From IMG/VR virus record IMGVR_UViG_3300005529_000024, positions 1 through 64,000 of that record: a DNA stretch of 64,000 nt. One strand, written 5' to 3'. Positions within the stretch are counted from its first letter, which is position 1. Each line of letters opens with the position of its first letter. Positions 1-64,000 of this stretch are shown piece after piece. Source of the DNA: a virus. Position numbers and translations under genes: made by a program. The notes beneath the pieces were generated by a model, which was not told the origin of the DNA, did not search any database, and saw nothing but the letters and a program-made list of their open reading frames with translations.

Positions 1-201
1 ATATATATCCCATATAGAATAGAGAAGGTAAAAGGAGTACCGAACTGTCTATTCCTATATCTTCATGATGAGGGGGATGAATACAGATATCCTTTCATAG
101 GTGGATTCTATTTAACCGAAGTCGTTAGGAAGATAGGATGGGAATCTAACTTCGGAACAAAGTCAGCCTTATTCGTTAGTAGAGAATCAATATCAGGAGC
201 A

Positions 202-432
202 TTGACTGAATACTATAGAGAAGGATTAGATAGACTCTCTCCTGTAGAGCCGGATGAATTGTTTACCAGAGTTGAATATATCAAAACCCATAGAGAGCCT
301 ATCATAGATTATAATAAAAGGATAGTAGAAGAAGATCTTAAAGCCCTAAGAGATATTGAAAAGAATCTCGAAAACATTAAGGAAGAAGTAATGAGATTAT
401 ATCATAGACTTGGTATGAAGTACGAGGGATAG
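202..432 (+). CDS. hypothetical protein (may be the 3' part of a gene starting before or near the window edge)
   Basis: ORF track; coiled-coil-like C-terminus. Confidence 0.45.
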   Translation: MTEYYREGLDRLSPVEPDELFTRVEYIKTHREPIIDYNKRIVEEDLKALRDIEKNLENIKEEVMRLYHRLGMKYEG

Positions 433-459
433 CTGCTTATCTTATACTAATTCTATATA

Positions 460-535
460 AATCAAGTACTTATGATATAGTGAGTATGGTTATTATGTAT
501 GTGTAGATAAGTTTATTAATGAAATCAATATGTTA
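460..535 (+). promoter_or_regulatory. two IHF-consensus sites in an AT-rich intergenic region
   Basis: AATCAAGTACTTA (460-472) and AATCAATATGTTA (523-535) both match WATCAANNNNTTR. Confidence 0.4.
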
Positions 536-626
536 TATTTAATTTTATAAAAGCTGTACTAAAACAGACTATATAAAGTGAAAATTTTAATTTACCACAC
601 TAATTTACGCTTTATATTCTCATAGG

Positions 627-869
627 GTGGAAATGCTTAAAAAAGTTATAGTTACATTAGAAGATGTTTTTACGCTCATAGATAAGATTGGTGAGCCAAC
701 GAGATTATCTGATATCATCTCCGCATTGGAGAAGTCAGGTCATCTCGATTTTACTTCCAAATCAATATTGGTCCAGACAGCCAAGAATGAAGGCTTGTCT
801 TTGGACTCAGTAATCAATCCTTATAAACCACAATCAAAAGATTGTATTAACAACAAGCTAGATGTCTAG
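627..869 (+). CDS. hypothetical protein
   Basis: ORF track. Confidence 0.55.
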   Translation: MEMLKKVIVTLEDVFTLIDKIGEPTRLSDIISALEKSGHLDFTSKSILVQTAKNEGLSLDSVINPYKPQSKDCINNKLDV

Positions 870-887
870 CTAATAATGGAGTAATTA

Positions 888-1697
888 ATGTCTAATAAGT
901 TTGAACGTTCAATGGCGAAACTTGCTGAGGCTTTGCTGGCTGGTGAAGCCGATCCCGCTCAATTAGAGAAGATGGTCGAAGCGGTTGTTCTTGGTGGGCA
1001 AGGTGGAGAAAAGGGTACTACTATTGCTGAGCCTGAAGATAAGACTGCTGATGCATCTGGAAAAGTAAATCATAAAGTTGGTGATAAGCCTGAAGCTGAT
1101 AAGGGTGTCAAAGCCAATGATGGAATCACTCAGAAGGTAGATTATTCCAAGACTGAGAAAGCTCCTGCTGGTCGTCCTTCTCCTATTGCTGAAATGGTAG
1201 AGAAACAGCTTGAAGAGAAAGCAAAGGGAAAGAAGAAGGAAGAACTGAAGAAGAAATTCGGTAAGAAGATGAATGAGGGGTATACCTCAGAAAACAACCG
1301 AAGACACAATAACGAAAAGTCTTATATCAAGCAAGAAGCTGGCGAAGAGAAAAAGGAAATGGCTGATGCCAGTGAGGTTGAAGCTTTCCTTGCTGAACTC
1401 TGGGCTTGTATTGCTGATAAGGCAAAGTCTGGTGAAGCTGATAAGAAATCCGAACTACTCGATTTGTTTGTTGATGTCGCTGAAGAAATGGCCGATATGA
1501 TCGGTGCTGGTTCTTCTCCTGAAGATCTTTCTGGTGCAATCAAGAAATGGAAAGAGATCTTCGATGGTGTTAAGGCTGCTCATGAAGGTGGGGATAAACC
1601 TGCCGGTGAGGAGAAACCCGCTGGAGAAGAGGAACCAAAAAAGGATGAAGAGCCGAAAGGCGAAGAGAAACCTGCTGACGAAGAACCAAAGGCATAA
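888..1697 (+). CDS. highly charged protein, possible prohead core/internal protein
   Basis: GGAG RBS; K/E-rich low complexity; C-terminal GEEKPA repeats. Confidence 0.6.
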   Translation: MSNKFERSMAKLAEALLAGEADPAQLEKMVEAVVLGGQGGEKGTTIAEPEDKTADASGKVNHKVGDKPEADKGVKANDGITQKVDYSKTEKAPAGRPSPIAEMVEKQLEEKAKGKKKEELKKKFGKKMNEGYTSENNRRHNNEKSYIKQEAGEEKKEMADASEVEAFLAELWACIADKAKSGEADKKSELLDLFVDVAEEMADMIGAGSSPEDLSGAIKKWKEIFDGVKAAHEGGDKPAGEEKPAGEEEPKKDEEPKGEEKPADEEPKA

Positions 1698-1700
1698 TAA

Positions 1701-1877
1701 ATGAGCGTCAAAGATTATATCGAGGATGACTTTAGAAAAGACAGAAATTGGAAACGATACGTTGATGAACTGTCCAAGTATTGTTCCAAACTATCAGAGC
1801 GGTATCCGGGTTATTCTGATGAGGATATAATCCATGCCCTATTATCTGATATCCACGATAAATCAAACGGTTCATAA
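1701..1877 (+). CDS. small protein with leader-like N-terminus (not in ORF track)
   Basis: Translated by hand: MSVKDYIEDDFRKDRNWKRY...DKSNGS, 58 aa, starts 3 nt after the upstream stop. Confidence 0.6.
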   Translation: MSVKDYIEDDFRKDRNWKRYVDELSKYCSKLSERYPGYSDEDIIHALLSDIHDKSNGS

Positions 1878-2058
1878 CGAGGTAATTGTGCATACGCAGA
1901 ATGTTGGTTATTTAGATGGCATCAAAGTAATTGAAATGAATAATCTATCCGTAGGTTATTATGTCGTTCGTGATAATCAACTGTGGTTCTATCCACCATT
2001 CATTGCTGAACAAATTTATGTTAACGGGAAAAGTCTATCAATGAACGGTTAGAAAATT

Positions 2059-2108
2059 AAAAAGAGCAAGTTAGGTCGGCAATTAAGCCCTCCTACCTTG
2101 CTCTTTTT
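2059..2108 (+). terminator. long hairpin with U-tract, probable intrinsic terminator
   Basis: AAAAAGAGCAAG...CTTGCTCTTTTT inverted repeat. Confidence 0.6.
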
Positions 2109-2169
2109 CCGTATCTTGGATGGTCCTACCTCATTGTAGGTCTCACGTCATTGTGAGGGAGTGTCGCCT

Positions 2170-2198
2170 TTGACACTTGCAACATTTGTAAGTATAGT
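2170..2198 (+). promoter_or_regulatory. sigma70-type promoter
   Basis: TTGACA-N17-TATAGT. Confidence 0.75.
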
Positions 2199-2231
2199 AG
2201 TTATTGTTTGTTTAGTCAAGGGAATATAGTA

Positions 2232-2477
2232 ATGAATCCAAAAGATAACCAAGGTAAAGATATCAGAGTAGGCAATCGTGTTGAATGCCTTAATCCTGAA
2301 GATGACAAACGTTGGGGTAGAGGTAAAGTAATAGGAGTTAATTCCCCGCGCAAGCTTTTACTTGTTTTATTTGATAAAGATTTATTTCATAGCGATCCAT
2401 TTAAAGTCTTTATGGGTAGGGATGTTATACTCTATACTTGGGAAATTGCATTAACAGATTTAAAAGTTGTTGAATAG
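2232..2477 (+). CDS. small SH3/KOW-like beta-barrel protein
   Basis: IRVGNRVE...GRGKVIG pattern; ATG at 2232 downstream of promoter. Confidence 0.55.
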   Translation: MNPKDNQGKDIRVGNRVECLNPEDDKRWGRGKVIGVNSPRKLLLVLFDKDLFHSDPFKVFMGRDVILYTWEIALTDLKVVE

Positions 2478-2655
2478 GGTAGATACGTCTACCTTATAGA
2501 GGTAAGTACTTTACCTCTTTTCTTCATGCAGCGAACAATGTCTTGCGGCTGGTCATGATCTGGTGTGCTGTATGAGGAATATAGTGGGGGTCTTATGGCC
2601 CCTACTATTCAATTTAATCTAACGAATGATGGGTGGATGCTAAACATTCATCCAT
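2478..2655 (+). ncRNA. candidate structured RNA (five consecutive hairpins with G-U pairs)
   Basis: Stems at 2478-2493, 2498-2518, 2520-2579, 2581-2608, 2629-2655. Confidence 0.4.
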
Positions 2656-2705
2656 GGTGGGGACCGACTTAGATTAATAAAACTAATTATAGGAGAATAA
2701 AATAA

Positions 2706-3032
2706 ATGGATATGACATTTGTAAATGGACTCATGCAAGCTCCTCCAGTCATGGTCGCACTTCAGTATGTTATTCTTGAAGTCTCAAAGCGTGGCTACGA
2801 GAAGTTCTTTCCTGCAATTCCCAATCAACTAATGCCTGCTCTTTCAATTATTCTTGGTGGGCTTCTCACATTGCCGACTGGTGGAAATCCAGTTATGGGA
2901 GCATTGATTGGTGCAGCAGCTTCTGGATTGCATGATCTAATTACTCCTCCATCTGGGATGGCTAATGTTCTTGCCAGTGTCCCAATGCCCCCTGTTCCTC
3001 CTGCACCTCCCTCTAATCCAGCAGGAAAATAA
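2706..3032 (+). CDS. holin-like membrane protein
   Basis: Hydrophobic segments, PALSIILG and GAAASGLHD typical of small phage holins; Pro-rich tail. Confidence 0.5.
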   Translation: MDMTFVNGLMQAPPVMVALQYVILEVSKRGYEKFFPAIPNQLMPALSIILGGLLTLPTGGNPVMGALIGAAASGLHDLITPPSGMANVLASVPMPPVPPAPPSNPAGK

Positions 3033-3035
3033 AAA

Positions 3036-3269
3036 ATGAAAATATTCCTCGTAGAGATCGGTATAGAGTATTGTGGGCCTACAGAGTATACTGCTTATAA
3101 GGATAAGAATGATGCCATGAAGTTTCTAGAGCGTTGTGGCTATGAATTAGAAGATCCTCATAAAGTAGATTATATCGCTCATATGACTTACATGTACTAT
3201 ATTAAACCGGGTGAAGCGGAAGAGGATATTAAACATTGGGCAACAATTAGAGAACTTATGGTGTATTAA
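3036..3269 (+). CDS. hypothetical protein
   Basis: ORF track, tightly packed. Confidence 0.6.
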   Translation: MKIFLVEIGIEYCGPTEYTAYKDKNDAMKFLERCGYELEDPHKVDYIAHMTYMYYIKPGEAEEDIKHWATIRELMVY

Positions 3270-3277
3270 AAAATTTT

Positions 3278-3556
3278 AGGTGGGTGCCGGAATGCTCGTT
3301 CTACGGAGTAAACGGATACCCGAACGCATAGGGTAGTTGTATAGGTTTGGAAGAATAAGTCCATGGAGCATATTAGGTAGCGACAATATGCAAGCGTGGT
3401 TATCCCGGTAGCTCAATAAAATATACTTAGTAGACGGGATATTGGAGGTAAACCCCTCCTGCTACTGTGACGATGGTAGGCCAACCATCTGAGTAGTATA
3501 GACAAATAATTCGCCTGAACTGATTACTTGCGAGGTTTAGCGCCTTGCCCCACCTA
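3278..3556 (+). ncRNA. tRNA-scaffold RNA with a ~194-nt structured insertion
   Basis: AGGTGGG/CCCACCT acceptor-like stem, CCG/CGG D-like stem, TACCC/GGGTA arm, GCGAGG-TTTAGCG-CCTTGC T-like arm; fills an ORF-free gap. Confidence 0.6.
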
Positions 3557-3575
3557 ATAATAATTTGAGATAATA

Positions 3576-4595
3576 ATGGCTTTAGATCCGATTGTAAACT
3601 TTGGAAAAGTAACTGCGTCAACAGGTTATATCAGTACTGATACAGTTATTGTTTTGAATAGTGGTGATGGCGCAAAGCTTCCTGCTACCAGTACAATACC
3701 TAACCCAGACTTTGGATACAACATGGTCTGGTGGAATTGGACTGACTTTGGAGATCCTTCTGATGATCCTAATGTAGAGATCATCCGAGTTACTGCTAGA
3801 TCAACTGATACTCTTACCATTGTACGAGGACAAGAAGGAACAACTGCTCAGGATCATAACACAGCAGGTAAGACGTATAAGCTCGCATTGACCTTCACAA
3901 AGTTAATGAAGGATCAGATTGAGAATAACTTTTATGAGACTCCATATGAGACATCCTTTCTTACCTTCAAAGATTTCTCAGGTAGCCGATTAGAAGATTC
4001 TTTCTATCAAAGTGGTGATGGTGCTATTATGCCGACTGGCGATAATAGTAGTACAGCCGATTTCTCAACAGGTAACTTCTATACTTCTTATGTCAATCTA
4101 TATGTATCCAACGTACTTGCTGGTCCGAATGGTTTAGATCTTGGTCAAGCTTTATCCGCAACTATTCCTCATAGATTTAAAGCTTATGCGACTCCTACTA
4201 AAACTGGTACTCCACTGACACAGAAGACTTTGACTATTGGGATGAACATTCTAGATGCGAATGTCATTCTTAACTTTTTTAATCATGGTTGTTTCTTTAG
4301 AGTTGATTCTACTTCTTCCGGTGTAAATATTTTCGCTGTCACTAAGAATGGTGGTGGAGATTTCAACGAACAAACTACAGATACTGGTATAGCTGATACA
4401 GCCGGAGTTGGACATACATTTGAAATCATAGCGACTTCCGCTCAAGCTTTATTTTACATTGATGGTGTTCTTGTAGCGACTCATACTACACATCTTCCTA
4501 CTCGGACCATAACTGCTTTCTTAACCATTGGGTCAAAGGATGCAAACGTAAAAGTAATGCAGGTACAGTGGTTGAAATTTTCTAGGCCGAGGTAA
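3576..4595 (+). CDS. virion structural protein, tail fibre/receptor-binding-like
   Basis: N-terminal EIIRVTARSTDTLTIVRGQEGT motif common in tail-fibre N-domains; C-terminal lectin-like FYIDGVLVATH. Confidence 0.6.
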   Translation: MALDPIVNFGKVTASTGYISTDTVIVLNSGDGAKLPATSTIPNPDFGYNMVWWNWTDFGDPSDDPNVEIIRVTARSTDTLTIVRGQEGTTAQDHNTAGKTYKLALTFTKLMKDQIENNFYETPYETSFLTFKDFSGSRLEDSFYQSGDGAIMPTGDNSSTADFSTGNFYTSYVNLYVSNVLAGPNGLDLGQALSATIPHRFKAYATPTKTGTPLTQKTLTIGMNILDANVILNFFNHGCFFRVDSTSSGVNIFAVTKNGGGDFNEQTTDTGIADTAGVGHTFEIIATSAQALFYIDGVLVATHTTHLPTRTITAFLTIGSKDANVKVMQVQWLKFSRPR

Positions 4596-4598
4596 ACT

Positions 4599-5153
4599 AT
4601 GGCAAACAATACAGACATTTATATCATCAAGACTGTATACAATGGGAATGCTGTAGCTTATAATCCAGGGGATTTAAGCGTAACGTTCTCTGCTACCATT
4701 GCGACTAACCCTTCTAAATATCTGACATCAACTGTGTCGGTTACTCCTGTTGCTGATTTAAATACATTTAATTTAAACATTATAGCAGCGATAAAAGCGA
4801 ACATACAAAATATCTTGGGTATCACTTATGTATCCACAGATATTATAAGCGTACATGGATTAACCCCCCTTATAAATAAAGGCACAGCAATATTGGATTT
4901 TAGTTCTACACCTTCTGATGAAGCATCTGTTGATGTAACGGGTCAGACATTTATATTGGCTACGTCACAATGTCAGGCATGGTTCTCTGGTGTCGTTTAT
5001 GGATCAAGCGATGAAATAGATCATCTGCAAGCTGCTCAGAAGATTGCTCTTGTATGTGGTGTTCCTACCGCTGGAGTTGGTTTCACAATATACGCAGATT
5101 GTTTACATGGTTTATACGCTGGTCAATTACAGGTAAATTGGAGATGGATATAA
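4599..5153 (+). CDS. putative tail fibre-associated structural protein
   Basis: Beta-rich, T/S/A/V-rich, in operon with fibre-like genes. Confidence 0.5.
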   Translation: MANNTDIYIIKTVYNGNAVAYNPGDLSVTFSATIATNPSKYLTSTVSVTPVADLNTFNLNIIAAIKANIQNILGITYVSTDIISVHGLTPLINKGTAILDFSSTPSDEASVDVTGQTFILATSQCQAWFSGVVYGSSDEIDHLQAAQKIALVCGVPTAGVGFTIYADCLHGLYAGQLQVNWRWI

Positions 5154-5154
5154 T

Positions 5155-6558
5155 ATGAGTAACTGGTTTACAAAACTAATCGGAAGCACTTCTGGTAATG
5201 TGGCTGAAGTTGATTCCAGTAATAATCTTAAAGTCATCATGCCTGTTGGTAGTGCTAGTCCTGCTAATGTGTGCTTATCAAATGATTCTGGTAGTGACTT
5301 CTTAGAGTTTGGATCTGATGGACGTGCTAAAGTTAGTATGGAGCAACTTCTTTTATTCGATCCATTTGATGGTGCTAACATAAATACAAACCTTTGGAAC
5401 CAGAGTTTAACCACTATGACTCTTTCACAGTCTAGTGGACTACTTACTTTGAACTCTGGTAACTCAGTCGCCGCTGGTGCTTTCGCTATTATTTATAGTA
5501 TAAAGATGCCTTTGCGATTAGTTGAATATCCTATCTACGGACAGTGGAAGTTCAAGATGAACTGGTTTGCAAACGCTGTTATAGAGTTTGGATTCGGTCA
5601 ACCTTCTGGGGCTACCGCTACTATTCCTGATGGTGCTTTTGTTCGTATTGATGCTACTGGTGTCGTTCGTGCTGTATTCTCTTTTGCCTCTACTGAATTT
5701 TCAACACAGATAGCTGCTGCTGGTACGCTCGTGAACGGTAGAGGATATTCTTTGGAAATCACGATGGTTGAAGATTCCATTAAAATAGACATCGCAGATA
5801 TGACCTCTGGTGGAGATGTTGTTTCTGCTGTTGTTCAGATCCCTTCAGGATTTGTTGAATATCCTGCTGTAACGCATCTTCCAGCTTTTACGAGGTTGTA
5901 TAATAGTACTGCTCCAGGTACTGCACCACAAGTCTCTCTTGGTTGTGTAAACGTACAGCAGATGGATCTTCTTGGTGGTAAGACATGGGGTGAGCAAATT
6001 GTACAGTTTGGTCGTGGTGCTTATCAATCTCCAGTCACAGCATTCGGTCAGACATCAAACCATACAAACTCAGCTAACCCTGGTAACGCTACACTTTTGA
6101 ATACTGCTGCCGGGTATACAACTCTTGGTGGTAGATATCAGTTTGCTGCTCCTGCTGGTGGTATAACGGATTATGCTCTTTTTGGATTCCAGGTCCCTGC
6201 TGGTTTTCAGTTGGTCGTAACAGGTGTGCGTATATCAGCGATTAATACTGGTGCTGCTGTTGCAACTACGGCTACTATATTAGATTGGGCTTTAGGATTA
6301 AATTCTAGCGCAGTTAGTTTGGGAACTGCTGATGGCTCTGGAACATGGGCACCTAGAAGGATACCAATCGGTACACAGGGTTTCATTGTTGGCAACGCTA
6401 TTGGGGTTGCTGCTCAAGATATCAATGCAACATTCCCGACTCCGTTAGTTGTGGACGGTGGGAGGTTCTTTCACGTTATCGTGCAAGTGCCAGTTGGTAC
6501 AGCCACAGCAAGCCAGGTAATACGTGGTGACGTAATGGTAAATGGATATTTCGAATAA
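5155..6558 (+). CDS. putative tail fibre/spike structural protein
   Basis: 467 aa, G/A/S/T-rich beta-sandwich composition. Confidence 0.55.
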   Translation: MSNWFTKLIGSTSGNVAEVDSSNNLKVIMPVGSASPANVCLSNDSGSDFLEFGSDGRAKVSMEQLLLFDPFDGANINTNLWNQSLTTMTLSQSSGLLTLNSGNSVAAGAFAIIYSIKMPLRLVEYPIYGQWKFKMNWFANAVIEFGFGQPSGATATIPDGAFVRIDATGVVRAVFSFASTEFSTQIAAAGTLVNGRGYSLEITMVEDSIKIDIADMTSGGDVVSAVVQIPSGFVEYPAVTHLPAFTRLYNSTAPGTAPQVSLGCVNVQQMDLLGGKTWGEQIVQFGRGAYQSPVTAFGQTSNHTNSANPGNATLLNTAAGYTTLGGRYQFAAPAGGITDYALFGFQVPAGFQLVVTGVRISAINTGAAVATTATILDWALGLNSSAVSLGTADGSGTWAPRRIPIGTQGFIVGNAIGVAAQDINATFPTPLVVDGGRFFHVIVQVPVGTATASQVIRGDVMVNGYFE

Positions 6559-6582
6559 TAATTTTTATAAAGGATAAAGGCA

Positions 6583-6744
6583 ATGGCTTTAACTATCCAA
6601 ACAATTAATCTTAACGTTTACGTACAGACAACTGATGGTGCAGTTTTTACGATGCAACCACCTGCTACTACAAATATTACAAATATAGTTGCTGCTTTAC
6701 AGGCATGGCTTGAATATATTGCTAGCTCCAATAGTGCTCTCTAA
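6583..6744 (+). CDS. small hypothetical protein (not in ORF track)
   Basis: MALTIQTINLNV..., 53 aa, AAGG RBS. Confidence 0.5.
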   Translation: MALTIQTINLNVYVQTTDGAVFTMQPPATTNITNIVAALQAWLEYIASSNSAL

Positions 6745-6760
6745 TAATTAGGAGTTCAAC

Positions 6761-6982
6761 ATGAGGCCAGAAAGCTTACAAAGAAAATCAAAAGGGCACC
6801 TTGGATTTACCATGTTCGAGGAGTATTTTCGTGGAGAGAATGGAGATATTTATTCTGCTCCTATTGATAGTATCGTTGATGTGTACGGATATCGTGATGG
6901 GTATGCGTTTAAATACACAAAGGATCAATGGGATAAATTTTACGAGAACATGACAAAATTTATCAAAAACCCTCATAACTAA
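6761..6982 (+). CDS. hypothetical protein
   Basis: AGGAG RBS. Confidence 0.6.
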   Translation: MRPESLQRKSKGHLGFTMFEEYFRGENGDIYSAPIDSIVDVYGYRDGYAFKYTKDQWDKFYENMTKFIKNPHN

Positions 6983-6993
6983 GGTTTTGTTAA

Positions 6994-7194
6994 ATGATAA
7001 CTTTTCAAAATAATGTATTGGATGAGACCCAGATTTTGGCTGTCACTGTAATTCAAAACTCTTCGAATCCATATGCTCTACAAATCTTATTCAGAGACGG
7101 ATATGTATTGGTTATTAACTTCAAAAGTAATAACCTTCTTACCGCTGCTTTGACTGCATTGATAAATGCAACAAAAGCGATAGCTGCTAAATAG
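6994..7194 (+). CDS. hypothetical protein
   Basis: ORF track. Confidence 0.55.
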   Translation: MITFQNNVLDETQILAVTVIQNSSNPYALQILFRDGYVLVINFKSNNLLTAALTALINATKAIAAK

Positions 7195-7197
7195 TTC

Positions 7198-7226
7198 TTG
7201 ACATAATAATTAAACCCTGCTATAAT
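7198..7226 (+). promoter_or_regulatory. sigma70-type promoter (perfect consensus, extended -10)
   Basis: TTGACA-N17-TATAAT with TG upstream of -10. Confidence 0.85.
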
Positions 7227-7254
7227 GCTAACAACATTATGGCGGGGTTTTTTT
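7212..7254 (+). terminator. intrinsic terminator overlapping the promoter -10
   Basis: AAACCCTGCTATAATG / CATTATGGCGGGGTTT 16-bp stem followed by T-run. Confidence 0.6.
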
Positions 7255-7508
7255 ATGTTTGCAGGCAAGGTATTCCTGAGAAGGAGATATTCACAAAGGG
7301 ATCTGTTGCAGCTTATGATGGCTAAGTCCAGGATTGAATCTTTCCTGAGCATGCTGATCTGGAACTCAGATTTATATGGACAGACTAAATCTCTTTTGAA
7401 TAATATAAATACGGAGATAACAAAAGCTCGTAAGTGTCTTAACTATCCAGTTTAGATGGGATGCCTTTTATTTCTTTTGGGTGCAACTGATTATAATAGG
7501 AGGATACC

Positions 7509-8042
7509 ATGAGTTCTCATAGCCTAAAGATGTTTGATTCAGATGTCACGGTAACGAGAAACATAGTCGATGTCGTATTCCCTCTGCACACTACAAGTTA
7601 TTGCGACGATGAGAATATTCGAAATCTATATGGAGAGCATAATCAATACGCATCTTGTCTCAGATGTTTCTTTCTGAGTAGGATCGGTAGGAAATTCGGA
7701 GAGGTAGAGATTTCTATTAGCCCTGTGCAGTCTGTAGTTAAACAAGAATTCAAACCAGTGTCTGAACCTGTAGAGGTGAAAGTTTCTAAACCAGATCCCT
7801 GTAAAAAGGAACAAAAGGTAAAAGCACAAAAGTCTGATACCTCTTTTGTTAGTACCTTTTCCATCGGGGATTATGTTGTTGTGAAAGCTCCTGGTAGCAG
7901 ACTGAAGGGGCATGTTGGCATTATTAAAAGTATTGCGCTGCGTAATCCGGTCAACACTGGATACTGTGTGGCTATCGGTGGACAGCAGCATGGTTTCTTT
8001 GAGGATGAATTAGATAAGGCAACTACATGTATAGGAGACTGA
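7509..8042 (+). CDS. hypothetical protein with C-terminal KOW/SH3-like domain
   Basis: FSIGDYVVV...KGHVGII...FFEDEL. Confidence 0.6.
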   Translation: MSSHSLKMFDSDVTVTRNIVDVVFPLHTTSYCDDENIRNLYGEHNQYASCLRCFFLSRIGRKFGEVEISISPVQSVVKQEFKPVSEPVEVKVSKPDPCKKEQKVKAQKSDTSFVSTFSIGDYVVVKAPGSRLKGHVGIIKSIALRNPVNTGYCVAIGGQQHGFFEDELDKATTCIGD

Positions 8043-8345
8043 ATGAGGTTTATCAAAAGACTCTTTAGGAGGATCTTCTGGATATTTAGTAACAATAATG
8101 ATGTCTGGATTCTGCATGCTGATTGTGTAACTGATTTCGGAGATCATGGAACCGTCTTTGCTGTCTTCGATGGCTCTATGTCTCGTGAAGATATTGCTGA
8201 GATTGCCAAGAGAATATGGCCTGCTGTTGCGATTACATATGAGCAGCGTTTCTTTACTTGCACTCTCTCTGGAGATACGATAAGATTTGGAAAGTTTTTT
8301 AAATCTAAACTTAATCAAGTCCACGAGATGTATGATTATTATTAA
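8043..8345 (+). CDS. hypothetical protein
   Basis: ORF track, abuts upstream stop. Confidence 0.6.
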   Translation: MRFIKRLFRRIFWIFSNNNDVWILHADCVTDFGDHGTVFAVFDGSMSREDIAEIAKRIWPAVAITYEQRFFTCTLSGDTIRFGKFFKSKLNQVHEMYDYY

Positions 8346-8354
8346 AGGAGAAAA

Positions 8355-8624
8355 ATGAAACTACTCTATGTACTTTGTTATTTAATCGTGTCTTATTGCT
8401 TTTATATTTACCAATTAGCTTGGTATAGTAGACGTAACCTTGATGACTTTATAGAGTATCCGGATATCCTCATCTTTAGCCTCTTATGGCCGTTTGTTTT
8501 TATCGGCATCCTTTATCTCTCCTTCATGCGACAACACGTCATCTCATTGTTTATCTGGCATACGAACACTGTGAAAAAATTATTACAGAAATATTATAAG
8601 GATAAGTATTACACCAGAGATTAA
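8355..8624 (+). CDS. membrane protein
   Basis: Two hydrophobic segments; AGGAG RBS. Confidence 0.6.
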   Translation: MKLLYVLCYLIVSYCFYIYQLAWYSRRNLDDFIEYPDILIFSLLWPFVFIGILYLSFMRQHVISLFIWHTNTVKKLLQKYYKDKYYTRD

Positions 8625-8770
8625 TAGGAAAGCTCCTTATGAGAGAATATAAATTTGTCAGAGCAGTAACTAAAGTAATCTATGAATCCGATCCTAGCCT
8701 TTCATGCTAGTATCTTCAGATTGACTCACTTGATGACATTGACATTGTGTTCAAGCTCAATAATAATATT

Positions 8771-9223
8771 ATGAAATCTTACAGTAATAAATTTTGGGAA
8801 GACGAACATAATAAAGCAGGTGTATCACAAGGTAACTTCATCAATATATCTCTGACTCCTCTTGTATTATTTTCTAAAAGACTGGATGGTATGTTTAAGG
8901 CACTTGAAGATAAACATATCATATTAGCCAACCAGAATGGTGGGTATTGCTTCAGAGATAAGAACATGGTGATACTTGAGGAGCGAACATCTAACAAGTT
9001 AGTTTTCCCAGAGCTTCCAGTGAATGGTAAAGAGCCTGAAGAACAAATCACTATTTCTAAATGGTACAATGGAATACACTGGTATCTGAAAAGTAATAAG
9101 AGAACATTCAATAAGAAGCATAACAGTCTTGAAAGTGCGAAGAAGAAAGCACTTGAGTTTGTTACTGAATCGCAGATTAAAATTGATCATGGCAGGTATC
9201 AATATAAACATGATGGCGACTAG
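8771..9223 (+). CDS. hypothetical protein
   Basis: ORF track (ATG at 8771). Confidence 0.6.
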   Translation: MKSYSNKFWEDEHNKAGVSQGNFINISLTPLVLFSKRLDGMFKALEDKHIILANQNGGYCFRDKNMVILEERTSNKLVFPELPVNGKEPEEQITISKWYNGIHWYLKSNKRTFNKKHNSLESAKKKALEFVTESQIKIDHGRYQYKHDGD

Positions 9224-9479
9224 ATGAAATCCTTTCTTTGTGCTATAATAGATCATGATAAGATCCGAAATTATTTTACAGATCTTTCTCCGGATAGCAT
9301 GTCAGAAAGCGAAAAGGAAGTTCTATATTTAGTTGTTGATCAGATGGAGGCAAGGGTCAAGGCCGATTATCCTCTGGCAGATCAGATTCGTCAGAGATTA
9401 ATAAGTATGGGTTACTCGGTTATGAATAGAGGAAGCGATTACACTCTGATAATATAAACATGATGGTGACTAAATGAAA
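9201..9479 (+). repeat. 29-bp direct repeat flanking ORF 9224-9457
   Basis: AATATAAACATGATGGYGACTARATGAAA at 9201-9229 and 9451-9479 (2 mismatches). Confidence 0.85.
9224..9457 (+). CDS. protein resembling the C-terminal (anticodon-binding) domain of cysteinyl-tRNA synthetase
   Basis: EARVKADYPLADQIRQRLISMGYSV resembles CysS C-terminal motif xARxxKDxxxADxIRxxLxxxG. Confidence 0.5.
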   Translation: MKSFLCAIIDHDKIRNYFTDLSPDSMSESEKEVLYLVVDQMEARVKADYPLADQIRQRLISMGYSVMNRGSDYTLII

Positions 9480-9812
9480 ACGAAAAGAAAGCCAGTAGAA
9501 GAGGAATGTATTAGATGCACAAATCCATTATTGGAGACAGGTGCATTGTTGTTGAGTCCTCCAGGGCCGATTGTTGACACGATGTATAGTGTTAAGAGAT
9601 ATCCATTGTGTCATGCCTGCTATGAGTTTATCTGGCAAGAGATTTATTACAGCCGACAAGAGCATGTTATTAAATGCACAGGCTGTGGTAAGAAAGTTAC
9701 GCTCTCGTTTTATTGCACGTTTCACAAGAAGAAAAATCTTTGTGGGGATTGTGCTGAAGCTCACACGTCCTGCAAACATGTAGAGAAGAAGAGGAAGAAA
9801 AGTAAATCATAG
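9474..9812 (+). CDS. Cys-rich zinc-binding protein
   Basis: Multiple CxxC motifs. Confidence 0.6.
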   Translation: MKTKRKPVEEECIRCTNPLLETGALLLSPPGPIVDTMYSVKRYPLCHACYEFIWQEIYYSRQEHVIKCTGCGKKVTLSFYCTFHKKKNLCGDCAEAHTSCKHVEKKRKKSKS

Positions 9813-9824
9813 GGAGAAGAGTTA

Positions 9825-10181
9825 ATGGTCGAGGAAGTAATAACCTCACTTTTGGAAGTTGCTTCACAGAAAATTCCTAATCCAAAAGAACGAGATGGAA
9901 TAATCTGGGGAATAATTACTGCGTTGCGTGGACCGGATACAGACAACAAAAGATTAAAGGAATTAACTACAGCAAGGATAAGGAGCATTATAAACATAGA
10001 ACATCATGGCCTTGTCTGTAGAAAGGAACCATTAACGGTAGCTGAACAAAGGGAAAGGGATAGGTTGTTAGATTCTGCATCAGTTCATTTTAAGTTTCAT
10101 TACAACGATGCGTGTACCGCGATTTGTCTTTTGTATAAATATAACCTTCTTACAGAGCAATCAACGGAGGATAGCCAATGA
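9825..10181 (+). CDS. hypothetical protein
   Basis: ORF track. Confidence 0.6.
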   Translation: MVEEVITSLLEVASQKIPNPKERDGIIWGIITALRGPDTDNKRLKELTTARIRSIINIEHHGLVCRKEPLTVAEQRERDRLLDSASVHFKFHYNDACTAICLLYKYNLLTEQSTEDSQ

Positions 10182-10525
10182 CTAATCAAGAAGCTTTCAC
10201 AACCGTAAAGACTCATTTGTTAGCACAGATGGAGAAGTCAGTCGAGAAGGATGAATATCAAAATGATTACTGCGTGTACAGATCCAAATGCGGTTGTTTA
10301 AAGTGTGCTATTGGTGCTTTGATTCCCGATAACTTGTATGATCCAGCTATGGAATCAAAATCTGTTGACGATTTAATTAACGATTTTCCTGGAATCAGAA
10401 AACTATTCCACGGAGTTAAAACAAGTTTATTAAATGATCTTCAAGTTTTACATGATGATAAATCTCCAGCTAATTGGGAATCAGAATTAAGGGGTGTCGC
10501 ATCTCACTATAATCTTAAATTTTAA
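10178..10525 (+). CDS. conserved phage hypothetical protein
   Basis: CVYR...KCAIGALIPD...LQVLHD motif seen in phage proteins. Confidence 0.65.
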   Translation: MTNQEAFTTVKTHLLAQMEKSVEKDEYQNDYCVYRSKCGCLKCAIGALIPDNLYDPAMESKSVDDLINDFPGIRKLFHGVKTSLLNDLQVLHDDKSPANWESELRGVASHYNLKF

Positions 10526-10708
10526 TAAATCAACTAAACGTAAAAGGAGGATCTGATGATTACACGTAAAGTAGTTTGGAAAAAGGTGAGAACTAAATTC
10601 GATGAAAGGGAAAAAGTTCCTTTCATGGCTTATTATTTTCTTGGGTTAATCCCCATTTATTCTGTCCAGCTTGATGACTATCAAGCAAATCATTTTCAGA
10701 ATTATTGA

Positions 10709-10736
10709 TTGACAAAATAAATAATCCTGCTATACT
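10709..10736 (+). promoter_or_regulatory. sigma70-type promoter
   Basis: TTGACA-N16-TATACT with extended -10 TG. Confidence 0.7.
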
Positions 10737-10760
10737 ATAGTTATCTGCGGAGTTTGCTGT

Positions 10761-11009
10761 ATGCTTTTTGGATGGCTTTTCTCTAGGCTGAAACCTAAAC
10801 TTGAGCATAAGCATAAGTTCATTTTTGGAACATATCAAACTGTCGAGGTCCAATTAGCAAATGGAGGCTGGACATATTTCCAAATAATGTCGTGCAGTTG
10901 TGGAGCTTTCTCAGCATCTCCTTATGAGAACTATCTTCTTACTATGTCAGATGGCACAAAGGAATTGAGGGAGACTCTATCCAAGTTTAATGTAATCAGT
11001 CCTGATTAG
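10761..11009 (+). CDS. hypothetical protein
   Basis: First ORF after promoter. Confidence 0.55.
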   Translation: MLFGWLFSRLKPKLEHKHKFIFGTYQTVEVQLANGGWTYFQIMSCSCGAFSASPYENYLLTMSDGTKELRETLSKFNVISPD

Positions 11010-11176
11010 GTGATATATCATGTTCGATGATAACGATAATTATACAGATGTAGCTTGGACAGAAGCTGATGCAAAAGAGTTTGAGATGGACTTCGCCACA
11101 GCACTCTACATGATGGAAGGATTGTCATATAATGATGCTGTGAAAGCTGCACGAGAAGATTGCAACGGATAATACA

Positions 11177-12202
11177 ATGAATAACAAACTACTCACAAGG
11201 GATCAATTCAGAGATCTTGTCTTCGAAAGAGACGGCAATAGGTGTGTAGTTTGTCATGGGGCTGGAGATGCTGCTCATCACATCATGGAAAGAAGACTCT
11301 TCGATGATGGAGGATATTATCTTGACAATGGCGCAACCCTTTGTGCAGACTGCCATTATTTAGCAGAGACTACGCAATTCCATACGGATTACATTAGACA
11401 CTGTGCTGGTATCGAGAAGGTCGTACTGCCCCCTTATTTATATGATGACTGCATATATGATAAGTGGGGTAATATAATTCTTGGTAACAGACGCATCAAG
11501 GGTCCCTTGTTCCATGAGGAATCTGTTCAGAAGGTACTCGAACACGTGCTGCATCTGTTCAGTAATTATGTCAAGTACCCAAGAACATATCATCTTCCAT
11601 GGAGTCCAGGATTCACTAAGGATGATCGTATCCTTAACAATGTTGATCATTTTCTTAATAGACCTATCGTTATAACTGAGAAGATGGATGGCGAGAACAC
11701 TACCATGTATCGAGACTATATGCATGCACGTAGTATTGATTCTGAACATCATGCATCTCAGTCATGGGCTAGAAATCTTCATTCAAGGATATCTTCCAGT
11801 ATTCCTTTCGGCTGGAGAATCTGTGGGGAGAATTTATACGCTAAACATTCTATCCAATATAACAACCTTGAGAGCTACTTTCTAGTATTTTCCATATGGG
11901 ATGATAAGAATAATTGTTTATCTTGGAATGATACTCTTGACTGGTGCTCGCTTCTGGATCTCGCTCATGTCCCTGTTAGATATACAAGTAGTTTCTTAAA
12001 TAGTTCAACTATGCAAAGTATTTGTAAGCAACTACAGAATGATTCGTTATCTGAAGGTTATGTGATCAGAGTTGTGGATGAGTTTCATTATTCTGCATTT
12101 AGGCATAACATAGCAAAATACGTAAGAGATGGTCATGTGTCTACAACGCATCATTGGAAGAGATCAAACATCATTAAAAACTCTTTAGGAGAGAACCGAT
12201 GA
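11177..12202 (+). CDS. HNH domain fused to RNA ligase (nucleotidyltransferase)
   Basis: N-term VFERDGNRCVVC...AHHI...NGATLCADCH (HNH); KYPRTYHLPWS and TEKMDGEN ligase motif I, EGYVIR, AKYVR. Confidence 0.85.
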   Translation: MNNKLLTRDQFRDLVFERDGNRCVVCHGAGDAAHHIMERRLFDDGGYYLDNGATLCADCHYLAETTQFHTDYIRHCAGIEKVVLPPYLYDDCIYDKWGNIILGNRRIKGPLFHEESVQKVLEHVLHLFSNYVKYPRTYHLPWSPGFTKDDRILNNVDHFLNRPIVITEKMDGENTTMYRDYMHARSIDSEHHASQSWARNLHSRISSSIPFGWRICGENLYAKHSIQYNNLESYFLVFSIWDDKNNCLSWNDTLDWCSLLDLAHVPVRYTSSFLNSSTMQSICKQLQNDSLSEGYVIRVVDEFHYSAFRHNIAKYVRDGHVSTTHHWKRSNIIKNSLGENR

Positions 12203-12654
12203 TTAATCCACTTCAACAGGCGCTCATTAAAGCTGGACTCGCAAGTGAAGCTGATGCCTACAAGAAGAATAGGGAGAACGAAGTAAAGGCAGAAGAAGAT
12301 CGTCAGCGTAAGCTTAAAGAGAAGCGTGAAGCAAGAGAGTTTTCCGATATTATGACAAGGGAAATATTGCTACGCGATGCGCTTAAACCTTTGCATGAAG
12401 CTGATCTCAAGGTGCTCTGTTCTAGTTGTGGTAGAGAAGGCTATCCGTTGTGGAGAACAGCTTTCCTTTATTCTGATTATATGAACCACTTTACTTCACA
12501 GCCAGAGAATCATAACTTCATGTTTATGCTTGATCCTATTCTGAATATGAAGTTTACTGATGGGTTCATGGATTACGTGAAAGAGAGATTTGATAATGTT
12601 GTTTCTGCTGACTCTTGTACCACATGTAAACCTCGTGAGGAAAGGAAGAATTAA
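12199..12654 (+). CDS. hypothetical protein
   Basis: ORF track; CxxC motifs. Confidence 0.6.
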   Translation: MINPLQQALIKAGLASEADAYKKNRENEVKAEEDRQRKLKEKREAREFSDIMTREILLRDALKPLHEADLKVLCSSCGREGYPLWRTAFLYSDYMNHFTSQPENHNFMFMLDPILNMKFTDGFMDYVKERFDNVVSADSCTTCKPREERKN

Positions 12655-12926
12655 TGGAGAACTCAGATAAGATTCTTCCTGGCGCACGTGTAAGAGTATT
12701 CGACAGTACTCTTTTTAAAAATGATGTTGAAACGCCATTGTCATATACCATAAGGTCAGCAACAGTTGTGTGTAGGTATGGAATGCCAAGGAAGGATTAT
12801 GGAAATGGTCTAGTACTTGGTCCCTATCCAGATTTGATCGATGTTGTTTTTGATCATCGCCCTGAGCTATCGCGGTGTCATTTTACTCATGTAGTCGAAT
12901 TCATCAAAGCTGCTGAAGAGGTCTAG
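12654..12926 (+). CDS. hypothetical protein
   Basis: Overlapping stop/start. Confidence 0.6.
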   Translation: MENSDKILPGARVRVFDSTLFKNDVETPLSYTIRSATVVCRYGMPRKDYGNGLVLGPYPDLIDVVFDHRPELSRCHFTHVVEFIKAAEEV

Positions 12927-12928
12927 AT

Positions 12929-13216
12929 ATGGAGAAAAATACTTGGACAAAACACTGGCCTACCGAACCAGGTTATTACTGGTTCTATGGTTGGTGCTTC
13001 TCATATGATTATGATGTCAGGACTCGTCAGAAACCTTATCCGATTAAACATTATTTCGTGGAAGCCCGGAAGGTTTCTAATGGTGTTCTCTACGTCACAG
13101 ATGGACACTTTCTTTCGAAGGCTGAAGGTGCTTTAGGTATTTGGTGTGTTGCTGAATTACCTGCACCTCCATCAATGGATATTTATTTAAACTATCCTCC
13201 ACCAGGTAAGGAATAA
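12929..13216 (+). CDS. hypothetical protein
   Basis: WPTEPGYYW motif common in phage proteins. Confidence 0.6.
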   Translation: MEKNTWTKHWPTEPGYYWFYGWCFSYDYDVRTRQKPYPIKHYFVEARKVSNGVLYVTDGHFLSKAEGALGIWCVAELPAPPSMDIYLNYPPPGKE

Positions 13217-13554
13217 TATGCTCTTCTTGATAAAGCGAGTAATTAAGTTTTTCAGAGCTATCGTGTGTAAGCACCATCCACACGAAATAAAAAGATATAC
13301 TACGTCTCATCCATGTGGAACACTTAAGGATATAGCTATTATTTCTAGATGTTGTAAATGTAAGTCTAGAATTAAACATTCATATTCTGATGGTCATAGA
13401 TGAGATTATTTTTTGATATTGATTATTGGGTGTGTGAGTGTGGTTACATAATTCTGGACACGGAATATTTATTAATCCGGTGTGATCTTCCTTGTCCACA
13501 TTGTCAGGTTAGGGCGATAAGTAGTTATGCTTTTAAAGAGAAGGAGGAGAGAAT

Positions 13555-13842
13555 ATGTTAATTGTTGGTTTATTTAATATTGTACTCGGTATTGTCTTTG
13601 CCACTATCCTTGTATTAATAATTTTAGGGGCAATGAAGTTAGAAATAACATTTGAGAGAATTACTCCTACGTCTGTGCTTTCTCTTGATCTTGGTAATAT
13701 TGAGAAGATAGCTGCTACTATCTATGAGAAAAATTATAACCATCGCTGGTCTGATTTACATGAGGAGGAGACAAAGCAGTATTACAGGAACATTGCTAGA
13801 GTGCAAATCCTTGTGTTCCGGAAAGCTGCTGGTTTGGAGTAA
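13555..13842 (+). CDS. membrane-anchored hypothetical protein
   Basis: N-terminal TM helix; GGAGG RBS. Confidence 0.6.
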   Translation: MLIVGLFNIVLGIVFATILVLIILGAMKLEITFERITPTSVLSLDLGNIEKIAATIYEKNYNHRWSDLHEEETKQYYRNIARVQILVFRKAAGLE

Positions 13843-13845
13843 CAT

Positions 13846-14097
13846 ATGAGATGCTCTGAATGTGGACAATTCTGTCGCCCTGTAGATAGCGGTACTTTCT
13901 ACGGACATTGTAACGATACTGATCCTCCTGATCCTGATTTCTTTTGTGCTAGATGCGCTAAAAGAAATATGGACGAGGCAATCAAGACACCAGAGAGGAT
14001 CATATCTAGATGCTGGTGGATTAAACCTGATTATGTTCTTGTCGCAAAATCTATCCTACGGAATAGACGTGCGAAAACAAAGAGATTAATTATTTGA
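13846..14097 (+). CDS. zinc-binding hypothetical protein
   Basis: CxxC...CxxC. Confidence 0.6.
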   Translation: MRCSECGQFCRPVDSGTFYGHCNDTDPPDPDFFCARCAKRNMDEAIKTPERIISRCWWIKPDYVLVAKSILRNRRAKTKRLII

Positions 14098-14122
14098 CAA
14101 ATTATCCTGTTAATGGTATAGT
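14094..14122 (+). promoter_or_regulatory. sigma70-type promoter
   Basis: TTGACA-N17-TATAGT. Confidence 0.8.
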
Positions 14123-14140
14123 ATCAACAGAGGGATAGTA

Positions 14141-14428
14141 ATGTTTCCTAACGAGGATTTTAAACTAACAAAACGACAGAGAGAAGTTCTTCAAGCTTTG
14201 GCAGATGATGACAATCTTGATCTTGTGTTCGCCAAAGGTGGTGGATGGTGGCTTGGTAATGAACGAACCAACGGTAAGCTGGCGCTGTCTCTGATTCGTC
14301 TCGTTCTTGTTAATGATATATCAGATACTGGTGATGATCTTTGGAGGTTCACAATAAACGATTCCGGGAAAAGAGCTTTGGCTGGAATCAAGCCTATATA
14401 CGAGCTAGGAGGTAATGATGGAGCTTAA
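14141..14428 (+). CDS. winged-helix-like hypothetical protein
   Basis: LTKRQREVL...INDSGKRAL pattern. Confidence 0.55.
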   Translation: MFPNEDFKLTKRQREVLQALADDDNLDLVFAKGGGWWLGNERTNGKLALSLIRLVLVNDISDTGDDLWRFTINDSGKRALAGIKPIYELGGNDGA

Positions 14429-14936
14429 TGCTGATAATCTTGACAAACTTGAAAACCATTACAGTGTTCATTCAAGTACTGAGGCACATTTTATTTGTGA
14501 GCTTATCAATGAAATCCGAAACCTTCGGAAGGATCTTGACACAGTAAACGCTGAGTATAAAGAATGTGCTGAGGGCATGCTGAGTAATTCTTTAGAGTTG
14601 GAAGAGCTTCATATGAATACTGAAATAGCAGCGTCTGAGATGCGTGATATCCTCAACGAGTTTCTTCTTGGTGTTAGTCCTTTCTCCCGCCATGAGTTTG
14701 CTGGTGAACAAGCATATGACGGAAAATTTAAAGCTTCGCTTATTGATCGGGTAACAAAGATTTTAGCTACAGATCAAGGTAAAGAGTTTTCAGATGTATT
14801 TAAAGAAATAGCTCAGTTAAAGGATGACTTCAAAAAGTATGCACGGCATAGAGACCATTGCGACTATCTTGATGAGTGGGAAGTTCTCAAATGTAATTGT
14901 GGCCTTAGCGAAATCTTTGCACGTATGGAGGGATGA
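14415..14936 (+). CDS. hypothetical protein
   Basis: ORF track; H-x-x-H-C...CNCG. Confidence 0.6.
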   Translation: MMELNADNLDKLENHYSVHSSTEAHFICELINEIRNLRKDLDTVNAEYKECAEGMLSNSLELEELHMNTEIAASEMRDILNEFLLGVSPFSRHEFAGEQAYDGKFKASLIDRVTKILATDQGKEFSDVFKEIAQLKDDFKKYARHRDHCDYLDEWEVLKCNCGLSEIFARMEG

Positions 14937-15571
14937 CAATGCCTAAAACAATTGAGGAATATCTTAAAGAACCTTATTCAAGAATCCTTATCCCTGAAGA
15001 GGATGGTGGGTTCTCAGCCAAGATCTTAGAGTTTGATGGATGCTACGCTATCGGGGAGACTGTAGAGGAAGCCTACCGAAACTTAGAAAACACGGCAAGA
15101 TCTTGGATTGGAGTTTGTTTAGATCATGGTTTGGATATTCCTCCACCAGCTACTCTCTTCTTGCATGAAGGCATACTCAAAGGTGGAGTCAGCGATAAGA
15201 TGAGACCTGAAAAGGAAAAGTCAATTACAAATGTGGATGATGTCTGGAAATGTACAGAGTGTGGAGAATCCAACAGTTTAGACCCGCGCTGGAGATGGAA
15301 TGGTTTTTCTTGGGAACATCATCATGATTATCCTGTTGGCTATGTTGCTGCTAAATCTTTCGGTAGCAAAATTAAAACTGAAACGGATATAGCAAATGGA
15401 TGTGCTGTTTATAATCCAAAGTCAAAAGAAATTCTTCTTAATACGGTTGCCTCATCTGAAGTAGGATCAATCCATCAGATGACACTTCTTGGTGATGAAA
15501 GTGATTGGGAACGATTTCAAGCTAAGGGTTTTCGTGTGATTCCAGTTATGATCAGTTATGAGAAACCGTAA
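14933..15571 (+). CDS. HicB-like antitoxin domain fused to unknown C-terminal region
   Basis: EEDGGFSAKILEFDGCYAIGETVEEAYRNLE...GLDIPPP is the HicB N-domain signature. Confidence 0.75.
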   Translation: MTMPKTIEEYLKEPYSRILIPEEDGGFSAKILEFDGCYAIGETVEEAYRNLENTARSWIGVCLDHGLDIPPPATLFLHEGILKGGVSDKMRPEKEKSITNVDDVWKCTECGESNSLDPRWRWNGFSWEHHHDYPVGYVAAKSFGSKIKTETDIANGCAVYNPKSKEILLNTVASSEVGSIHQMTLLGDESDWERFQAKGFRVIPVMISYEKP

Positions 15572-16313
15572 GGTATTGATAAAGGGAGAAACTATGTCAA
15601 AAGAAGATGAATTGAAAAAAGAGATTGATCGATTGCAGATTCGCTTAATAGAGTTGAAGGTCGAGACAGCTAACGTACAATCAGAAATGGATACTTTGTT
15701 TGAACAATGGTTTAAGGAGAGACAAAAAGCGGCTGAACAGAAGCAGTAACAAGGAGGGCACATATGGATCTCCAGGAAATTAAATCTGCTGTTTTAAAGA
15801 GGAAGCCATTTGCTCAGTATCGTTTCTTTCCTGAAATGGGGCATCTTATTTTAGGCGCTGATAAAGAATGGGTTGGTGGTTCGCTTCGTAATGAAGAAGA
15901 GGCGTGGGAAGATGCTCTTAATGCGATCCAAGAGGGGAGAATATAAATGGATATAAAGAACTTTACTCTGTTTGTAGGTATTATCATTGGTTTAGCTATC
16001 GGTCTTTTCATTGGTGTATTCTACGGTTTTGGATTGATTCATTCTGACTGTGTAACTGTTCATTCAACACATATTTGGAATAGAAACTTTGAGTGCCACG
16101 AGGTAAAGTCATGACTGAATTGGAAGCCCTTCATTGGGTCCTTGAAAATAAGTGTGATGTGCGTCATCTAGATGATGGTGTTGAAATTATAATCAAGCGT
16201 GAAGGGCTTATAGAGGATTTTACCTGTGGCCCAACATTCCTTGATGCTGTAATCGAGGCAAAGCGGGTTAGCGAGAAGCTTGATATGTATGATCATGATC
16301 CGGATTATTAATT

Positions 16314-16634
16314 ATGATTGATGAAAACGTTGAGGCTGGTGGAATGTCTATCGAGGATCTTAAGAAAGAAGCTGATGAGGTTAGAAAGAATAGTGTAACA
16401 CTAGATCAAACTAGTAATCTTATCAGACCATTACATGAGCGATTCGGTTTTCAGATCGAAGTCTCCTTTGGTTTTAGTATGCGGGAAACTCTGACTTTAC
16501 GGCGGTGGTTCATCCATGCTGATTGGGCACTTAATAGATTGCATTGGGGTAGAAAGTGTTTTTGGCCTTGTGCATGGGTTCGTATCTTAGGGTTGTTTAT
16601 AGGGGTAGGATTCTATTACGAACCTAACCAGTAG
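16314..16634 (+). CDS. hypothetical protein
   Basis: ORF track. Confidence 0.55.
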   Translation: MIDENVEAGGMSIEDLKKEADEVRKNSVTLDQTSNLIRPLHERFGFQIEVSFGFSMRETLTLRRWFIHADWALNRLHWGRKCFWPCAWVRILGLFIGVGFYYEPNQ

Positions 16635-16640
16635 GTATAA

Positions 16641-16895
16641 ATGACACAGACGGATTTTAAAAGATTAGTTCATATGGTTGGTGGTCTAGCTCCAAAAAAG
16701 GATTGGGGCTATCGTAATTTCTATGCAGCGAGGAAGGATGGATCTGAGGTAGCTGAGTTTCGTCAATTAGTCTCTGAGGGATTGGTTACTGAAGGTAGGG
16801 AATCCGGGAACATTATATTCTTCCATGCAACTGAGGCAGGCTGTAGAGTTGTCGGATTAACTGATGAGCAGATTAAAAAAGCTTTAGAGCCATAA
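16641..16895 (+). CDS. hypothetical protein (winged-helix-like)
   Basis: YRNFY...FHATEAG. Confidence 0.55.
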   Translation: MTQTDFKRLVHMVGGLAPKKDWGYRNFYAARKDGSEVAEFRQLVSEGLVTEGRESGNIIFFHATEAGCRVVGLTDEQIKKALEP

Positions 16896-16913
16896 CTAAA
16901 AAGGAGTGACAAA

Positions 16914-17105
16914 GTGGAGAACTTTAATGTTGGTGATAAAGTAATTGTTTTACCTAACCCTATAATCCGATTTGATCTGCATAATCAACATGGTGTTGTT
17001 ACTTATTGGTATCCAGATGGTGCTTATGAAGTATTGATTAATGGTGCTAGATACGTTTTCCTCTGGCGTGAGTTAAAGAAAGATCCAGAGTCACAGCAGG
17101 AGTAA
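16914..17105 (+). CDS. small KOW/SH3-like protein
   Basis: FNVGDKVIV; AGGAG RBS. Confidence 0.55.
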   Translation: MENFNVGDKVIVLPNPIIRFDLHNQHGVVTYWYPDGAYEVLINGARYVFLWRELKKDPESQQE

Positions 17106-17109
17106 CGTC

Positions 17110-17490
17110 ATGTTAATAGATCCTAAGTTAAGACAAAAGGTTGCTGAAGCATTAGGATGTAAGGCCAAGATTACTGATCTCGGTCTTATTTGTGGATGCA
17201 AAGATGAAGAAGATATTATTTGTCATGTACAACCAAAATCTACAATATTAATAAAATTTTATGAAATCGATTATCATACGGCGCTTGATGCATTGATGGA
17301 ATTTTGCGAGCAAAACGATTGCGTATGGAAATCTGGTATTTGGAAATATGGTGGGTCATTTCAAAATAAAGATTATTGGGTTATGATTGTGGTGAAGGAT
17401 AAAGTTTATACAGCTTATTCCAAAACTTTTTCCATCGCTATCTGTGAATCTATCGTTAAGGCTGCTGAAGCTCTTAAAAAGAAGGGATAG
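17110..17490 (+). CDS. hypothetical protein, paralog of 17493-17870 (ABA-sandwich/NinX-like)
   Basis: Shared LRxxVAEALGC, ALxEFCE, AICE motifs. Confidence 0.65.
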   Translation: MLIDPKLRQKVAEALGCKAKITDLGLICGCKDEEDIICHVQPKSTILIKFYEIDYHTALDALMEFCEQNDCVWKSGIWKYGGSFQNKDYWVMIVVKDKVYTAYSKTFSIAICESIVKAAEALKKKG

Positions 17491-17492
17491 TC

Positions 17493-17870
17493 ATGGAAAA
17501 TTTTGATTTAAGAAGAAGGGTTGCCGAGGCTTTAGGGTGCAGTCCTGTATATGACACAGACTATGACGAGTTGATTTGCCCATGTGAGGATTATAAGCAT
17601 GGATGTCAAAGCGATCAATATCCTGAGTTCCTACCTGATTATCCTTCTAATGTCGGTCGCACCATGGAGGCGCTCATAGAGTTTTGTGAAAAGATTGATT
17701 GGTTTACGTGGTGGAGAGTTGAACGCTCTTTTAGAAAAGAGTATGAAGTCTTAATATGCTGGAAGAATCTTAAATATTATGCTGGTCGTCACAAATCTCT
17801 CGCCCTTGCTATCTGTGAGGCTATAGTAGTTACAACTGAAGCTTTGAAAATAGATGGAGTAATCAAATGA
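17493..17870 (+). CDS. hypothetical protein, paralog of 17110-17490
   Basis: Shared motifs as above. Confidence 0.65.
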   Translation: MENFDLRRRVAEALGCSPVYDTDYDELICPCEDYKHGCQSDQYPEFLPDYPSNVGRTMEALIEFCEKIDWFTWWRVERSFRKEYEVLICWKNLKYYAGRHKSLALAICEAIVVTTEALKIDGVIK

Positions 17871-18163
17871 CAAGATTAGAGGCTTTGTTAATACGGCTAA
17901 GCGAGGAAGCTGTTGAAGTTGCACAGCGGGTAGATAAGGCTCTTCTGTTTGGTCTTAAAGAGATTCAACCAGGACAGCCGTATACAAACCACGAAAGAAT
18001 TTTATTTGAGATTGCAGACTTCAAAGCTATTTTCCGGATGCTTTATGAAACAGGAGCATTTGACATTCTCACTAACGATATTGAATCACATCTGATCAGT
18101 GAGAAAAAGAAAAAGGTTGAGAAGTTCCTGGATTACCAAAGACAACTTGGAATTTTAGATTAA
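17867..18163 (+). CDS. MazG-like NTP pyrophosphohydrolase-fold protein
   Basis: EEAVEV...EIADF acidic motifs. Confidence 0.5.
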   Translation: MTRLEALLIRLSEEAVEVAQRVDKALLFGLKEIQPGQPYTNHERILFEIADFKAIFRMLYETGAFDILTNDIESHLISEKKKKVEKFLDYQRQLGILD

Positions 18164-18164
18164 G

Positions 18165-18635
18165 GTGATGACGATGAATAAAGTCTTGCTTAAAATAGGA
18201 AGTTGTGTTATAATGAAAGATAATCATCTATGGATTAAGCAAGGAACAGTTGGCATAGTTCGTAGTATTGGGAGAGAGCATGTCGAATTAACATTCGGAC
18301 ATAATACTCTCTATATTTTTGATCTTAATTTAATTGAGCCGATTCATGATCTCAGTTTAGATACTTATCAAATCTACGCCCTTCAAGAGGAGTATTGCTG
18401 GACACTGAAATTATTTACAGAAGCTACACATTCAGACTGTCTTGATATGCCGATGACTAAAGACTCCAAAAAGGAGTTTGACGCAGGGAACTATAAGTAT
18501 CTCTCTGGAATACTGGCCGCTGCTCAGGCATTGAAATTTGATATCTGGAAAAGCCAGATCTTCAGAGATAGAGTTGTTGAGTTAGCACCTTATCAACCTA
18601 ACCTTGGTGGATGTCAACAGATTAAACAATGCTAG
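18165..18635 (+). CDS. hypothetical protein
   Basis: ORF track. Confidence 0.55.
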   Translation: MMTMNKVLLKIGSCVIMKDNHLWIKQGTVGIVRSIGREHVELTFGHNTLYIFDLNLIEPIHDLSLDTYQIYALQEEYCWTLKLFTEATHSDCLDMPMTKDSKKEFDAGNYKYLSGILAAAQALKFDIWKSQIFRDRVVELAPYQPNLGGCQQIKQC

Positions 18636-19096
18636 ACGAAAAAGCACTCCTACAAAAAATTGTTTCAACACTCAAGGTCTATATCGATGATGGCGAGAGA
18701 GATCCTGAGTTGTGGAAAGATATTAAATTAAGAGTAGCCGATTTCGATAAGTCCGGATTCGGCTATACATTTACAGATGTAGTTCTTAAAAAAGTGGAGA
18801 AGCTTAAAGGAGAAGTATCCCTTAAGAAACCAGAGAAGATGGAGGGAACCGTGGGTACTGTTAAGAAATATTCACCAGATCCGCATATCAGAATATATCC
18901 TGTGCCCTGTGAGATTAAGAGCGGTTGGCAGGATGCCGGTAAACGTGGTGTTTGTTTTGGTAAGATCAAGATCAGCAATAGATGGTGGTGTATTATTCTG
19001 TGGGATGATGAGGATGATCCTGATTTAATGAAAGCAGACAGCATTACGACAGTCGATGGTACGTTCGGATTCGAGGCTGAACCACATGAAGTATAA
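18629..19096 (+). CDS. hypothetical protein
   Basis: ORF track. Confidence 0.6.
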   Translation: MLDEKALLQKIVSTLKVYIDDGERDPELWKDIKLRVADFDKSGFGYTFTDVVLKKVEKLKGEVSLKKPEKMEGTVGTVKKYSPDPHIRIYPVPCEIKSGWQDAGKRGVCFGKIKISNRWWCIILWDDEDDPDLMKADSITTVDGTFGFEAEPHEV

Positions 19097-19322
19097 GAAA
19101 GATGAACATCCTTGGGAATATCAGCGTGATCCTTCTGGAAGTCCTTATAAGCTGGTAACACTGGAAGATGCTGGATTTAGTTGGGTTGGTATCCGATATT
19201 GGAATCCAGATAATCGGCTTTGGTTCAGGTTTGATTCCAGTCCAGAGACTGCACGTGTTTTAGCTTGGATGGATATTCCTAAGCCAGCAGAAGGTAGATG
19301 GGTTCATGGAGAGTTGATATGA
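19086..19322 (+). CDS. DUF551-like phage protein
   Basis: C-terminal VLAWMDIPKP. Confidence 0.5.
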   Translation: MKYKKDEHPWEYQRDPSGSPYKLVTLEDAGFSWVGIRYWNPDNRLWFRFDSSPETARVLAWMDIPKPAEGRWVHGELI

Positions 19323-19771
19323 ACGAAAAGACACACAATAATCTCTCAGAGCTTGATAGTCTTATTACTAAACTAAATACTGGCATCGTGGATCTTAAAC
19401 AAGAATTGTTAGAAGCAAGAGAAGCCCTTGGTAGTATGGCTGACAATAAGTCATCTCTTGCAGATGGAATCCGGAATCTCCAGCAAGCTTATATTACAGA
19501 ACATGGTAATGCTGAGACTTTAGAGAAGTCCACAGATATCCTCATTGAGGTTGCGAGCGAACAGTCAAAACAAATTGCTGCACTTCAACAGGAAGTAAAC
19601 AAACTAACAAACGCTCTGGAAAGTTTAGTAGGAAGTGCAGGAGGATGGGATAAATCAATGGTTCGAGCAGCAGCTATCAGACTTCAATCTATTGAGGGTC
19701 ATGAGAAGTTCGCCAAGGCATTATTTGAACTTGACACTGAAGTTGGTGCCCTTCTTAAAAAGAAAGGATAA
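19319..19771 (+). CDS. coiled-coil hypothetical protein
   Basis: GGAG RBS before ATG 19319. Confidence 0.6.
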   Translation: MNEKTHNNLSELDSLITKLNTGIVDLKQELLEAREALGSMADNKSSLADGIRNLQQAYITEHGNAETLEKSTDILIEVASEQSKQIAALQQEVNKLTNALESLVGSAGGWDKSMVRAAAIRLQSIEGHEKFAKALFELDTEVGALLKKKG

Positions 19772-19774
19772 GCT

Positions 19775-20620
19775 ATGAAAGAGACGGTTGTTAGAAAGGG
19801 TTACTGTAGAGATTGTGGCGGTGATGTCGAAGAGAGATTTCCTGTTGGATTTGAACCTGGTCCAGAGAATTTCTATCATACTGAAGACCGAGATTGTATT
19901 AACCATCTAAAAGATGAGAACCTATCTCTTCGTGAGGCGCTTGTCCTTTACGGATATCATGATCCTGGATGTGATACTCAACTTCATTCTGAGGATCAGG
20001 AGTGTAACTGTGGATTTCGTAATTATGAAAGTCCAGTAAACGTTTTTAAGGGTATGATTCTAGATCGTTTCAAGAGTTATGGTATGAAAATAGAGGATTA
20101 TAAGGAAGAAGAAGAAGAAGAAATCCTTCCTGGTGTAGATAGTATCGATCTGGATAATATTAACAAAGAAGTTCATGGTAATAGTGAGCGTGAGGCTACT
20201 CTACGTAAAATGATAGGTCTGTTGGAAGCGGAGTATAAAAGATTGGAATCATTGCCGAAAGTTGCATCTCAAGGAAAGATTGCTGATCTTTGCGAATCTC
20301 TTAATCAAAGAGATATGGAAGTCCGGATGCTGAAGACAGAATTAAAAGAGTCAAGGGAAGACTTTTTTGTATTGAATGATCAGAGGAGACTATGGGAAAT
20401 AAAGTTTAATGTTGAACAGCAAGAACGTGCAAACGAAAAAATAAGACTGGAATTGGAGATTGCTTCAGCTAAAGCTGAGGTACATTCGCTGATCCAAAGT
20501 GGTTATGAATTAACCATGCTTGCTCTACAGTCAGACCGATATGCATCTGATCCGGAGTATAGAGATGCTGTCAATAATATGCTTGCTTTGACACAGGAGA
20601 AAGCTTTAAAGATAAAATGA
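19775..20620 (+). CDS. hypothetical protein with zinc motifs and coiled coil
   Basis: CxxC, CNCG, poly-E, heptads. Confidence 0.6.
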   Translation: MKETVVRKGYCRDCGGDVEERFPVGFEPGPENFYHTEDRDCINHLKDENLSLREALVLYGYHDPGCDTQLHSEDQECNCGFRNYESPVNVFKGMILDRFKSYGMKIEDYKEEEEEEILPGVDSIDLDNINKEVHGNSEREATLRKMIGLLEAEYKRLESLPKVASQGKIADLCESLNQRDMEVRMLKTELKESREDFFVLNDQRRLWEIKFNVEQQERANEKIRLELEIASAKAEVHSLIQSGYELTMLALQSDRYASDPEYRDAVNNMLALTQEKALKIK

Positions 20621-20983
20621 CTACTCCAAATGTAGAATCTGAGATCCATGAGCTTAGAGAGATACTGGCTGGAATTCTTGAAAACCCATTCGGTTGTCCT
20701 ATGTGCGATTCTGGAAAGCTGCGTACACCAAAAGTTAATCATTGGTCAGACTGTTATTTTTATCGAGCCGAACAAGCTCTTGCTCGAATTAAGGAGGATA
20801 CAAGATGAAGCAAAGATTTGACATCGAAACTCGTGGTGGTTATATGGGTGGAATATATCTTCTCGATACGCAGGTAAAAGAAGCTCTTTGTTTGATGTAT
20901 GGTTGTGATTGGGATGATATTATTGTTAAAGATTTAACTGATATGTTAAAGGAAGAGAAGAAAAAGAAGAAGGTGAAAAAATA

Positions 20984-21235
20984 ATGGTACAGCTTACACC
21001 ACTTCAAAAGATAGTTGTCATAGCTTTGCAGAAAGGCGGTCGTCTTAGAATATTGGATCGTCGGAAGACTTTAGTTTGTACTCTAATTTGGAAGGATGGA
21101 TCAAGGGATCAGATTTCCATGAGAACAATCTCATCTCTTCTCAGTAAGGGAGTTATCTATCAACGGCCAGTGAAGACAGGAGATGTTCATATAGATTATA
21201 AATTAATCAACTTAAAATTTGAGGGTGAGAGTTGA
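20984..21235 (+). CDS. hypothetical protein
   Basis: ORF track. Confidence 0.55.
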   Translation: MVQLTPLQKIVVIALQKGGRLRILDRRKTLVCTLIWKDGSRDQISMRTISSLLSKGVIYQRPVKTGDVHIDYKLINLKFEGES

Positions 21236-21397
21236 TATTTGTTTTGTTGGGAGTGGGTTGGTTTCTATTTTTCATGTGGTTATGGATTGAGTGGTTATGA
21301 GCAATAATGAGCTTGTTATTTTTATATTGATAATATGTATTGCATTTTCTATATTTTCGTGGTAAAATAGTCGCATGAAATTTAGAGGAGGATACAG

Positions 21398-21790
21398 ATG
21401 AGCTTGAATGATAATCAGTTTACATTCCGAGAGGGAGGTCAGCTAGCATTTTGTAGCGACGGCCACAGAGCGATCTCTTACGTTAGCGAACGTGGTATTG
21501 TGGAAGATGATCCTATTGATTGTCCACTCTGTAAGTTCCTGAAAAAGGATGGCCTTGTTGCAGCGTGGAAGAGTCTCCTTAACTTTGCTCCTGGTATGTC
21601 TCCAGCTTTAATCAAGCAAGCTAAACGAGATGGTTACTATCAGAAGGGAGATGAGAACGCACCATTCTTTTCAGAAGCATATCTTTATCCTTTACTTGGG
21701 AAAGATGATGCCAGGACGATCCTCTCAATAATGAGGCTTATCATAAAGGAGCAAGGTGTTGATTCGCTCACAGCTTACAAATCTATTTAA
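21398..21790 (+). CDS. hypothetical protein
   Basis: GGAGG RBS. Confidence 0.6.
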   Translation: MSLNDNQFTFREGGQLAFCSDGHRAISYVSERGIVEDDPIDCPLCKFLKKDGLVAAWKSLLNFAPGMSPALIKQAKRDGYYQKGDENAPFFSEAYLYPLLGKDDARTILSIMRLIIKEQGVDSLTAYKSI

Positions 21791-22410
21791 AAAGAGAGAA
21801 GGAGTGAGCGTGATCAAGATGTTTAAACTTATCTACTGTTTTATGTTTGGACACAATACTGTGCCCTTGGATGGAGGATATTCTCAGAACGGGTATATAC
21901 GTTGGTATTGTAACCGATGTAAGGAGGTTGAATACCAGAAGTATGTACTATGAGTGCCCAAAGTAAGGAGAGAACGTGAAGAAAGTTATATGGAAACTAA
22001 TAGGATGGTCAATAATCGCACCACTTTATATTTTATCTGTATGCGCGGCTGTTGCTGCTATTGTTTCTATAGCGATCATAACTAATGGGGTATCTCTTAT
22101 TCTTTTAATTATTTTTGGATTAGTTATATTCGGTTTGTGGGCATTACATAAGGGAGGTTATTAATTTTTTAAATGGACAGCATGCAAGATGATCATTCTA
22201 TATTATTTTGGAGGAATAAAAGTTGTTTGTTTTGTAAAGTTCTGACTTTACTCTCTATTGTCAACATTTGTATATTAACACTTTTATTCTCTTATTTATT
22301 AACAGACGCATCAATTAAGATTATCAGTAAGCTTATAAAGAGTTTTTAAGGGATAGCTTATCTAAGGGTAGGTAGGCTTATTTAGAGAAAAATAAAAACG
22401 GAGGTAGCGT

Positions 22411-22620
22411 ATGGCTTTTAAGAAGAATGCAAGTGTTAAAGTTGTGACTGATACTTGTGGGGATCTTCCCCCGTCGCTTATCGGGCGATATGGTGTCATT
22501 GTCTCTCGTAGTAAGAGTAATGATTCAGAGTTTGCAGAAGCGTACAAGGTGCGATTCGCTGGATGGCGCAATCCCAAGGTTCTCTTCTCTGATGAGATTA
22601 CTTTGGTTACTAAGAAGTAA
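22411..22620 (+). CDS. small SH3/KOW-like protein
   Basis: GGAGG RBS; beta-barrel pattern. Confidence 0.6.
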   Translation: MAFKKNASVKVVTDTCGDLPPSLIGRYGVIVSRSKSNDSEFAEAYKVRFAGWRNPKVLFSDEITLVTKK

Positions 22621-22635
22621 TTGTTTCTGACGGTT

Positions 22636-22788
22636 TGGTGATTAGCTCAGATCGTTGTATACTGAATCTTGGTATGCAAAGAGCATCAGGAGTTGGGTCC
22701 TGAAGGTCACAGAAAAACTAAGAAGATAGACGACTCTTAGAGTAGGAACGGCGTGAAATCCTTCTGAACGGTACTGTATCACCGACCA
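22636..22788 (+). ncRNA. tRNA-Pro(TGG)-derived RNA with expanded D-loop and T-loop (153 nt, encoded CCA)
   Basis: TGGTGAT/ATCACCG-A-CCA acceptor; TA-GCTC/GAGC D stem; TCAGG/CCTGA anticodon stem around AGTTGGGT; AGGTC variable loop; ACAG/CTGT T stem. Confidence 0.75.
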
Positions 22789-22795
22789 TTTTTTA

Positions 22796-23149
22796 ATGAG
22801 TATAAAAATGTATTACGAGTGTCAAGATTGCTTGTCTATCAATGATCGGGAAGAATGTCCTATTTGTTATGTTAAAAAGTTCTATCTTGATAAGTCCACT
22901 GGTATCAGTTATATGAATCCTTTACGACATGACATGCTCCCTGATGTTCTCCAGTATAGACTCAATGCGTTTATCAAGAAGGGTTATAAAGAGGTAAAGG
23001 TTTTTATAGTCTATGTAAAGAGTATCCCTCATATTAATTTCAAAGGCGTTATTATCGCTGGTACTAATCGCTACATGGATCTTGTTCGTGTCGAGACTAG
23101 GAAACTATTCCCGGATGAAAACTTTTGTGGCAGCGAAGAAAGCCAATAA
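22796..23149 (+). CDS. hypothetical protein with zinc ribbon
   Basis: CQDC...CPIC. Confidence 0.55.
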   Translation: MSIKMYYECQDCLSINDREECPICYVKKFYLDKSTGISYMNPLRHDMLPDVLQYRLNAFIKKGYKEVKVFIVYVKSIPHINFKGVIIAGTNRYMDLVRVETRKLFPDENFCGSEESQ

Positions 23150-23545
23150 ATGAAAGTAATAATTGCAGGATCTAGGACTCTTAGCGATTTGGATCTAGTA
23201 GAACAAACAGTTTGTTCTTTTATAGATCCGACACAGATATCAGAAGTTGTATCCGGAGGTGCAAAGGGTGTGGATTTTGCCGGTGAGTGTTTCGCTACCA
23301 AATATAGAATCCCGATTAAGAGATTTCCTGCTGACTGGAAGCAGCATGGTAAGAAGGCAGGATATTTAAGGAATGTCGAGATGGCCCAATATGCTGATGC
23401 ATTGGTCGCTATCTGGGATGGAGAAAGCAAAGGTACTAAGCACATGATTGATATTGCAAGAGAAAAGAATCTGTACGTTTATGTATATGTTGCAGATGTT
23501 CCATTACCAAAAGAGCCATGGAATAAAATAGGAAAAGGATTATAA
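23150..23545 (+). CDS. SLOG-family (DUF2493/YspA-like) protein
   Basis: KVIIAGSR...VVSGGAKGVD...FPADW...AGYLRNVEMA...WDGESKGT. Confidence 0.85.
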   Translation: MKVIIAGSRTLSDLDLVEQTVCSFIDPTQISEVVSGGAKGVDFAGECFATKYRIPIKRFPADWKQHGKKAGYLRNVEMAQYADALVAIWDGESKGTKHMIDIAREKNLYVYVYVADVPLPKEPWNKIGKGL

Positions 23546-23731
23546 AGGAGGCATTATGGAAACTACGTATATCTGGTTTAATATAATTTCTTTGACGTTG
23601 GTTTGTGCTTGGTCCGTATTCTTATCGGTTAGGTTGAAATATTGGCGTGATGAAGCCAGTAAGTGGAGACAATATTACGGTGATGTTCATGAGGCATATT
23701 TAGATCAACTTAAAAAGGATCATTAATATTC

Positions 23732-23760
23732 TTGACAAAATGTTTTTATTCATGTATCAT
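23732..23760 (+). promoter_or_regulatory. sigma70-type promoter
   Basis: TTGACA-N17-TATCAT. Confidence 0.7.
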
Positions 23761-24157
23761 AGAATTATATGAAAAGATTAATTGGGGTCTCATTTATAGT
23801 GTTGTTCTACTTATTCCTGGTATTGTGCCTTTTCTCTGTGATATCAGTTTTTAATCTGTTTATAAAACCTAATTTATCAACCAGACAGGATGTCAAATGA
23901 AGTTTTTGAATATACTTGCGATGTTGACTATGGTGCTCTATATTGGAGTAGAAGTTGGATTCTGGACCCTCCCTCGTACAATTCAAGGTGGTATCCTCGC
24001 AACCGTAGTGATGCTCTCATCTGCATTCATATTATCCAGAATGTGTAAAGAGTAACAATGATGTACGAAGTATTCAGATATTTTGTTTTGATTCAATTAT
24101 ATGCAAACTTGCTCGTTGTAGCATTGTCCATTTATATGTGGCTCAGAGGAGATTAAA

Positions 24158-24352
24158 ATGAAAAAAGTATTTGATGTTAAAGCTAGCACAGAAATATATG
24201 GCCTTGTTCATAATGTAAATAAGGCTCTTGAGAATGGATGGGAATTAGCTGGTAATATGGTATTCGATGGTACTGAATATTTACAACCTATGGTTAAAGT
24301 AGATACCAAAGCGTTACTCGAAGAGAAATCAATTCCTACCGTAACCTGGTAA
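24158..24352 (+). CDS. DUF1737-like small protein
   Basis: VNKALENGWELAG...YLQPMVK. Confidence 0.6.
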   Translation: MKKVFDVKASTEIYGLVHNVNKALENGWELAGNMVFDGTEYLQPMVKVDTKALLEEKSIPTVTW

Positions 24353-24368
24353 TACTCGAAGGATAATC

Positions 24369-24845
24369 ATGGGATATCGTATAGAGTATGAGGATCGTCA
24401 TTTTCGTTTATTCATTGATTATGATCCTCGTTTTCTTGAGGAACTTAAGAAGTTAGTACCCTACCCCTTCAGATACTGGAATATTCATGAAAAGTGTTGG
24501 GTCATTAATCTTGATTATGTCGAAGATGTAGAGGAATTAGTTCGTGATTATTTTCTTGATGATTATTCCTGTGATGATGTTGATGAGGATGATGGAACCG
24601 ATTGGAAAGCAGCGGCGAGGAAACTCCAGTCTGAAGTCACAAGACTAAAGGAATTATTATTTTCCAATGGTGGTAATCAAGCGTCAGATTCTGATTGGGG
24701 AAAAATAAAAGTGTTCATGAATAAGGAAGCATTCAATTCCTTACGTCGCATTTTGGCAAAGCAGTATCATCCAGATTTTGGTGGTAGTGAAGAAAAGATG
24801 AAAACAATAAACTCACTCTTTGATAAGATTGAGAAATCCGTATAA
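24369..24845 (+). CDS. protein with C-terminal J-domain-like HPD motif
   Basis: RRILAKQYHPDFGGSEEKMKTIN; HARP-like N-terminus. Confidence 0.7.
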   Translation: MGYRIEYEDRHFRLFIDYDPRFLEELKKLVPYPFRYWNIHEKCWVINLDYVEDVEELVRDYFLDDYSCDDVDEDDGTDWKAAARKLQSEVTRLKELLFSNGGNQASDSDWGKIKVFMNKEAFNSLRRILAKQYHPDFGGSEEKMKTINSLFDKIEKSV

Positions 24846-24859
24846 CAGGGAGGATAGAA

Positions 24860-25207
24860 ATGGACAGTAAAGCTACTGAAGCATTGATACAGTTAAGTTC
24901 TAAATTGGGTGTGGCCGTTGAGCATCTATGGGGAGTCTTGGTAAAGCAGTCTCAGGTTGATGCTCTTATCAGTGGTATCTGGCTAGCATTATCACTTATT
25001 GCTTTCGTTTATTCTCTTTATTCCACTGTGAAGTTTTATAAGCGTGATTGGAAGGTGGATGAGAAATCCTTAATATCCTTTGTTGTCTCATTCATAGTAT
25101 TAGCTTTTTCTTTTCTCTGTGTTCTCGGAAATTTTCATGACTTCGTTCGAGCTTATGTAAACCCAGAGTATCAGGCTTTACTTAAGTTGCGTGACATTAT
25201 TAAATAG
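24860..25207 (+). CDS. membrane protein
   Basis: Two TM helices; LGVAVEHLWGVLVKQ...NPEY phage family pattern. Confidence 0.65.
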   Translation: MDSKATEALIQLSSKLGVAVEHLWGVLVKQSQVDALISGIWLALSLIAFVYSLYSTVKFYKRDWKVDEKSLISFVVSFIVLAFSFLCVLGNFHDFVRAYVNPEYQALLKLRDIIK

Positions 25208-25300
25208 ATGTGCTCCAAATTATGGGGCAAGCAGGGACCGACTTAGAAGTAACAAAGAAGATAAACATAATATAAATGTAATAAACTAGGGGGGTTTATA

Positions 25301-25834
25301 GTGAAACGATTTTTCTTTTATCTACTTTTACTTTTAACACTTGCTTCCTGCGGGAAAGATGATCCTCAACCGCCTGTGCAGGTTGATGTTCCAGTAGTTA
25401 CTGATCCTAACATTAGCTGGAGTCTTGTTCTCGTAGACTGTACTGGTGCTGCTCTACCTTCCGGTACGGTGATTACTTACAATGTATATGGGGTCCAGGG
25501 TAATGGTCCGATCCCTACAACTCCATCTGCTTCAAATGAAGTTCCATGTGGATCTGTTCCTTTAGCTAATATTAACCCTTTAAACAGTGCGCCGATTACG
25601 ACGACATCTTATCAGGCTAACGTTGCTGATGGTTTATGGACCTTCGCTGTGGATGCAGTTATGAATGGCAATCATAGTGCTATTTCATCTTCAGTTACGG
25701 TTCAAGTTAAAAATAGACCTGGTGTTGTATCAAATGTTCACATTAAACCGGATGGTACGTTTGAGGTCGATAGCTGTGTCACTAACCTTTCTTCTGGACA
25801 GGACCTACCGCTTTGTGATACAGTAGCTCACTAA
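25301..25834 (+). CDS. lipoprotein with fibronectin type III-like domain
   Basis: Lipobox LASC; YNVY...WTFAVDAV...HSAIS. Confidence 0.6.
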   Translation: MKRFFFYLLLLLTLASCGKDDPQPPVQVDVPVVTDPNISWSLVLVDCTGAALPSGTVITYNVYGVQGNGPIPTTPSASNEVPCGSVPLANINPLNSAPITTTSYQANVADGLWTFAVDAVMNGNHSAISSSVTVQVKNRPGVVSNVHIKPDGTFEVDSCVTNLSSGQDLPLCDTVAH

Positions 25835-25846
25835 TTAGAATCCTAA

Positions 25847-26215
25847 TTGGAGGAGCTTATGAAGAAGAGAGTAACCGTCTCGATTTTAGTAGCTGTTTTG
25901 GTTTTAGTTATTGCCTATTTCTCTTTTGCTACTGGTAGCGCATTGCTGACTTGGGATGCGAACACCGAATCAGATTTAGCCGGTTACAAGGTTTATATGG
26001 GAACCGCTTCTCGTACTTATGGTGCCCCGATTGATGTAGGTAATAATACAACCTATACCTTCACCAATCTGGGGCCAGGTACGTATTACTTTGCTGTTAC
26101 GGCTTATAACAAGTCTGGAATGGAGAGTGATTACTCCAATGAAGTGAGCAAGACAATTACCATAATCGGCTCTGTTATTCGTGCTGGTAGCCCTTCCACT
26201 GTAAGGGTTAAATAA
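25847..26215 (+). CDS. secreted fibronectin type III domain protein
   Basis: LTWDANTESDLAGYKVY...GTYYFAVTAYN...ESDYSNEV; signal peptide (true start probably 25859). Confidence 0.8.
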   Translation: MEELMKKRVTVSILVAVLVLVIAYFSFATGSALLTWDANTESDLAGYKVYMGTASRTYGAPIDVGNNTTYTFTNLGPGTYYFAVTAYNKSGMESDYSNEVSKTITIIGSVIRAGSPSTVRVK

Positions 26216-26231
26216 CCGATGGAGATTCAAA

Positions 26232-26573
26232 ATGCCACTGTCCGAACAGGATCTAAAAGACATTGAGCTTCAATATATCAACCGCAAATACGCTCCAGTC
26301 AATCTAGTCTTTAAATTAATCAAAGAAATTCGTGAGCTTCAGAGTCAACAGACTTTTTACTTCGATGAAACTATTGAGGTAAAAAATGCTGCTCCAAAAC
26401 CTTCTGATGAGGTAGTGAATTTACTGAAAAGCTTAGATGTAGAAAAGGGAGTCCATGCTGCTCACTGTTGCCAGGATCATGGATGCAAATATAATGATCC
26501 TAACTGCCCGATTGTTAAGCGTAAAGTAAAGCAGAAGTATCTGTGTGAGGATTGTAAACTAACTGGCGAATAA
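26232..26573 (+). CDS. hypothetical protein
   Basis: VHAAHCC..HGCKY motif. Confidence 0.6.
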   Translation: MPLSEQDLKDIELQYINRKYAPVNLVFKLIKEIRELQSQQTFYFDETIEVKNAAPKPSDEVVNLLKSLDVEKGVHAAHCCQDHGCKYNDPNCPIVKRKVKQKYLCEDCKLTGE

Positions 26574-26652
26574 TTGTAAGTAATTGAAAAACAAACAATA
26601 AGCGTGACAAAAAACGTCAATATGCGGGTAAATATACTAAAGTAATAAAAAT

Positions 26653-26684
26653 ATTAGCCTAACTTTTGGCTTTCTGCGTCTTAC
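26653..26684. promoter_or_regulatory. bipartite motif copy 1 (ATTAKCCTAAC-N11-TGCGTCTTRC)
   Basis: Same motif and spacing at 47799 and 60659. Confidence 0.6.
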
Positions 26685-26732
26685 GTGTGTAGGAAAATAG
26701 TGTCAAAAAATGGGCTAACGAGGTGACAAAAA

Positions 26733-27038
26733 ATGTCAAGTAGAAAAGAAGATCAAGAACAAAGAATGAAGGAAAGAGAGTCAGCTTTTAGATCTATGGA
26801 TTGGTGGGATCAGTTTGCTAATCCGAATGAAGTTAAGTCTGGCTTTAATGATCCTGGTTTTACCGAGTTGCCTAAATGTCATGATCATCCTGAGCCTGAA
26901 TATACGAAGCCTGAGTTCCCTAATCCTAGCTGTATCTGTAATAAACCGTTGCTTCTTTATATTCCTGGAGGTCAGCATATTCATTGCCCTGTGCATCCAG
27001 ACCACATTATTTATGGAGGTCCGACTTGCTATGCTTAA
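26733..27038 (+). CDS. hypothetical protein
   Basis: GAGG RBS; C/H-rich. Confidence 0.6.
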   Translation: MSSRKEDQEQRMKERESAFRSMDWWDQFANPNEVKSGFNDPGFTELPKCHDHPEPEYTKPEFPNPSCICNKPLLLYIPGGQHIHCPVHPDHIIYGGPTCYA

Positions 27039-27208
27039 CACTATTTTAAAAATTTTTGGTATTCTTTATTTGCTCCCTTCAGCTATCGGTTCGGTTATAC
27101 TCATCCTATTCTTTCTCGCGTTTATCTCCTTTGGTTTTATTATTGCTGTGAATAATATATGGAATTCAATATTCCATCATTCAGGAAAGAAATAACTAAG
27201 AGGTTCTA

Positions 27209-27406
27209 ATGTCTCAAAAACAAAAGAAGTCTGGTGATAAGAAGGAAGAAGTCAAACAAGAAGAAGTAAAAGCGAAGCCGGAGATTGTTGAGAAGGGGAA
27301 ACAAATCAAGGAAGATCTCGATAAGATTATGGATGAGATTGATGATGTCCTTGAGGAGAACGCGGAAGAATTTATTAAAGCTTATGTTCAGAAAGGTGGA
27401 GAATGA
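27209..27406 (+). CDS. pup: prokaryotic ubiquitin-like protein Pup
   Basis: C-terminal DEIDDVLEENAEEFIKAYVQKGGE nearly identical to canonical Pup (DEIDDVLEENAEDFVRAYVQKGGQ); 65 aa; disordered N-terminus; GAGG RBS. Confidence 0.93.
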   Translation: MSQKQKKSGDKKEEVKQEEVKAKPEIVEKGKQIKEDLDKIMDEIDDVLEENAEEFIKAYVQKGGE

Positions 27407-27451
27407 TCCCATCTATTTTACTGAAGGATTTAGTTAGAGGTTTAGAATTAA

Positions 27452-27715
27452 ATGGCTTACAATGTAGTACCTGTAAACGTAACCGTGTACCAAATTGTGG
27501 ATGCAAATAACGTAGTACAAGATACTCAGAATACATCAAATGCTGCTAACGCTGTAGCAGATCGTTTAACTCAAAGGGATCAGCGTCTTGTTAATGCTGC
27601 TACCCTATATGCGATTTTAAATTCCCAGATGCCAAATTATGAAGCTGCTGTGACAATTGTTGTTCTCCAAAGATTGCTGTCTGAACAAAAGACGCGACAG
27701 GCTCAGGGTGGTTAA
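27452..27715 (+). CDS. hypothetical protein
   Basis: ORF track. Confidence 0.6.
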   Translation: MAYNVVPVNVTVYQIVDANNVVQDTQNTSNAANAVADRLTQRDQRLVNAATLYAILNSQMPNYEAAVTIVVLQRLLSEQKTRQAQGG

Positions 27716-27732
27716 TATAAGAAAGTTTAAAA

Positions 27733-27972
27733 ATGGATACAAAGAAAGTTGTTGACAATTTACTAAAAGAAGATTATGCTGGTGATAGCCCTGCTTCAGA
27801 GTTCGAGAATGCTATTGATTACGTAGTAGATGAGCTTGTTAATAACATGCTACATCGCCTTATTTCCGAATCTAAGCGTATTGCAGAAGAGCATAACCTT
27901 CAGAATATCGATGATATTGAGACAGTGTTTATTGAGAAGTTGATCAAGAGAATTAATAAACTAGAAGTATAA
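27733..27972 (+). CDS. leader-bearing putative internal head protein
   Basis: N-term MDTKKVVDNLLKE. Confidence 0.65.
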   Translation: MDTKKVVDNLLKEDYAGDSPASEFENAIDYVVDELVNNMLHRLISESKRIAEEHNLQNIDDIETVFIEKLIKRINKLEV

Positions 27973-27973
27973 T

Positions 27974-28279
27974 ATGCCGACTCTTAACGAGATAAGAAAA
28001 GCTCATAAGCATTGTTCTTCAAATGCAAAAGAGATATCCGAGAGTAAATTCATTGGATGTTTTTATTGCATAAACATTCACTATACCAACTGGCCCTTTT
28101 ATGAGATGGTAGATGGTGGTGAGACAGTTATCTGTCCCATGTGTGGAATAGACTCAGTGATCGGGGATGCCTCTGGTATTCCTATTACCGATGAGCTTTT
28201 AATCACAATGCATCATTATTATTTCCGTCAGGGTTATGATGCCGATGGTAATCTTGTCCCAATAGAAGAAGATTTATAA
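27974..28279 (+). CDS. conserved Cys-rich zinc-binding protein
   Basis: GCFYC...ICPMCGIDSVIGDASG. Confidence 0.7.
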   Translation: MPTLNEIRKAHKHCSSNAKEISESKFIGCFYCINIHYTNWPFYEMVDGGETVICPMCGIDSVIGDASGIPITDELLITMHHYYFRQGYDADGNLVPIEEDL

Positions 28280-28297
28280 TCTAAACTTTGGGGTGTT

Positions 28298-28549
28298 ATG
28301 GATAACTGTCCGATCTGTGAGTTGACAAATTTAAGAGTTATAAAAATTGTAACGCCTACGCCTGTCGGTGAGCATAGCATTCTCTATCCTGAGATCCCTG
28401 CTACCAGATGTCTTAATTGTAATCAAATATTCATAGAGCTAGATGGTTTGGAAATGCGAGATAAAGCTGCCAGGGTCCATCTTGCAGATCCAGTGATTCA
28501 GAGAATTAAAAAGGGTGTTAAACTAAAGCGCGGTTGGGAGAGTAATTGA
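28298..28549 (+). CDS. YgiT/MqsA-type zinc finger protein
   Basis: CPIC...IPATRCLNCNQ. Confidence 0.55.
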   Translation: MDNCPICELTNLRVIKIVTPTPVGEHSILYPEIPATRCLNCNQIFIELDGLEMRDKAARVHLADPVIQRIKKGVKLKRGWESN

Positions 28550-29316
28550 TGGAAGAGAAACAGGGTTTGGTCTTAGTAAAGGGCGGTAAGCTTCTACACA
28601 CTGAATGGGTTTATGATCGTGAGAAGAAGAAAGGATCTTATGTTACCTCAGAGGTAACAAATACTGCTCCTGCTCTTTTATTCGAGTATTGCGATTTAGC
28701 CGAAGATGTTACGCTCAAAGATATCTTTCTTCTTTTAAATACGCATCTGGATATTTTTGATTCTATACTTGGAAATTTCTGCAAAGCGATTGTCACCGAA
28801 GCATTGACTGGTCCTGAGCCTGTTAAAGATACAATCGAGATTGAATACCTTGAGCTTTACAAAGTTTATCACGTAAACTTTGAAGATAAAGAGACATATG
28901 GTGGTGCTCATCCATATTTTGGCGGTATCGGATTTGAAGAGAAAGAAGACCGTTATGATAGCGGTGGAAATCTCATGCAGCTTAAGGGACAACGTATTAA
29001 TTGGGGCGTATCATTTAGTAAGCCAAGTTATCTAGCACAGTATCCTGTCAAGCTTAATAGGCAACTAAAATTTTATGACGATACTAGCGGTAGCCCTACT
29101 GCATTCCAAGAGATAGCCTGTTATGATGGTATATCATATACTCTTGGTGATATTCTTTATGGAATCCTTTGGGAATTATCTTTTTATGGAAATCCAGCAG
29201 AGACACAAGAAATGAAAGCGGAAATTGATCGTCGCGTTGAGGAAATCAAAAGTGGCGAGGCTGAATTGATTCCTTTAAATCTTGATGAATCTGATGACAA
29301 CGAAAATGGGTGTTAA
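28546..29316 (+). CDS. hypothetical protein
   Basis: 256-aa ORF; TLGDILYGILWELSFYG. Confidence 0.7.
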   Translation: MMEEKQGLVLVKGGKLLHTEWVYDREKKKGSYVTSEVTNTAPALLFEYCDLAEDVTLKDIFLLLNTHLDIFDSILGNFCKAIVTEALTGPEPVKDTIEIEYLELYKVYHVNFEDKETYGGAHPYFGGIGFEEKEDRYDSGGNLMQLKGQRINWGVSFSKPSYLAQYPVKLNRQLKFYDDTSGSPTAFQEIACYDGISYTLGDILYGILWELSFYGNPAETQEMKAEIDRRVEEIKSGEAELIPLNLDESDDNENGC

Positions 29317-29461
29317 GAAATAAACTGGGTAAGGTATATAAAACCAAACGACACTCTTGCAAACTTTGTAAGCCACACAAAATGGGTTTAGCGCCAAAGA
29401 AGACTGCTAAAGAGCGTCAAGAAGAAAAGTTAGCACAAAAAGAAATTGATTCGAGTTTAAA

Positions 29462-29689
29462 ATGAGTATAAAAAAGTTTGTTGATAACATGTTTGAAGGA
29501 TGGCAGTCTGTTGAACCAATAGACTCCGATAAGTTTCCTGATCGTGAGAGCCAAGGTCTTGAAGGTCCGTTTCGTTTAAGGTCTGGTCTCATTGTTTATT
29601 ATGATCGTAAGGAAGGTAAATATTACAATCCAAAAACTGATATGTATCTTTCTCATGATGAATACTCTCAGCATCATCTTTTAAGATAA
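29462..29689 (+). CDS. leader-bearing putative internal head protein
   Basis: MSIKKFVDNMFE; GLEGPF...YYDRKEGKYYNPKTDMY conserved phage motif. Confidence 0.7.
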   Translation: MSIKKFVDNMFEGWQSVEPIDSDKFPDRESQGLEGPFRLRSGLIVYYDRKEGKYYNPKTDMYLSHDEYSQHHLLR

Positions 29690-29696
29690 ATAAAAA

Positions 29697-29990
29697 TTGA
29701 ATCCCTCCAAAGAAATTCCAGACAGATCCAGTCGTGTAGTTCACTGTAAAAAACATAAATACGATGTTTATATCGGAAGACCATCAAAGTGGGGAAACCC
29801 CTTTACTATTGGTCGTGATGGCACACGAGATGAGGTAATCGCTCAGTATCGTAAATGGATACTTTTGCAACCTCATCTTATCGCTTCTCTTTCAGAATTA
29901 GTCGGTAAGGTACTTGGTTGTTGGTGCGCTCCAAATGCCTGTCATGGACATGTGCTTATTGATTTACTTAAGGAATTTGGTTTGGAATAA
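29697..29990 (+). CDS. DUF4326 family protein
   Basis: VYIGRPSKWGNPF...GKVLGCWCAPNACHGHVL. Confidence 0.85.
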   Translation: MNPSKEIPDRSSRVVHCKKHKYDVYIGRPSKWGNPFTIGRDGTRDEVIAQYRKWILLQPHLIASLSELVGKVLGCWCAPNACHGHVLIDLLKEFGLE

Positions 29991-29994
29991 TGTG

Positions 29995-30023
29995 TTGACG
30001 GGATTATCAAACCCTGGTATAAT
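29995..30023 (+). promoter_or_regulatory. sigma70-type promoter
   Basis: TTGACG-N17-TATAAT. Confidence 0.8.
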
Positions 30024-30050
30024 TAAGTTAAAATCCTACGGCGAGAATAA

Positions 30051-30245
30051 ATGATCCCAGAAGAGTTGATTAAAGAAATCGATATCGAATATGAAAAGCT
30101 GGCTATTAAAGAACATGAAGCTTATCTTCGAAGTATTCGGATTAATGCTTATATCGCTGGCTTGTGTGGGCGTTGCGGGGAGTATGATTCCTTGGGACAT
30201 CAATGCCAATGGCCCCCGAAACTTTTAAAGGTGTCGATAGGCTAA
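30051..30245 (+). CDS. hypothetical protein
   Basis: First ORF after promoter. Confidence 0.5.
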   Translation: MIPEELIKEIDIEYEKLAIKEHEAYLRSIRINAYIAGLCGRCGEYDSLGHQCQWPPKLLKVSIG

Positions 30246-30251
30246 ATTAAA

Positions 30252-30320
30252 CTCAGGTGGTGCCTGGAGGTGTTAGCCTTTTGCTAACTATCGCTAATAC
30301 AGGTGCAATACCTGAGTCCA
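30252..30320 (+). ncRNA. small tRNA-like RNA (7-bp acceptor-like stem + discriminator + CCA)
   Basis: CTCAGGT/ACCTGAG-T-CCA; inner GTGCCTG/CAGGTGC and GTTAGC/GCTAAC stems. Confidence 0.45.
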
Positions 30321-30331
30321 TTTAATATGGT

Positions 30332-30589
30332 GTGATGAGTATGAAAAGATCCGGAACTATTAAGATTGTTTACGAAACTCTGAAGCGTTTCTATAAAGCT
30401 GGTGTAATAAAATCTTATTATGATTCCGAGAGCGATGTCTTGTACGTTTCTTGTCTCAAGGATGCTCCATCATCTTATTGCGAAGAGGTAGATGATTTTC
30501 TGCTTATCGAACGTTCAATAGAAAGTAAACAGATAACAGGTTACAGAATTCTTAACTTCTCAAAGTTTAAAGAGATGGGAGAAATATAA
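30332..30589 (+). CDS. DUF2283-like protein
   Basis: YYDSESDVLYV...ITGYRILNFS. Confidence 0.6.
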   Translation: MMSMKRSGTIKIVYETLKRFYKAGVIKSYYDSESDVLYVSCLKDAPSSYCEEVDDFLLIERSIESKQITGYRILNFSKFKEMGEI

Positions 30590-30849
30590 TGGATAAGGCA
30601 TCAGAGCTTGGTGAATTATCTAAGGCTATCGAAACAATGAGCCATACTGTTGGAACGCTTAAAGCTGCAATTGCTAGTGCGACAATGGCTAGAAGTTATC
30701 TTCCTCTTGAAGGTAAAACAAAAGAGATGAATGATATTTTAGAAAAGTTTAAACATGTGCGCCAAACCTTGAAGGCTTTGAAAGATGATCTAGAGAATCT
30801 CACTGTAGATGTTCAGGATGAATATTATACGATAATGGGAGAAAAATAA
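30589..30849 (+). CDS. coiled-coil hypothetical protein
   Basis: Flanked by 20-bp junction repeats. Confidence 0.6.
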   Translation: MDKASELGELSKAIETMSHTVGTLKAAIASATMARSYLPLEGKTKEMNDILEKFKHVRQTLKALKDDLENLTVDVQDEYYTIMGEK

Positions 30850-31280
30850 TGGATTCCAATAATCTGATGTTTAATGATCTTCCTGAATCAGTCAAGAAAC
30901 TTACAAAAGATATTGGTATTCTAGAATCTGACATAGTAAAGATATCTCATAATTCTGATGCTGGCGCTTGGTTTGTTTATACATTAAACGTCTATCTTGT
31001 TTTTTCCAGGTTGAAAAAACTCATTGAGTCTCCAGCATTTGAAGGTACAATTTTCGCTGTGGATAATAAACTCGTAATTGGGTTTTATCCTGAAGACGAA
31101 GAATCAGATGCTGATGATAAGTTTATACGTCTTGCTACAAAACATGGAGCTAAGTTTTACAGAAGAGATACACTGGAATGGATTGTCTTAGATCAAAAAG
31201 ATAATGCCATGTGGAATGAAGTTTATGCTTCAAAGAAGGATGCAGCTAAACGATATTGTGAGGTTCATAAACTAATATGA
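30849..31280 (+). CDS. hypothetical protein
   Basis: ORF track. Confidence 0.6.
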   Translation: MDSNNLMFNDLPESVKKLTKDIGILESDIVKISHNSDAGAWFVYTLNVYLVFSRLKKLIESPAFEGTIFAVDNKLVIGFYPEDEESDADDKFIRLATKHGAKFYRRDTLEWIVLDQKDNAMWNEVYASKKDAAKRYCEVHKLI

Positions 31281-31579
31281 GTCATAAGAGCAGAGTAGAC
31301 GAACTTGTAACTAGAGCATTATTTGAAGCGATAACTGATAGTGAAACTGATAGCAAAGATGAAGTAGTAACATATCGGTATATAAATTTCACGAAGTCTG
31401 GTGATACTGGCAAGACAATGATCTGGAGTTGTAAGAACAATAAGAGTGGTGCTGAGTTGGGAGTCGTAAAGTGGTTTCCCTCTTGGCGTCAATATTGTTT
31501 CTTTCCTACAACACAGATAGTTTTGAGTTCTGGTTGTTTACAAGATATACGAGATTTTATTGATCAAAAATTACACTAG
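31277..31579 (+). CDS. hypothetical protein
   Basis: LGVVKWFPSWRQYCFFP...CLQDI conserved phage motif; leader-like N-term ending LFE. Confidence 0.65.
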   Translation: MSHKSRVDELVTRALFEAITDSETDSKDEVVTYRYINFTKSGDTGKTMIWSCKNNKSGAELGVVKWFPSWRQYCFFPTTQIVLSSGCLQDIRDFIDQKLH

Positions 31580-31651
31580 CTCGCCTACCATGTGTAGAAG
31601 GAGTAACGGGGTCGCTCATTCGGGCGTCTCCAGCCAATTTTGGAGAATGAT

Positions 31652-31846
31652 ATGGGTCTAAAAGATACTGTTGATGAGATGTTAAGCGGAGAAGATAGTT
31701 TCGAGAGAGACTTTCGAGATGCAGAGACTCGTATCCATGATGCCGTAAGGGTTTTGTTAGAGAAAGAATCAAAGAAGCTTGCCAGAAAGTATAAAGATTA
31801 CACTGATGCTGAATTGTATAATAAGCTGCGTAAATCGTTAGGATAA
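31652..31846 (+). CDS. leader-bearing putative internal head protein
   Basis: MGLKDTVDEMLSGE; GGAG RBS at 31642. Confidence 0.6.
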   Translation: MGLKDTVDEMLSGEDSFERDFRDAETRIHDAVRVLLEKESKKLARKYKDYTDAELYNKLRKSLG

Positions 31847-31876
31847 TTCTAGACACTCATACAATAGGAGATTTAT

Positions 31877-32467
31877 ATGAGTTTGAAGGATACTGTAGAA
31901 AAGATGTTCGAGGATGATGAACATAAAGAACTTGTTGCAGCTTATGATGAATCTGATATCACTGATAGCCATATCGCATATCTTCTTGAAGAGCCTTTAG
32001 ATCATGAAGAATTTTTTGACGACGATGAAGAGCTAATGGATATTCGTTCTCTTAGTAATAGTAATGAAGACTTTATCAGAAAGGTTAAAGAAGCAGACTT
32101 ATTTGATAAGCTCGAACGTTTAGCACGAGAACATGCATGGGCTGATCCAGATCTATACAGCATAGCTTGGGATGATGAGAAAGAAAATATAACCGCTACT
32201 ATCAATGAAATGAATCCTGATGGTCACTGGTACGCTCATTCTGAAGCTCTTACTTGGCGGCGTGTTCCTGGTTGGAAGAGATTCGATGCCTCTGATGGGC
32301 AAGAATTTCTTATGAATGTTCTTCCTAATACATCTAGTCTTACTTATAAGCTTTATAAGACAGGACCCAAAGAATTACAACTTATGGTATGGCATCATGA
32401 TGCCCCTACTGGAGAATCGATGGTTATTGAAGTTGATCATGGGGATAATGAACCAGAACAGGATTAA
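31877..32467 (+). CDS. leader-bearing acidic putative internal head protein
   Basis: MSLKDTVEKMFE. Confidence 0.7.
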   Translation: MSLKDTVEKMFEDDEHKELVAAYDESDITDSHIAYLLEEPLDHEEFFDDDEELMDIRSLSNSNEDFIRKVKEADLFDKLERLAREHAWADPDLYSIAWDDEKENITATINEMNPDGHWYAHSEALTWRRVPGWKRFDASDGQEFLMNVLPNTSSLTYKLYKTGPKELQLMVWHHDAPTGESMVIEVDHGDNEPEQD

Positions 32468-32469
32468 AA

Positions 32470-32724
32470 ATGGATGCAAAGAAAGTTGTTGATAATCTTC
32501 TGAATGAAGATGAAAGTGATATGACTTATCACGAAGATTATGAAGAGACTGTCGAACGATTAGTACGTGGCATCCAAAAAGCTATCGTAGCTGAAGCAAC
32601 ACGATTACATAACTCCTATAATCTTCGTGATTCTCTTACTAAAGAAGATATAATGTTCAATCTTCTAGATCATGTTTTAAATCTTGATAGCCGAGAATGG
32701 AATACTAATTGGAGAGAGAAATAA
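32470..32724 (+). CDS. leader-bearing putative internal head protein
   Basis: MDAKKVVDNLLNE. Confidence 0.65.
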   Translation: MDAKKVVDNLLNEDESDMTYHEDYEETVERLVRGIQKAIVAEATRLHNSYNLRDSLTKEDIMFNLLDHVLNLDSREWNTNWREK

Positions 32725-33020
32725 TGGATACAAAGAAGATTGTCGATCAGCTATTAGAAGCTGAGATCGGAATCGCTCCTGGTCTTGAATTCTCTAAGCC
32801 TGAAGATTCCAAGATGCGTCGGTTTGTTCTTGTTCGTGATGAGGATGTCCATAATAAGAGTGGTGAGGGTATCGTCGCTGAAGGTGTTGAGTTCTCAGAT
32901 GGTACTGTCGCTATGCGTTGGCTGACTAAGACAGCGAGCACTACAATTTTTAAAAACGTGGCTGAGCTTGAAAAAATTCATGGTCATGAAGGAAAAAGTA
33001 ACGTAAGGTGGATTGATTAA
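32724..33020 (+). CDS. leader-bearing protein with conserved phage domain
   Basis: MDTKKIVDQLLE; RDEDV..SGEGIVAEGVEFSDG...IHGHEG. Confidence 0.7.
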   Translation: MDTKKIVDQLLEAEIGIAPGLEFSKPEDSKMRRFVLVRDEDVHNKSGEGIVAEGVEFSDGTVAMRWLTKTASTTIFKNVAELEKIHGHEGKSNVRWID

Positions 33021-33308
33021 ATGAGAATCAAAGAGACGATAAATAGTTTATTTGAAGCGGACTTTTATGATGTGCATTCCAAGGTTATGCACATCCTTGA
33101 TATGTACGGTCTGACAAGAGAGAGCTTCATGTCGAAGACTAAGAATGCAGACAAGCATATCAATGAGCTTGTTAAGGTCTTAACAGAAGCATCTTCTGAT
33201 GAAGATAAAGATTCAGCTATTCGTACTTTTTGTTCTGTACTTCGTGATTCAGGTTATCATAACACTATCGTTGATAAAATAGAGTCTGATTTAATTGATG
33301 AGTTCTAA
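33021..33308 (+). CDS. leader-bearing putative internal head protein
   Basis: MRIKETINSLFE. Confidence 0.65.
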   Translation: MRIKETINSLFEADFYDVHSKVMHILDMYGLTRESFMSKTKNADKHINELVKVLTEASSDEDKDSAIRTFCSVLRDSGYHNTIVDKIESDLIDEF

Positions 33309-33310
33309 AA

Positions 33311-33640
33311 ATGAAACTGATAGACCTTGAGCCTAGATTATTTCGTTTAGCGGATATAAATGGAGACTCTGCGTCTTTAGAAAGGGTAGACAGTTTAGCT
33401 GAAGCTCAAGGCATTAGATTTGTTTGTCCAAAATGCTTCGTTAGTAATAATGGTCCTATAGGCACTCATTATATCATATGTCTTTTTAGAGATAAAGGCA
33501 TCCCAAATAATATAATGCAAACCATAGCTAGATGGTTTGTATCCGGTAAAGATTTTTCTGATCTAACTCTAACACCATCCATACTTCTTCCTGATAATTG
33601 CATGTGGCATGGTTTTATAACTAATGGTATGATTTTATGA
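33311..33640 (+). CDS. DUF6527-like metal-binding protein
   Basis: FVCPKC...LTLTPSI...CMWHGFITNG. Confidence 0.6.
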   Translation: MKLIDLEPRLFRLADINGDSASLERVDSLAEAQGIRFVCPKCFVSNNGPIGTHYIICLFRDKGIPNNIMQTIARWFVSGKDFSDLTLTPSILLPDNCMWHGFITNGMIL

Positions 33641-34572
33641 GCAATATACTATACGTGGACCAAGAGGAGCGCGTATCAAAGATAACTCCTGGAAGTGAAG
33701 AGGCTTCACCTCCTGCGCTTATCTCTCCAGAGGGTGATACTATATTTATCGATTATCATGTAATGCATGATGAAGCATTGTACGCACTTGGATTTAGATA
33801 CGGTATCGATGAGGCAATCAAGAAACATAAATGGGTTCGTGTTGTATCGTTTGATGAATTTCAACTCCCTGAATTAACTGTAAAGTATCTTGGTCTAGTC
33901 GATGACTTCATCAGCACCTATGGCTACATGAATTCTGATAAGCTCATAATCGATTTCTACGCTGGTGTTAAACTATATACTATTGAGATCTCTAAAGATG
34001 ATTATGACGATAGAGGATTGATTGGTGCTGTTAGAAATGAACTACGTCACCATGAACAGAATGCGCTTCTTGCTAGATGCCCCAAACCTATAATCACTTC
34101 TATCATGAAGTCAATGGGTATGGAGAGTGGGAAAGCTGTTAAAGAAGCTGTAGAGAAATTGTTTGAGCGAGAGAAAATTCTTCCTACGCATTTCTCTATC
34201 CTTTCTGCTCAGAAGGGTCTTTTACATGATGAGGAAGCACATAAGTCTTTGTTGCGTACTCTAACTAATTCTGGCTTTAAAAATATTATTCCTGTCGATG
34301 GGCATTATGGGAATCCGGAGAAATCAGTTATAGTTGTTCATACAGGTTCTGCTGCAAATAAAAAGAAGCTTGAGAATATCGCTCTTAATATTTTCGATCA
34401 AGAATCTATTATACATTCTGATGATTTAAAAAATGTTCTTGTGTATAATGATGGACAGAAACTTTCAGGTGCTGGTATAGAGATAGACGATACATTTAGC
34501 GATTTCTATACCGTCTTACCAAATGGTATTAAATTTAGATTAGGTATTAATCATTTTTCACATGTCGGATAA
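33637..34572 (+). CDS. two-domain protein; C-terminal T3-type S-adenosylmethionine lyase-like domain after an internal leader
   Basis: ILSAQK, AHKSLLRTL, DGHY, PEKSVIV, FDQESII, LVYNDG align in order with T3 SAMase motifs. Confidence 0.6.
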   Translation: MSNILYVDQEERVSKITPGSEEASPPALISPEGDTIFIDYHVMHDEALYALGFRYGIDEAIKKHKWVRVVSFDEFQLPELTVKYLGLVDDFISTYGYMNSDKLIIDFYAGVKLYTIEISKDDYDDRGLIGAVRNELRHHEQNALLARCPKPIITSIMKSMGMESGKAVKEAVEKLFEREKILPTHFSILSAQKGLLHDEEAHKSLLRTLTNSGFKNIIPVDGHYGNPEKSVIVVHTGSAANKKKLENIALNIFDQESIIHSDDLKNVLVYNDGQKLSGAGIEIDDTFSDFYTVLPNGIKFRLGINHFSHVG

Positions 34573-34573
34573 A

Positions 34574-35248
34574 ATGGATATTAAAAGCTATATAGATAAG
34601 TTGTTTGAATCTGGTGATATCTTTTTAGCTGAAAAATTAGTTCTGAAGGATTATAAAGATTTTTCAAAGCTAGTCGCACAAGCTTACTTAGCTAGACCTG
34701 ATTACGAATCTCAGTATGCATCTTCCTGGAAAGCTTTAATCCCGTTCATTGAAAAGATGTTTAATCAGATCTCTTCGAAGGTTGATGTTGAATTTACAGA
34801 TGCTGATCCCTACAAATCCTCGAAAGCATTACGAAGGGATATCGAGCAGAACAGTAGGCTAAAAGTTTGGACTGGCGCATCTAATCATCCGATTTTTACT
34901 GAAGAACAAAACTGGAAGTTCCGAGCGATCCATGATTATATGACACATGCTACTGGTAAGCATCCTTTCTCGCTTAGGGGAGAAATTGGTGCATACAATA
35001 GACATGTAAAGACTATTCCTGTCGAAGGAAGACTTGCATTATTCACAGAGGTAATCGGTCAGGTATCTACATATTTCGAGACTTCATCGCATCCACCACA
35101 GAAGATTTGCAAGCTCTGGGGTTTTGATTACGTAAACGTTGGAAACGTGGATGAAGAAGAATATAAGAAGAACTTCCCAGATCAAGAAGATAAACCAGTT
35201 CCTGATGAAGATAAAATAACTACTGATGATCAAGAAGGTAATGTATGA
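34574..35248 (+). CDS. leader-bearing conserved phage protein (FRAIHD motif)
   Basis: MDIKSYIDKLFE; NWKFRAIHDYMTH...GEIGAY...ALFTEVIGQ. Confidence 0.7.
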   Translation: MDIKSYIDKLFESGDIFLAEKLVLKDYKDFSKLVAQAYLARPDYESQYASSWKALIPFIEKMFNQISSKVDVEFTDADPYKSSKALRRDIEQNSRLKVWTGASNHPIFTEEQNWKFRAIHDYMTHATGKHPFSLRGEIGAYNRHVKTIPVEGRLALFTEVIGQVSTYFETSSHPPQKICKLWGFDYVNVGNVDEEEYKKNFPDQEDKPVPDEDKITTDDQEGNV

Positions 35249-35673
35249 GATACGGTTGGCTTAATCCTAAAGGAGAATTTCTTTCTCTTGAAGGAAGTAC
35301 ACATGATAAGTTCATCCAGAAACATGGTTTCAGTGATCCTAGACCTGAACAGGCAGTTCGTGATGCGATTAATGCTGGTTGGGTTCGAATGCATGCTAGC
35401 GATTTAAACAAAGAGCTTAGCTTTCAATTTAATGGATCGGATGAATCTTACAGGCACATAGGATATTTCATCAGCGATCATCCTGAGACTAGTAATTATC
35501 TTATCGCGCTTGATTCTCCAGATGGCTTTGTTAATGAATTGGACCCTGAAGATATTATAAAGTATGGCGCTAAACGTGCAGCTAAGCGTATATTAGTTGG
35601 TGCAGGTTTTGGTGCTAACTATGGCGAAAGCAAGACAGTAAAAAATTACGTTGACAATTTATTTACGGATTAG
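35245..35673 (+). CDS. GWxxPxG-family protein with C-terminal leader-like motif
   Basis: GWLNPKGEF...GWVRM; ends TVKNYVDNLFTD. Confidence 0.65.
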   Translation: MRYGWLNPKGEFLSLEGSTHDKFIQKHGFSDPRPEQAVRDAINAGWVRMHASDLNKELSFQFNGSDESYRHIGYFISDHPETSNYLIALDSPDGFVNELDPEDIIKYGAKRAAKRILVGAGFGANYGESKTVKNYVDNLFTD

Positions 35674-35676
35674 AAA

Positions 35677-36063
35677 ATGGGAATAAAGAAAACTATTGAT
35701 GAGATGTTCGAAGCCAAAAAGAAGATGAAAGCATTGGTTCGGTATGGGACCAATAAGCTCGAACCTGATACCTGGAGAAAAGTTCTCTACCATTCTGAGG
35801 ATGAAGAACTTCTGCATTCTGAAGCTGAGCGATTGAATAAGAAATATCCTGATCTTGATTTCAAGGTTGAAGATGATGAGATCGATGAAGCATCTGATTG
35901 GTTTGTATACGATGTCTTTCTTCATGGTAAAGAGATTGATACTCTCTTCTTCTCTACAGAACAAGACTTAGAAGATCTGAAACGCAGTCTTGTAAATCAT
36001 GATGGATATGATCCGGAAATTGAAGTAAAACTATACAAGGGGAAGAAGAAGCATAGTAAATAA
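35677..36063 (+). CDS. leader-bearing putative internal head protein
   Basis: MGIKKTIDEMFE. Confidence 0.7.
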   Translation: MGIKKTIDEMFEAKKKMKALVRYGTNKLEPDTWRKVLYHSEDEELLHSEAERLNKKYPDLDFKVEDDEIDEASDWFVYDVFLHGKEIDTLFFSTEQDLEDLKRSLVNHDGYDPEIEVKLYKGKKKHSK

Positions 36064-36074
36064 GCGAGGAGGGA

Positions 36075-36266
36075 ATGCAGATGGAACATAAGTTCACAAC
36101 AATTGAAGAATTGATTTTGATGGGGGCCGATACTGAGGAATGGAACCTACCATTAAAACAAACTGTGATCGTTTCTGAAGACGGTAGTGTTGATCTTCCC
36201 AATGGATCTGAAGTTGATGGACCTTGTGAGCTAATCGCAAAACTCTTTCCTCATATGGAGCAATAG
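36075..36266 (+). CDS. hypothetical protein
   Basis: GGAGG RBS. Confidence 0.5.
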   Translation: MQMEHKFTTIEELILMGADTEEWNLPLKQTVIVSEDGSVDLPNGSEVDGPCELIAKLFPHMEQ

Positions 36267-36267
36267 A

Positions 36268-36780
36268 ATGAGTTTACTGAAGAAATATTTCTCAGTACTA
36301 TCTGAAGCTGGAACATTTCTGAATGGCTGGATTAATCCCTCTGGTGATTTTGTTGATGAGCCTGTGTCAGATCCTATTACTGCTGATGATATCAAGACCA
36401 ATCTTCAAAAGTTAAAGTCTGGTTGGATTAAAGTTACGACTCCCTCACAAAAAGTTCTCGGTTTTGAATTCTTTGATACAACAGCAAAGAGTCTTTCAAA
36501 TATAGAAATATTCCTTGTTAAGCATCAAGCTGTTATTGATGCTAGTATGCTTTATCTTCTAGCGGTTGATAGTGATCATGGTTATATTATTTCACTTAAT
36601 GATGCTATCAAGTTAGGTGTCAAGCAAGCCTTGGATAAAGAGAGCAAAGAGGCACATTCAAGTGAAGACTCAATTCCTAAGACTGAATCTACGGTTAATT
36701 CTGATCTTGATTCTCTTTTAGCTGAACTCGCAAGGAATGAAGGAAAAGTTTCTGAAGTAATGAGCAAGATTTTTTCTTAA
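36268..36780 (+). CDS. GWxxPxG-family protein
   Basis: GWINPSGDF...GWIKV; paralog of 35245. Confidence 0.65.
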   Translation: MSLLKKYFSVLSEAGTFLNGWINPSGDFVDEPVSDPITADDIKTNLQKLKSGWIKVTTPSQKVLGFEFFDTTAKSLSNIEIFLVKHQAVIDASMLYLLAVDSDHGYIISLNDAIKLGVKQALDKESKEAHSSEDSIPKTESTVNSDLDSLLAELARNEGKVSEVMSKIFS

Positions 36781-36789
36781 GGATATGAA

Positions 36790-37221
36790 ATGGGAATAAG
36801 AGCTACAAGTTATACCGGATCAATCATTGATGGTTTATATGAGGCTGAAGTACCAGTTCCGAATATCTCACTGAAGATTGAACCAGTCACAGCACAAAAT
36901 TGGGATGAAGATCCATCTACTTGGTCGCCTACTCCTTATGTCTTGATCATCTCCCCAGAAGAGAATTTCTCTCTAGATAAACATGTGCTTAATGGTCCTA
37001 TTCTAAAGTATCTAAACGAGCTTGATTTTAAGACGCATAGAGAACATGGATCTATTACTGGTAGAGGCTTGATACAAGATGAATATGTTGAGGTAAAAAA
37101 TTATCATAAGTCTGAGATTTGGAAATTCGTTTCAGCGAATAAAGATACACTCAATACATTAAAGGAAGAGATCGTTGAGATCTTATCTGATCTTAGATAT
37201 AATCTTCAAGTGGAATCCTAA
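36790..37221 (+). CDS. hypothetical protein with leader-like N-terminus
   Basis: ...SIIDGLYE. Confidence 0.6.
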   Translation: MGIRATSYTGSIIDGLYEAEVPVPNISLKIEPVTAQNWDEDPSTWSPTPYVLIISPEENFSLDKHVLNGPILKYLNELDFKTHREHGSITGRGLIQDEYVEVKNYHKSEIWKFVSANKDTLNTLKEEIVEILSDLRYNLQVES

Positions 37222-37445
37222 TGAGCATTAAAGAAACAGTTGATAGGATGTTCGAGCATCAGTATGGTCTTGTGCAGGGTCCTCTTGATGATGAGGAAAA
37301 TACGTGTCAAAACCCTTGTGATCCTAATTCTGATTGTGAGAAATGCGCTGATTACTGGCAACGTATGAGTGACGAAGGTATGTGGGATAAGCAGAAACAT
37401 CGTTGGACCGATAAAGGTTGGGATGAAATCTTTAGGCACTTATAA
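37221..37445 (+). CDS. leader-bearing Cys/Trp-rich protein
   Basis: MSIKETVDRMFE. Confidence 0.65.
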   Translation: MSIKETVDRMFEHQYGLVQGPLDDEENTCQNPCDPNSDCEKCADYWQRMSDEGMWDKQKHRWTDKGWDEIFRHL

Positions 37446-37460
37446 ATAAAAGGTTAAAAA

Positions 37461-37970
37461 ATGATACTATCTTTAGAGCAAAGATTTTTTGTAATTACAC
37501 AATCTGGTGATGAGGATCTCTTCTTAGTAGATCTATCCGTACCACAAGGCAATACTGGAAATGGCTACGTGGTTCAGAAAACAGATCTGTGCTTCATGGC
37601 AAGCAATCGTGGTCCTGGTTCTGTGGTAATCCACTTCTATGATAGCGACGATGGATTAAACTTCAGTTCTCTTGTTTCTGCTACCATCGTTGATGGTGGA
37701 TCTCTTCCTGTTATCGTCTCAACCTCCAAACGATTCTTGAAGTGTACAGGAAATGGTTTACAAGCTCGCTTTGATATGTTTGCTATTGGTGATTCTAAGA
37801 GTTTCGGTAATGAAGCTTTTGCTGATTTCACACAGCTTTTGGATATCGTTAGTCGATCAATCGTTAATTATAGCATCGGTGGTACTGCTAAACAATCTCG
37901 TGTACTTAATTATGGCGTTGGTTCGACAGTAGTACAATTGCGTTTAATTAATACAGAAGCACATAGCTAA
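37461..37970 (+). CDS. putative structural beta-sandwich protein, paralog of 38520
   Basis: FYDSDDG...TIVDGGS...TSKRFL. Confidence 0.6.
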   Translation: MILSLEQRFFVITQSGDEDLFLVDLSVPQGNTGNGYVVQKTDLCFMASNRGPGSVVIHFYDSDDGLNFSSLVSATIVDGGSLPVIVSTSKRFLKCTGNGLQARFDMFAIGDSKSFGNEAFADFTQLLDIVSRSIVNYSIGGTAKQSRVLNYGVGSTVVQLRLINTEAHS

Positions 37971-37980
37971 AGGATAAAAA

Positions 37981-38490
37981 ATGCCACCACCTAAAGATCC
38001 TAATAGATATAAAGAATATTGTGAAAAATTTATGGGAAATACTAATGGATCTTTTGGTGCTGGTATCCAGAAACCATCTCTTATAGGTAACAAAAACGCA
38101 TCTGGGCATAAAGGTGAAAAACATTGGAAATGGAATCCGACAATACCTACAAACGTTAGATGGAGTAGAGCGGCACAACATTTTTGGAAACGTACTGGAA
38201 TAATTATTACCGAAGAAATGTATAACGAACGTTGTAAATATAACTCTAATTGTTGTGAAATTTGCGGTCTTCCTGAAAGTCAAAATATAATAAATGGAAA
38301 GAATATAGCATTGAGTTTTGATCATGACTATATAGCTAAGCGTTGGAGAGGACTTCTTTGTTCTTTCTGTAATCAACATAGACTTCCTTTTTATGAAAGA
38401 CGAAGTAGGCAGTTTAAGAAAGATATTACTATAGAAGAATATCTTGATGAAACTAATTGGCCTCTTCCATATCAGACAAATGCAATATAA
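37981..38490 (+). CDS. endonuclease VII-type HNH endonuclease (probable homing endonuclease)
   Basis: CEICG...LSFDHDY...RGLLCSFCN; NUMOD-like KGEKHWKW. Confidence 0.75.
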   Translation: MPPPKDPNRYKEYCEKFMGNTNGSFGAGIQKPSLIGNKNASGHKGEKHWKWNPTIPTNVRWSRAAQHFWKRTGIIITEEMYNERCKYNSNCCEICGLPESQNIINGKNIALSFDHDYIAKRWRGLLCSFCNQHRLPFYERRSRQFKKDITIEEYLDETNWPLPYQTNAI

Positions 38491-38519
38491 GCTTGTAATA
38501 TTTTTAAAGGAGTAATAAC

Positions 38520-39017
38520 GTGAGAATTGTTTTTGACCACAAAAGATTTTTTGCTCCACCAAAGGGTGAGGCTGGAGGCTACGGTGGTAGTGGTGGTAAT
38601 ACCAACCGTCTCTTTAAGTTGGATCTAGCACAGGCACAAGGTAGCGTCCCAGATATCACGAATTATCGTACTGAGAATCCTCCAAAGGTTATCTACTCTT
38701 CATTTAATGCTCAGCTAACCAATGTTGGTCATACATCATTAAACACGCAATTAGATGGATTTAGTCCAGCTTCTGGTGTTGCTCCTGCTACCATGGAAGT
38801 TAAATTCCGTGAGTCAGATGATGGTACTACCTGGGATGATATCGCTGGTACAGATAATACTATCGTTCCTTTTGGTTCTGTGAATTTTGATTTCACCACA
38901 CAGAAGAGATACATTGAATTGTATTGGGTGTCTGGTAATTCTTCTGTTGATGTATTCCTAGCACATGATACCGAGACTGACATTGCTGGTGGTTACAGTA
39001 AAGATTCAGTTGGTTAA
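38520..39017 (+). CDS. putative structural beta-sandwich protein, paralog of 37461
   Basis: FRESDDG...TIVPFGS...TQKRYI. Confidence 0.6.
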   Translation: MRIVFDHKRFFAPPKGEAGGYGGSGGNTNRLFKLDLAQAQGSVPDITNYRTENPPKVIYSSFNAQLTNVGHTSLNTQLDGFSPASGVAPATMEVKFRESDDGTTWDDIAGTDNTIVPFGSVNFDFTTQKRYIELYWVSGNSSVDVFLAHDTETDIAGGYSKDSVG

Positions 39018-39070
39018 TGTTCACTAAATCTCAATGTTCACATTTTGTGAACAAGAGAAAAAGATGAACA
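39018..39070. repeat. symmetric four-site array TGTTCAC-N10-TGTTCAC-N5-GTGAACA-N10-ATGAACA
   Basis: Read directly in intergenic DNA. Confidence 0.75.
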
Positions 39071-39095
39071 CTCCTAAAAGAATGGATTAAGAAAA

Positions 39096-39359
39096 ATGAA
39101 CACAAAGAAAATTGTTGAGAATCTACTTAATGAATCTACAGTTGAACCGTTTACTAACGCTTCTTGGGTCGGTGATTATAAGGAAGACATGAAGTTTGTT
39201 CATGCACAGCTTAAGCCTATCTATGATAGATTCAAGGATCGTGCTCGCATGGATCAAGAAGAATTAGATAATATGTTTAACGAACTTGAGCATAGAATTG
39301 ATGAGAATCTATTCAGTGCCTACCAAGAAAAGAATGCCAAAACGAGTAAGAAAGGTTAA
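39096..39359 (+). CDS. leader-bearing putative internal head protein
   Basis: MNTKKIVENLLNE. Confidence 0.65.
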   Translation: MNTKKIVENLLNESTVEPFTNASWVGDYKEDMKFVHAQLKPIYDRFKDRARMDQEELDNMFNELEHRIDENLFSAYQEKNAKTSKKG

Positions 39360-39361
39360 AA

Positions 39362-40024
39362 ATGTTAAAAGAATATATTGATAGTATGTTCGAAAGAGAT
39401 GAAGAAGATAGCACATACGAAAAGCTTTGTCCTAAATGTGATTCACCTATGGAGTTACTTCATCCTGATTATTGGACATGTATGCGCTGTGATGCTACAG
39501 TTCCTCATAAGGAAGTTGATGAGGCTGAGCCTAAGAATCGTGCAACCAGGACTGGATGGAGAGAACCTGAAGGAGATGATGAGGATGATTTTGATCTGAA
39601 GGTTCTTCATCGTGGTTACAATCCTGATCGTCTTACTCTTTCTATAAGTGGTAAGCCATATACTTTCTATGCTGAGCCGGAAGTCATTGAGAGATTCCAT
39701 AAGATCTTTAATCTCGGATCGAAGGGTCAAGCTCTTGCTTATTTGAAAGATAACGATATGAAGGATCGTATCATTGTCATGGAGTTTGATAAAGACATTG
39801 ATGCTGGAACAGCACAGTCTCTTCTGGATACTCTTGCTGATAAGCACCTTATTCCAAGTGTGGATTTCAGCACAAAGACAGCTTCAGCAATCATCTACTA
39901 TGCAGATCCAATTGATTTAACCCATTATAACCTAATCCGCAATAGTGTAAAGCTTGAAGGATTTACTGCTGAAGACGTTACTAAACCTAAAGCTAAGTTC
40001 TTTATGATGAAGGTTCATAAATAA
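39362..40024 (+). CDS. leader-bearing multidomain protein
   Basis: MLKEYIDSMFE; zinc ribbon CPKC..CMRC. Confidence 0.65.
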   Translation: MLKEYIDSMFERDEEDSTYEKLCPKCDSPMELLHPDYWTCMRCDATVPHKEVDEAEPKNRATRTGWREPEGDDEDDFDLKVLHRGYNPDRLTLSISGKPYTFYAEPEVIERFHKIFNLGSKGQALAYLKDNDMKDRIIVMEFDKDIDAGTAQSLLDTLADKHLIPSVDFSTKTASAIIYYADPIDLTHYNLIRNSVKLEGFTAEDVTKPKAKFFMMKVHK

Positions 40025-40446
40025 TGAACAAGGATTATTACTCAATACTCGGTGTACAGCCTGGTGCTTCTACCGATGAAATCAAAAAGGCGTATCATAA
40101 GAAAGCTCGTGAGCTTCATCCTGATTTAAATCCATCTGCTCCATTAACCAGGATTCAAGAAGTGAATGAGGCTTATGATGTATTAAGCAGCAAGCGACGT
40201 TCCATTTATGATCATGAACGTAAGCCAGCTACGCAACAAGATTATCCGAGTAATGGTTTTGATCCTAGTCTTTATGTGGACAAGTGGCATAAAGAATCCA
40301 AGTATTATAAGACTCACATTACTAAAGAGCAACCGAATTGGATGAAAGCAGAGGAAGAGCGTCTAGCAAAAGAATTTGCGAAGAAGGAAGATATCCGATC
40401 ATCCATTGGTAACATTTTTAAGAAGACTAAACCTAAAGGTAAATAA
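40024..40446 (+). CDS. DnaJ-type J-domain protein
   Basis: DYYSILGV...EIKKAYHKKARELHPDLN...VNEAYDVLS. Confidence 0.9.
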   Translation: MNKDYYSILGVQPGASTDEIKKAYHKKARELHPDLNPSAPLTRIQEVNEAYDVLSSKRRSIYDHERKPATQQDYPSNGFDPSLYVDKWHKESKYYKTHITKEQPNWMKAEEERLAKEFAKKEDIRSSIGNIFKKTKPKGK

Positions 40447-41196
40447 ATGAGCATAAAAGACACTGTTGAAAAGATGTTTGAATCAGGCGATCTTAGAGAG
40501 GATAATATTTTCGATCTGCCTGAAGGGAATTTTACTTTAACATTCGATACTAATAAGCTCTTAGAGCTATTTGATTTACCAAAGGTTGATGATCTTGAAG
40601 CGATTACCATAGACTATTGGCCTAGTGATAGTGATCTATTAAATACAAGTAAACTTGATGTGTCCCAAGACGACGATGGTAATTTTATTGATGCTGATGA
40701 GAATCCTTTACCAGAAGAAGTGATCGATGATATAAAAAGAGCTATAATGGATGCTGTGTATTCTGGTACTATGGGACGTTATCATAAGCGCATTATATCT
40801 ACGCTTGAAGAATCATTATCTACATTTCAAGATTATAAATACGAGTATTTCCCTCTGACGGATGATGGCGAGAGAACAGCTACTGGTGTTGCTAAAGGTA
40901 TTCTAAATTTTGAAGTCTCGTTTGATGAAACCAAGATTGAATGCGCTCCGGATATTGTTCACATCATAAACGATTGCATTAATGGGGTTGGTGAGTTTTA
41001 TGCGACTGATGATCTTGAAGGTGATTCTGTCGAAGAGTTTGCTAAGTCTCGTTTTCACTGGTTGAACAGATATTGGGATATCTATGGTGGTGGAAAGCCA
41101 CAAGTAGATACTGACAATATCGATGATTTCGATTCTGAATATTTCAGGACCTTATTAAAAGAGATCGAAACAGAACATAATGTCAAGCTAACCTAG
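40447..41196 (+). CDS. leader-bearing acidic putative internal head protein
   Basis: MSIKDTVEKMFE. Confidence 0.7.
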   Translation: MSIKDTVEKMFESGDLREDNIFDLPEGNFTLTFDTNKLLELFDLPKVDDLEAITIDYWPSDSDLLNTSKLDVSQDDDGNFIDADENPLPEEVIDDIKRAIMDAVYSGTMGRYHKRIISTLEESLSTFQDYKYEYFPLTDDGERTATGVAKGILNFEVSFDETKIECAPDIVHIINDCINGVGEFYATDDLEGDSVEEFAKSRFHWLNRYWDIYGGGKPQVDTDNIDDFDSEYFRTLLKEIETEHNVKLT

Positions 41197-41255
41197 TTTT
41201 ATTTTTTACTAAGTATTATAAAGTACCTAATCGGTAATATCATTGGAGTAAATAA

Positions 41256-42890
41256 ATGTTATCACAAGAACAACTTCGCATGAGACAGCTTGCTCGTACT
41301 TATGGATACAACTATCCTAATCTGATTGAGCAGGACAGTCTGAACACAAACCCAGAAGGTGGTCAGTATATTAAACTTTCCGAGCTTTCTGTCAATGATC
41401 AGTTTAGAATTGCTTCAAGCTGGAAAGCGGATTTCAATACTGCTCTTTCTATCGCTGCTACGCAATTGCTCTCTTTTGGTGGATTGAAACAGCCAATGCT
41501 CGTTCGGGCAAAAGATAATGGTAACATTACTGTTGCGACTGCCACTGGTAGCGAGCACGTAATCGCTATGAGTGAAGCAGATGTAATCTTCGTTCTTCCT
41601 CTTACCTCACGTCCTGCAAAAGATGGTGGAGTTAAAGATTCGTCTATTGACTCTATGGACTGGAACGTTCTTCCAAGTGGGGAAAAGCCTGTTAGTGCCA
41701 AGGGTGGACAGAAGATCTTCGATAGTAAGTCTGGTAAGGCTAATTTAACTGAAGATGCTAACCTTACTCCTGGTGCTGTTTTCAAGCTTCCTGGAAAAGA
41801 TGACGAATACTCTCTTGTCTCTTCTGACGATAAAGAGGTTACATTCCGTGGTAAGGACGGTAGTAAGTATCGGCTTCCTAAAGATAAGTTTCAAGCTACT
41901 CCTGTAAAGGAATCAAAAGGACGAAGAATTTCTCGCCTTGCTGAGATCCATGCTGGAGATGTGTTTAAATTTGTTGAGCCTTTTGCTGAGGGAGTTGACA
42001 TCAACAAAGTCTATCTTAAAGTTGAATCTAAGAATGGACGTAACGTTGCATATGTTTCTCCTCAAGGTAATCTAGATACTGTCCCTCTTCGTTATTCGAA
42101 GCACATTAAAGTTGAGAAGATCAACGATGAACTTTCAATGGAAGAGAGAAAAGATTTTAGTACACTGAGACAGCTTCATTCTGGCGATCAGTTCTGGTTC
42201 TTATCAAAAGACCGGGAATTCACTGAGACTCCTTATACTGTTCAGGAAAATGATTTTGTACAACAGCATATCCGTGTTCAGAGTCCAACCGATTCTCTTA
42301 AAGAAAATCGTTCTTGGTTTAGGGTGAATCATGATCATGCAGGGAACATTCTTGTTATCCGGAAGAGTCAGGTTACTGAGAAAGTAAAGGATGACAGCAA
42401 TTACGTTCTACTTCGTGATCGTAAGAATCTTTATGAGCAGGATGAACAGCAATATTTCCCATTGTCAGATCTAGCTGTAAACGATACCTTTAAGGTCAAG
42501 ACGGCTACTGCATCGAATTATCAGCCTATGTCAATGCCTACTATGCAGTTCTTGACATATGGATCATCAAAGATGCTGTATCTTGTTAAGGCTAAGTCTG
42601 GCGCTGGTATTACTGTTGCGACTGCTAATATGGGCGATATTACTATCCCTATGGCTGATGCACAGCGTATCAAGGTCATGGTCTTTACTCAGAGACCTGT
42701 TGCCACAGATGGTGTTAAAGATCCATCTATTACTCAGATGAAGTGGGATGTAGGGCCAAAGGCTGAAGCTCCTCATACTGATTGGAATGCTCATCCAGAA
42801 GAGAATCAAAATAAAGAAATCTCTGGTAAAGATCCATTCGATACGGGCGCTGAAGGATCTAACTTTCCAAAGGGTGGAAAGATCGACTAA
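41256..42890 (+). CDS. repeat-module protein (about five small beta-barrel modules), probable head protein
   Basis: LSELSVNDQF / LTPGAVF / LAEIHAGDVF / LRQLHSGDQF / LSDLAVNDTF repeats. Confidence 0.65.
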   Translation: MLSQEQLRMRQLARTYGYNYPNLIEQDSLNTNPEGGQYIKLSELSVNDQFRIASSWKADFNTALSIAATQLLSFGGLKQPMLVRAKDNGNITVATATGSEHVIAMSEADVIFVLPLTSRPAKDGGVKDSSIDSMDWNVLPSGEKPVSAKGGQKIFDSKSGKANLTEDANLTPGAVFKLPGKDDEYSLVSSDDKEVTFRGKDGSKYRLPKDKFQATPVKESKGRRISRLAEIHAGDVFKFVEPFAEGVDINKVYLKVESKNGRNVAYVSPQGNLDTVPLRYSKHIKVEKINDELSMEERKDFSTLRQLHSGDQFWFLSKDREFTETPYTVQENDFVQQHIRVQSPTDSLKENRSWFRVNHDHAGNILVIRKSQVTEKVKDDSNYVLLRDRKNLYEQDEQQYFPLSDLAVNDTFKVKTATASNYQPMSMPTMQFLTYGSSKMLYLVKAKSGAGITVATANMGDITIPMADAQRIKVMVFTQRPVATDGVKDPSITQMKWDVGPKAEAPHTDWNAHPEENQNKEISGKDPFDTGAEGSNFPKGGKID

Positions 42891-42899
42891 GGAATCAAA

Positions 42900-43319
42900 A
42901 TGGAGCCGAAAAAACTAAGTGACGTTGAGCTTGCTAAAGCTATTCGTTTAGACATAGAGGCAGAGCTTGATGCTATCAATCTTTATGAATCTCATCTTGA
43001 ATCGACAGATAATCCAGAGGCTAAAAAAGTTCTTGAGCATGTAATCAAGGAAGAGAAAGATCATGTCTCTCTCTTCCTTGAATTACTCAAAACTCTAGAT
43101 CCAGAGCAAGAGGATATTCTAATGAAGAGTAAAGAATATTTTGGCTCTACTGTTAAAGAGATGATAGAAAGATCTTTCGATGAGGATATAAAGACTCGAA
43201 AAGTAAAACTCAAAAAGAATCTTTCGCATAATGAGGCTTTACGTTCTGTTCCAAAAAGTGTCGGTGATTTTAGAGGTTTCAAATATGATCCGGATACTGG
43301 TATAGCTTATTGTACGTAA
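42900..43319 (+). CDS. ferritin-like (encapsulin-cargo/rubrerythrin-type) protein
   Basis: AIRLDIEAELDAINLYE...VLEHVIKEEKDH di-iron motif. Confidence 0.75.
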   Translation: MEPKKLSDVELAKAIRLDIEAELDAINLYESHLESTDNPEAKKVLEHVIKEEKDHVSLFLELLKTLDPEQEDILMKSKEYFGSTVKEMIERSFDEDIKTRKVKLKKNLSHNEALRSVPKSVGDFRGFKYDPDTGIAYCT

Positions 43320-43335
43320 CTAAAGGGAATACAAA

Positions 43336-43590
43336 ATGGATATAAAGAAAGTCGTTGACGGCATATTAGAGACGCATTATGGTGATCTTGACCGAGGCGA
43401 AGCTGCTAGGGAGGCTAAAGCTCGTTTCACTGAAGCTGTATCTGATATGCTGAATAAGTTGGAAGAAATTCAGGATGATCTCAAAACAGCTTGGAGCAAG
43501 GCTCATTATGAGGAAACTCGGTTAGCTACGTATAAGCTACGTGACGCTATTGTGTTGATAAAAGAATTACGTGAATCATTTTGGGAATAA
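43336..43590 (+). CDS. leader-bearing putative internal head protein
   Basis: MDIKKVVDGILE. Confidence 0.65.
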   Translation: MDIKKVVDGILETHYGDLDRGEAAREAKARFTEAVSDMLNKLEEIQDDLKTAWSKAHYEETRLATYKLRDAIVLIKELRESFWE

Positions 43591-43623
43591 ATATGAACTA
43601 AAAGGATTTAACTTTTTAGTGGG

Positions 43624-43899
43624 ATGGATAAAATGAAAAATACAGATATTCTAATTAAAGAACTTCTAGAAGCAGAATATGGAAATCTTGGTGTTGCTGA
43701 TCAAGATGCCAAAGTTTCTGAGGAAGACAAAAACGTATTCACTTCTGGGGAATCCGCACTCTCTAAATTCAAGCCTGTTTGCAGCAAGATGCATAAGGCT
43801 ATCGAAAGTCTTGAAGCTGCTTTGAAAGATAAGAAGCCAGACGCTGTACTGAAATGGACTAAGGAATTACACGACTCATTCGGCATGTTGGGAATGTAA
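43624..43899 (+). CDS. hypothetical protein with leader-like N-terminus
   Basis: TDILIKELLE. Confidence 0.55.
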   Translation: MDKMKNTDILIKELLEAEYGNLGVADQDAKVSEEDKNVFTSGESALSKFKPVCSKMHKAIESLEAALKDKKPDAVLKWTKELHDSFGMLGM

Positions 43900-44118
43900 A
43901 TGGTATACGCTAAGAAGTTTCTGAAATATTTGTTAGATCAGTTGCTAGATAAGGTATTTCATGTTATAATAGTAGCGTTATGTGTTTTCTCTTATAATCT
44001 ATGGTACTCAGGTAATGTGAATTTGAATATTGTAAAGGGTCAACTTCAGGAACGACTTGGAAGCGAAATCCAATTAAAAGCTCAATGTGAATTAGATCAT
44101 AAAAGGAAAATAAAATGA
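43900..44118 (+). CDS. membrane protein
   Basis: One TM helix. Confidence 0.5.
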   Translation: MVYAKKFLKYLLDQLLDKVFHVIIVALCVFSYNLWYSGNVNLNIVKGQLQERLGSEIQLKAQCELDHKRKIK

Positions 44119-45599
44119 GTATAAAGGATATTGTTGAAAATCTCTTTGATGGGGATAATTATACAGCACAAGATTTATTCCTCTATATCAGTAGCGATAG
44201 AGATCTCCATAGCCAGAATATTATTCCTATCCGGAAGAATCTAGTTAACAAAATGGAAAAAGGAATTTTCGATTTCGAGAAGTCTGTTAAGCTTTGGATG
44301 CATCTTGTTGATGCTGGTGCAAAAAAGTATAACGTTGAGTTTGGACCGGATGATGCTAAAGTCTTTGATCGTGCGACAAGATTAGCTGTTGCAGAAGAAT
44401 TGGCTAAAGAATTTGTCACTGAGTATGAGCTTGGCAACTATGATGAATTGAAGAAATCTAAAAGAGAAGCTCTTCAATATTCAGGCGATGAGATGTGGCC
44501 TGGTACTGGTAATGATCCTCTTGGCGATAGCGAGAATAAAGACGAACATTGCGGCCATTGTGGTAAAGATATGAATGAATCCGATGGTGGTTCTCTACCT
44601 ACCGAATGGGGTACTCTTCATTACCGTATCTCTGATGATGGTATAACATTCTATATCGATGATACTTTTGATAAAGCTGGCTTGAAAGAGGAAGCTGATC
44701 AAAAGGGTCTCTTCCATGTTGAGTCCGAACTATTTGATCATCTGATGGCAAACGGTTGGGATTGGATTCGTCCTGAAGATGTTGGTGGACTAACAGATGC
44801 TCCGATTATTAGCGATAGTGCCATTTACAATGATCAAGGTGAGTTAGAATCTGTTGATTATGTGTATTGGTATCCAAATTATCAAGTCGGTAGCATAGTA
44901 GATGATCTTGTTGACTCTGATGAATCATTCTGGCCTAAAGTTCAAGGGGAGAAGGAAGAATCTATAGACGAAGATCAGAAACTTGGTAAAGTTGGTCAAC
45001 GTGTTCGCGTTTCTGCTGGATCTGGAGTAGACTCTAATAAACTCGGTACAGTTGTTGATAAATCTGAAGTTGAGACAGACGGACGAGGCGTACCAACAAA
45101 CGTATCCGGTGCTTATAAGCCAGTTGATTGGAAGAGAGAATTAGCCGTAAGATTAGACTCAGGTGAACTTATTCTAATGTTCAAAGATAGATTATTCCCT
45201 GTTGAGGAGGAGTCTATGAAAGAAAATCGTAGTCTTAGTAGCAAGTTCGATCATTGGATGGATCAGTTTGCATGGCAACTATCCATGGATGGTGCTACCG
45301 AGGAGCTAGGAGATTCAGAGACTTTCGGATACTATGTGCTTCTGACATGGGGAGATCCTGATCATATGGTAGAGGATTTCAACCGCGTAGCTGCTGATAT
45401 CAACGCGGAACCTCTTACCCCTGAAGAGATTGAAGAGATTAAATCTTATAACTATAAGGCCGTTATTCTCATGGAGAATTCCCAGGGCTTTGTTTTCTCA
45501 GATTGGTTTGAAGACGAAGCTACTGCTACGGAAGCATGGCAGGCAATAGCTGACGAATGGGAAAAATATCATGAAGATAGTAACGATGATGATCTATGA
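44115..45599 (+). CDS. leader-bearing acidic multidomain protein (possible polyprotein)
   Basis: MSIKDIVENLFD; modules separated by MNE/IDE/MKE linkers. Confidence 0.7.
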   Translation: MSIKDIVENLFDGDNYTAQDLFLYISSDRDLHSQNIIPIRKNLVNKMEKGIFDFEKSVKLWMHLVDAGAKKYNVEFGPDDAKVFDRATRLAVAEELAKEFVTEYELGNYDELKKSKREALQYSGDEMWPGTGNDPLGDSENKDEHCGHCGKDMNESDGGSLPTEWGTLHYRISDDGITFYIDDTFDKAGLKEEADQKGLFHVESELFDHLMANGWDWIRPEDVGGLTDAPIISDSAIYNDQGELESVDYVYWYPNYQVGSIVDDLVDSDESFWPKVQGEKEESIDEDQKLGKVGQRVRVSAGSGVDSNKLGTVVDKSEVETDGRGVPTNVSGAYKPVDWKRELAVRLDSGELILMFKDRLFPVEEESMKENRSLSSKFDHWMDQFAWQLSMDGATEELGDSETFGYYVLLTWGDPDHMVEDFNRVAADINAEPLTPEEIEEIKSYNYKAVILMENSQGFVFSDWFEDEATATEAWQAIADEWEKYHEDSNDDDL

Positions 45600-45694
45600 A
45601 ACTCTTAAAAGAAATGCTCATTGAGGATTGGAAGGTTATTTTACTGGCAATCATTTTGCTTCTAATCATGATTATATTCCGATAGGATTAAAAA

Positions 45695-46159
45695 ATGACT
45701 ATACCTTATGATCCCCTCGTTGAGGCTGGAGATTATGGGTTTCTTGCTAAGGTTACTTCTGAGTTATATCGTAGGCGCATGATACCTGTTCAGTATATAC
45801 GCTTAGACCGCAATCAATCTGTAGATACTCTATATAACGAGAAGAAAAATCCTGTCTTTCTTCCACCAATATCTATCAATGCCTTTATCAGTCGTCCGGA
45901 TGATTCCCAGGAACTTCTTCGTTATGGTCTTGATCGTGATGTGGCAAGAAAGTTGTACATACCTAGATATGACACTGATCAAGTAAATCTGACTCCAGAG
46001 ATAGGAGATAAGATACAGATTCTTGGTACAGAAGGTGAAACCGATGAGCTTGAAGTCATGGTGGTAAACAAAGAACAGTTTTTCTTTGTGAACATCAATA
46101 AGATCTTATCATGGGAACTCGTATGTCGTTACTACAGGATTAGGAACCAGAATGGATAA
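45695..46159 (+). CDS. head closure / neck protein (T4 gp14-like)
   Basis: DTLYNE...YGLD...PEIGDKI pattern of head-closure proteins. Confidence 0.55.
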   Translation: MTIPYDPLVEAGDYGFLAKVTSELYRRRMIPVQYIRLDRNQSVDTLYNEKKNPVFLPPISINAFISRPDDSQELLRYGLDRDVARKLYIPRYDTDQVNLTPEIGDKIQILGTEGETDELEVMVVNKEQFFFVNINKILSWELVCRYYRIRNQNG

Positions 46160-46874
46160 TGACGAATTTCTATTGCACAATTGGTTTAATTCAGAGCTAA
46201 GCAAGTCTGGGACTGAAGAGCTTACAGATGCTGCTGTATCATCTAGTGCAGATATGGCTGATCTTCAGAGCAGGTATAGTTCGTTGTTTACTTCAGTTCT
46301 TGAACCTCTTGCTACCGCATTAAGAAACAGTGTAAGCGCGGCTATAAAAGATTGTCCTAATGTTGATTCTGTACGAACACGAGCAAAGGGTATTCCTAGT
46401 TTCATTTTAAAAGCTTCCAAGCTTTATAATACAGCGAATGAGACATTCCCTAAATACGATGATCCCTTGAATGAGATCCAAGATCAACTCGGTGCTCTTG
46501 TTCTTGTGCGATATACAAACAATGTAGACTGCGTTGTTGAGACAATTAAATCTCACTTTAAGGCTGTCGAAGATAAGCTCATTGTTCCTGATGAACCAAA
46601 TGAATTTGGTTATGAGGGTCATCACATTGTATTACTTCTGCCGGATGCACTATTAGAGCCTTATAAAGATAATAAGGATTGTCCCAAGTTTTTCGAGCTA
46701 CAGATCAAAACTCTGTATCAATATGCATGGTCGGAAGCTGGTCACAACATTGCTTACAAGGGTCACAATCTTACGGAAGAACAAAAGAAGACGATTGCAT
46801 TCTTGGCTTCGATGACATGGGGTAGCGACAAAATCTTTTCTGATCTCGCAAGAACATTCGGAGAACTACAGTGA
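46152..46874 (+). CDS. RelA/SpoT-domain small alarmone synthetase
   Basis: RTRAKG..SF..K, IQDQLG, GYEGHH, FELQIKTLYQYAWSEAGHNIAYK. Confidence 0.85.
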   Translation: MDNDEFLLHNWFNSELSKSGTEELTDAAVSSSADMADLQSRYSSLFTSVLEPLATALRNSVSAAIKDCPNVDSVRTRAKGIPSFILKASKLYNTANETFPKYDDPLNEIQDQLGALVLVRYTNNVDCVVETIKSHFKAVEDKLIVPDEPNEFGYEGHHIVLLLPDALLEPYKDNKDCPKFFELQIKTLYQYAWSEAGHNIAYKGHNLTEEQKKTIAFLASMTWGSDKIFSDLARTFGELQ

Positions 46875-47200
46875 GTATTAAAAAGTATATAGATAAAGTA
46901 AACGAATCAAGACAAGAGTATATGCGTTATTACGCTGAAGCTGGAGTTTGGATCTTTCTTGAGCCGTCTGATTTCGAGTATGACAATAAGATCCAAGATT
47001 TGAAAGATAATAAGGAATTATCAATCGAAGAGAAGATTAGGGAAGCTAAAGAGTATACACATACGGTCGCTTTAGGAAAAGCAGCAGAATTGGAGAGCTT
47101 AGCCGAAGAGAGATTCGGCATAAAGCTATCAATTGATGTTAGCTCAACCTCTGATGATCATATTAATTGGTACGATATTTTTGAACCTGAACAGGATTAA
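46871..47200 (+). CDS. leader-bearing putative internal head protein
   Basis: MSIKKYIDKVNE. Confidence 0.6.
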   Translation: MSIKKYIDKVNESRQEYMRYYAEAGVWIFLEPSDFEYDNKIQDLKDNKELSIEEKIREAKEYTHTVALGKAAELESLAEERFGIKLSIDVSSTSDDHINWYDIFEPEQD

Positions 47201-47218
47201 TTAAAGGAGAAATAAAAA

Positions 47219-47506
47219 ATGAAGAAAGACATTTCTAAATTAGCTGATCAAATTTTGGAAGATCATGCACGTAAATCAGTTCCATGGTGGGAAAGTCCAC
47301 TTTCTGGAGAAGAGAAGACTCTCGGTAAGTATAATGACGGCAAGGATGCTTTCCTGAAAGGAAAGAAAGATGCCCCCCTTATTGAGAAACGCGGTAAGTC
47401 TGGTGGATCTCTGGCCCGTAAAACTGGTCCTCTTATGAAGAGCCACAGCGAGCGTCCTATGCAGGAGAAGAAAGCTTCAAAACGTTGTAAACATTGTGGA
47501 AAATAA
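47219..47506 (+). CDS. basic protein with leader-like N-terminus
   Basis: ISKLADQILE; AGGAG RBS. Confidence 0.6.
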   Translation: MKKDISKLADQILEDHARKSVPWWESPLSGEEKTLGKYNDGKDAFLKGKKDAPLIEKRGKSGGSLARKTGPLMKSHSERPMQEKKASKRCKHCGK

Positions 47507-47523
47507 TTATCTATATGGAGTAG

Positions 47524-47799
47524 ATGATAGTGCTAAACGTTGCTTTTGACGTTGATGGAACTCTTCAGAATTACGGTGAACCTAATAAGCCTGTTATAAC
47601 TTTATTCAAGGAATTTGAGGGCTTAGGTTGTAATATGTATATCTGGAGCGGCGAAGGTGTAAAACACGCTGAGGAATGGAGAGATAGGCTAGGATTAACA
47701 GCTACTGTAGTGAAAAAGGGGTCGTTTGTACCAGATTTTGCAGTCGATAATGTTAAAGGAACGAAATTAGGGCAGGTTAATATTATATTAACTAAATAA
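47524..47799 (+). CDS. minimal HAD-superfamily protein
   Basis: AFDVDGTL motif I, IWSG motif II, AVD motif IV. Confidence 0.7.
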   Translation: MIVLNVAFDVDGTLQNYGEPNKPVITLFKEFEGLGCNMYIWSGEGVKHAEEWRDRLGLTATVVKKGSFVPDFAVDNVKGTKLGQVNIILTK

Positions 47800-47830
47800 T
47801 TATCCTAACTTTTGCTCTTTTGCGTCTTGC
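47799..47830. promoter_or_regulatory. bipartite motif copy 2
   Basis: ATTATCCTAAC-N11-TGCGTCTTGC. Confidence 0.6.
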
Positions 47831-47927
47831 ATGATAGACAAGTGTAAGCATTTTTATGCCGTAAATATGCGCTTAAAAATCTTATACTATTGATATATTT
47901 AGTATATTTCCATTAGAGGGAACAAAA

Positions 47928-48239
47928 ATGACATTATTGACATTCGCAAATTCACTGGTTGGACAGGTAACTTTCATGGTTATGGGTATGGCTTCCCACT
48001 TCTTAAAGAAGAAGCTCGCAAATGAGGATAAAGCTACCTTTATGGAGTATTATGGTGGCTTCTGGGGTTATACTCTTGCCAATCTTGGTGTTGCCTTTGC
48101 CTGTTTGACCGCTTTAGTACAGTCTGGCATGGCTTCTGCCTTGACTCTGTTTTTAGCTGGATACACTTGTGATTCTATCTTACAGAAGAGCGTTGGTGAT
48201 CTAAGCCATGTTCTTCCAGTACCAAAACAAGACAATTAA
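47928..48239 (+). CDS. holin-like membrane protein
   Basis: Three hydrophobic segments, 103 aa. Confidence 0.45.
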   Translation: MTLLTFANSLVGQVTFMVMGMASHFLKKKLANEDKATFMEYYGGFWGYTLANLGVAFACLTALVQSGMASALTLFLAGYTCDSILQKSVGDLSHVLPVPKQDN

Positions 48240-48271
48240 CTTATTATAATTTGTCCCAATGGAGGTTGTAA

Positions 48272-48595
48272 ATGGAGATACAAAGGAATTACATGAATGT
48301 ATTTACCGAATCGTTATTGGGGCAAGATTTTAAGGCAGTCAAACAGATAAAGAACGACGAAGTACATAAAATATACATGTACGGGTACGTTATAGAAGTT
48401 CCATTTCCGGATGGTAATCTGCTACGTTGTTTTGGTAACAATAAGATGCAGCTTATTGAGTCAACTAAAATGATACTTCACAATCATAATATCACTGATA
48501 GTATGCTTAGTGTTTTAAGTAATTATTTTACGGGCGAAAGCGTTAGCATATCGTTAGCTCCATTGATGATACTTGATGGAGAAACAAATGGGTAA
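48272..48595 (+). CDS. hypothetical protein
   Basis: GGAGG RBS. Confidence 0.6.
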   Translation: MEIQRNYMNVFTESLLGQDFKAVKQIKNDEVHKIYMYGYVIEVPFPDGNLLRCFGNNKMQLIESTKMILHNHNITDSMLSVLSNYFTGESVSISLAPLMILDGETNG

Positions 48596-48754
48596 CAAAA
48601 ATCTTTTAACAAACACCACTCATGGGCGTGGTTCTGAACAGGAGTGTGCCAATGACTAGTGTTCTTGCTGATGCAGTTTTAGTTTTGATTATCTTTACTA
48701 TCTCATTAATTTCCTCAATATCGTTTCATTAATCTAACAATTCGAGAAAAATCA

Positions 48755-49240
48755 ATGAGCCTAAAAGATAGGCTTGATCTCGTATTCTCTGAGATACTGG
48801 AGGATGCAGATCAGGTTGACAGTCTTCCTATTGCCTTGTCAAAAAAGACTACTGCTAAGTTCGAGCCTTTATCTTCTTCCTATGCTATGACTTTTTTAAA
48901 GGTTGATTCGAATAAAGGTTCTTATACATTCAAAATATATCACGTGCCGCAAGATAACGTTGCTGTCATATACACTTATGATTCTGATGGTCGTTATCTT
49001 GGTCTTTACAGTAAAGACAACATTAACAACACAGATGAGTTAGCAAGTTTCGTTAACGATGTCTTAGACAGAGTTAATCCCACTAAATCTGATGGTGATA
49101 ACAGAGATGTCGGCCATTTAGGGAATGCCGGTACGGGTCCCAAACAGTTTATGTCCGATCCTTCAACTTCCGGCGTATCTAGTGACCTTCTATCTCAGAG
49201 GGGATTCTACTCTTTAGAAAGTAAAGAGATAAAGAAATAA
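48755..49240 (+). CDS. hypothetical protein with leader-like N-terminus
   Basis: MSLKDRLDLVFSEILE. Confidence 0.6.
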   Translation: MSLKDRLDLVFSEILEDADQVDSLPIALSKKTTAKFEPLSSSYAMTFLKVDSNKGSYTFKIYHVPQDNVAVIYTYDSDGRYLGLYSKDNINNTDELASFVNDVLDRVNPTKSDGDNRDVGHLGNAGTGPKQFMSDPSTSGVSSDLLSQRGFYSLESKEIKK

Positions 49241-49279
49241 TTTATTAACAAAAAAGAAATATTTTAAGGGGTAATACAA

Positions 49280-49570
49280 ATGGCACTTCCTTCAACATTT
49301 AATTTACATTTCAGAAATAATTCGACATACCAGATTGATTTCGTATCGAGTGAAGTTGTCGCTGGTGGAACTTATCCAGATCAACCAGCACTAGATACAC
49401 ATTTTGGCCGTGTCAATCCTGGAACAATATCTGGTCAGTCTCTTCAAGAGCTAAAAGATCTTGCTATGTGGTTTGATCGTATGCAATTACGAGATGACGA
49501 TGTAGATCTTCCTGGATTTCAGTCATACAATATGGGTCAGCAGAGACAACCTCTACTTCTGATTCAGTAA
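49280..49570 (+). CDS. hypothetical, possibly structural protein
   Basis: ORF track; followed by strong hairpin. Confidence 0.6.
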   Translation: MALPSTFNLHFRNNSTYQIDFVSSEVVAGGTYPDQPALDTHFGRVNPGTISGQSLQELKDLAMWFDRMQLRDDDVDLPGFQSYNMGQQRQPLLLIQ

Positions 49571-49578
49571 TTAATCAT

Positions 49579-49613
49579 GTTAACACTAGCAGGTATCCCC
49601 TGCTAGTGTTAAC
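49579..49613. terminator. perfect 15-bp inverted repeat (terminator/processing hairpin)
   Basis: GTTAACACTAGCAGG-TATCC-CCTGCTAGTGTTAAC. Confidence 0.6.
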
Positions 49614-49629
49614 TAAATTTAGGTTTTTG

Positions 49630-50208
49630 ATGAAGATTAAAGATTTAATTGAGGATGGTGAAGGTGTGCAGATGGGAGGTACTTATGCCCCCCTGCAAAA
49701 AGATATGGGTGATATCGATCATTCGCCTTCTTTTCAAGATAAATCTGCTGCCGACACTAAAGAATCTTTGTTCAATCCTCCCAAGCAAAAAGGTGTTAAC
49801 GCTGATAAATATCTTTCTCAAGTCAAGAAGGATCAGTCGTTAGTCTCTAAGCAGTTGGGTATAAAGGTTGAAGTTCTTGCTGCTGAAGAAAAAGAGGAAT
49901 GGTTACAAATCTCTACACCAGCAGGACATTACAAAGTTCATAGTACGGCTGAAAAAATAGATGTAAAAAATAATCGGAACTATCACAAAATCACAATTGA
50001 TATCTATGATAACGATGGTAGCTCGCTGGTGAGTTCTTATACTACAGTGAAGCCGCGTTATTTCAGTGTTGATGAGTTGATAGACTTATACTTCCGGGCA
50101 TACCTTAAAGCAGGCGCTGTAAAAAATAAGCCTGCTGATAATATGGTAAATGGTCAACCAGGTGCATTAGCACCTCTTTCACCTTTGAAGCCTGGTGGAA
50201 ACTTATAA
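49630..50208 (+). CDS. putative head protein with short leader
   Basis: MKIKDLIE at ATG 49630. Confidence 0.6.
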   Translation: MKIKDLIEDGEGVQMGGTYAPLQKDMGDIDHSPSFQDKSAADTKESLFNPPKQKGVNADKYLSQVKKDQSLVSKQLGIKVEVLAAEEKEEWLQISTPAGHYKVHSTAEKIDVKNNRNYHKITIDIYDNDGSSLVSSYTTVKPRYFSVDELIDLYFRAYLKAGAVKNKPADNMVNGQPGALAPLSPLKPGGNL

Positions 50209-50220
50209 TCGGAGAAATTA

Positions 50221-50454
50221 ATGGTAGGAAAGTTTAAGAACGTAACTAATTTTACTCTAACGATTGCTAGAAACGTCAAGGTCAATCCTGATGAAGTATA
50301 TGATGGGGAAGTTGAGGATAATTTAGTTACACGTGGAATGCTCATTCCTGTTGAGTCTTTAAAAGTAACGACAAAGAAATCAACAATTCTTCTAGAGAAT
50401 AAAGAACTTTCTGAAGAGTCTTTGAATAAATATGGACAAGAAACTTCTCAATGA
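50221..50454 (+). CDS. hypothetical protein
   Basis: GGAG RBS. Confidence 0.55.
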   Translation: MVGKFKNVTNFTLTIARNVKVNPDEVYDGEVEDNLVTRGMLIPVESLKVTTKKSTILLENKELSEESLNKYGQETSQ

Positions 50455-52330
50455 GTTTATAAGAAAAACAAAAGGTAAAGAAGAATACTGCGTATTCTCA
50501 CACCAGACTAACAAGAATTTCGGTTGTTACCCTTCCAAAGCAAAAGCAAATAAGCGATTAGGACAGATAAAAATGTTTTCAAAAATGAAAGAATCTATCG
50601 ATAAGCTATTTGCTGAAATGTCATCTGTGACTCCTAATTATGGTCCAGATGCATTAGAGCGAGGTGGTGATGATCAAAGACTATCACGACAAATGCTTCT
50701 CTTTATCGACGGCAAGCGTAAGAATGGTGCTGTCAAAGATGAGATTATCGATGATCTAAAAAACTTATATAGTCTTACTGGTGAGCAAGCTGAAAACTAT
50801 CTCAACATGTATCTGGATTGGAAAGCATCTAAGATGGAATCAAAACTTAACGAAGCTACTGACTATCCCTTTCTTAATCATATAAAAGATCCTATGCGGT
50901 TGCATAGTGATGGTGAAAGCGAGCTAATAAATCTCCCGCTTTTTTGTGTTGGCTCCCTTCAATTATATGGTGCAGAATCCGAGCCTTTGTTTGATATTCG
51001 CATAGATTCAAGAGCTAAGATTCAAGAATCTATGGAAAAATCTGATACTCTCACAGAGGAAATAGAAGAGGAGTTTGAAAGAGATTATATCAGTGGTTCT
51101 TGGTCAAACTGGATTAAAGGTTGGGTTACTCGCAAGGGTGGAGAAGTAGAACATTCTGGCAATACTTATAATGAAGACTCAGCACACTATTGGGGTGATA
51201 TATTCGAATATACAGCATTCAAGGATCTAGATGGTCATGATGGTGCTATTATCATGTGGCATCATGGCGGGGATGTTCGCGGTAATTATGGTCTTCCAGA
51301 AGTATGGTTTGGTGATTTTGAAGAATTTTTCTCAGCTCAATATTTTTCTGAGTCTAGTGAAGAAATAGCCTACATGCTTGGTTACGAGGGTGATTTTTCT
51401 AAATTAGAAGATGATATCAAGCGATGGAAGAATGACGAAGAGTATATTCCATCACAAAAAGATAAAGAGGATATGGGACAAGAAAGGCTTCCTGGCATGG
51501 AATCAAAACAAGAAGTAACAGATTTGAATGTTCGTGATCGTTACTCAGAGCTTGGACTAGCGGAACCTTATACCTTCGCATATGAGGCTGCTCCTAGCGA
51601 AACTGGTGTTACTGTTAAACATCGGCTTCGAAAAGGACCAATGGGTATCGTAAAGAATATCATTGGTAAGAGTGCTGTCGTAGCTTGGGATGACGGGACA
51701 AAAGGAACTTATCCACTATCTGTTCTTACTACCGAATCTAAGGTTGAAGACAAAAAGGTAGATGAGATTACCGGAACAGGAATGGTCGGCACTTATTCAA
51801 AACCTTTCGCATTCTCTTCTGCGGACATTGATGATCTTGCTAAAGAGATGAAGAAGAAAAAAGCTAAGAAAGAATCTGCTAACTACGATCAAGAGGGAAA
51901 TATGAATGGAGAGGATCGTAGCCGTGGTTCTGCATTCGCTTCTGGTCCTGGTTCTAATGTTGGCACGAGCGATGATCGTACTGCTTCTATCGATAAGATA
52001 TTCCAGTATGCTGCTCCTTATCTAGTCAAAGCTGAAAGCAAAGAAGATAAATCCATGCCTGAACTCATGAAGCTGTGGAAACGTCTTGCTGATGTTCCAG
52101 TGGATGATAATGGAAATATCCAGCATTCATTTTTGAGCTTTCCCTCTGGTACTCATAGGGAAGATATCTGGCACTGGTTTGAAGCTCAAAATCCTGAATT
52201 TTCTGTTGCTAAAGCTATGAAAATGTCTGAGAGCGTGATCGTAATTCCTCCTGCTACTGAGGGATCGGTTAGTAAAGAAGATATTGTAAAAGAGCTTGAG
52301 GATGTTGCTAGACAATTAAGGATTAAATAG
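50432..52330 (+). CDS. large modular putative internal head protein (possible polyprotein)
   Basis: MDKKLLNE; KNFGCYPSKAKANKRLGQI domain; internal MKESIDKLFAE; FPSGTHREDIWHWFE domain. Confidence 0.7.
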   Translation: MDKKLLNEFIRKTKGKEEYCVFSHQTNKNFGCYPSKAKANKRLGQIKMFSKMKESIDKLFAEMSSVTPNYGPDALERGGDDQRLSRQMLLFIDGKRKNGAVKDEIIDDLKNLYSLTGEQAENYLNMYLDWKASKMESKLNEATDYPFLNHIKDPMRLHSDGESELINLPLFCVGSLQLYGAESEPLFDIRIDSRAKIQESMEKSDTLTEEIEEEFERDYISGSWSNWIKGWVTRKGGEVEHSGNTYNEDSAHYWGDIFEYTAFKDLDGHDGAIIMWHHGGDVRGNYGLPEVWFGDFEEFFSAQYFSESSEEIAYMLGYEGDFSKLEDDIKRWKNDEEYIPSQKDKEDMGQERLPGMESKQEVTDLNVRDRYSELGLAEPYTFAYEAAPSETGVTVKHRLRKGPMGIVKNIIGKSAVVAWDDGTKGTYPLSVLTTESKVEDKKVDEITGTGMVGTYSKPFAFSSADIDDLAKEMKKKKAKKESANYDQEGNMNGEDRSRGSAFASGPGSNVGTSDDRTASIDKIFQYAAPYLVKAESKEDKSMPELMKLWKRLADVPVDDNGNIQHSFLSFPSGTHREDIWHWFEAQNPEFSVAKAMKMSESVIVIPPATEGSVSKEDIVKELEDVARQLRIK

Positions 52331-52335
52331 TTCTT

Positions 52336-52602
52336 ATGAAGAATGCGTTACCTCCTCCTCGTAAAAAAGATGTATACACAGGCAAGATGCAGTTTATATA
52401 TCTTGGTCGAGATCAGGGTTATCGGGTAAAGACTAAAGAGTTATCGAGTGGTAAGTGGCGTCAATTATGGATTGAGCCAGAGAAGATAAAAGAAGTATTG
52501 ATCGATTCTAAAATTCCTAACTACGAATTCTGGCTAGATTATCTGTATAACTTTGGAAAAATAGTTGTTGATTTTGATCTTCATACAGTAACTAGGGTAT
52601 AG
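52336..52602 (+). CDS. hypothetical protein
   Basis: ORF track. Confidence 0.6.
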   Translation: MKNALPPPRKKDVYTGKMQFIYLGRDQGYRVKTKELSSGKWRQLWIEPEKIKEVLIDSKIPNYEFWLDYLYNFGKIVVDFDLHTVTRV

Positions 52603-52618
52603 CATAAAGGTAAATCAC

Positions 52619-54052
52619 ATGTATCTAAAAGAAAATTTATTGGAAGTACTGCCATTCCATTATGAATTGGTGGAAGATAAAAGTACTTCAGGTAAGCCTA
52701 CTAAGAAGGTAGTGGGCACATTCCAAGTTGCTGAAGTGAAAAATGCGAATGGTCGTATCTATCCCAAGAAGTTATGGGAGAGAGTAATCAACGATCCTGG
52801 TGTTCAGCAAAAAATTAAGAACAGAGAGCTTTATGGTGAGTTGGATCATCCGGATGATGGTCAAACCAAACTAAAGAGAGTTTCGCATGTCATCACCGAA
52901 CTACGTATGGATGGAAATCAGATTATCGGTGTAGCTGAGATTCTTCCTACTCCTCACGGACAAATTTTGAGTGGCTTGTTTGATGCCAAGACAAGTCCCG
53001 GTATTTCATCTCGTGGTAAGGGGTCAGTACGTAACGAAGCAGCAGGCTCAGTAGTTTGCGATGATTATGATTTTATGACATTCGATTTTGTGTCCGGACC
53101 ATCGGCTCCCGGTGCATATCCTAAACCAATGAATGAAAATTCGAATAGTGGTATTTTTGGAGGTAATATAAAAATGAGTTTGGCAGATCTTAAAGTAATC
53201 AAAGAGAATGTAGAGTTATCTGTGAAATCTCTTGCTAGCTTACAGGGTCCGGATCGTGAACGTCTATTCTCTAAGCTTACTGAAGCTGAAGTTGAGATCA
53301 ATAAGATTGTTCAGACTGAACCTGCTCTAGCTGATTTCGGTCAAGAGATCAAGGATCTAATCAAGAAAGCTAAGACTGAGAATGTTAACGAAGTTTCAGA
53401 CAAGGAAAAGCTTGCTGCTGCTATCGTGATTATCGAAAAAGCGAAAGAGAATCTTAAGAGTCTACAAGAGAGCTACGCTAAGGACATCGAAGCTTCTCAG
53501 AAGATTGTCAAGGAACTTGTAGAAAAACTCGCTTCTCTTCAAGAAGAAGCTAAGAAAAATAAATTCGAAGAGAAATATGAAACCGTTTGTGAGCTTGGTG
53601 ATGAGCTTGCTAAACGTGCAGATAAGTTTCGGCGTAAATATGAAGCTGCTTGCAAAATTGGCGATGAGCTTCTAGAACGCGCAAAGGATTACTCCATTAA
53701 ATATGAAGCTGCTTGCAAGATCGGTGAAACTCTCTTAGATGAACGCAACAAATTACAGGAAGAGAAAGACGCGCATCTGACCCTCATTAATGAGATGGTC
53801 AAGAAGTCGAAAGCTGGTAAGAAAGCAGAACCTAAGAAAGAAGAAAAGAAGGAAGAAAAGAAAGAGAGCATTCAGGATAGGAAAGATGCTCAACAGAAGA
53901 ATCTCACAGAGAAAGCTGCTCTTCCTGGAGACGCTAAAGCAAAGTTAGATGAATCAAAGGGTAAAAAGGCTGCGGATAAACCTGCTGCTAAGGCCCCAAA
54001 AGTATCTGCTCCTTCGTTTTTCAAGAAAGCGATGGGTAGAGTCGGTAAATAA
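52619..54052 (+). CDS. gp21: prohead core protease (T4 gp21-like) fused to coiled-coil scaffold
   Basis: KNANGRIYP, GELDHP, VSHVI, TPHG, GISSRGKGS, FDFVSGPS; C-terminal coiled coil with KYEAACKIG repeats. Confidence 0.9.
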   Translation: MYLKENLLEVLPFHYELVEDKSTSGKPTKKVVGTFQVAEVKNANGRIYPKKLWERVINDPGVQQKIKNRELYGELDHPDDGQTKLKRVSHVITELRMDGNQIIGVAEILPTPHGQILSGLFDAKTSPGISSRGKGSVRNEAAGSVVCDDYDFMTFDFVSGPSAPGAYPKPMNENSNSGIFGGNIKMSLADLKVIKENVELSVKSLASLQGPDRERLFSKLTEAEVEINKIVQTEPALADFGQEIKDLIKKAKTENVNEVSDKEKLAAAIVIIEKAKENLKSLQESYAKDIEASQKIVKELVEKLASLQEEAKKNKFEEKYETVCELGDELAKRADKFRRKYEAACKIGDELLERAKDYSIKYEAACKIGETLLDERNKLQEEKDAHLTLINEMVKKSKAGKKAEPKKEEKKEEKKESIQDRKDAQQKNLTEKAALPGDAKAKLDESKGKKAADKPAAKAPKVSAPSFFKKAMGRVGK

Positions 54053-54140
54053 CGTTAGATTATTTCCCAAATATTAAAATAGTTTTTTCAAATAGGTAGG
54101 AATCTAGTCCTACTTTTCTCAAACTGGAGGTTATAAATAA

Positions 54141-55517
54141 ATGTCAGGTAAATTTCTAAATGAAGAATTAGAGAACCATGCTACTCGGCTTCTCGAAGAA
54201 AAGTGGGGAGAGTATCTTGATGGTATCGATAGTGATGTAAAGAAAGCATTCACCGCTATTCTTTTGGAGAACACTGATAAAGCTCTAAAGAGAATGGATG
54301 AAAGCACTCGTACAGTTAACGTTGGTACTTTCACAAAATATATTTTCCCTGTTGTTCGTGCAGTTGTACCCAATCTTATCGCACAGGATATCGTTAGTGT
54401 TCAGCCTATGACTGGACCTACTTCTCAGATCTTCTATTTCGATATTCTCTACGGGACTTCAAAGGGTCAAGTCTCTGCTGGACAGAAACTATTTGATGCT
54501 CAGTCCGGTCCATCCATGATCGGTAATACATACTCTTCAGAGCGTGTTGATACCGAAACGGATGTTCCCTCTCCAGCATTTGATGGTGTCGCCACTGGTC
54601 CATTCACCTTCACGCTTTCGTTCCGTCCTGTTGTTCCTCGCACTATCGTTATCACTGTCGGTAGCGTTGTTGGTCAGGATGATGGTAATGGTCATATCGT
54701 CGGGACTGGTATCTCAGCAGGTACTATTAACTACAGCACTGGACTTGTTTCTCTCACATTCACTTCTGCTCCATCTGCTCCTACAACTGTTCTTGCTTCT
54801 TATACTTATGCAGTTGAATCGGTTGATGTTCCAGAACTCGATATTCTCTTAAGTTCTCTACCAGTTACTGCTCAGAAGCGTAGACTTCGTGCTCGTTGGT
54901 CACTCGAAGCTGCACAGGACCTTATGGCCTTGTTCGGAATCGATGCTGACGTAGAAGTAACCGCTGCAATGGCAGAAGCAATCAAAGCTGAAATTGATCG
55001 GGAAGTTATTGCTGATCTTTTTGCAATTGCTCCTTCTGGTGCCGGAACAATTCCTACTTTCCACACTACTCCTGGATCTGGAATTTCTTATACTGAGTGG
55101 AAACTTCAGTTCATCGATAGTCTCGTTTACGGAAGCAACGCAATCTTCAAGGCAACCAAACGTGCTGTCGGTAACTTCGTCATCGCCGGTGTTGATGTTT
55201 CTAGCATCATCGAAACACTCCCTGGTTTCGTACCAGTTCCTGGTGCTCTTAATCAGGTCGGTGTTGTTAAAATCGGAACTTTGAATGCTCGTTGGGATAT
55301 CTTCAAAGATCCATATATCACCAGCACGAACTATCTCGTTGGTCACAAGGGTTCAACCTTCCTTGATACTGGATATGTTTATGCTCCGTATATTCCACTT
55401 TACACTACGCCTACTGTAGTCTTGGATGATTTCCTTGGCCGCAAGGGTGTAGGAACGCAATATGCCAAGAAAATCGTGAACTCTCGATTCTATGCTTCTG
55501 GAAATATTGCTCCTTAA
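54141..55517 (+). CDS. gp23: major capsid protein (T4 gp23 family)
   Basis: VRAVVPNLIAQDIVSVQPMTGP, RRLRARWSLEAAQDL, EIDREVI, GYVYAPYIPL. Confidence 0.95.
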   Translation: MSGKFLNEELENHATRLLEEKWGEYLDGIDSDVKKAFTAILLENTDKALKRMDESTRTVNVGTFTKYIFPVVRAVVPNLIAQDIVSVQPMTGPTSQIFYFDILYGTSKGQVSAGQKLFDAQSGPSMIGNTYSSERVDTETDVPSPAFDGVATGPFTFTLSFRPVVPRTIVITVGSVVGQDDGNGHIVGTGISAGTINYSTGLVSLTFTSAPSAPTTVLASYTYAVESVDVPELDILLSSLPVTAQKRRLRARWSLEAAQDLMALFGIDADVEVTAAMAEAIKAEIDREVIADLFAIAPSGAGTIPTFHTTPGSGISYTEWKLQFIDSLVYGSNAIFKATKRAVGNFVIAGVDVSSIIETLPGFVPVPGALNQVGVVKIGTLNARWDIFKDPYITSTNYLVGHKGSTFLDTGYVYAPYIPLYTTPTVVLDDFLGRKGVGTQYAKKIVNSRFYASGNIAP

Positions 55518-55533
55518 TTGCAGTTAGAATGTT

Positions 55534-55568
55534 TGAGGGGGAGATTTTTCTCCCCCTCATTATTCTTT
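55534..55568 (+). terminator. intrinsic terminator after major capsid gene
   Basis: TGAGGGGGAGA-TTTT-TCTCCCCCTCA followed by T-rich tract. Confidence 0.8.
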
Positions 55569-55600
55569 AAATGGATGTAATTTTTTAAAGGTAATCGTAA

Positions 55601-56206
55601 GTGATTAAAAAACTTTTGCTTATATTATTGATAGTATTTTCATTACACTCAAATGCCGATGCTATGAACAATATTGGCAAGGCTTATAAAGCAGTAGTAA
55701 ATGTGCGTGGTGCAGGAGTAACAGGTTCTGCTGTTGGTATATCACATAAAGGTAAGCAGACATGTTACCTTTCTGCTGCTCATGTATTTTTTCAAAAAGG
55801 AACTATGTCTGTAGGTAAACAGATCATAGATTCTATCGTTCTTAGTACTAAAGATGATATCGCTTTCTTCTGTATAGATGGCATATACGATATAGTAAAA
55901 ATATCAGATAACCCTCCTGAAGTTGGTGATACAGTATTCGCTGTTGGATTTGGTAATAGTCCTTCTGCTCCATATATCAGCCAAGGTGTTTATTCTCATA
56001 TTGATACTCGGAATTATGTAACTCCAGCTTATGCTACTACTGCATCTATATTCTTTGGAAATTCAGGTGGTGCTCTTCTTAATGAGAAGGGTGAACTTAT
56101 CGGTATAACTGTAGCTGTAGATATGCGCGAAGGAAATCCAATATATTTTCATTCTCTCCATCTGTTGCTTTCTACGATAAAAATTTTCTTGAAGGGTTTG
56201 ATGTAA
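55601..56206 (+). CDS. trypsin-like (S1) serine protease with signal peptide
   Basis: SAAHV, DIA, GNSGG catalytic triad motifs. Confidence 0.85.
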   Translation: MIKKLLLILLIVFSLHSNADAMNNIGKAYKAVVNVRGAGVTGSAVGISHKGKQTCYLSAAHVFFQKGTMSVGKQIIDSIVLSTKDDIAFFCIDGIYDIVKISDNPPEVGDTVFAVGFGNSPSAPYISQGVYSHIDTRNYVTPAYATTASIFFGNSGGALLNEKGELIGITVAVDMREGNPIYFHSLHLLLSTIKIFLKGLM

Positions 56207-56207
56207 A

Positions 56208-56936
56208 ATGGCTTTGACTGATCAAGAGGTACGAAACTTTGTATTCCAGAGTCTTGGTGATGGTCTTATCAACGTAGAGTTAGATGAGCCTAAATTCCAA
56301 GTGTGTCTTCAATTAGCCTTAGACACATGGAATACTTATAAACCTCGTATTCTCTATAAGTCAATCAACGTGAGCGATGGAGCAAGCGGATATGCTTTGG
56401 ATCAGCAAGGAATTCCAAAAGGATCAATTCGTGGAGTTCTATATGCTAATCCTGATTGGACTGCTCCACAATTAAAACAGATTGAATTTAACTACCCCTT
56501 TTATCAGAGACTTATTACTATCACGAACGTATCAGAATGGTCTGTCTTAGAGTCCTGGTTAGAGTCTGCTAATCGTGCATTGAGTTCTACTTTTGACTGG
56601 CGTTATTGGAGAGAGACTAATACTCTTTATGTCGCCAATCTTCCATCGACTATCACGAGAGTTTCGTTGACAATGACACGTGATAACGCATTGACTGATA
56701 TCGAGAGTTTTGATTCTGGGAAATTTAAAAAGCTTGTTCTCGGTGAGATGATGCGAATTCTGTCTAGGGTTCGGCGTAAGTTTCCTATTCCAGGACCAAG
56801 CGGTACGATTACTCTTGATGGCGCTGAGTTGAGAGAAGAAGGTGACGCATACGTTAAGGAAGTAACAGATACCCTCATGAATTCTGGCTATGGTTGGGCC
56901 ATTCCAGCAGAATGGGATGGATCATCTGCTTTCTAA
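56208..56936 (+). CDS. neck protein (T4 gp13-like head-tail adaptor)
   Basis: SLGDGLINVELD; RRKF..PGPSGTITLDGAEL. Confidence 0.75.
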   Translation: MALTDQEVRNFVFQSLGDGLINVELDEPKFQVCLQLALDTWNTYKPRILYKSINVSDGASGYALDQQGIPKGSIRGVLYANPDWTAPQLKQIEFNYPFYQRLITITNVSEWSVLESWLESANRALSSTFDWRYWRETNTLYVANLPSTITRVSLTMTRDNALTDIESFDSGKFKKLVLGEMMRILSRVRRKFPIPGPSGTITLDGAELREEGDAYVKEVTDTLMNSGYGWAIPAEWDGSSAF

Positions 56937-56949
56937 GAAAGGTTTAATC

Positions 56950-57273
56950 GTGAGTAAGGAAATATTAACCGAGATCGAAGCTTTAGCATTAGAGCTTAGA
57001 AAATCGAAACAAAACTTAAACGAACATGCAGATGTTCAGCATGCTTACTTTTGGTTTCAGAGGAATGGTTATTCTCCGTATCCATCTATTCTCGATATCG
57101 TGTCTTTGGATTCAAATAAGTTCGCTATTGATAAAGACCATGATGATATGGCGAAGATCAATGAGAGAATTAAATCTGCTAGCGAATATATCGATAAGAT
57201 TTACAGTTTTGTGACAGCAAAATCTGGTTTAGATCAGGACCTTGATGCTATACGAGACAAAAATAACAAGTAA
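56950..57273 (+). CDS. hypothetical protein
   Basis: GTG start at 56950 after upstream stop. Confidence 0.55.
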   Translation: MSKEILTEIEALALELRKSKQNLNEHADVQHAYFWFQRNGYSPYPSILDIVSLDSNKFAIDKDHDDMAKINERIKSASEYIDKIYSFVTAKSGLDQDLDAIRDKNNK

Positions 57274-57715
57274 TTCTGCTGATAGTGTAAGTGCTGCCTC
57301 TATTGATACTTTATTCCAGAATCTATCTAATGAGCTTGGAAAAAAGATTATCAATATCATAAGAGATGAGGTATTAGATCGATTTGATAAATCTATTTCT
57401 AACATTCCCATTGCGGATACTCAATCTGAATTTTTTCAGAAGCTATTAAGTTCTAGATATAAGTATAGATCCCGTATCTTAGTTGGGGAAGATGATCAGG
57501 GTTATTATGTTGGTGTGGAAGATGGTTTAGATGAAGAAACAGGTATGACGTATTCGAACATTCAACGAGCTTTCGAGTATGGCACTTCACAGTCTCCTCC
57601 TTGCCCACATATGTTGCTTCTCCCACAAGATATAGCAAGAATAACAGAAAAAGTCCAAGAAGATGTCATGGAGGACTTTTCAGAAGAATTAGGAAAACTG
57701 CTTATAAAGAAGTAA
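57242..57715 (+). CDS. tail completion / HK97 gp10-like protein
   Basis: FEYGTSQSPPCPH motif. Confidence 0.55.
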   Translation: MMLYETKITSNSADSVSAASIDTLFQNLSNELGKKIINIIRDEVLDRFDKSISNIPIADTQSEFFQKLLSSRYKYRSRILVGEDDQGYYVGVEDGLDEETGMTYSNIQRAFEYGTSQSPPCPHMLLLPQDIARITEKVQEDVMEDFSEELGKLLIKK

Positions 57716-57724
57716 TGAGGGGTT

Positions 57725-58513
57725 ATGTTACGGGATGCTAATATTGCCATAATGAATTTTCTTAGGGGACTAACCTATGGTGATAAACAGTTACCTCTAA
57801 ACGTTGTATATGCTAGTCCTGAGCGAGCTTTTAGTTCAATGGCTCAAGTGCTCAAGAAGGATGTTAAGCTTGTTCCTCTACCAATTTTATCTTTCTACCG
57901 TGATCGTGATCCGATTATAAATCGTGATATTTTTACTTGGAACCGTGGCGAGAAAGATGAAGTATTAGTGAATGGTGGTAAAGCTGTTAGCATTTTACCC
58001 CGTCCGTTAGCTTACATTCTTAATTATAGAATCGATATTTGGTCTTGGTACACAGATGAGATTGAAGACCTTATCACTTTGATCATAGGTCAGTTTAATC
58101 TAGACTTATACTTGCAGCAGCATTCAGAAGTCGGAACTATCTATTTGCGTTTAGAGTTGGGTGATATCACAGATAACTCTCAGATAGAATCCGGACAAGA
58201 TCCGAGAATGCTTAGAAAAACGATTTCCGTTTCGGCTAATACATTCTTAGTCAGACCTCCATCCACTGTTCCTACTGTTCTCGATTTCAGGATTGAGATT
58301 GATGATCTGCACTCAGGGGATGTGTACGAGACTATCGGTGATTTTCTTGGTGCGGTTAGTATACCCACGTATGAATTTACAACAGTTTTAAAGAATAGCT
58401 CAGTTGCTGATTATGAAAACATATTATTTGTTTCCTCGCTTAAACAAACTGCTAGCGAGTCAACAAGGCATGTACTTCAACAGTCAACGTTTAATAGCGA
58501 GTTTCACCAGTAA
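57725..58513 (+). CDS. tail terminator / sheath stabiliser (T4 gp15-like)
   Basis: VVYASPERAF, LPILSF, YRIDIW; directly upstream of sheath. Confidence 0.65.
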   Translation: MLRDANIAIMNFLRGLTYGDKQLPLNVVYASPERAFSSMAQVLKKDVKLVPLPILSFYRDRDPIINRDIFTWNRGEKDEVLVNGGKAVSILPRPLAYILNYRIDIWSWYTDEIEDLITLIIGQFNLDLYLQQHSEVGTIYLRLELGDITDNSQIESGQDPRMLRKTISVSANTFLVRPPSTVPTVLDFRIEIDDLHSGDVYETIGDFLGAVSIPTYEFTTVLKNSSVADYENILFVSSLKQTASESTRHVLQQSTFNSEFHQ

Positions 58514-58549
58514 TTAATTCAAAGTTAATTTAAAGTAAGGAGAAATTTC

Positions 58550-60100
58550 ATGTCAGTTTTCTTAAGTCCAGGAGTTTATACTCGTGAGGTTGATCTCAGT
58601 CTATTCGCTCCAGCACTGTCAAGTACTATCTTGGGTCTTGTTGGCGTCTTCACAAGTGGACCTATAAATACACCTACATTTATCTCTGATCTTGATGGTT
58701 TTATCAATACCTTCGGAAAGCCAAAAGCCGGTACATTTGGTGCTCTCGCTGCAATCCAATATCTTCGCTATGGTCGTCAGCTTCAGGTTGTTCGTGTTGG
58801 TGCTTCGTCTTCTCTTGCCTTCGCTACAGTAAACATCAATGATGTGAATCCTATCCCTGCTCCTCGTATTACAGTGAATGGATTGTACAAGGGATCATCT
58901 TATAATGGCTGGCAAGCGATTATCTCCAATGCTTCTGGTTCAACATTTACCCTTGCTGTTGTTGATCCCTCTGGCATTCAGAGAGAAATCTATAACGGCC
59001 TAACAATTGTATCATCTGATCCGAATTATTTTGTTACACGGATTAACAACATCAGCAGCTATATCACTGTCGCTGATCTGAACTCATCTGGTACATATTT
59101 GCCTGCCACTGGTACATTTACTCTTATCAATGGTAATGATGGAGTAACTGGACTCGTTGCTTCAGATATAACTGGTACTGCTGGATCTGGTAATGGACTT
59201 GATGCATTCTCAAATCAGGAAACTATCAGCATAAATATGCTAGCTGCTCCTGATTATACTCTTCTTGCTGCTTCTCAATGGCAAGGTGTTATTAACGATA
59301 TGCTCTCACTCTGTAGTGGTAGAGGAGACGCTATCGCTATTATCGATCCTCCTCCTGGAGCAACAGCACAGCAAGTTGTATCTTGGCATAATGGTATCGG
59401 CGTTACAATCGGCACGAATGTTTTCCCATCTGGTGCTTCATTCAATTCCAGTTATGGTGCTTTGTATTGGCCTTGGGTTGAGATCTTCGATCCATTTAAC
59501 AACGTCAACGTATTTGTTCCTCCTTCAGGGTTTGTTGCAGCTACTTATGCAAACAATGACTTTCTTGCTGATCCTTGGTTTGCTCCTGCTGGAACGAATC
59601 GTGGGCATCTTATCGAGGCACTTGCAATTGAGAGATCCCCATCGCAAGGAGATCGTGACTTTATTTACAGTGGTGGCAATGCTGTAAACCCTATTGTGAA
59701 CTTCATTCCTGAAGGTATCACTATCTATGGTCAGCGTACATTGCAGCGTACTCCTACTGCTCTTGATAGGGTGAACGTTCGGCGTATGTTGCTTTACGCA
59801 CGGAAACTTATTGCTATCGTAGCTCGTAGTATCGTATTTGAACCAAATGATCCTAAGATGTGGAGATCGTTCACACGGCTTGCTAACAATATCCTGGATG
59901 GAATTAAAGCAGCACGTGGTATCACAGACTTCAAAGTAATCATGGACGCTACCACGAACACTCCGGACTTAATCTCTCAGAATATTGCTAAGGCTAAGCT
60001 TTTGATTATCCCTACGCAAGCTGCTGAAATTATCGAGGTTGATTTTACGGTCTTGGCTGCTGGTACAAACTTCGAAGAGATCGTTGGATCAAACGGTTAA
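58550..60100 (+). CDS. gp18: tail sheath protein
   Basis: FLSPGVYTREVDLS, PWFAPAG..RG, GQRTL, RVNVRR, FEPND. Confidence 0.95.
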   Translation: MSVFLSPGVYTREVDLSLFAPALSSTILGLVGVFTSGPINTPTFISDLDGFINTFGKPKAGTFGALAAIQYLRYGRQLQVVRVGASSSLAFATVNINDVNPIPAPRITVNGLYKGSSYNGWQAIISNASGSTFTLAVVDPSGIQREIYNGLTIVSSDPNYFVTRINNISSYITVADLNSSGTYLPATGTFTLINGNDGVTGLVASDITGTAGSGNGLDAFSNQETISINMLAAPDYTLLAASQWQGVINDMLSLCSGRGDAIAIIDPPPGATAQQVVSWHNGIGVTIGTNVFPSGASFNSSYGALYWPWVEIFDPFNNVNVFVPPSGFVAATYANNDFLADPWFAPAGTNRGHLIEALAIERSPSQGDRDFIYSGGNAVNPIVNFIPEGITIYGQRTLQRTPTALDRVNVRRMLLYARKLIAIVARSIVFEPNDPKMWRSFTRLANNILDGIKAARGITDFKVIMDATTNTPDLISQNIAKAKLLIIPTQAAEIIEVDFTVLAAGTNFEEIVGSNG

Positions 60101-60133
60101 TAATATTAAATCATAAAAGTAAGGAGATTTACC

Positions 60134-60655
60134 GTGGCTGAAACATCTATGTTCGCGGATCATATTGCTCATTCACCAAACAAGTTTGAGCCTCAGCGTC
60201 AGCATCAGTTCCTTGTTGAAATCGAACTTGATGAGCCGACAAAGAGACTTATCACTTTATCGTTGATGCGAGCATTTGTTCCTACAATGACTAACGATGA
60301 GATCTCAATTCCATATCTGAACGAAATTGTGTATGTTGCTGGTAAGTACACACCTACTGATCAGAACGTGGAAATTGTTGATTATATCGATGAAGACTCT
60401 CAACAGCTTATCTATAACTGGAAAACTCAGGTCTACGATCCCACTACCGGGTTTATCGGTGCAGCAGCTTCCTATAAGAAACGTGCTAACATTCTGCTCC
60501 TATCTCCTGATGGTCAGAAGGTCCGCACTTGGGAACTTCTGGGTGTCTGGCCTAAGAGTGTGAACTTTGGAGCACTCGAAATGGGTAGTACTGATTCGGT
60601 TAAGATCGAAATGACTCTAAGGTACGATAAAGCCAAATATCTTGGAAGAAGCTAA
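60134..60655 (+). CDS. gp19: tail tube protein
   Basis: FEPQRQHQF, YKKRA, WELLGVWP, LRYD; follows sheath. Confidence 0.85.
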   Translation: MAETSMFADHIAHSPNKFEPQRQHQFLVEIELDEPTKRLITLSLMRAFVPTMTNDEISIPYLNEIVYVAGKYTPTDQNVEIVDYIDEDSQQLIYNWKTQVYDPTTGFIGAAASYKKRANILLLSPDGQKVRTWELLGVWPKSVNFGALEMGSTDSVKIEMTLRYDKAKYLGRS

Positions 60656-60658
60656 AAT

Positions 60659-60690
60659 ATTATCCTAACAGGCGAGGAAATGCGTCTTGC
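60659..60690. promoter_or_regulatory. bipartite motif copy 3 (overlaps a 12-bp-stem hairpin)
   Basis: ATTATCCTAAC-N11-TGCGTCTTGC; CAGGCGAGGAAA pairs with TTTCCTCGCCTG. Confidence 0.6.
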
Positions 60691-60693
60691 ATA

Positions 60694-60882
60694 ATGAACG
60701 TGTTTCCTCGCCTGGAAAGGTTTACCATGTCCTGTAGTAACGAATTATTCGATGAATACGGGCTAGGGGATGAGGATCATCATCGTATTAAACGCGATAA
60801 GCGTATAAAAATTAAGCATAGTAGCCAACATGCAGGAAAATTAAAACGTAAGAAGCAGCATAAGCAGAAACACACCAAATAG
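60694..60882 (+). CDS. small basic protein
   Basis: K/H/R-rich; start may be the internal ATG. Confidence 0.4.
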   Translation: MNVFPRLERFTMSCSNELFDEYGLGDEDHHRIKRDKRIKIKHSSQHAGKLKRKKQHKQKHTK

Positions 60883-61016
60883 CTTTATCAATTTAGGCAC
60901 TCAGATTATAGACCTATCGCCTATTATTACTTGTTTTGTTTTTTGTTCCGGTATTATTTATTTTAGTAAGGAGTCTTTATATATCGTCTTATAAGGATTA
61001 AAGTTTTGAGGTATTA

Positions 61017-61682
61017 ATGTCACGACTGACTATGTTCGGTGAGCACATTGCTAATAGTGCTCTAGGCGGCGTTGTAGGTTCTCTGTTGTTTGAGCCTCAG
61101 CGTAATTATAATTTCTCTGTCGAAATTGATCTGGGTACACCACCAACAGTTTTCGGTGTCCCTTTGTCTGTCAACGCAAATCTTGGTGGACAGGATTTTG
61201 GTAAAATTGGTGTTCCTTCTTTAGATCAGGAAGTAGTTGATTTGGCTCTTGATTCTGCTTTTCTGCCAAAAGTTTCTTTCGACGTTAAAGAGGTTCGAGA
61301 TGTAAACCAACCTACGTATATGGCTGGTTTCGCTAACACTGAACCTGGTCGTCTTGTTGTTCGTGACTTTATTCTGTTGCCTGTTATGAACACAGTTCAT
61401 AAGTGGATGAAGTCTGTTTATGATTTTGAAACAGACACTCCTGGATTGCCAGATGAGTATAAGAAGTCTGCACATATTCTTTTATTGGGACCTTTCGGTA
61501 CTCCTGAACGTATCTGGAATCTAACAGGCGTGTGGCCTTCTAAGATTGATTTCGGAAATCTTGATATGGCCGATAACAATATGGTCAAGATATCGCTTGA
61601 ACTTCAGTATGATTCTGCTGTGTATGTAGGCTCAATTGAGCTTGCTGCTATACAGGCTGGATTGTCCAAAGTTTTGGGGTAG
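61017..61682 (+). CDS. second tail tube-like protein (gp19/gp54-type paralog)
   Basis: FEPQRNYNF, YKKSA, WNLTGVWP, LQYD. Confidence 0.8.
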   Translation: MSRLTMFGEHIANSALGGVVGSLLFEPQRNYNFSVEIDLGTPPTVFGVPLSVNANLGGQDFGKIGVPSLDQEVVDLALDSAFLPKVSFDVKEVRDVNQPTYMAGFANTEPGRLVVRDFILLPVMNTVHKWMKSVYDFETDTPGLPDEYKKSAHILLLGPFGTPERIWNLTGVWPSKIDFGNLDMADNNMVKISLELQYDSAVYVGSIELAAIQAGLSKVLG

Positions 61683-61702
61683 ACTAGATAAGGAGAAAGA
61701 AA

Positions 61703-62443
61703 ATGGCAGACCCGTTATATTCAACTGAAACGATTGTACTTCCTTCGAGAGGTGTCCTTTATGGTGACGCTATTCCAGAAGGTAAGGTTACAATTCGTAA
61801 TCTTACAACCCAAGAGGAAAAGCTTTTATCCTCATCAAAAGCATCTGCTGGTAATGCTTTTGATAAGATTATTTCTCTCTGTGTTGTATCGCCTAAAGTT
61901 GATACTGATATTCTTCTAAGCACAGATAAGTTTTTTATCTTCATGGCGCTTCGCTGGATTACTTATGGACCAACGTATAAGTTTGATATCCAGTGTTCAG
62001 ATTGTAGATTCTCGTTTAATCATCAAGTCAATCTTACAGAGTTTACGATTAAGAACCTTGATGATACTGTTAAAGAACCTTTTGCTGTTAAGCTTCCAAA
62101 AGCTAATGTGACCGTGGGATTGCGTTTACTTCGTGGTGGTGATGAGCGAGCGATCAAAGATTATGAGACTCAAAAGCTGAGACATAATCCAGATGGTGGT
62201 GATGGGTATATTTATAGAATCGCTCGTAGTATTGTCTCCGTTGATAACACAGCAATCAGCATTCAGAATGCGCTTGCTTTTGTTGAAAGGCTTCATGGAT
62301 TAGATTCATCGGTTATTCAGAATGAGCTTGAGAAATATGATTCTGGTATCGTTCCAGCAATCGAAGCTGACTGTCCGAGATGTAGTAATCATATGTCTAT
62401 GTTGATGCCACTGACGCCCGAATTTTTTCGCGCAAGAAATTGA
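61703..62443 (+). CDS. baseplate hub / tail assembly chaperone (T4 gp26-like)
   Basis: LPSRG..Y, LTTQEEKLL, TYGPTY, two CxxC, ends EFF. Confidence 0.75.
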   Translation: MADPLYSTETIVLPSRGVLYGDAIPEGKVTIRNLTTQEEKLLSSSKASAGNAFDKIISLCVVSPKVDTDILLSTDKFFIFMALRWITYGPTYKFDIQCSDCRFSFNHQVNLTEFTIKNLDDTVKEPFAVKLPKANVTVGLRLLRGGDERAIKDYETQKLRHNPDGGDGYIYRIARSIVSVDNTAISIQNALAFVERLHGLDSSVIQNELEKYDSGIVPAIEADCPRCSNHMSMLMPLTPEFFRARN

Positions 62444-62474
62444 GAACATAGATGATATCAACTCTGAGATATTC

Positions 62475-62660
62475 ATGCTTGTTTATCATACAAGTATGAC
62501 TTACTCAGATGTACTCTCTATGACAGTAAACGAACGTCATGCGTTCATCAAGCAACTTAGAGAACAAAAAGAAGCAGAATCCAATGCAACAAAACCACAA
62601 AAAGGAGAATCAGGTAATGGAAGAAAAGGTAGAGGCGCTTCAGCAACAAGAACTTTCTAA
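62475..62660 (+). CDS. small tail/baseplate chaperone segment (T4 gp51-like), probably reached by frameshift
   Basis: YSDVLSMTVNER motif; frame open back to 62415. Confidence 0.55.
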   Translation: MLVYHTSMTYSDVLSMTVNERHAFIKQLREQKEAESNATKPQKGESGNGRKGRGASATRTF

Positions 62661-62982
62661 TTCAGATCTTTTTCCTTCGTATTCAGAACCTATACAGGTC
62701 GAAGTTGTCGAGGAGAAAAAAGAGGAACCTGTTAAACTCAAGAAGATTAGGCCAGCAGTTCATATTGTTCATTGTGTTGTATGCAAGAATCTAACAGGTT
62801 GGCCGTTTACAAAAGCGGAATTAGATGATCCTGAGCGGAGAATTAGACGTACTGTTAAGCGTTATAAGGTACGCCAAACTGGACAGAAGGTATATATCTG
62901 TACGCATTGTGAAAAACGACGAAGAGTAGATCCAGGTGTTTACGAACGGTATCCTAGAAAGCGAAAACATTCAGTAGCTTAG
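62617..62982 (+). CDS. zinc-binding hypothetical protein
   Basis: CVVC...CTHC. Confidence 0.5.
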   Translation: MEEKVEALQQQELSNSDLFPSYSEPIQVEVVEEKKEEPVKLKKIRPAVHIVHCVVCKNLTGWPFTKAELDDPERRIRRTVKRYKVRQTGQKVYICTHCEKRRRVDPGVYERYPRKRKHSVA

Positions 62983-62985
62983 CTG

Positions 62986-63014
62986 TTGACAAACAGCTTC
63001 TTTTATGCTATAGT
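62986..63014 (+). promoter_or_regulatory. sigma70-type promoter
   Basis: TTGACA-N17-TATAGT with extended -10. Confidence 0.8.
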
Positions 63015-63022
63015 ATCAGTAG

Positions 63023-63361
63023 GTGGAGAAGGATATGAAAAGCATAAAAGAAAACCTGGTTCTTAAAAATAGCTATCGGAAGGAAACAGTAGAAATATCA
63101 ACTGTTTCGGAAGATACTGCCTATCCTTGGTATAGCATCCGTCCTGGATTTTTTACCACTTTCTTGATTGGCTTTTTAGCTCTGTGCGGTTTCTTCTTTA
63201 CCGTATTGTACATGTATGTCTATTATCCAGTTGCCTTGTTTGTTACCATATTTTTTCTTGTGAACGGGTATCTGTATTATATCGTTAGCGAGGCAACAGG
63301 CATTCCTGTTGTGCCTTTAATTTTTCTGAAAGAGTTTATATCGTCAAGATTCAAGGATTGA
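63023..63361 (+). CDS. membrane protein with its own promoter
   Basis: Two to three TM helices. Confidence 0.6.
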   Translation: MEKDMKSIKENLVLKNSYRKETVEISTVSEDTAYPWYSIRPGFFTTFLIGFLALCGFFFTVLYMYVYYPVALFVTIFFLVNGYLYYIVSEATGIPVVPLIFLKEFISSRFKD

Positions 63362-63429
63362 GATCCACCCTCCTGATCCAAAGATTTTGTCTACGGTAAT
63401 TCCTTTCTACTTGGAATAACTTCACTACA

Positions 63430-64000
63430 ATGGGAAAACAAACGAACATCGCAATAAATTATTTATTGCAGGTGCGCGATTTAGCGTCAAAACATTTTAC
63501 CAATGTCTCTAAATCGCAAGAAAACCTATTAAAGCTAAGTAAGGCTGGTGTCGGCGTTAACTATCAATATAGTCGATCCTTTGCCACTTATGTTGACCCA
63601 CAGCTACAGTTAGCTGCTCATAATGCTGATGAGTTGTCCAATAAATTGAATAATGCTCAGAAGGGCATGGCAGATTTTGAAAGAAGCGGTAAGGGATTTA
63701 ATAGCATTCTAAAATTTGGAAAAGACGCTTTAGCTGCTAGTGCTATTGCTGCTGCACATTTGGGTGATGTTGTTGTACATACTGCTGCACAAACCCAATT
63801 GTCCACAAAAGAGCAATACGCTTTGAATAGATCTATCCTTGAATCGATGGGCAACTTTCATAAGATGCACATCTCAGCTAAGGATCTTGGTGAAGCTGTA
63901 AATTCCGCCCAGGTTACTTTTGGTCTTGGTGCTAAAAAATCTCTAGCTCTTGGTGATGCTGCTGTAATAGCTGGACGTAATCTTGGTGTTGGTGCTGAAT
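63430..64000 (+). CDS. tape measure protein, N-terminal part (runs off window)
   Basis: Open frame MGKQTNIAINYLLQVRDLASKHF..., Ala/Leu-rich helical, downstream of tail chaperones. Confidence 0.7.
   Translation, partial: MGKQTNIAINYLLQVRDLASKHFTNVSKSQENLLKLSKAGVGVNYQYSRSFATYVDPQLQLAAHNADELSNKLNNAQKGMADFERSGKGFNSILKFGKDALAASAIAAAHLGDVVVHTAAQTQLSTKEQYALNRSILESMGNFHKMHISAKDLGEAVNSAQVTFGLGAKKSLALGDAAVIAGRNLGVGAE

Follow-up and report, generated by a model that had tools for sequence, protein, structure and literature searches.

A 12-residue leader shared by 17 genes of an uncultured soil phage as a candidate capsid-targeting tag

The leader genes and their neighbourhood

Matrix and HMM analysis of the 174-kb genome of an uncultured soil phage revealed a 12-residue leader, M-[SDG]-[ILT]-K-x-x-[VI]-[DE]-x-[ML]-[FL]-E, at the start of 17 genes, all on the plus strand between 27733 and 49240 of the window (the whole 64,000-nucleotide stretch of DNA analysed, in which genes are named by their first position) and set apart from the rest of the genome by a wide score gap (Table 1). 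A loose regular expression, applied to every ATG, GTG and TTG of the 174,395-bp genome in all six frames, matched 17 times, always on the plus strand from 27733 to 48755 and nowhere else, with the weak 31277 included and 46871 missed. The position matrix gave 16 matches over 9,624 start codons (scores 16.4-30.4; runner-up in the genome, 8.8), and an HMM, built as the preliminary description of this DNA had proposed and run on every stop-to-stop frame, found these 16 again together with 39362. De novo clustering of N-termini, for which the motif was not given beforehand, found 15 of the leader genes and one stray; it also found ipI, ipII and ipIII in the T4 control, and in Listeria phage LIS04 it gave no family of more than two.

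All 16 N-termini that had been named as consensus matches were found in place. Among the looser N-terminal forms listed with them, 48755 counts as a strong site and 47219 as a probable member, whereas 1701, 36268, 36790, 43624, 49630 and 50432 score at noise level. Internal or C-terminal copies had been described in four proteins, and those in 33637 and 35245 proved to be the top and second internal matches when ranked against about 49,600 genome positions; the leader-like stretches of the ferritin 42900 (residues 83-96, after the ferritin domain; score 4.3) and of 50432 (residues 51-63; score 7.5) lie within the background. The 50432 protein is a composite of small domains that occur alone in other phages. 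On sequence grounds the defensible tally is 17 strong sites and three supported ones (33637, 35245 and 47219), which makes the earlier expectation of dozens of effectors too high. No start codon or ribosome-binding site positioned for a separate gene accompanies the internal copy in 33637-34572. Because one internal and one C-terminal copy exist, the tag is probably a position-independent docking helix rather than a strict N-terminal signal.

Table 1. Leader genes, additional leader copies and associated features (all coordinates refer to the window).
Feature	Position	Strand	Evidence
Leader gene, 79 aa, subtype M-D-T-K-K-V-V-D-N-L-L-x-E	27733..27972	+	matrix 24.4; HMM 20.8 bits
Leader gene, 75 aa	29462..29689	+	matrix 30.4, top of genome
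Leader gene, 64 aa	31652..31846	+	matrix 24.3
Leader gene, 196 aa, net charge -32	31877..32467	+	matrix 28.3
Leader gene, 84 aa	32470..32724	+	matrix 24.1
Leader gene, 98 aa	32724..33020	+	matrix 25.7
Leader gene, 95 aa	33021..33308	+	matrix 20.7
Internal leader copy, residues 167-180 of 311-aa protein 33637-34572	34135..34176	+	top internal match in genome, 14.2
SAM-lyase-fold domain, directly behind internal leader	34174..34572	+	AF2 pLDDT 94.2; PDB matches
Leader gene, 224 aa, body is phrog_3170 conserved phage domain	34574..35248	+	matrix 23.6; phrog_3170 E 1.3e-16
C-terminal leader copy, end of 142-aa protein 35245-35673	35632..35670	+	second internal match in genome, 11.2
Leader gene, 128 aa	35677..36063	+	matrix 28.2; phrog_6353 on residues 77-118 only
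Leader gene, 74 aa	37221..37445	+	matrix 29.1
Leader gene, 87 aa	39096..39359	+	matrix 22.5
Leader gene, 220 aa, leader shorter by one residue	39362..40024	+	HMM 11.1 bits; regular expression
Leader gene, 249 aa, net charge -37	40447..41196	+	matrix 29.8
EncFtn-like ferritin, encapsulin-cargo-type	42900..43319	+	PF22277 E 2.1e-9, above cut-off; M. xanthus EncC 7s8t E 2.1e-23
Leader gene, 84 aa	43336..43590	+	matrix 24.1
Leader gene, 494 aa, net charge -63, Asp at leader position 12	44115..45599	+	matrix 25.5; sequence
Leader gene, 109 aa, GTG start, overlaps RelA/SpoT-like gene	46871..47200	+	matrix 17.3
Probable divergent member, 95 aa, basic, leader offset three residues	47219..47506	+	score 10.4
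Leader gene, 161 aa, lowest of strong set	48755..49240	+	matrix 16.4; leave-one-out 5.7
632-aa composite protein	50432..52330	+	three separate PHROG matches, residues 8-55, 405-432, 542-594
gp21-type prohead protease fused to coiled-coil scaffold-like C-terminal half	52619..54052	+	PF03420 E 7.5e-26
gp23-type major capsid protein, N-terminal propeptide with I-L-L-E at residue 44	54141..55517	+	PF07068 E 6.1e-62

The same strand encodes, 3.4 kb downstream of the cluster, a protease of the gp21 type and a capsid protein of the gp23 type, the former upholding the gp21 homologue reported earlier at 52619. Known from a single soil metagenome, the phage lacks close relatives, and the closest homologue of its protease shares 42% identity. 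The fusion of protease and scaffold is kept in relatives, including the LIS04 peptidase. The N-terminus of the phage's own fusion protein fits leader positions 1-7, followed by L-L-E at residues 7-9, and in a half-motif test only two genes outside the leader set, one of them this protease-scaffold, matched these seven positions. When the capsid protein is aligned with T4 gp23, its residue 68 falls opposite T4 residue 95, and the I-L-L-E of its propeptide lies within about 6 residues of the position aligned to the T4 cleavage site, which is weak evidence since the hydrophobic-x-Glu tripeptide is common.

No strong early promoter was found at 24-62 kb, compared with 23 such promoters elsewhere in the genome. 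The early region, with its strong sigma70-type promoters, is without the leader, as had been observed, its sole weak match being 1701 (score 6.6). Leader-less genes (membrane or lipoprotein-like genes, a DnaJ-domain protein and a RelA/SpoT-like enzyme) interrupt the cluster, so that it is not a pure cargo operon.

The leader peptide and the bodies behind it

Comparison of the leader codons revealed that positions 1 and 2 are kept and position 3 is free, with five different codons used for Leu; this variation at third positions indicates selection on the peptide. Leader positions 4, 7, 10 and 12 are invariant or near-invariant, Lys4 being strictly invariant. Judged from its residues, the leader is a predicted amphipathic helix ending in hydrophobic-x-Glu, a sequence cut by gp21-type proteases. 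Residues 2-12 have a helical hydrophobic moment of 0.58, compared with 0.31 ± 0.15 in other genes, and [LIMF]-x-E with its Glu at residue 11-14 occurs in 14 of the 17 leaders against 7% of other genes; in 12 of the 14, this Glu is followed by G, A, S, T or D. The leader of 44115 carries Asp where Glu is expected, and the motif in register is absent from two more leaders, three cases that count against the head-loading reading set out below.

The preliminary description of the bodies as unrelated and mostly acidic was borne out: with the leader masked, no pair of leader proteins matched (blastp, E 0.01), and net charge was negative in 17/17 (-2 to -63), the median pI being 4.9 for the leader proteins versus 6.3 for the genome. 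Where bodies have homologues, similarity starts only past the leader. This holds for the 96 homologues of 34574, a family in which the same core stands behind a different N-terminal peptide in each lineage. Its body domain, phrog_3170, is shared with polyvalent and MuF-type proteins from other phages and forms part of gp205 of Rhodococcus phage E3, which bears the annotation 'structural protein'. The AF2 model of 34574 (pLDDT 87.7) comprises a separate leader helix (residues 3-12), a disordered linker (residues 14-22) and a confidently modelled core that begins near residue 28, and in BFVD its fold matches domains of 'polyvalent' and 'head morphogenesis' phage proteins.

The domain behind the internal leader copy of 33637 has as its top PDB matches the T3 SAM lyase 8bb1_E (E 2.2e-5, TM 0.69) and 7ock, with 6zm9 weaker; PF23780 scores 23 bits, under the cut-off, yet recurs in homologues. 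Relatives of this domain are found within multidomain proteins of 500-1800 aa that also contain NUDIX and GNAT domains; for proteins built in this way, packaging in the head and injection have been predicted (PMC5512222). The cargo that can be identified, namely the polyvalent-protein domain, the SAM-lyase fold and the encapsulin-type ferritin, represents families packaged in heads or loaded into compartments by other systems and counts towards the head-loading reading.

Comparison with T4 and other phages

In the T4 capsid-targeting sequence (CTS), residues 4 and 7 determine targeting and residues 8 and 10 processing, and replacement of Glu by Asp at the cleavage site stops processing (PMC9026906); in the leader, conservation falls on 4 and 7 and then on 10 and 12. 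The LLE-9 of the protease-scaffold parallels LIE-9 of T4 gp21 (PMC9026906), and T4 gp22 also opens with a CTS-like peptide, ending I-A-E. The T4 internal proteins (Ips) have the leader alone in common, are packaged and injected, and inhibit GmrSD-type restriction enzymes in 3/3 cases (PMC3012670, PMC12373910). Since at least 10 Ip types, many identified by such a signal, have been reported among T4 relatives (PMC12373910), the principle is already in print for T-even phages. The contrast drawn earlier with T4's three internal proteins must be qualified accordingly. If the system is T4-like, the tag would be carried by four to five times as many proteins as in T4.

The analogy is incomplete because the cargo is acidic, whereas T4 internal proteins are highly basic (PMC8442874); the T4 model would not predict acidic proteins beside packed DNA. 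In marine T4-like phages a different leader, likewise ending in [LI]-x-E, precedes at least 79 body families, that of 34574 among them, and a gp21-type protease is encoded in 5/5 complete genomes tested. LIS04, of the cultured relatives examined the nearest, shares the protease-scaffold fusion yet lacks a leader family, which argues that the tag is not general to this head type.

Proposed function and alternatives

Taken together, our analysis makes it fairly likely that the leader is a T4-type capsid-targeting and cleavage tag loading proteins into the head, a reading supported by the gp21-type cleavage signature, the likeness of the protease-scaffold N-terminus, the adjacency to head genes without an early promoter, and the cargo families. 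The leader, shown by sequence analysis and one model to form a short, flexibly tethered amphipathic helix, would dock its protein on the assembling prohead core, with the protease-scaffold fusion as the presumed main component. The gp21-type protease would cut after the Glu of hydrophobic-x-Glu, as the motif suggests, and free the body in the head; by analogy with T4 and from the identity of the cargo, the bodies would leave together with the DNA upon infection and take effect early, some at least against host defence.

Alternatively, the tagged proteins could be accessory core or scaffold parts, targeted to the prohead to assist in head construction or sizing and afterwards degraded and expelled like T4 gp22, gp67 and gp68, rather than delivered effectors. 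Acidic cargo would suit this, resembling T4 gp67 with its acidic tail and differing from the basic Ips, as would the many small tagged proteins for which a recognisable fold or family was not found. In its favour too, proteins encoded next to prohead proteases start with similar peptides in two unrelated IMG/VR phages, in L078 at two genes upstream of the protease (gp21-type) and in L007/L121 directly after it (XkdF-type), and a similar stretch lies within a gp22-position protein (L016), but these contexts are few matches chosen by the pattern itself. We regard this explanation as unlikely, as 17 unrelated scaffold accessories would be unprecedented, and effectors rather than building material are suggested by the SAM-lyase fold, the polyvalent domain and a conserved core, putatively enzymatic, in which His, Asp and Glu residues are invariant.

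The invariant Lys4 and the DnaJ-domain gene within the cluster would also fit a head-independent recognition sequence for a cytoplasmic enzyme or chaperone, be it a modifying enzyme, the phage's J-domain protein with host DnaK, or Pup-related tagging via Lys4. This seems quite improbable: Pfam and PHROGs searches found no modifying enzyme family in or beside the cluster, the tagged proteins (64-494 aa, folded enzymes among them) are unlike precursor peptides, and the leader closes with a conserved motif of the protease type. No sequence motif is known for pupylation.

Some other sorting or stability signal, such as a membrane-binding amphipathic helix, a host export signal or an N-terminal degron timing removal, is very doubtful, even though it would suit the strong amphipathicity of the peptide, the helical and acidic nature of several small tagged proteins (one with a very weak WXG100 match, E 0.03) and the presence of membrane and lipoprotein-like genes in the cluster. 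Having neither a hydrophobic core nor net positive charge, the leader is not a Sec/Tat signal or a typical membrane anchor; its internal and C-terminal copies speak against a signal that depends on a free N-terminus, and nothing ties the cluster to an export system. A shared start without function of its own, left by duplication or gene-start recombination as in a shuffling cassette, fits the tandem, co-oriented genes and the almost identical leader DNA between copies in marine T4-like phages, but is hardly credible here: it is largely refuted by the leader codons, which differ at synonymous positions and still specify the same amino acids, and in addition the bodies are without similarity to each other and two of them have homologues elsewhere without this leader.

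Occurrence and properties of the leader

The 12-residue N-terminal leader M-[SDG]-[ILT]-K-x-x-[VI]-[DE]-x-[ML]-[FL]-E had been proposed in the preliminary description to be a modular tag loading effectors into the phage head for injection, and the N-termini listed there were all found at their coordinates (genes are named here by their start positions). A matrix built from 15 leaders and run over 9,624 start codons in six frames gave 16 scores of 16.4-30.4, with everything else at or below 8.8, confirming the shared leader as real. An HMM over all open frames added 39362, whose leader is one residue shorter. All 17 genes are on the + strand and are confined to a segment, 27733-49240, that makes up 12% of the genome. 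Clustering of N-termini without a supplied motif recovered 15 leader genes and one stray; as controls, the same clustering recovered ipI, ipII, ipIII and the small gene 61.1 in T4, and in LIS04, a cultured Listeria phage, the largest family was two.

The leader occurs in two subtypes, ending -M-F-E and -L-L-x-E. Its information resides in codon positions 1 and 2, with almost none in position 3 and Leu written in five ways. Conservation is thus that of the amino acids, and a DNA or RNA element can be ruled out. After masking of the leader, the tagged proteins (64-494 aa) showed no pairwise match, in agreement with their bodies having been called unrelated, and their acidity, noted earlier for most of them, extends to 17/17 (net acidic, median pI 4.9). 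The helical hydrophobic moment of residues 2-12 is 0.58 in the 17 genes vs 0.31 for other N-termini, and the AF2 model of 34574 (pLDDT 87.7) displays the leader as a separate helix (residues 3-12), joined by a disordered tether (14-22) to a core predicted with confidence.

Looser N-terminal forms and internal or C-terminal copies had also been described, and every internal 11-mer of every protein was scored with the leader matrix. The genome's two top internal matches are the copy at residue 167 of 33637 (score 14.2) and the C-terminal copy of 35245 (11.2); next comes 47219 (10.4), in which the leader is offset by three residues. The copies in 42900 and 50432 could not be upheld, their scores falling in the range common to dozens of unrelated sites; the same applies to the looser forms at 36790, 43624, 36268, 49630 and 1701 (scores 1-8). 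These weak stretches are inseparable from chance and may be real leaders. Around the internal copy in 33637, no start codon or ribosome-binding site suited to a separate gene was found. The tag is probably also used internally and C-terminally, and the tagged genes in the genome would number 17-20.

The sole paralogous pair that involves the tag (27% identical) is 35245, which ends in a leader copy, and 36268, which ends in a degenerate version one residue longer. Two candidates were rejected: a threefold repeat (K-I-x-D-x-L-L-E) in the protease protein's scaffold half, leader-like by eye, scored only 5.6, within noise, and an internal stretch of T4 gp68 with a score of 15.0 was not significant, the T4-wide scan giving two higher scores and one similar score in unrelated proteins.

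Features referred to in the text, with positions in the window unless marked as full-record (G000) or by an IMG/VR locus label
Feature	Position	Strand	Match	Remark
311-aa protein with internal leader copy	33637-34572
Tagged protein with enzyme-like core	34574-35248
Paralogue ending in leader copy	35245-35673
Paralogue ending in degenerate copy	36268-36780
J-domain protein	40024-40446		PF00226, E 1e-19	untagged, within cluster
EncFtn-type half-ferritin	42900-43319		PF22277, 37.5 bits (cut-off 27); M. xanthus EncC 7s8t, E 2.1e-23
RelA/SpoT-type nucleotidyltransferase	46152-46874		PF04607, E 3.7e-9	untagged, within cluster
gp21-family prohead protease	52619-54052	+	PF03420, E 7.5e-26
gp23-family capsid protein	54141-55517	+	PF07068, E 6.1e-62
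Trypsin-like serine peptidase	55601-56206		PF13365, E 6e-13	directly after capsid gene
Second N-terminal family (three members, two in fibre region)	3576-4595; G000 71664-72479; G000 75141-76172
Protein with leader-like N-terminus	L078 6081-6569	-		beside gp21-type prohead protease
Protein with leader-like N-terminus	L121 9-551	-		beside XkdF-type prohead protease

Head genes and the putative cleavage site

Judged from its genes, the phage is a distant T4-like myophage. The virus record, of which the window forms the first 64 kb, comprises 174,395 bp with 39% G+C and has nearly all coding on the + strand, and DNA of the phage is present in one sequencing run only, a soil metagenome that is its probable source, with no RNA run listed. 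Adaptor, sheath, tube and baseplate-hub genes lie downstream of the capsid gene, and the portal gene is unlinked to the head genes, at ~128 kb. The C-terminal half of the protease protein comprises 300 residues of coiled-coil, scaffold-like sequence, and this protease-scaffold fusion is also found in the protease's relatives and in LIS04. The capsid protein aligns to T4 gp23 with 27% identity. The nearest capsid proteins among cultured phages are those of LIS04, Bacillus SP-15 and HSE3 (39% identical; Thornevirus-like), and the best protease homologue among 5.8 billion proteins is 42% identical, so that there is no close relative for comparison; none was found by capsid protein in IMG/VR or by DNA in the phage collection. 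The SP-15 genome paper is without a virion proteome. The serine peptidase encoded after the capsid gene has a signal-peptide-like N-terminus and may be a second protease of the head module, apparently exported.

Strong sigma70-type promoters (23) occur in blocks at 2-24, 90-96, 114-120, 130-139 and 152-155 kb and at an isolated site at ~63 kb. There is none between 24 and 62 kb, and thus the leader cluster passes without a break into the genes for head and tail. A search for a late-promoter consensus, by word enrichment and with trial motifs, yielded only early sigma70-type promoters and the ribosome-binding site, and generic promoter and terminator scans gave counts not above shuffled controls.

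The T4 capsid targeting sequence (CTS) is 10-19 residues long, with targeting via residues 4 and 7; its processing depends on residues 8 and 10, which form gp21's hydrophobic-x-Glu site (PMC9026906). In the leader, positions 4 (an invariant Lys) and 7 are fixed, and positions 10-12 read [ML]-[FL]-E or are replaced by L-x-E shifted downstream by one residue. The tripeptide [LIMF]-x-E with its Glu at residue 11-14 is present in 14/17 leaders vs 7% of other genes, and the residue after the Glu is usually small; the leader appears to end in the gp21 cleavage motif (Leu/Ile-x-Glu). The pattern of positions 1-7 is matched outside the leader set by two called genes only. One is the protease-scaffold protein, which continues with LLE-9, where T4 gp21 has LIE-9 (PMC9026906); the N-terminus of T4 gp22 is likewise a CTS-like peptide ending I-A-E. 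The other match, outside the cluster, is a 68-aa gene at G000 100014, from which the remainder of the leader is absent. The capsid propeptide carries I-L-L-E at residue 44, near the position aligned to the gp23 cleavage site, which would support a link to the head only weakly because the tripeptide is common. The predicted complex of 37221 with the protease-scaffold protein scored 0.00 and counts for neither side.

On these sequence features, and on the identity of some of the cargo described below, we lean, with moderate confidence, towards head targeting with cleavage as the function of the leader. Several points argue against it. The cargo is acidic, unlike the highly basic internal proteins (Ips) known from T4 (PMC8442874); untagged genes, for membrane proteins, a protein with a DnaJ domain and a RelA/SpoT-like enzyme, are interspersed in the cluster; LIS04 has the fused protease-scaffold but no tag family; and one leader ends in Asp, a residue that blocks processing in T4. 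The invariant leader Lys would also suit a tag read by a modifying enzyme, but no candidate for such an enzyme was found here. If the leader does address proteins to the head, their delivery into the host, suggested by analogy with T4, is a tentative further step.

Bodies behind the leader

Nearly all tagged proteins lacked a match in Pfam and PHROGs, and 44115 and 40447 had nothing in the protein atlas. In the bodies that have relatives, similarity begins behind the leader. The protein 34574 matches phrog_3170 over residues 30-181, and its 96 homologues (34-61% identity) share a conserved core starting ~20 residues in, ahead of which stands a short peptide, a separate one per lineage. Comparison of its model with the PDB (Foldseek, VIA-align) gave no match (best Z 2.8). 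Fold matches with probability 1.0 were obtained to domains in phage proteins named 'head morphogenesis', 'ART-PolyVal-like' and 'large polyvalent protein associated', and the domain also lies within gp205 of Rhodococcus phage E3, a 'structural protein' by GenBank annotation alone. As modelled, the core is an uncharacterised, widespread phage enzyme-like domain. Invariant His, Asp, His, Glu and His residues were observed in the family core.

Residues 180-311 of 33637, directly behind the internal leader, were modelled by AF2 with a pLDDT of 94.2, and their top two PDB matches are T3 SAM lyase (8bb1_E, E 2.2e-5, TM 0.69; 7ock_K, E 2.8e-4); matches to Svi3-3 (6zm9 and 6znb) were much weaker (E 0.019 and 0.12; TM 0.33-0.35). 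The predicted structure thus has the SAM-lyase fold. The match of 33637 to PF23780 reached 23.0 bits, under the curated cut-off of 28, and six of nine homologues of the domain match PF23780, one of them above the cut-off, which suggests a sister branch of the SAM lyases rather than a member by sequence. A phmmer search of 33637 against the PDB and a word-based homologue search with its C-terminal domain returned nothing. The 60 relatives of the domain lie mostly within proteins of 500-1800 residues also carrying NUDIX and GNAT domains, and multidomain architectures of this type have been predicted to be packaged and injected (PMC5512222).

The similarity of the 42900 ferritin to EncC stops at residue 73; the tail carries a leader-like stretch scoring only 4.3, within noise, and no encapsulin-type peptide is visible in the protein. 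EncC-type ferritins are very rare in phages, with one homologue in 50,697 records (Eggerthella phage LE2-3). The 632-aa protein 50432, encoded beside the protease gene, gave short PHROG matches at three places, all to small proteins without a known function, and no enzymatic domain was identified in it; both this protein and 33637 are composites of small domains.

Other phages and known packaging systems

Two degenerate DNA scans of IMG/VR for leader arrays never gave more than a single match per contig, and the leader HMM never matched more than once per record in the five concerned and had no match in T4 or LIS04. Two of the ~5 families of IMG/VR leader matches adjoin prohead proteases, a suggestive association among matches that are few and were picked by the pattern itself; leader-shaped N-termini may be common on core or scaffold proteins. 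In loci L078 and L121, which belong to two unrelated phages, the N-termini of the proteins beside the proteases are almost identical to the leader.

One marine group of 34574 homologues starts M-K-[IL]-L-[FL]-E-N-W-R, the full form of this leader being M-K-L-L-[LF]-E-N-W-R-x-[FY]-[LI]-x-E. A degenerate scan for it revealed >120 IMG/VR stretches of uncultured T4-like phages (loci L133-L252, e.g. L171, L212 and L178) with 196 genes and up to five copies per stretch, in tandem; 165 of the genes encode 40 aa or more, and their bodies represent at least 79 families unrelated to one another. All five complete genomes tested (180-204 kb, terminal repeats) carry a gp21-type protease. The marine leader resembles that of the soil phage as a lineage-specific N-terminal tag on 34574 homologues that ends in [LI]-x-Glu in the presence of such a protease, and differs in its sequence, in having only 2-6 exact pattern matches per complete genome, and in its DNA, which is nearly identical between copies, whereas the soil phage leader has diverged at synonymous sites. 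Since 34574 homologues carry the marine leader, the same cargo family wears lineage-specific tags in different T4-like phages. No paper on the marine leader was found in the literature.

Mullaney and Black (1996) reportedly described the CTS borne by internal proteins in T4. In T4 the CTS is present on IpI, IpII, IpIII and Alt and is removed by the gp21 prohead protease (PMC9026906, PMC3012670, PMC8442874, PMC12373910), and it is established for T-even phages that unrelated injected proteins share the packaging leader alone and that their genes are recognisable by it (PMC3012670, PMC12373910). The soil phage shares with T4 a short N-terminal peptide (12-13 aa here) as the sole common part of unrelated proteins, the hydrophobic-x-Glu end, the gp21-family protease and gp23-family capsid protein, a core protein starting with a related peptide (gp22 in T4, the protease-scaffold fusion here) and at least one cargo of putative anti-restriction type. 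The leaders themselves have no significant sequence similarity: the leader HMM had no match in T4, the CTS of which reads MKTYQEFIAE, and the sole resemblance is the general pattern Lys ... acidic ... hydrophobic-x-Glu. T4 has three Ips plus Alt, in contrast to the 17-20 genes probably tagged here; its Ips are small and basic, unlike the acidic cargo of up to 494 aa; and internal and C-terminal copies, and a scaffold fused to the protease, are features of the phage studied here, which is only distantly T4-like in its capsid protein and its unlinked portal gene.

In phiKZ and SPN3US, propeptides of ejection or inner-body proteins are cut by a gp21-related protease (PMC5694885, PMC7411985). There, as proposed for the soil phage, a T4-type protease processes many head-internal proteins, a large cargo mass is delivered to the host, and N-terminal propeptides have been inferred to target proteins into the prohead. 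Their propeptides, however, are mostly >100 residues long rather than one shared short tag, the cleavage motif is small-x-Glu, and the proteins were identified by virion mass spectrometry. Encapsulin cargo-loading peptides (EncFtn; M. xanthus EncB and EncC, PDB 7s8t and 7s5c) are short terminal peptides that address diverse cargo into an HK97-fold shell. They are similarly portable between termini, and a close EncC relative lies within the cluster, but they bind the shell protein itself and are uncleaved. Two domains of the cluster, the core of 34574 and the SAM-lyase-like one, are found in other phages within polyvalent or MuF-fused multidomain effectors (PMC5512222), which the composite 632-aa and 311-aa proteins may resemble. 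Delivery of polyvalent proteins was deduced from covalent fusion to head- or portal-associated domains (PMC5512222), whereas here most domains are encoded by genes of their own and each bears a short tag.

A broader scheme combining several elements is, as a whole, unlikely. The tag would be a position-independent docking helix, whether N-terminal, internal or C-terminal, and would make the head a cargo compartment that can be programmed for at least 20 proteins. Among these would be a SAM lyase that cleavage releases from a two-domain precursor, the several small products into which composite precursors are cut, and a ferritin of the encapsulin type in which the phage tag has taken the place of the native loading peptide. 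Being acidic and non-DNA-binding, the cargo would imply a packing and delivery mode unlike that of the T4 internal proteins.

Relative to the T-even precedent, new aspects are that a very distant lineage has a leader of another sequence, 17-20 putatively tagged genes in one genome, acidic and, as predicted, partly enzymatic cargo, probable internal and C-terminal tag use, and evidence pointing to one cargo family with different tags in different lineages. If head targeting holds, the proteins first delivered into the host could be listed from sequence alone, giving ~20 candidates for a role in counter-defence and in the early take-over of the host, few of them with a known family; the three Ips of T4 are all specific inhibitors of restriction enzymes (PMC12373910). 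The design of tag plus head protease would then reach far beyond T-even phages, to a capsid protein only 27% identical to that of T4, and one cargo family would have received tags invented separately in different lineages. In combination with the marine leader, this suggests a search rule for cargo, namely to look for an N-terminal peptide that is specific to the genome and ends in the motif of its head protease. A 12-residue tag loading foreign proteins into a capsid would also be an engineering tool, a use to which the T4 CTS has already been put.

A second N-terminal family, M-A-[LF]-D-[PS]-[IV]-V-N-F-G-[KV]-V-T, was observed on three genes encoding proteins of 271-343 aa, and is probably the shared docking end of interchangeable fibre-like proteins.

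Follow-up and report, generated by a model that had tools for sequence, protein, structure and literature searches.

A 311-residue protein encoded in the window, the whole 64,000-nucleotide stretch of DNA from a large, uncultured soil phage analyzed here, ends in a domain whose structure model very probably represents the SAM-lyase fold with an intact site. Directly ahead of this domain lies an internal copy of the leader with which 15 genes of the same phage begin, and these 11 residues are a genuine leader copy. Our preferred reading, held tentatively, is that the open reading frame (ORF) encodes a two-part precursor composed of an orphan part, an internal head-loading leader and a SAM lyase of the monomeric T3 type. 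The catalysis, packaging, processing and ejection of the lyase are steps that we infer. New here are the internal position of the leader, behind an orphan 166-residue part, and the nature of the gene next to the ORF, which codes for a domain that some relatives have behind the lyase in a single protein. The ORF is organized as follows.

33637..34572, + strand: 311-residue ORF (P0001), with an N-terminal part, an internal leader and then the SAM lyase domain
33637..34134, + strand: orphan N-terminal part, residues 1 to 166
34033..34146, + strand: variable junction, residues 133 to 170 (RNELRHH...GKAVKE; 38 residues), from the comparison with P0003
34135..34167, + strand: internal leader copy, residues 167 to 177 (AVKEAVEKLFE), from profile score and predicted helix
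34165-34167, + strand: predicted cleavage point after Glu177
34168..34569, + strand: predicted mature T3-type SAM lyase, residues 178 to 311 (134 residues), starting REKILP
34300..34326, + strand: GHYGNPEKS of the lyase domain (Gly222, Tyr224, Glu228, Ser230)
34399..34407, + strand: QES of the lyase domain (Gln255-Glu256-Ser257)

Its start and the stop of the ORF upstream, 33311-33640, share 4 bases. The stretch 34135-34572 forms its C-terminal end, residues 167 to 311: translation of 34135-34569 gives AVKEAVEKLFE and then REKILPTHFSILSAQ..., followed by a stop codon at 34570-34572. The coordinates, frame and residues that the first-pass annotation had given for 34135..34572 were thus confirmed.

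At the start of the 15 genes the leader has the consensus K-x-[TIV]-[VI]-[DE]-x-[ML]-[FL]-E.

27733..45599, + strand: cluster of 15 leader-starting genes, found by pattern and profile searches

Seventeen of the 18 pattern matches in the genome fall at 27.7-44.1 kb, all on the + strand, and fifteen are located 2 to 7 residues behind a start Met; shuffled genomes yielded 0 to 4 matches. With a matrix trained exclusively on the 15 N-terminal leaders, the internal site obtained 17.8 bits, the best non-training score in the six frames of the 174,395-base genome (runners-up, 16.1 and 14.2 bits), and none of the 174,357 minus-strand segments scored reached 12 bits. The internal score is lower than 14 of the 15 leave-one-out scores of the N-terminal leaders (10.7 to 29.3 bits). 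The leader codons vary at synonymous sites, showing conservation at the protein level, and 13 of the 15 N-terminal leaders end in hydrophobic-x-Glu, with Asp in place of Glu in one of the other two. In T4, a Glu-to-Asp change at the cut site is reported to prevent cleavage while loading still takes place. The cargo parts are mutually unrelated and match different PHROGs, and the PHROG matches of five leader proteins start behind the leader. Acidic proteins predominate (22 of 23 ORFs with a computed pI, at pI 4.1-6.4), including all 15 profile-defined leader proteins. The 311-residue ORF has its leader at residues 167 to 177, internally and thus not at the N terminus as in T4-type cargo.

The leader genes cluster upstream of T4-type head protease and capsid genes and lie on the head-gene strand.

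52619..54052, + strand: prohead protease (Peptidase_S77, T4 gp21 type) fused to a coiled-coil scaffold-like tail
54141..55517, + strand: Gp23-type major capsid protein (PF07068, E 6.1e-62)

The protease was identified by PF03420 (E 7.5e-26) and phrog_207 (E 4.5e-52), and its N terminus reads MYLKENLLE-9. Proteases of the T4 type are described as cutting after Glu, T4 leaders as comprising 10 residues of which positions 8 and 10 govern processing, and T4 gp21 itself as carrying LIE-9 (PMC9026906, PMC5694885). According to the accessible text, the T4 work tested N-terminal leaders only (PMC9026906). Two further candidate leaders near the head genes were discarded: the capsid N-terminal sequence KKAFTAILLE resembles a leader on visual inspection yet stays under 2 bits, the capsid N terminus having no profile-positive leader, and the scaffold segment KIVKELVEKLAS reaches only 3.5 bits. 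A complex prediction for the protease-scaffold protein with residues 150 to 311 of the 311-residue ORF gave no verdict (score 0.00). No shared leader was seen in Listeria phage LIS04, the closest cultured relative by capsid protein (39% identity).

The T4-like cyanophage S-CREM2 provides a precedent, in that its virions contain a leader-bearing protein homologous to the lyase domain. This protein, ORF6, annotated as a SAM hydrolase, was detected in 2023 by mass spectrometry of virions purified on CsCl, with 19 unique peptides (PMC10665884, Table 3), and its entry together with the DNA was proposed in that study (PMC10665884). Profile comparison by hhalign relates ORF6 to the lyase family (probability 91.9%, E 6.9e-7). 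We found that ORF6 starts with MKDFDSFLEE, a T4-like leader common to the S-CREM2 virion proteins gp13, gp14 and gp12 and present in none of 12 non-virion neighbors; the accessible text of the S-CREM2 paper makes no mention of a leader or of capsid targeting (PMC10665884).

The leader-tagged lyase may well be loaded and injected with the DNA, because it stands behind a tag found on many genes near the head genes. In the preferred reading, the precursor would be made together with the head genes and carried by its leader into the prohead scaffolding core, where the gp21-type protease would cut behind Glu177 (LFE|REKILP). The 134-residue enzyme would remain in the filled head, pass into the next cell along with the DNA and split SAM there into methylthioadenosine and homoserine lactone, and SAM-dependent defenses (type I and III restriction, BREX) would be starved before any phage gene is read. 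That the protein is both packaged and cut is, by analogy with T4 and S-CREM2, a tentative proposal that we hold with slightly more doubt than confidence. The first-pass annotation had likewise inferred protease release of a packaged lyase that acts at injection, a mechanism for which the support is indirect. In the giant phages SPN3US (gp50, gp53, gp54) and phiKZ, a gp21-related protease is reported to remove propeptides of 124-127 residues at x-x-Glu (PMC5694885), so that cleavage as far as 177 residues from the start of a head protein would not be unusual.

A less probable but serious alternative is that the SAM lyase is cytoplasmic and never packaged, the leader being a binding helix, a translation or regulation signal, or a recombination scar for gene shuffling, in which case its internal copy would mark the fusion point of two genes. 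The two known variants of the protein differ only at the junction, which is what a recombination hot spot would produce. Leader-like sequence also closes ORF 35245-35673 directly ahead of the next gene's leader, and the leader proteins are acidic. Expression signals fit the same explanation, as a T4 late-promoter-like motif was not enriched in the genome (10 occurrences versus 5.9 expected, with 10 reached in 5 of 100 shuffles); sigma-70-like promoters and terminators were at shuffle level. In addition, T3's own SAM lyase is an early cytoplasmic protein (PMC8406200). Against this alternative stand the conservation of the leader at the protein level despite synonymous codon variation, and its location at the extreme N terminus in 15 genes. 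The hydrophobic-x-Glu ending of most leaders is the form cut by T4-type head proteases, the leader genes lie on the head-gene strand upstream of the S77 protease, and the analogous S-CREM2 leader marks four proteins, all in the virion proteome; these observations favor the packaged precursor.

The identity of the enzyme was addressed by structure prediction. An AlphaFold2 model of the lyase domain, made from a 19-sequence alignment without templates, has a mean pLDDT of 91.5 and shows nine strands and, besides the leader helix, two helices. The published description of the T3 enzyme is of a monomer formed by a nine-stranded barrel and two helices (bioRxiv 10.1101/2023.02.27.530186), and the predicted model likewise has a nine-stranded barrel with two outer helices. 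A Foldseek comparison with T3 SAMase, suggested as a check in the first-pass annotation, did reveal a fold match: only two PDB entries were retrieved at E ≤ 1e-3, both of the T3 SAM lyase (8bb1_E: E 2.6e-5, TM 0.64). VIA-align superposed the model on the same chain with Z 14.7 and an rmsd of 2.5 Å over 127 residues, compared with Z 7.8-7.9 for Svi3-3 and Z 7.2 for the best unrelated row. Thirty viral structure models match at E ≤ 1e-3, three of them annotated as SAM hydrolases, and no SAM-AMP lyase entry is among the Foldseek or VIA-align matches listed.

The few conserved residues of SAM lyases are given as Gly56, Tyr58, Glu69 and Gln104 in Svi3-3 numbering, T3 Glu68 being equated with Svi3-3 Glu69, a residue that binds the amino group and the ribose (Guo et al. 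2021, PMC7877911). In the phage domain, Glu228 of the EKS sequence aligns with T3 E68-K69-T70 and is kept in at least 90% of 19 relatives, and Ser230 is the counterpart of Svi3-3 Ser71. Gln255-Glu256-Ser257 correspond to Svi3-3 Gln104-Glu105-Ser106 and T3 Q94-D95, with the Gln invariant in all 19 aligned relatives. The GHY sequence (Gly222, Tyr224) is set against Svi3-3 Gly56/Tyr58 and paired with T3 GCY (Gly55/Tyr57) by MAFFT, but with T3 GLY by hhalign. The equivalence of Tyr224 rests on alignment and strand position, because the Tyr-Glu loop falls short of its T3 and Svi3-3 counterparts by 6-7 residues.

Identification by sequence alone is marginal. Pfam PF23780 matches the lyase domain with E 1.6e-5 and 25.3 bits (whole protein, 23.0 bits), below the gathering cut-off of 28 bits. 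A search of PDB sequences with the domain as single sequence gave no match (best E 0.83), a profile search ranks T3 first, yet with E only 0.77, hhalign against T3 gives a probability of 19.7%, and identity to T3 gp0.3 is about 16-23%. A profile search of 1.84 billion representative proteins retrieved 60 relatives at E ≤ 1e-3, 26 of them at E ≤ 1e-10. PF23780 is listed for 22 of the 40 relatives scanned, and since 7 of the 40 reach its cut-off (28-34.4 bits), the subfamily is tied to the PF23780 family via its members. Its signature is GHYGxPExS...QES; it is mostly under the Pfam cut-off and overlaps DUF3293, so that many enzymes of this subfamily are probably unannotated. The first-pass annotation had proposed that seven motifs match T3 SAMase in order. 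All are present, and six line up in a MAFFT alignment with T3 gp0.3 (sequence from NC_003298), as domain/T3 pairs ILSA/LVSA, H..L..TL/H..M..TL, GHY/GCY, EKSVIV/EKTVRV, QES/QDC and LVY/LVY, whereas FYT has no convincing T3 counterpart. Its central proposal, that a SAM lyase domain of the T3 type follows a leader directly, is nonetheless supported by fold, conserved residues and family context. The domain is likely to cleave SAM.

Some type III CRISPR systems use SAM-AMP as their second messenger. The domain might act on such another sulfonium substrate, which would make the enzyme an anti-CRISPR, or mainly bind a host protein, as T3 SAMase binds MetK, but we regard both as improbable. Catalytically impaired T3 SAMase mutants are reported to retain partial anti-BREX activity (bioRxiv 10.1101/2023.02.27.530186), in keeping with a binding role. 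However, the model is far nearer to monomeric T3 than to trimeric Svi3-3 by the Z scores above, SAM-AMP lyases are described as trimeric PII-like proteins, and the N-terminal tail with which T3 SAMase contacts MetK is not conserved in the lyase domain. SAM cleavage by a T3-type enzyme remains the preferred assignment.

The N-terminal part (residues 1 to 166) has no match in Pfam or PHROG, and a search of 5.8 billion proteins returned only the window's own proteins and P0003. Its AlphaFold2 model (pLDDT 27-76) is too poor as a structure-search query, and an Atlas search gave no usable match. We also considered the N-terminal part as a paralogue of ORFs 35245 and 36268, which are paralogues of each other (E 2e-10), but this was rejected (BLASTP E 0.23; hhalign probability 0.2%), and a MAFFT placement of the same two ORFs on the lyase domain was judged a forced alignment and dropped. 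When 50,697 phage records were searched at the DNA and protein levels, neither the region nor the whole protein nor P0011, a relative, retrieved any relatives. A word-indexed protein search with the lyase domain and a search for related loci in viral contigs (queries P0001, P0005 and P0004) likewise found none. One soil sequencing run, probably the source, contains the whole stretch, a mine metagenome has only three short flanking pieces, none covering the 311-residue ORF, and no RNA run is listed among the sequencing runs that contain the stretch.

The relative P0003 (275 residues) is identical to the 311-residue ORF over its first 132 and last 141 residues and has two residues (KN) in place of the 38-residue junction 133-170. 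Despite this 36-residue difference, the leader and the fusion are kept, with the leader at residues 131 to 141. A helix is predicted for residues 165 to 179, behind a low-confidence linker (142-157). The nearby internal Met codons (M157, M160 and M162) occur only inside the variable junction. We consider it quite improbable that the lyase is translated on its own from Met160 or Met162 (34114 or 34120). Its leader would then be N-terminal as usual (MESGKAVKEAVEKLFE), its loading would follow that of the other 15, and the 311-residue frame would be a by-product of a lost stop codon. In favor of this, the spacing from Met162 to the leader core equals that of ORF 34562 from its first ATG, and T3's gene has an annotated in-frame internal initiation, but no clear ribosome-binding sequence precedes either ATG, and P0003 lacks all three Met codons with leader and domain still in frame.

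The fused precursor may be seen in the light of its relatives and of the neighboring gene.

34562..35248, + strand: next gene, coding for a leader-bearing protein with a phrog_3170 domain

The likely true start of this gene is the ATG at 34574 (MDIKSYIDKLFE), one base (34573) behind the lyase stop codon. Eight of 60 relatives have the phrog_3170 domain fused downstream of their lyase domain. In 42 of the 60, the lyase domain is inside proteins of 241-1793 residues, with further sequence behind it; it is found at the head of, or within, multi-domain proteins, some with NUDIX, GNAT or ART-PolyVal domains. Packaging has been predicted for polyvalent phage proteins (Iyer et al. 2017, PMC5512222). 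A speculative extension, which we consider unlikely but worth stating, is that the phage took apart a polyvalent protein and uses the leader both as cargo tag and as polyprotein cut site, one tag loading two modules. The lyase and its phrog_3170 partner would then each carry their own leader, where other phages and mobile elements deliver both as one long injected polypeptide, and the two modules of ORF 33637-34572 would be parted by the head protease within the prohead; before this cleavage, the enzyme might be inactive in the producing cell.

SAM lyases are known as early-expressed counter-defense enzymes, and known SAMases rescue an E. coli ilvA deletion on minimal medium. If the lyase is particle-borne, it would act ahead of all phage gene expression, at the stage at which restriction and BREX determine how the infection ends, and SAM depletion would join T4 IPI* and P1 Dar among the injected counter-defenses. 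A search of the 174-kb record with three main Pfam families of DNA methyltransferases found none. The leader and its cut site would be available in a phage lineage far from T4, and the internal copy suggests that a head-loading tag need not be terminal; if one such tag loads two modules, it would be useful for putting foreign proteins into phage heads. The SAM-lyase-like domains of large polyvalent proteins would likewise be linked to virion delivery.

Compared with known SAM lyases, the domain has the same fold as T3 gp0.3 (PDB 8BB1, 7OCK; PF23780) over nearly its whole length, with the Glu and Gln conserved, but it has a shorter Tyr-Glu loop and lacks the MetK-binding N-terminal tail. It is also a C-terminal domain encoded in the head-gene region of a myophage, whereas T3 gp0.3 is the product of the first early gene of a podophage. 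Svi3-3 (PDB 6ZM9) and the SAM-AMP lyases (candidate AcrIIIB4) belong to the same superfamily and have the same conserved Glu and Gln, but they are trimers with active sites between subunits and much less like the lyase model.

With respect to head loading, the closest parallel is in T4, whose internal proteins and Alt have a short N-terminal tag on unrelated cargo, cut after Glu by a gp21-type protease; injected T4 cargo such as the restriction inhibitor IPI* is reported to act against host defense (PMC3012670, PMC9026906). The soil phage differs in having at least 15 tagged cargo genes, compared with a handful in T4, in its putative head-loading leader of 12-13 residues, with a consensus unlike T4's and one internal copy, and in its acidic cargo, T4 internal proteins being basic. 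In SPN3US and phiKZ the sites are A-x-E or S-x-E, with no shared leader reported, and homology to those head proteins was not detected. In polyvalent proteins (Iyer et al. 2017) the domains are fused, whereas the soil phage encodes them in separate genes that carry a leader apiece; the accessible text of that paper does not mention SAMase, S-adenosylmethionine or DUF3293 (PMC5512222). S-CREM2 ORF6 (OR473000) resembles the lyase ORF in its homologous domain, its T4-type myophage context and a short Glu-ending leader directly ahead of the domain. ORF6, however, is a 414-residue protein with an N-terminal leader and a long basic tail behind the domain, whereas the lyase ORF is acidic, with an internal leader of a different consensus and the enzyme at its C terminus.

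The SAM-lyase-like domain of the window is encoded at the end of a gene whose downstream neighbor carries a leader peptide of its own:

33637-34572, + strand: SAM-lyase-bearing ORF of 311 codons, the lyase domain being its end
34562 or 34574 to 35248, + strand: next gene, itself headed by a leader and encoding a phrog_3170 domain (E 1.3e-16)

By sequence alone, identification of the C-terminal domain as a SAM lyase is marginal. The Pfam family S-AdoMet_lyase (PF23780) was matched with an E of 1.6e-5 and 25.3 bits, under the cut-off of 28, and phrog_2226, the T3 gp0.3 family, with an E of 9.9e-5, while a single-sequence search with the domain gave no match among PDB sequences. An exhaustive profile search yielded 60 relatives with E <= 1e-3, and E was <= 1e-10 for 26; in the 40 that were scanned with Pfam, PF23780 was listed in 22 and its cut-off was reached in 7. 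Alignment of 19 short relatives revealed the conserved blocks SA[QE], GHYGxPExS, QESxxHS, and DFY[TS], and the resulting profile placed T3 SAMase on top among PDB sequences, though with an E of only 0.77. The Pfam scan also listed DUF3293 on the same stretch in 11 of the 40 relatives (PF11697 and PF23780 coincide in P0008, P0010, P0012, P0013, P0016, P0039, and P0060), which suggests that DUF3293 is probably a SAM-lyase-like family. The T3 RefSeq record (NC_003298, 901-1359) calls gp0.3 a "SAM-dependent methyltransferase," and phrog_2226 bears the same misnomer, which can conceal SAM lyases in annotations.

An AlphaFold2 model of the domain was built without templates from the 19-sequence alignment (mean pLDDT, 91.5). 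It contains nine strands and two helices, the same count as the monomeric barrel of the T3 enzyme, whereas Svi3-3 is trimeric (bioRxiv 10.1101/2023.02.27.530186). At E <= 1e-3, Foldseek retrieved only two PDB entries, both of T3 SAM lyase (8BB1, E 2.6e-5, and 7OCK). Among predicted viral structures, 30 matched at the same threshold, including three annotated SAM hydrolases. Structural comparison (VIA-align) gave a Z of 14.7 for 8BB1 (rmsd 2.5 A over 127 residues) and 13.5 for 7OCK (2.9 A over 130) vs 7.8 to 7.9 for Svi3-3 (6ZNB, 6.8 A over 98; 6ZM9, 4.3 A over 93) and 7.2 for the best unrelated structure (2.9 A over 81).

Few residues are conserved in active SAMases, namely, Gly56, Tyr58, Glu69, and Gln104 of Svi3-3, whose site is also lined by Glu105 and Ser106; the T3 equivalent of Glu69 is Glu68 (Guo et al. 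2021, PMC7877911). In the window protein, the residues aligned with T3 Glu68-Lys-Thr70 and T3 Gln94-Asp95 are Glu228-Lys-Ser230 and Gln255-Glu256, respectively. MAFFT alignment with T3 gp0.3 (NC_003298) set GHY (222-224) on T3 GCY (55-57), with the Tyr, Glu, and Gln invariant in all seven sequences and a Tyr-Glu loop 6 to 7 residues shorter than in T3; hhalign put GHY on another T3 Gly-x-Tyr, so that the Gly-x-Tyr equivalence is only a possible one. Thus, the predicted fold and the key residues bear out the first-pass annotation, which had called the domain a T3-type SAM lyase. The T3 N-terminal tail described as contacting MetK (bioRxiv 10.1101/2023.02.27.530186) is not conserved, and therefore inhibition of host SAM synthetase is not proposed.

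The domain stands alone in 17 of the 60 relatives (up to about 220 residues), is N-terminal in longer proteins in 34 (241 to 1793 residues) and internal in 8, and is C-terminal only in P0003, a 275-residue relative of the window protein. Partner domains include NUDIX, GNAT, and ART-PolyVal. Packaging has been predicted for phage polyvalent proteins of such kind (Iyer et al. 2017, PMC5512222), in an article whose text mentions neither SAMase, S-adenosylmethionine, nor DUF3293. In eight relatives the lyase domain is followed, within one polypeptide, by a phrog_3170-homologous domain, and among 49 window ORFs compared with the 60 relatives, the phrog_3170 gene alone matched. The lyase and its neighbor thus reproduce a domain pair, fused in other elements, as two tagged genes. 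The neighbor also has a His-rich motif (HDYMTHATGKHPF).

The leader that tags both genes belongs to a larger set:

27733-45599, + strand: 15 leader-headed genes of 64 to 494 codons, with a leader of 12 to 13 residues, e.g., MSIKDTVEKMFE and MDTKKVVDNLLKE

A pattern derived from these leaders had 18 matches genome-wide, 17 of them at 27.7 to 44.1 kb, these all on the + strand, compared with 0 to 4 in 20 codon-block shuffles. Fifteen of the 17 sit 2 to 7 residues after the start Met; the other two are at residue 168 of ORF 33637-34572 and at the extreme C terminus of ORF 35245-35673. Because the pattern had been fitted by eye, we built a scoring matrix trained on the 15 N-terminal copies alone, whose leave-one-out scores were 10.7 to 29.3. 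The internal leader scored 17.8 bits, the best non-training score over six frames (next, 16.1 and 14.2), confirming the earlier claim that a leader directly precedes the lyase domain. On the minus strand, none of 174,357 windows reached 12. Leader codons differ at synonymous sites, so it is the peptide that is under selection. Behind their leaders, the proteins are mutually unrelated, and where they match a PHROG family, in five cases, the match starts past the leader. The leader is a real, portable tag.

ORFs 43624, 47219, 48755, 49630, and 36790 may begin with looser copies of the leader. ORFs 35245-35673 and 36268-36780 are paralogues (E 2e-10) with leader-like ends lacking the final Glu (KNYVDNLFTD-stop and SEVMSKIFS-stop), the former directly preceding the N-terminal leader of the next gene; these ends may be uncut tags or recombination remnants.

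The start of ORF 33637-34572 overlaps the upstream stop codon, and one base separates its own stop from the start codon (ATG) of the leader-tagged gene that follows. P0003, which comes from elsewhere, is identical to the window protein over its first 132 and last 141 residues, with two residues in place of 133-170. It keeps the reading frame and a leader, AVKNAVEKLFE, but has none of the window version's three internal Met codons. The comparison speaks against both an assembly artefact and internal initiation as the general route to the enzyme. It shows that the fusion is maintained and that the labile point is the junction. Modeled at full length, the protein had a poorly predicted N-terminal part (pLDDT 27 to 76) and a low-confidence linker (142-157) followed by a helix (165-179) that holds the leader; the lyase domain kept a pLDDT of 93 to 98.

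The uncultured virus record that contains the window (174,395 bases, estimated 82% complete, 38.5% G+C, nearly all genes on the + strand) has a T4-type head module, along with tail sheath and gp19-type tube proteins:

52619-54052, + strand: prohead protease, Peptidase_S77 (gp21-type), fused to a coiled-coil tail (E 7.5e-26)
54141-55517, + strand: major capsid protein, Gp23-type (E 6.1e-62)

Among cultured phages, Listeria phage LIS04 and Bacillus phage SP-15 come closest in their capsid protein (39% identity). A trypsin-like peptidase gene (55664-56206) directly follows the capsid gene; ORFs 46152-46874 and 40024-40446 encode a RelA/SpoT-like nucleotidyltransferase and a DnaJ-domain protein. 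The 632-residue ORF 50432-52330 was dropped as a portal candidate, as it had no portal match and three small PHROG matches in a patchwork; within it, at residue 52, MKESIDKLFAEM resembles the leader (8.2 bits). No DNA methyltransferase (PF02086, PF01555, or PF00145) was found in this incomplete record, which fits a phage able to afford SAM depletion.

In T4, internal proteins and Alt enter the prohead core via a 10-residue N-terminal capsid targeting sequence, in which residues 4 and 7 are important for targeting and 8 and 10 for processing; with Asp at position 10, loading still occurs but cutting is blocked. Proteases of the gp21 type cleave after Glu, and in giant phages propeptides of 124 to 127 residues are removed (PMC3012670, PMC9026906, PMC5694885). 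The window leader ends in [ML]-[FL]-Glu, and the N terminus of the window protease (MYLKENLLE, 52619-52645), with Leu-Leu-Glu ending at residue 9, parallels LIE-9 of T4 gp21 (same sources). We infer that packaging is the best reading for the product of ORF 33637-34572; a cut after Glu177 would leave 7 residues ahead of the first strand of the domain. Against packaging, its leader is internal, the capsid protein's own N terminus does not match the leader profile, and LIS04 has no such leaders. Acidity is a further point against it: 22 of 23 ORFs with a computed pI are acidic, including all 15 leader proteins (pI 4.1 to 5.8).

The strongest outside support for packaging comes from the cultured T4-like cyanophage S-CREM2. 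Its ORF6, annotated as a SAM hydrolase, was detected in CsCl-purified virions (19 unique peptides, 26.3% coverage; PMC10665884, Table 3), and the authors of that study proposed entry together with the DNA (PMC10665884). The ORF6 domain (residues 35-125) is homologous to the window lyase family (hhalign probability 91.9%, E 6.9e-7), and its N terminus, MKDFDSFLEE, is a T4-like leader, of which that paper makes no mention. Among 18 ORFs surveyed (gp1-gp18; OR473000, bases 3837-13331), this leader type is also N-terminal in gp13 and gp14, a kinase, and lies at residues 14-25 in gp12, a Cas9-like nuclease (other forms, MKDLHSFLTE, VKRFDAFLTE, and ...LRFASFMAE). All four leader-bearing proteins, gp6 included, are in the published virion proteome; the leader is absent from all 12 non-virion neighbors, and also from virion-listed gp15 and gp17.

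In the literature searched, no paper brought capsid-targeting and SAMase terms together, only the S-CREM2 paper being relevant, and none linked SAM lyases to DUF3293 or polyvalent proteins. Earlier publications do cover SAM lyases, the capsid targeting sequence of T4, and a SAM hydrolase associated with virions. Particular to the window are the internal leader behind an orphan N-terminal part, the split lyase/phrog_3170 pair, the extent of the set of tagged genes, and a leader consensus that differs, in a lineage far from T4.
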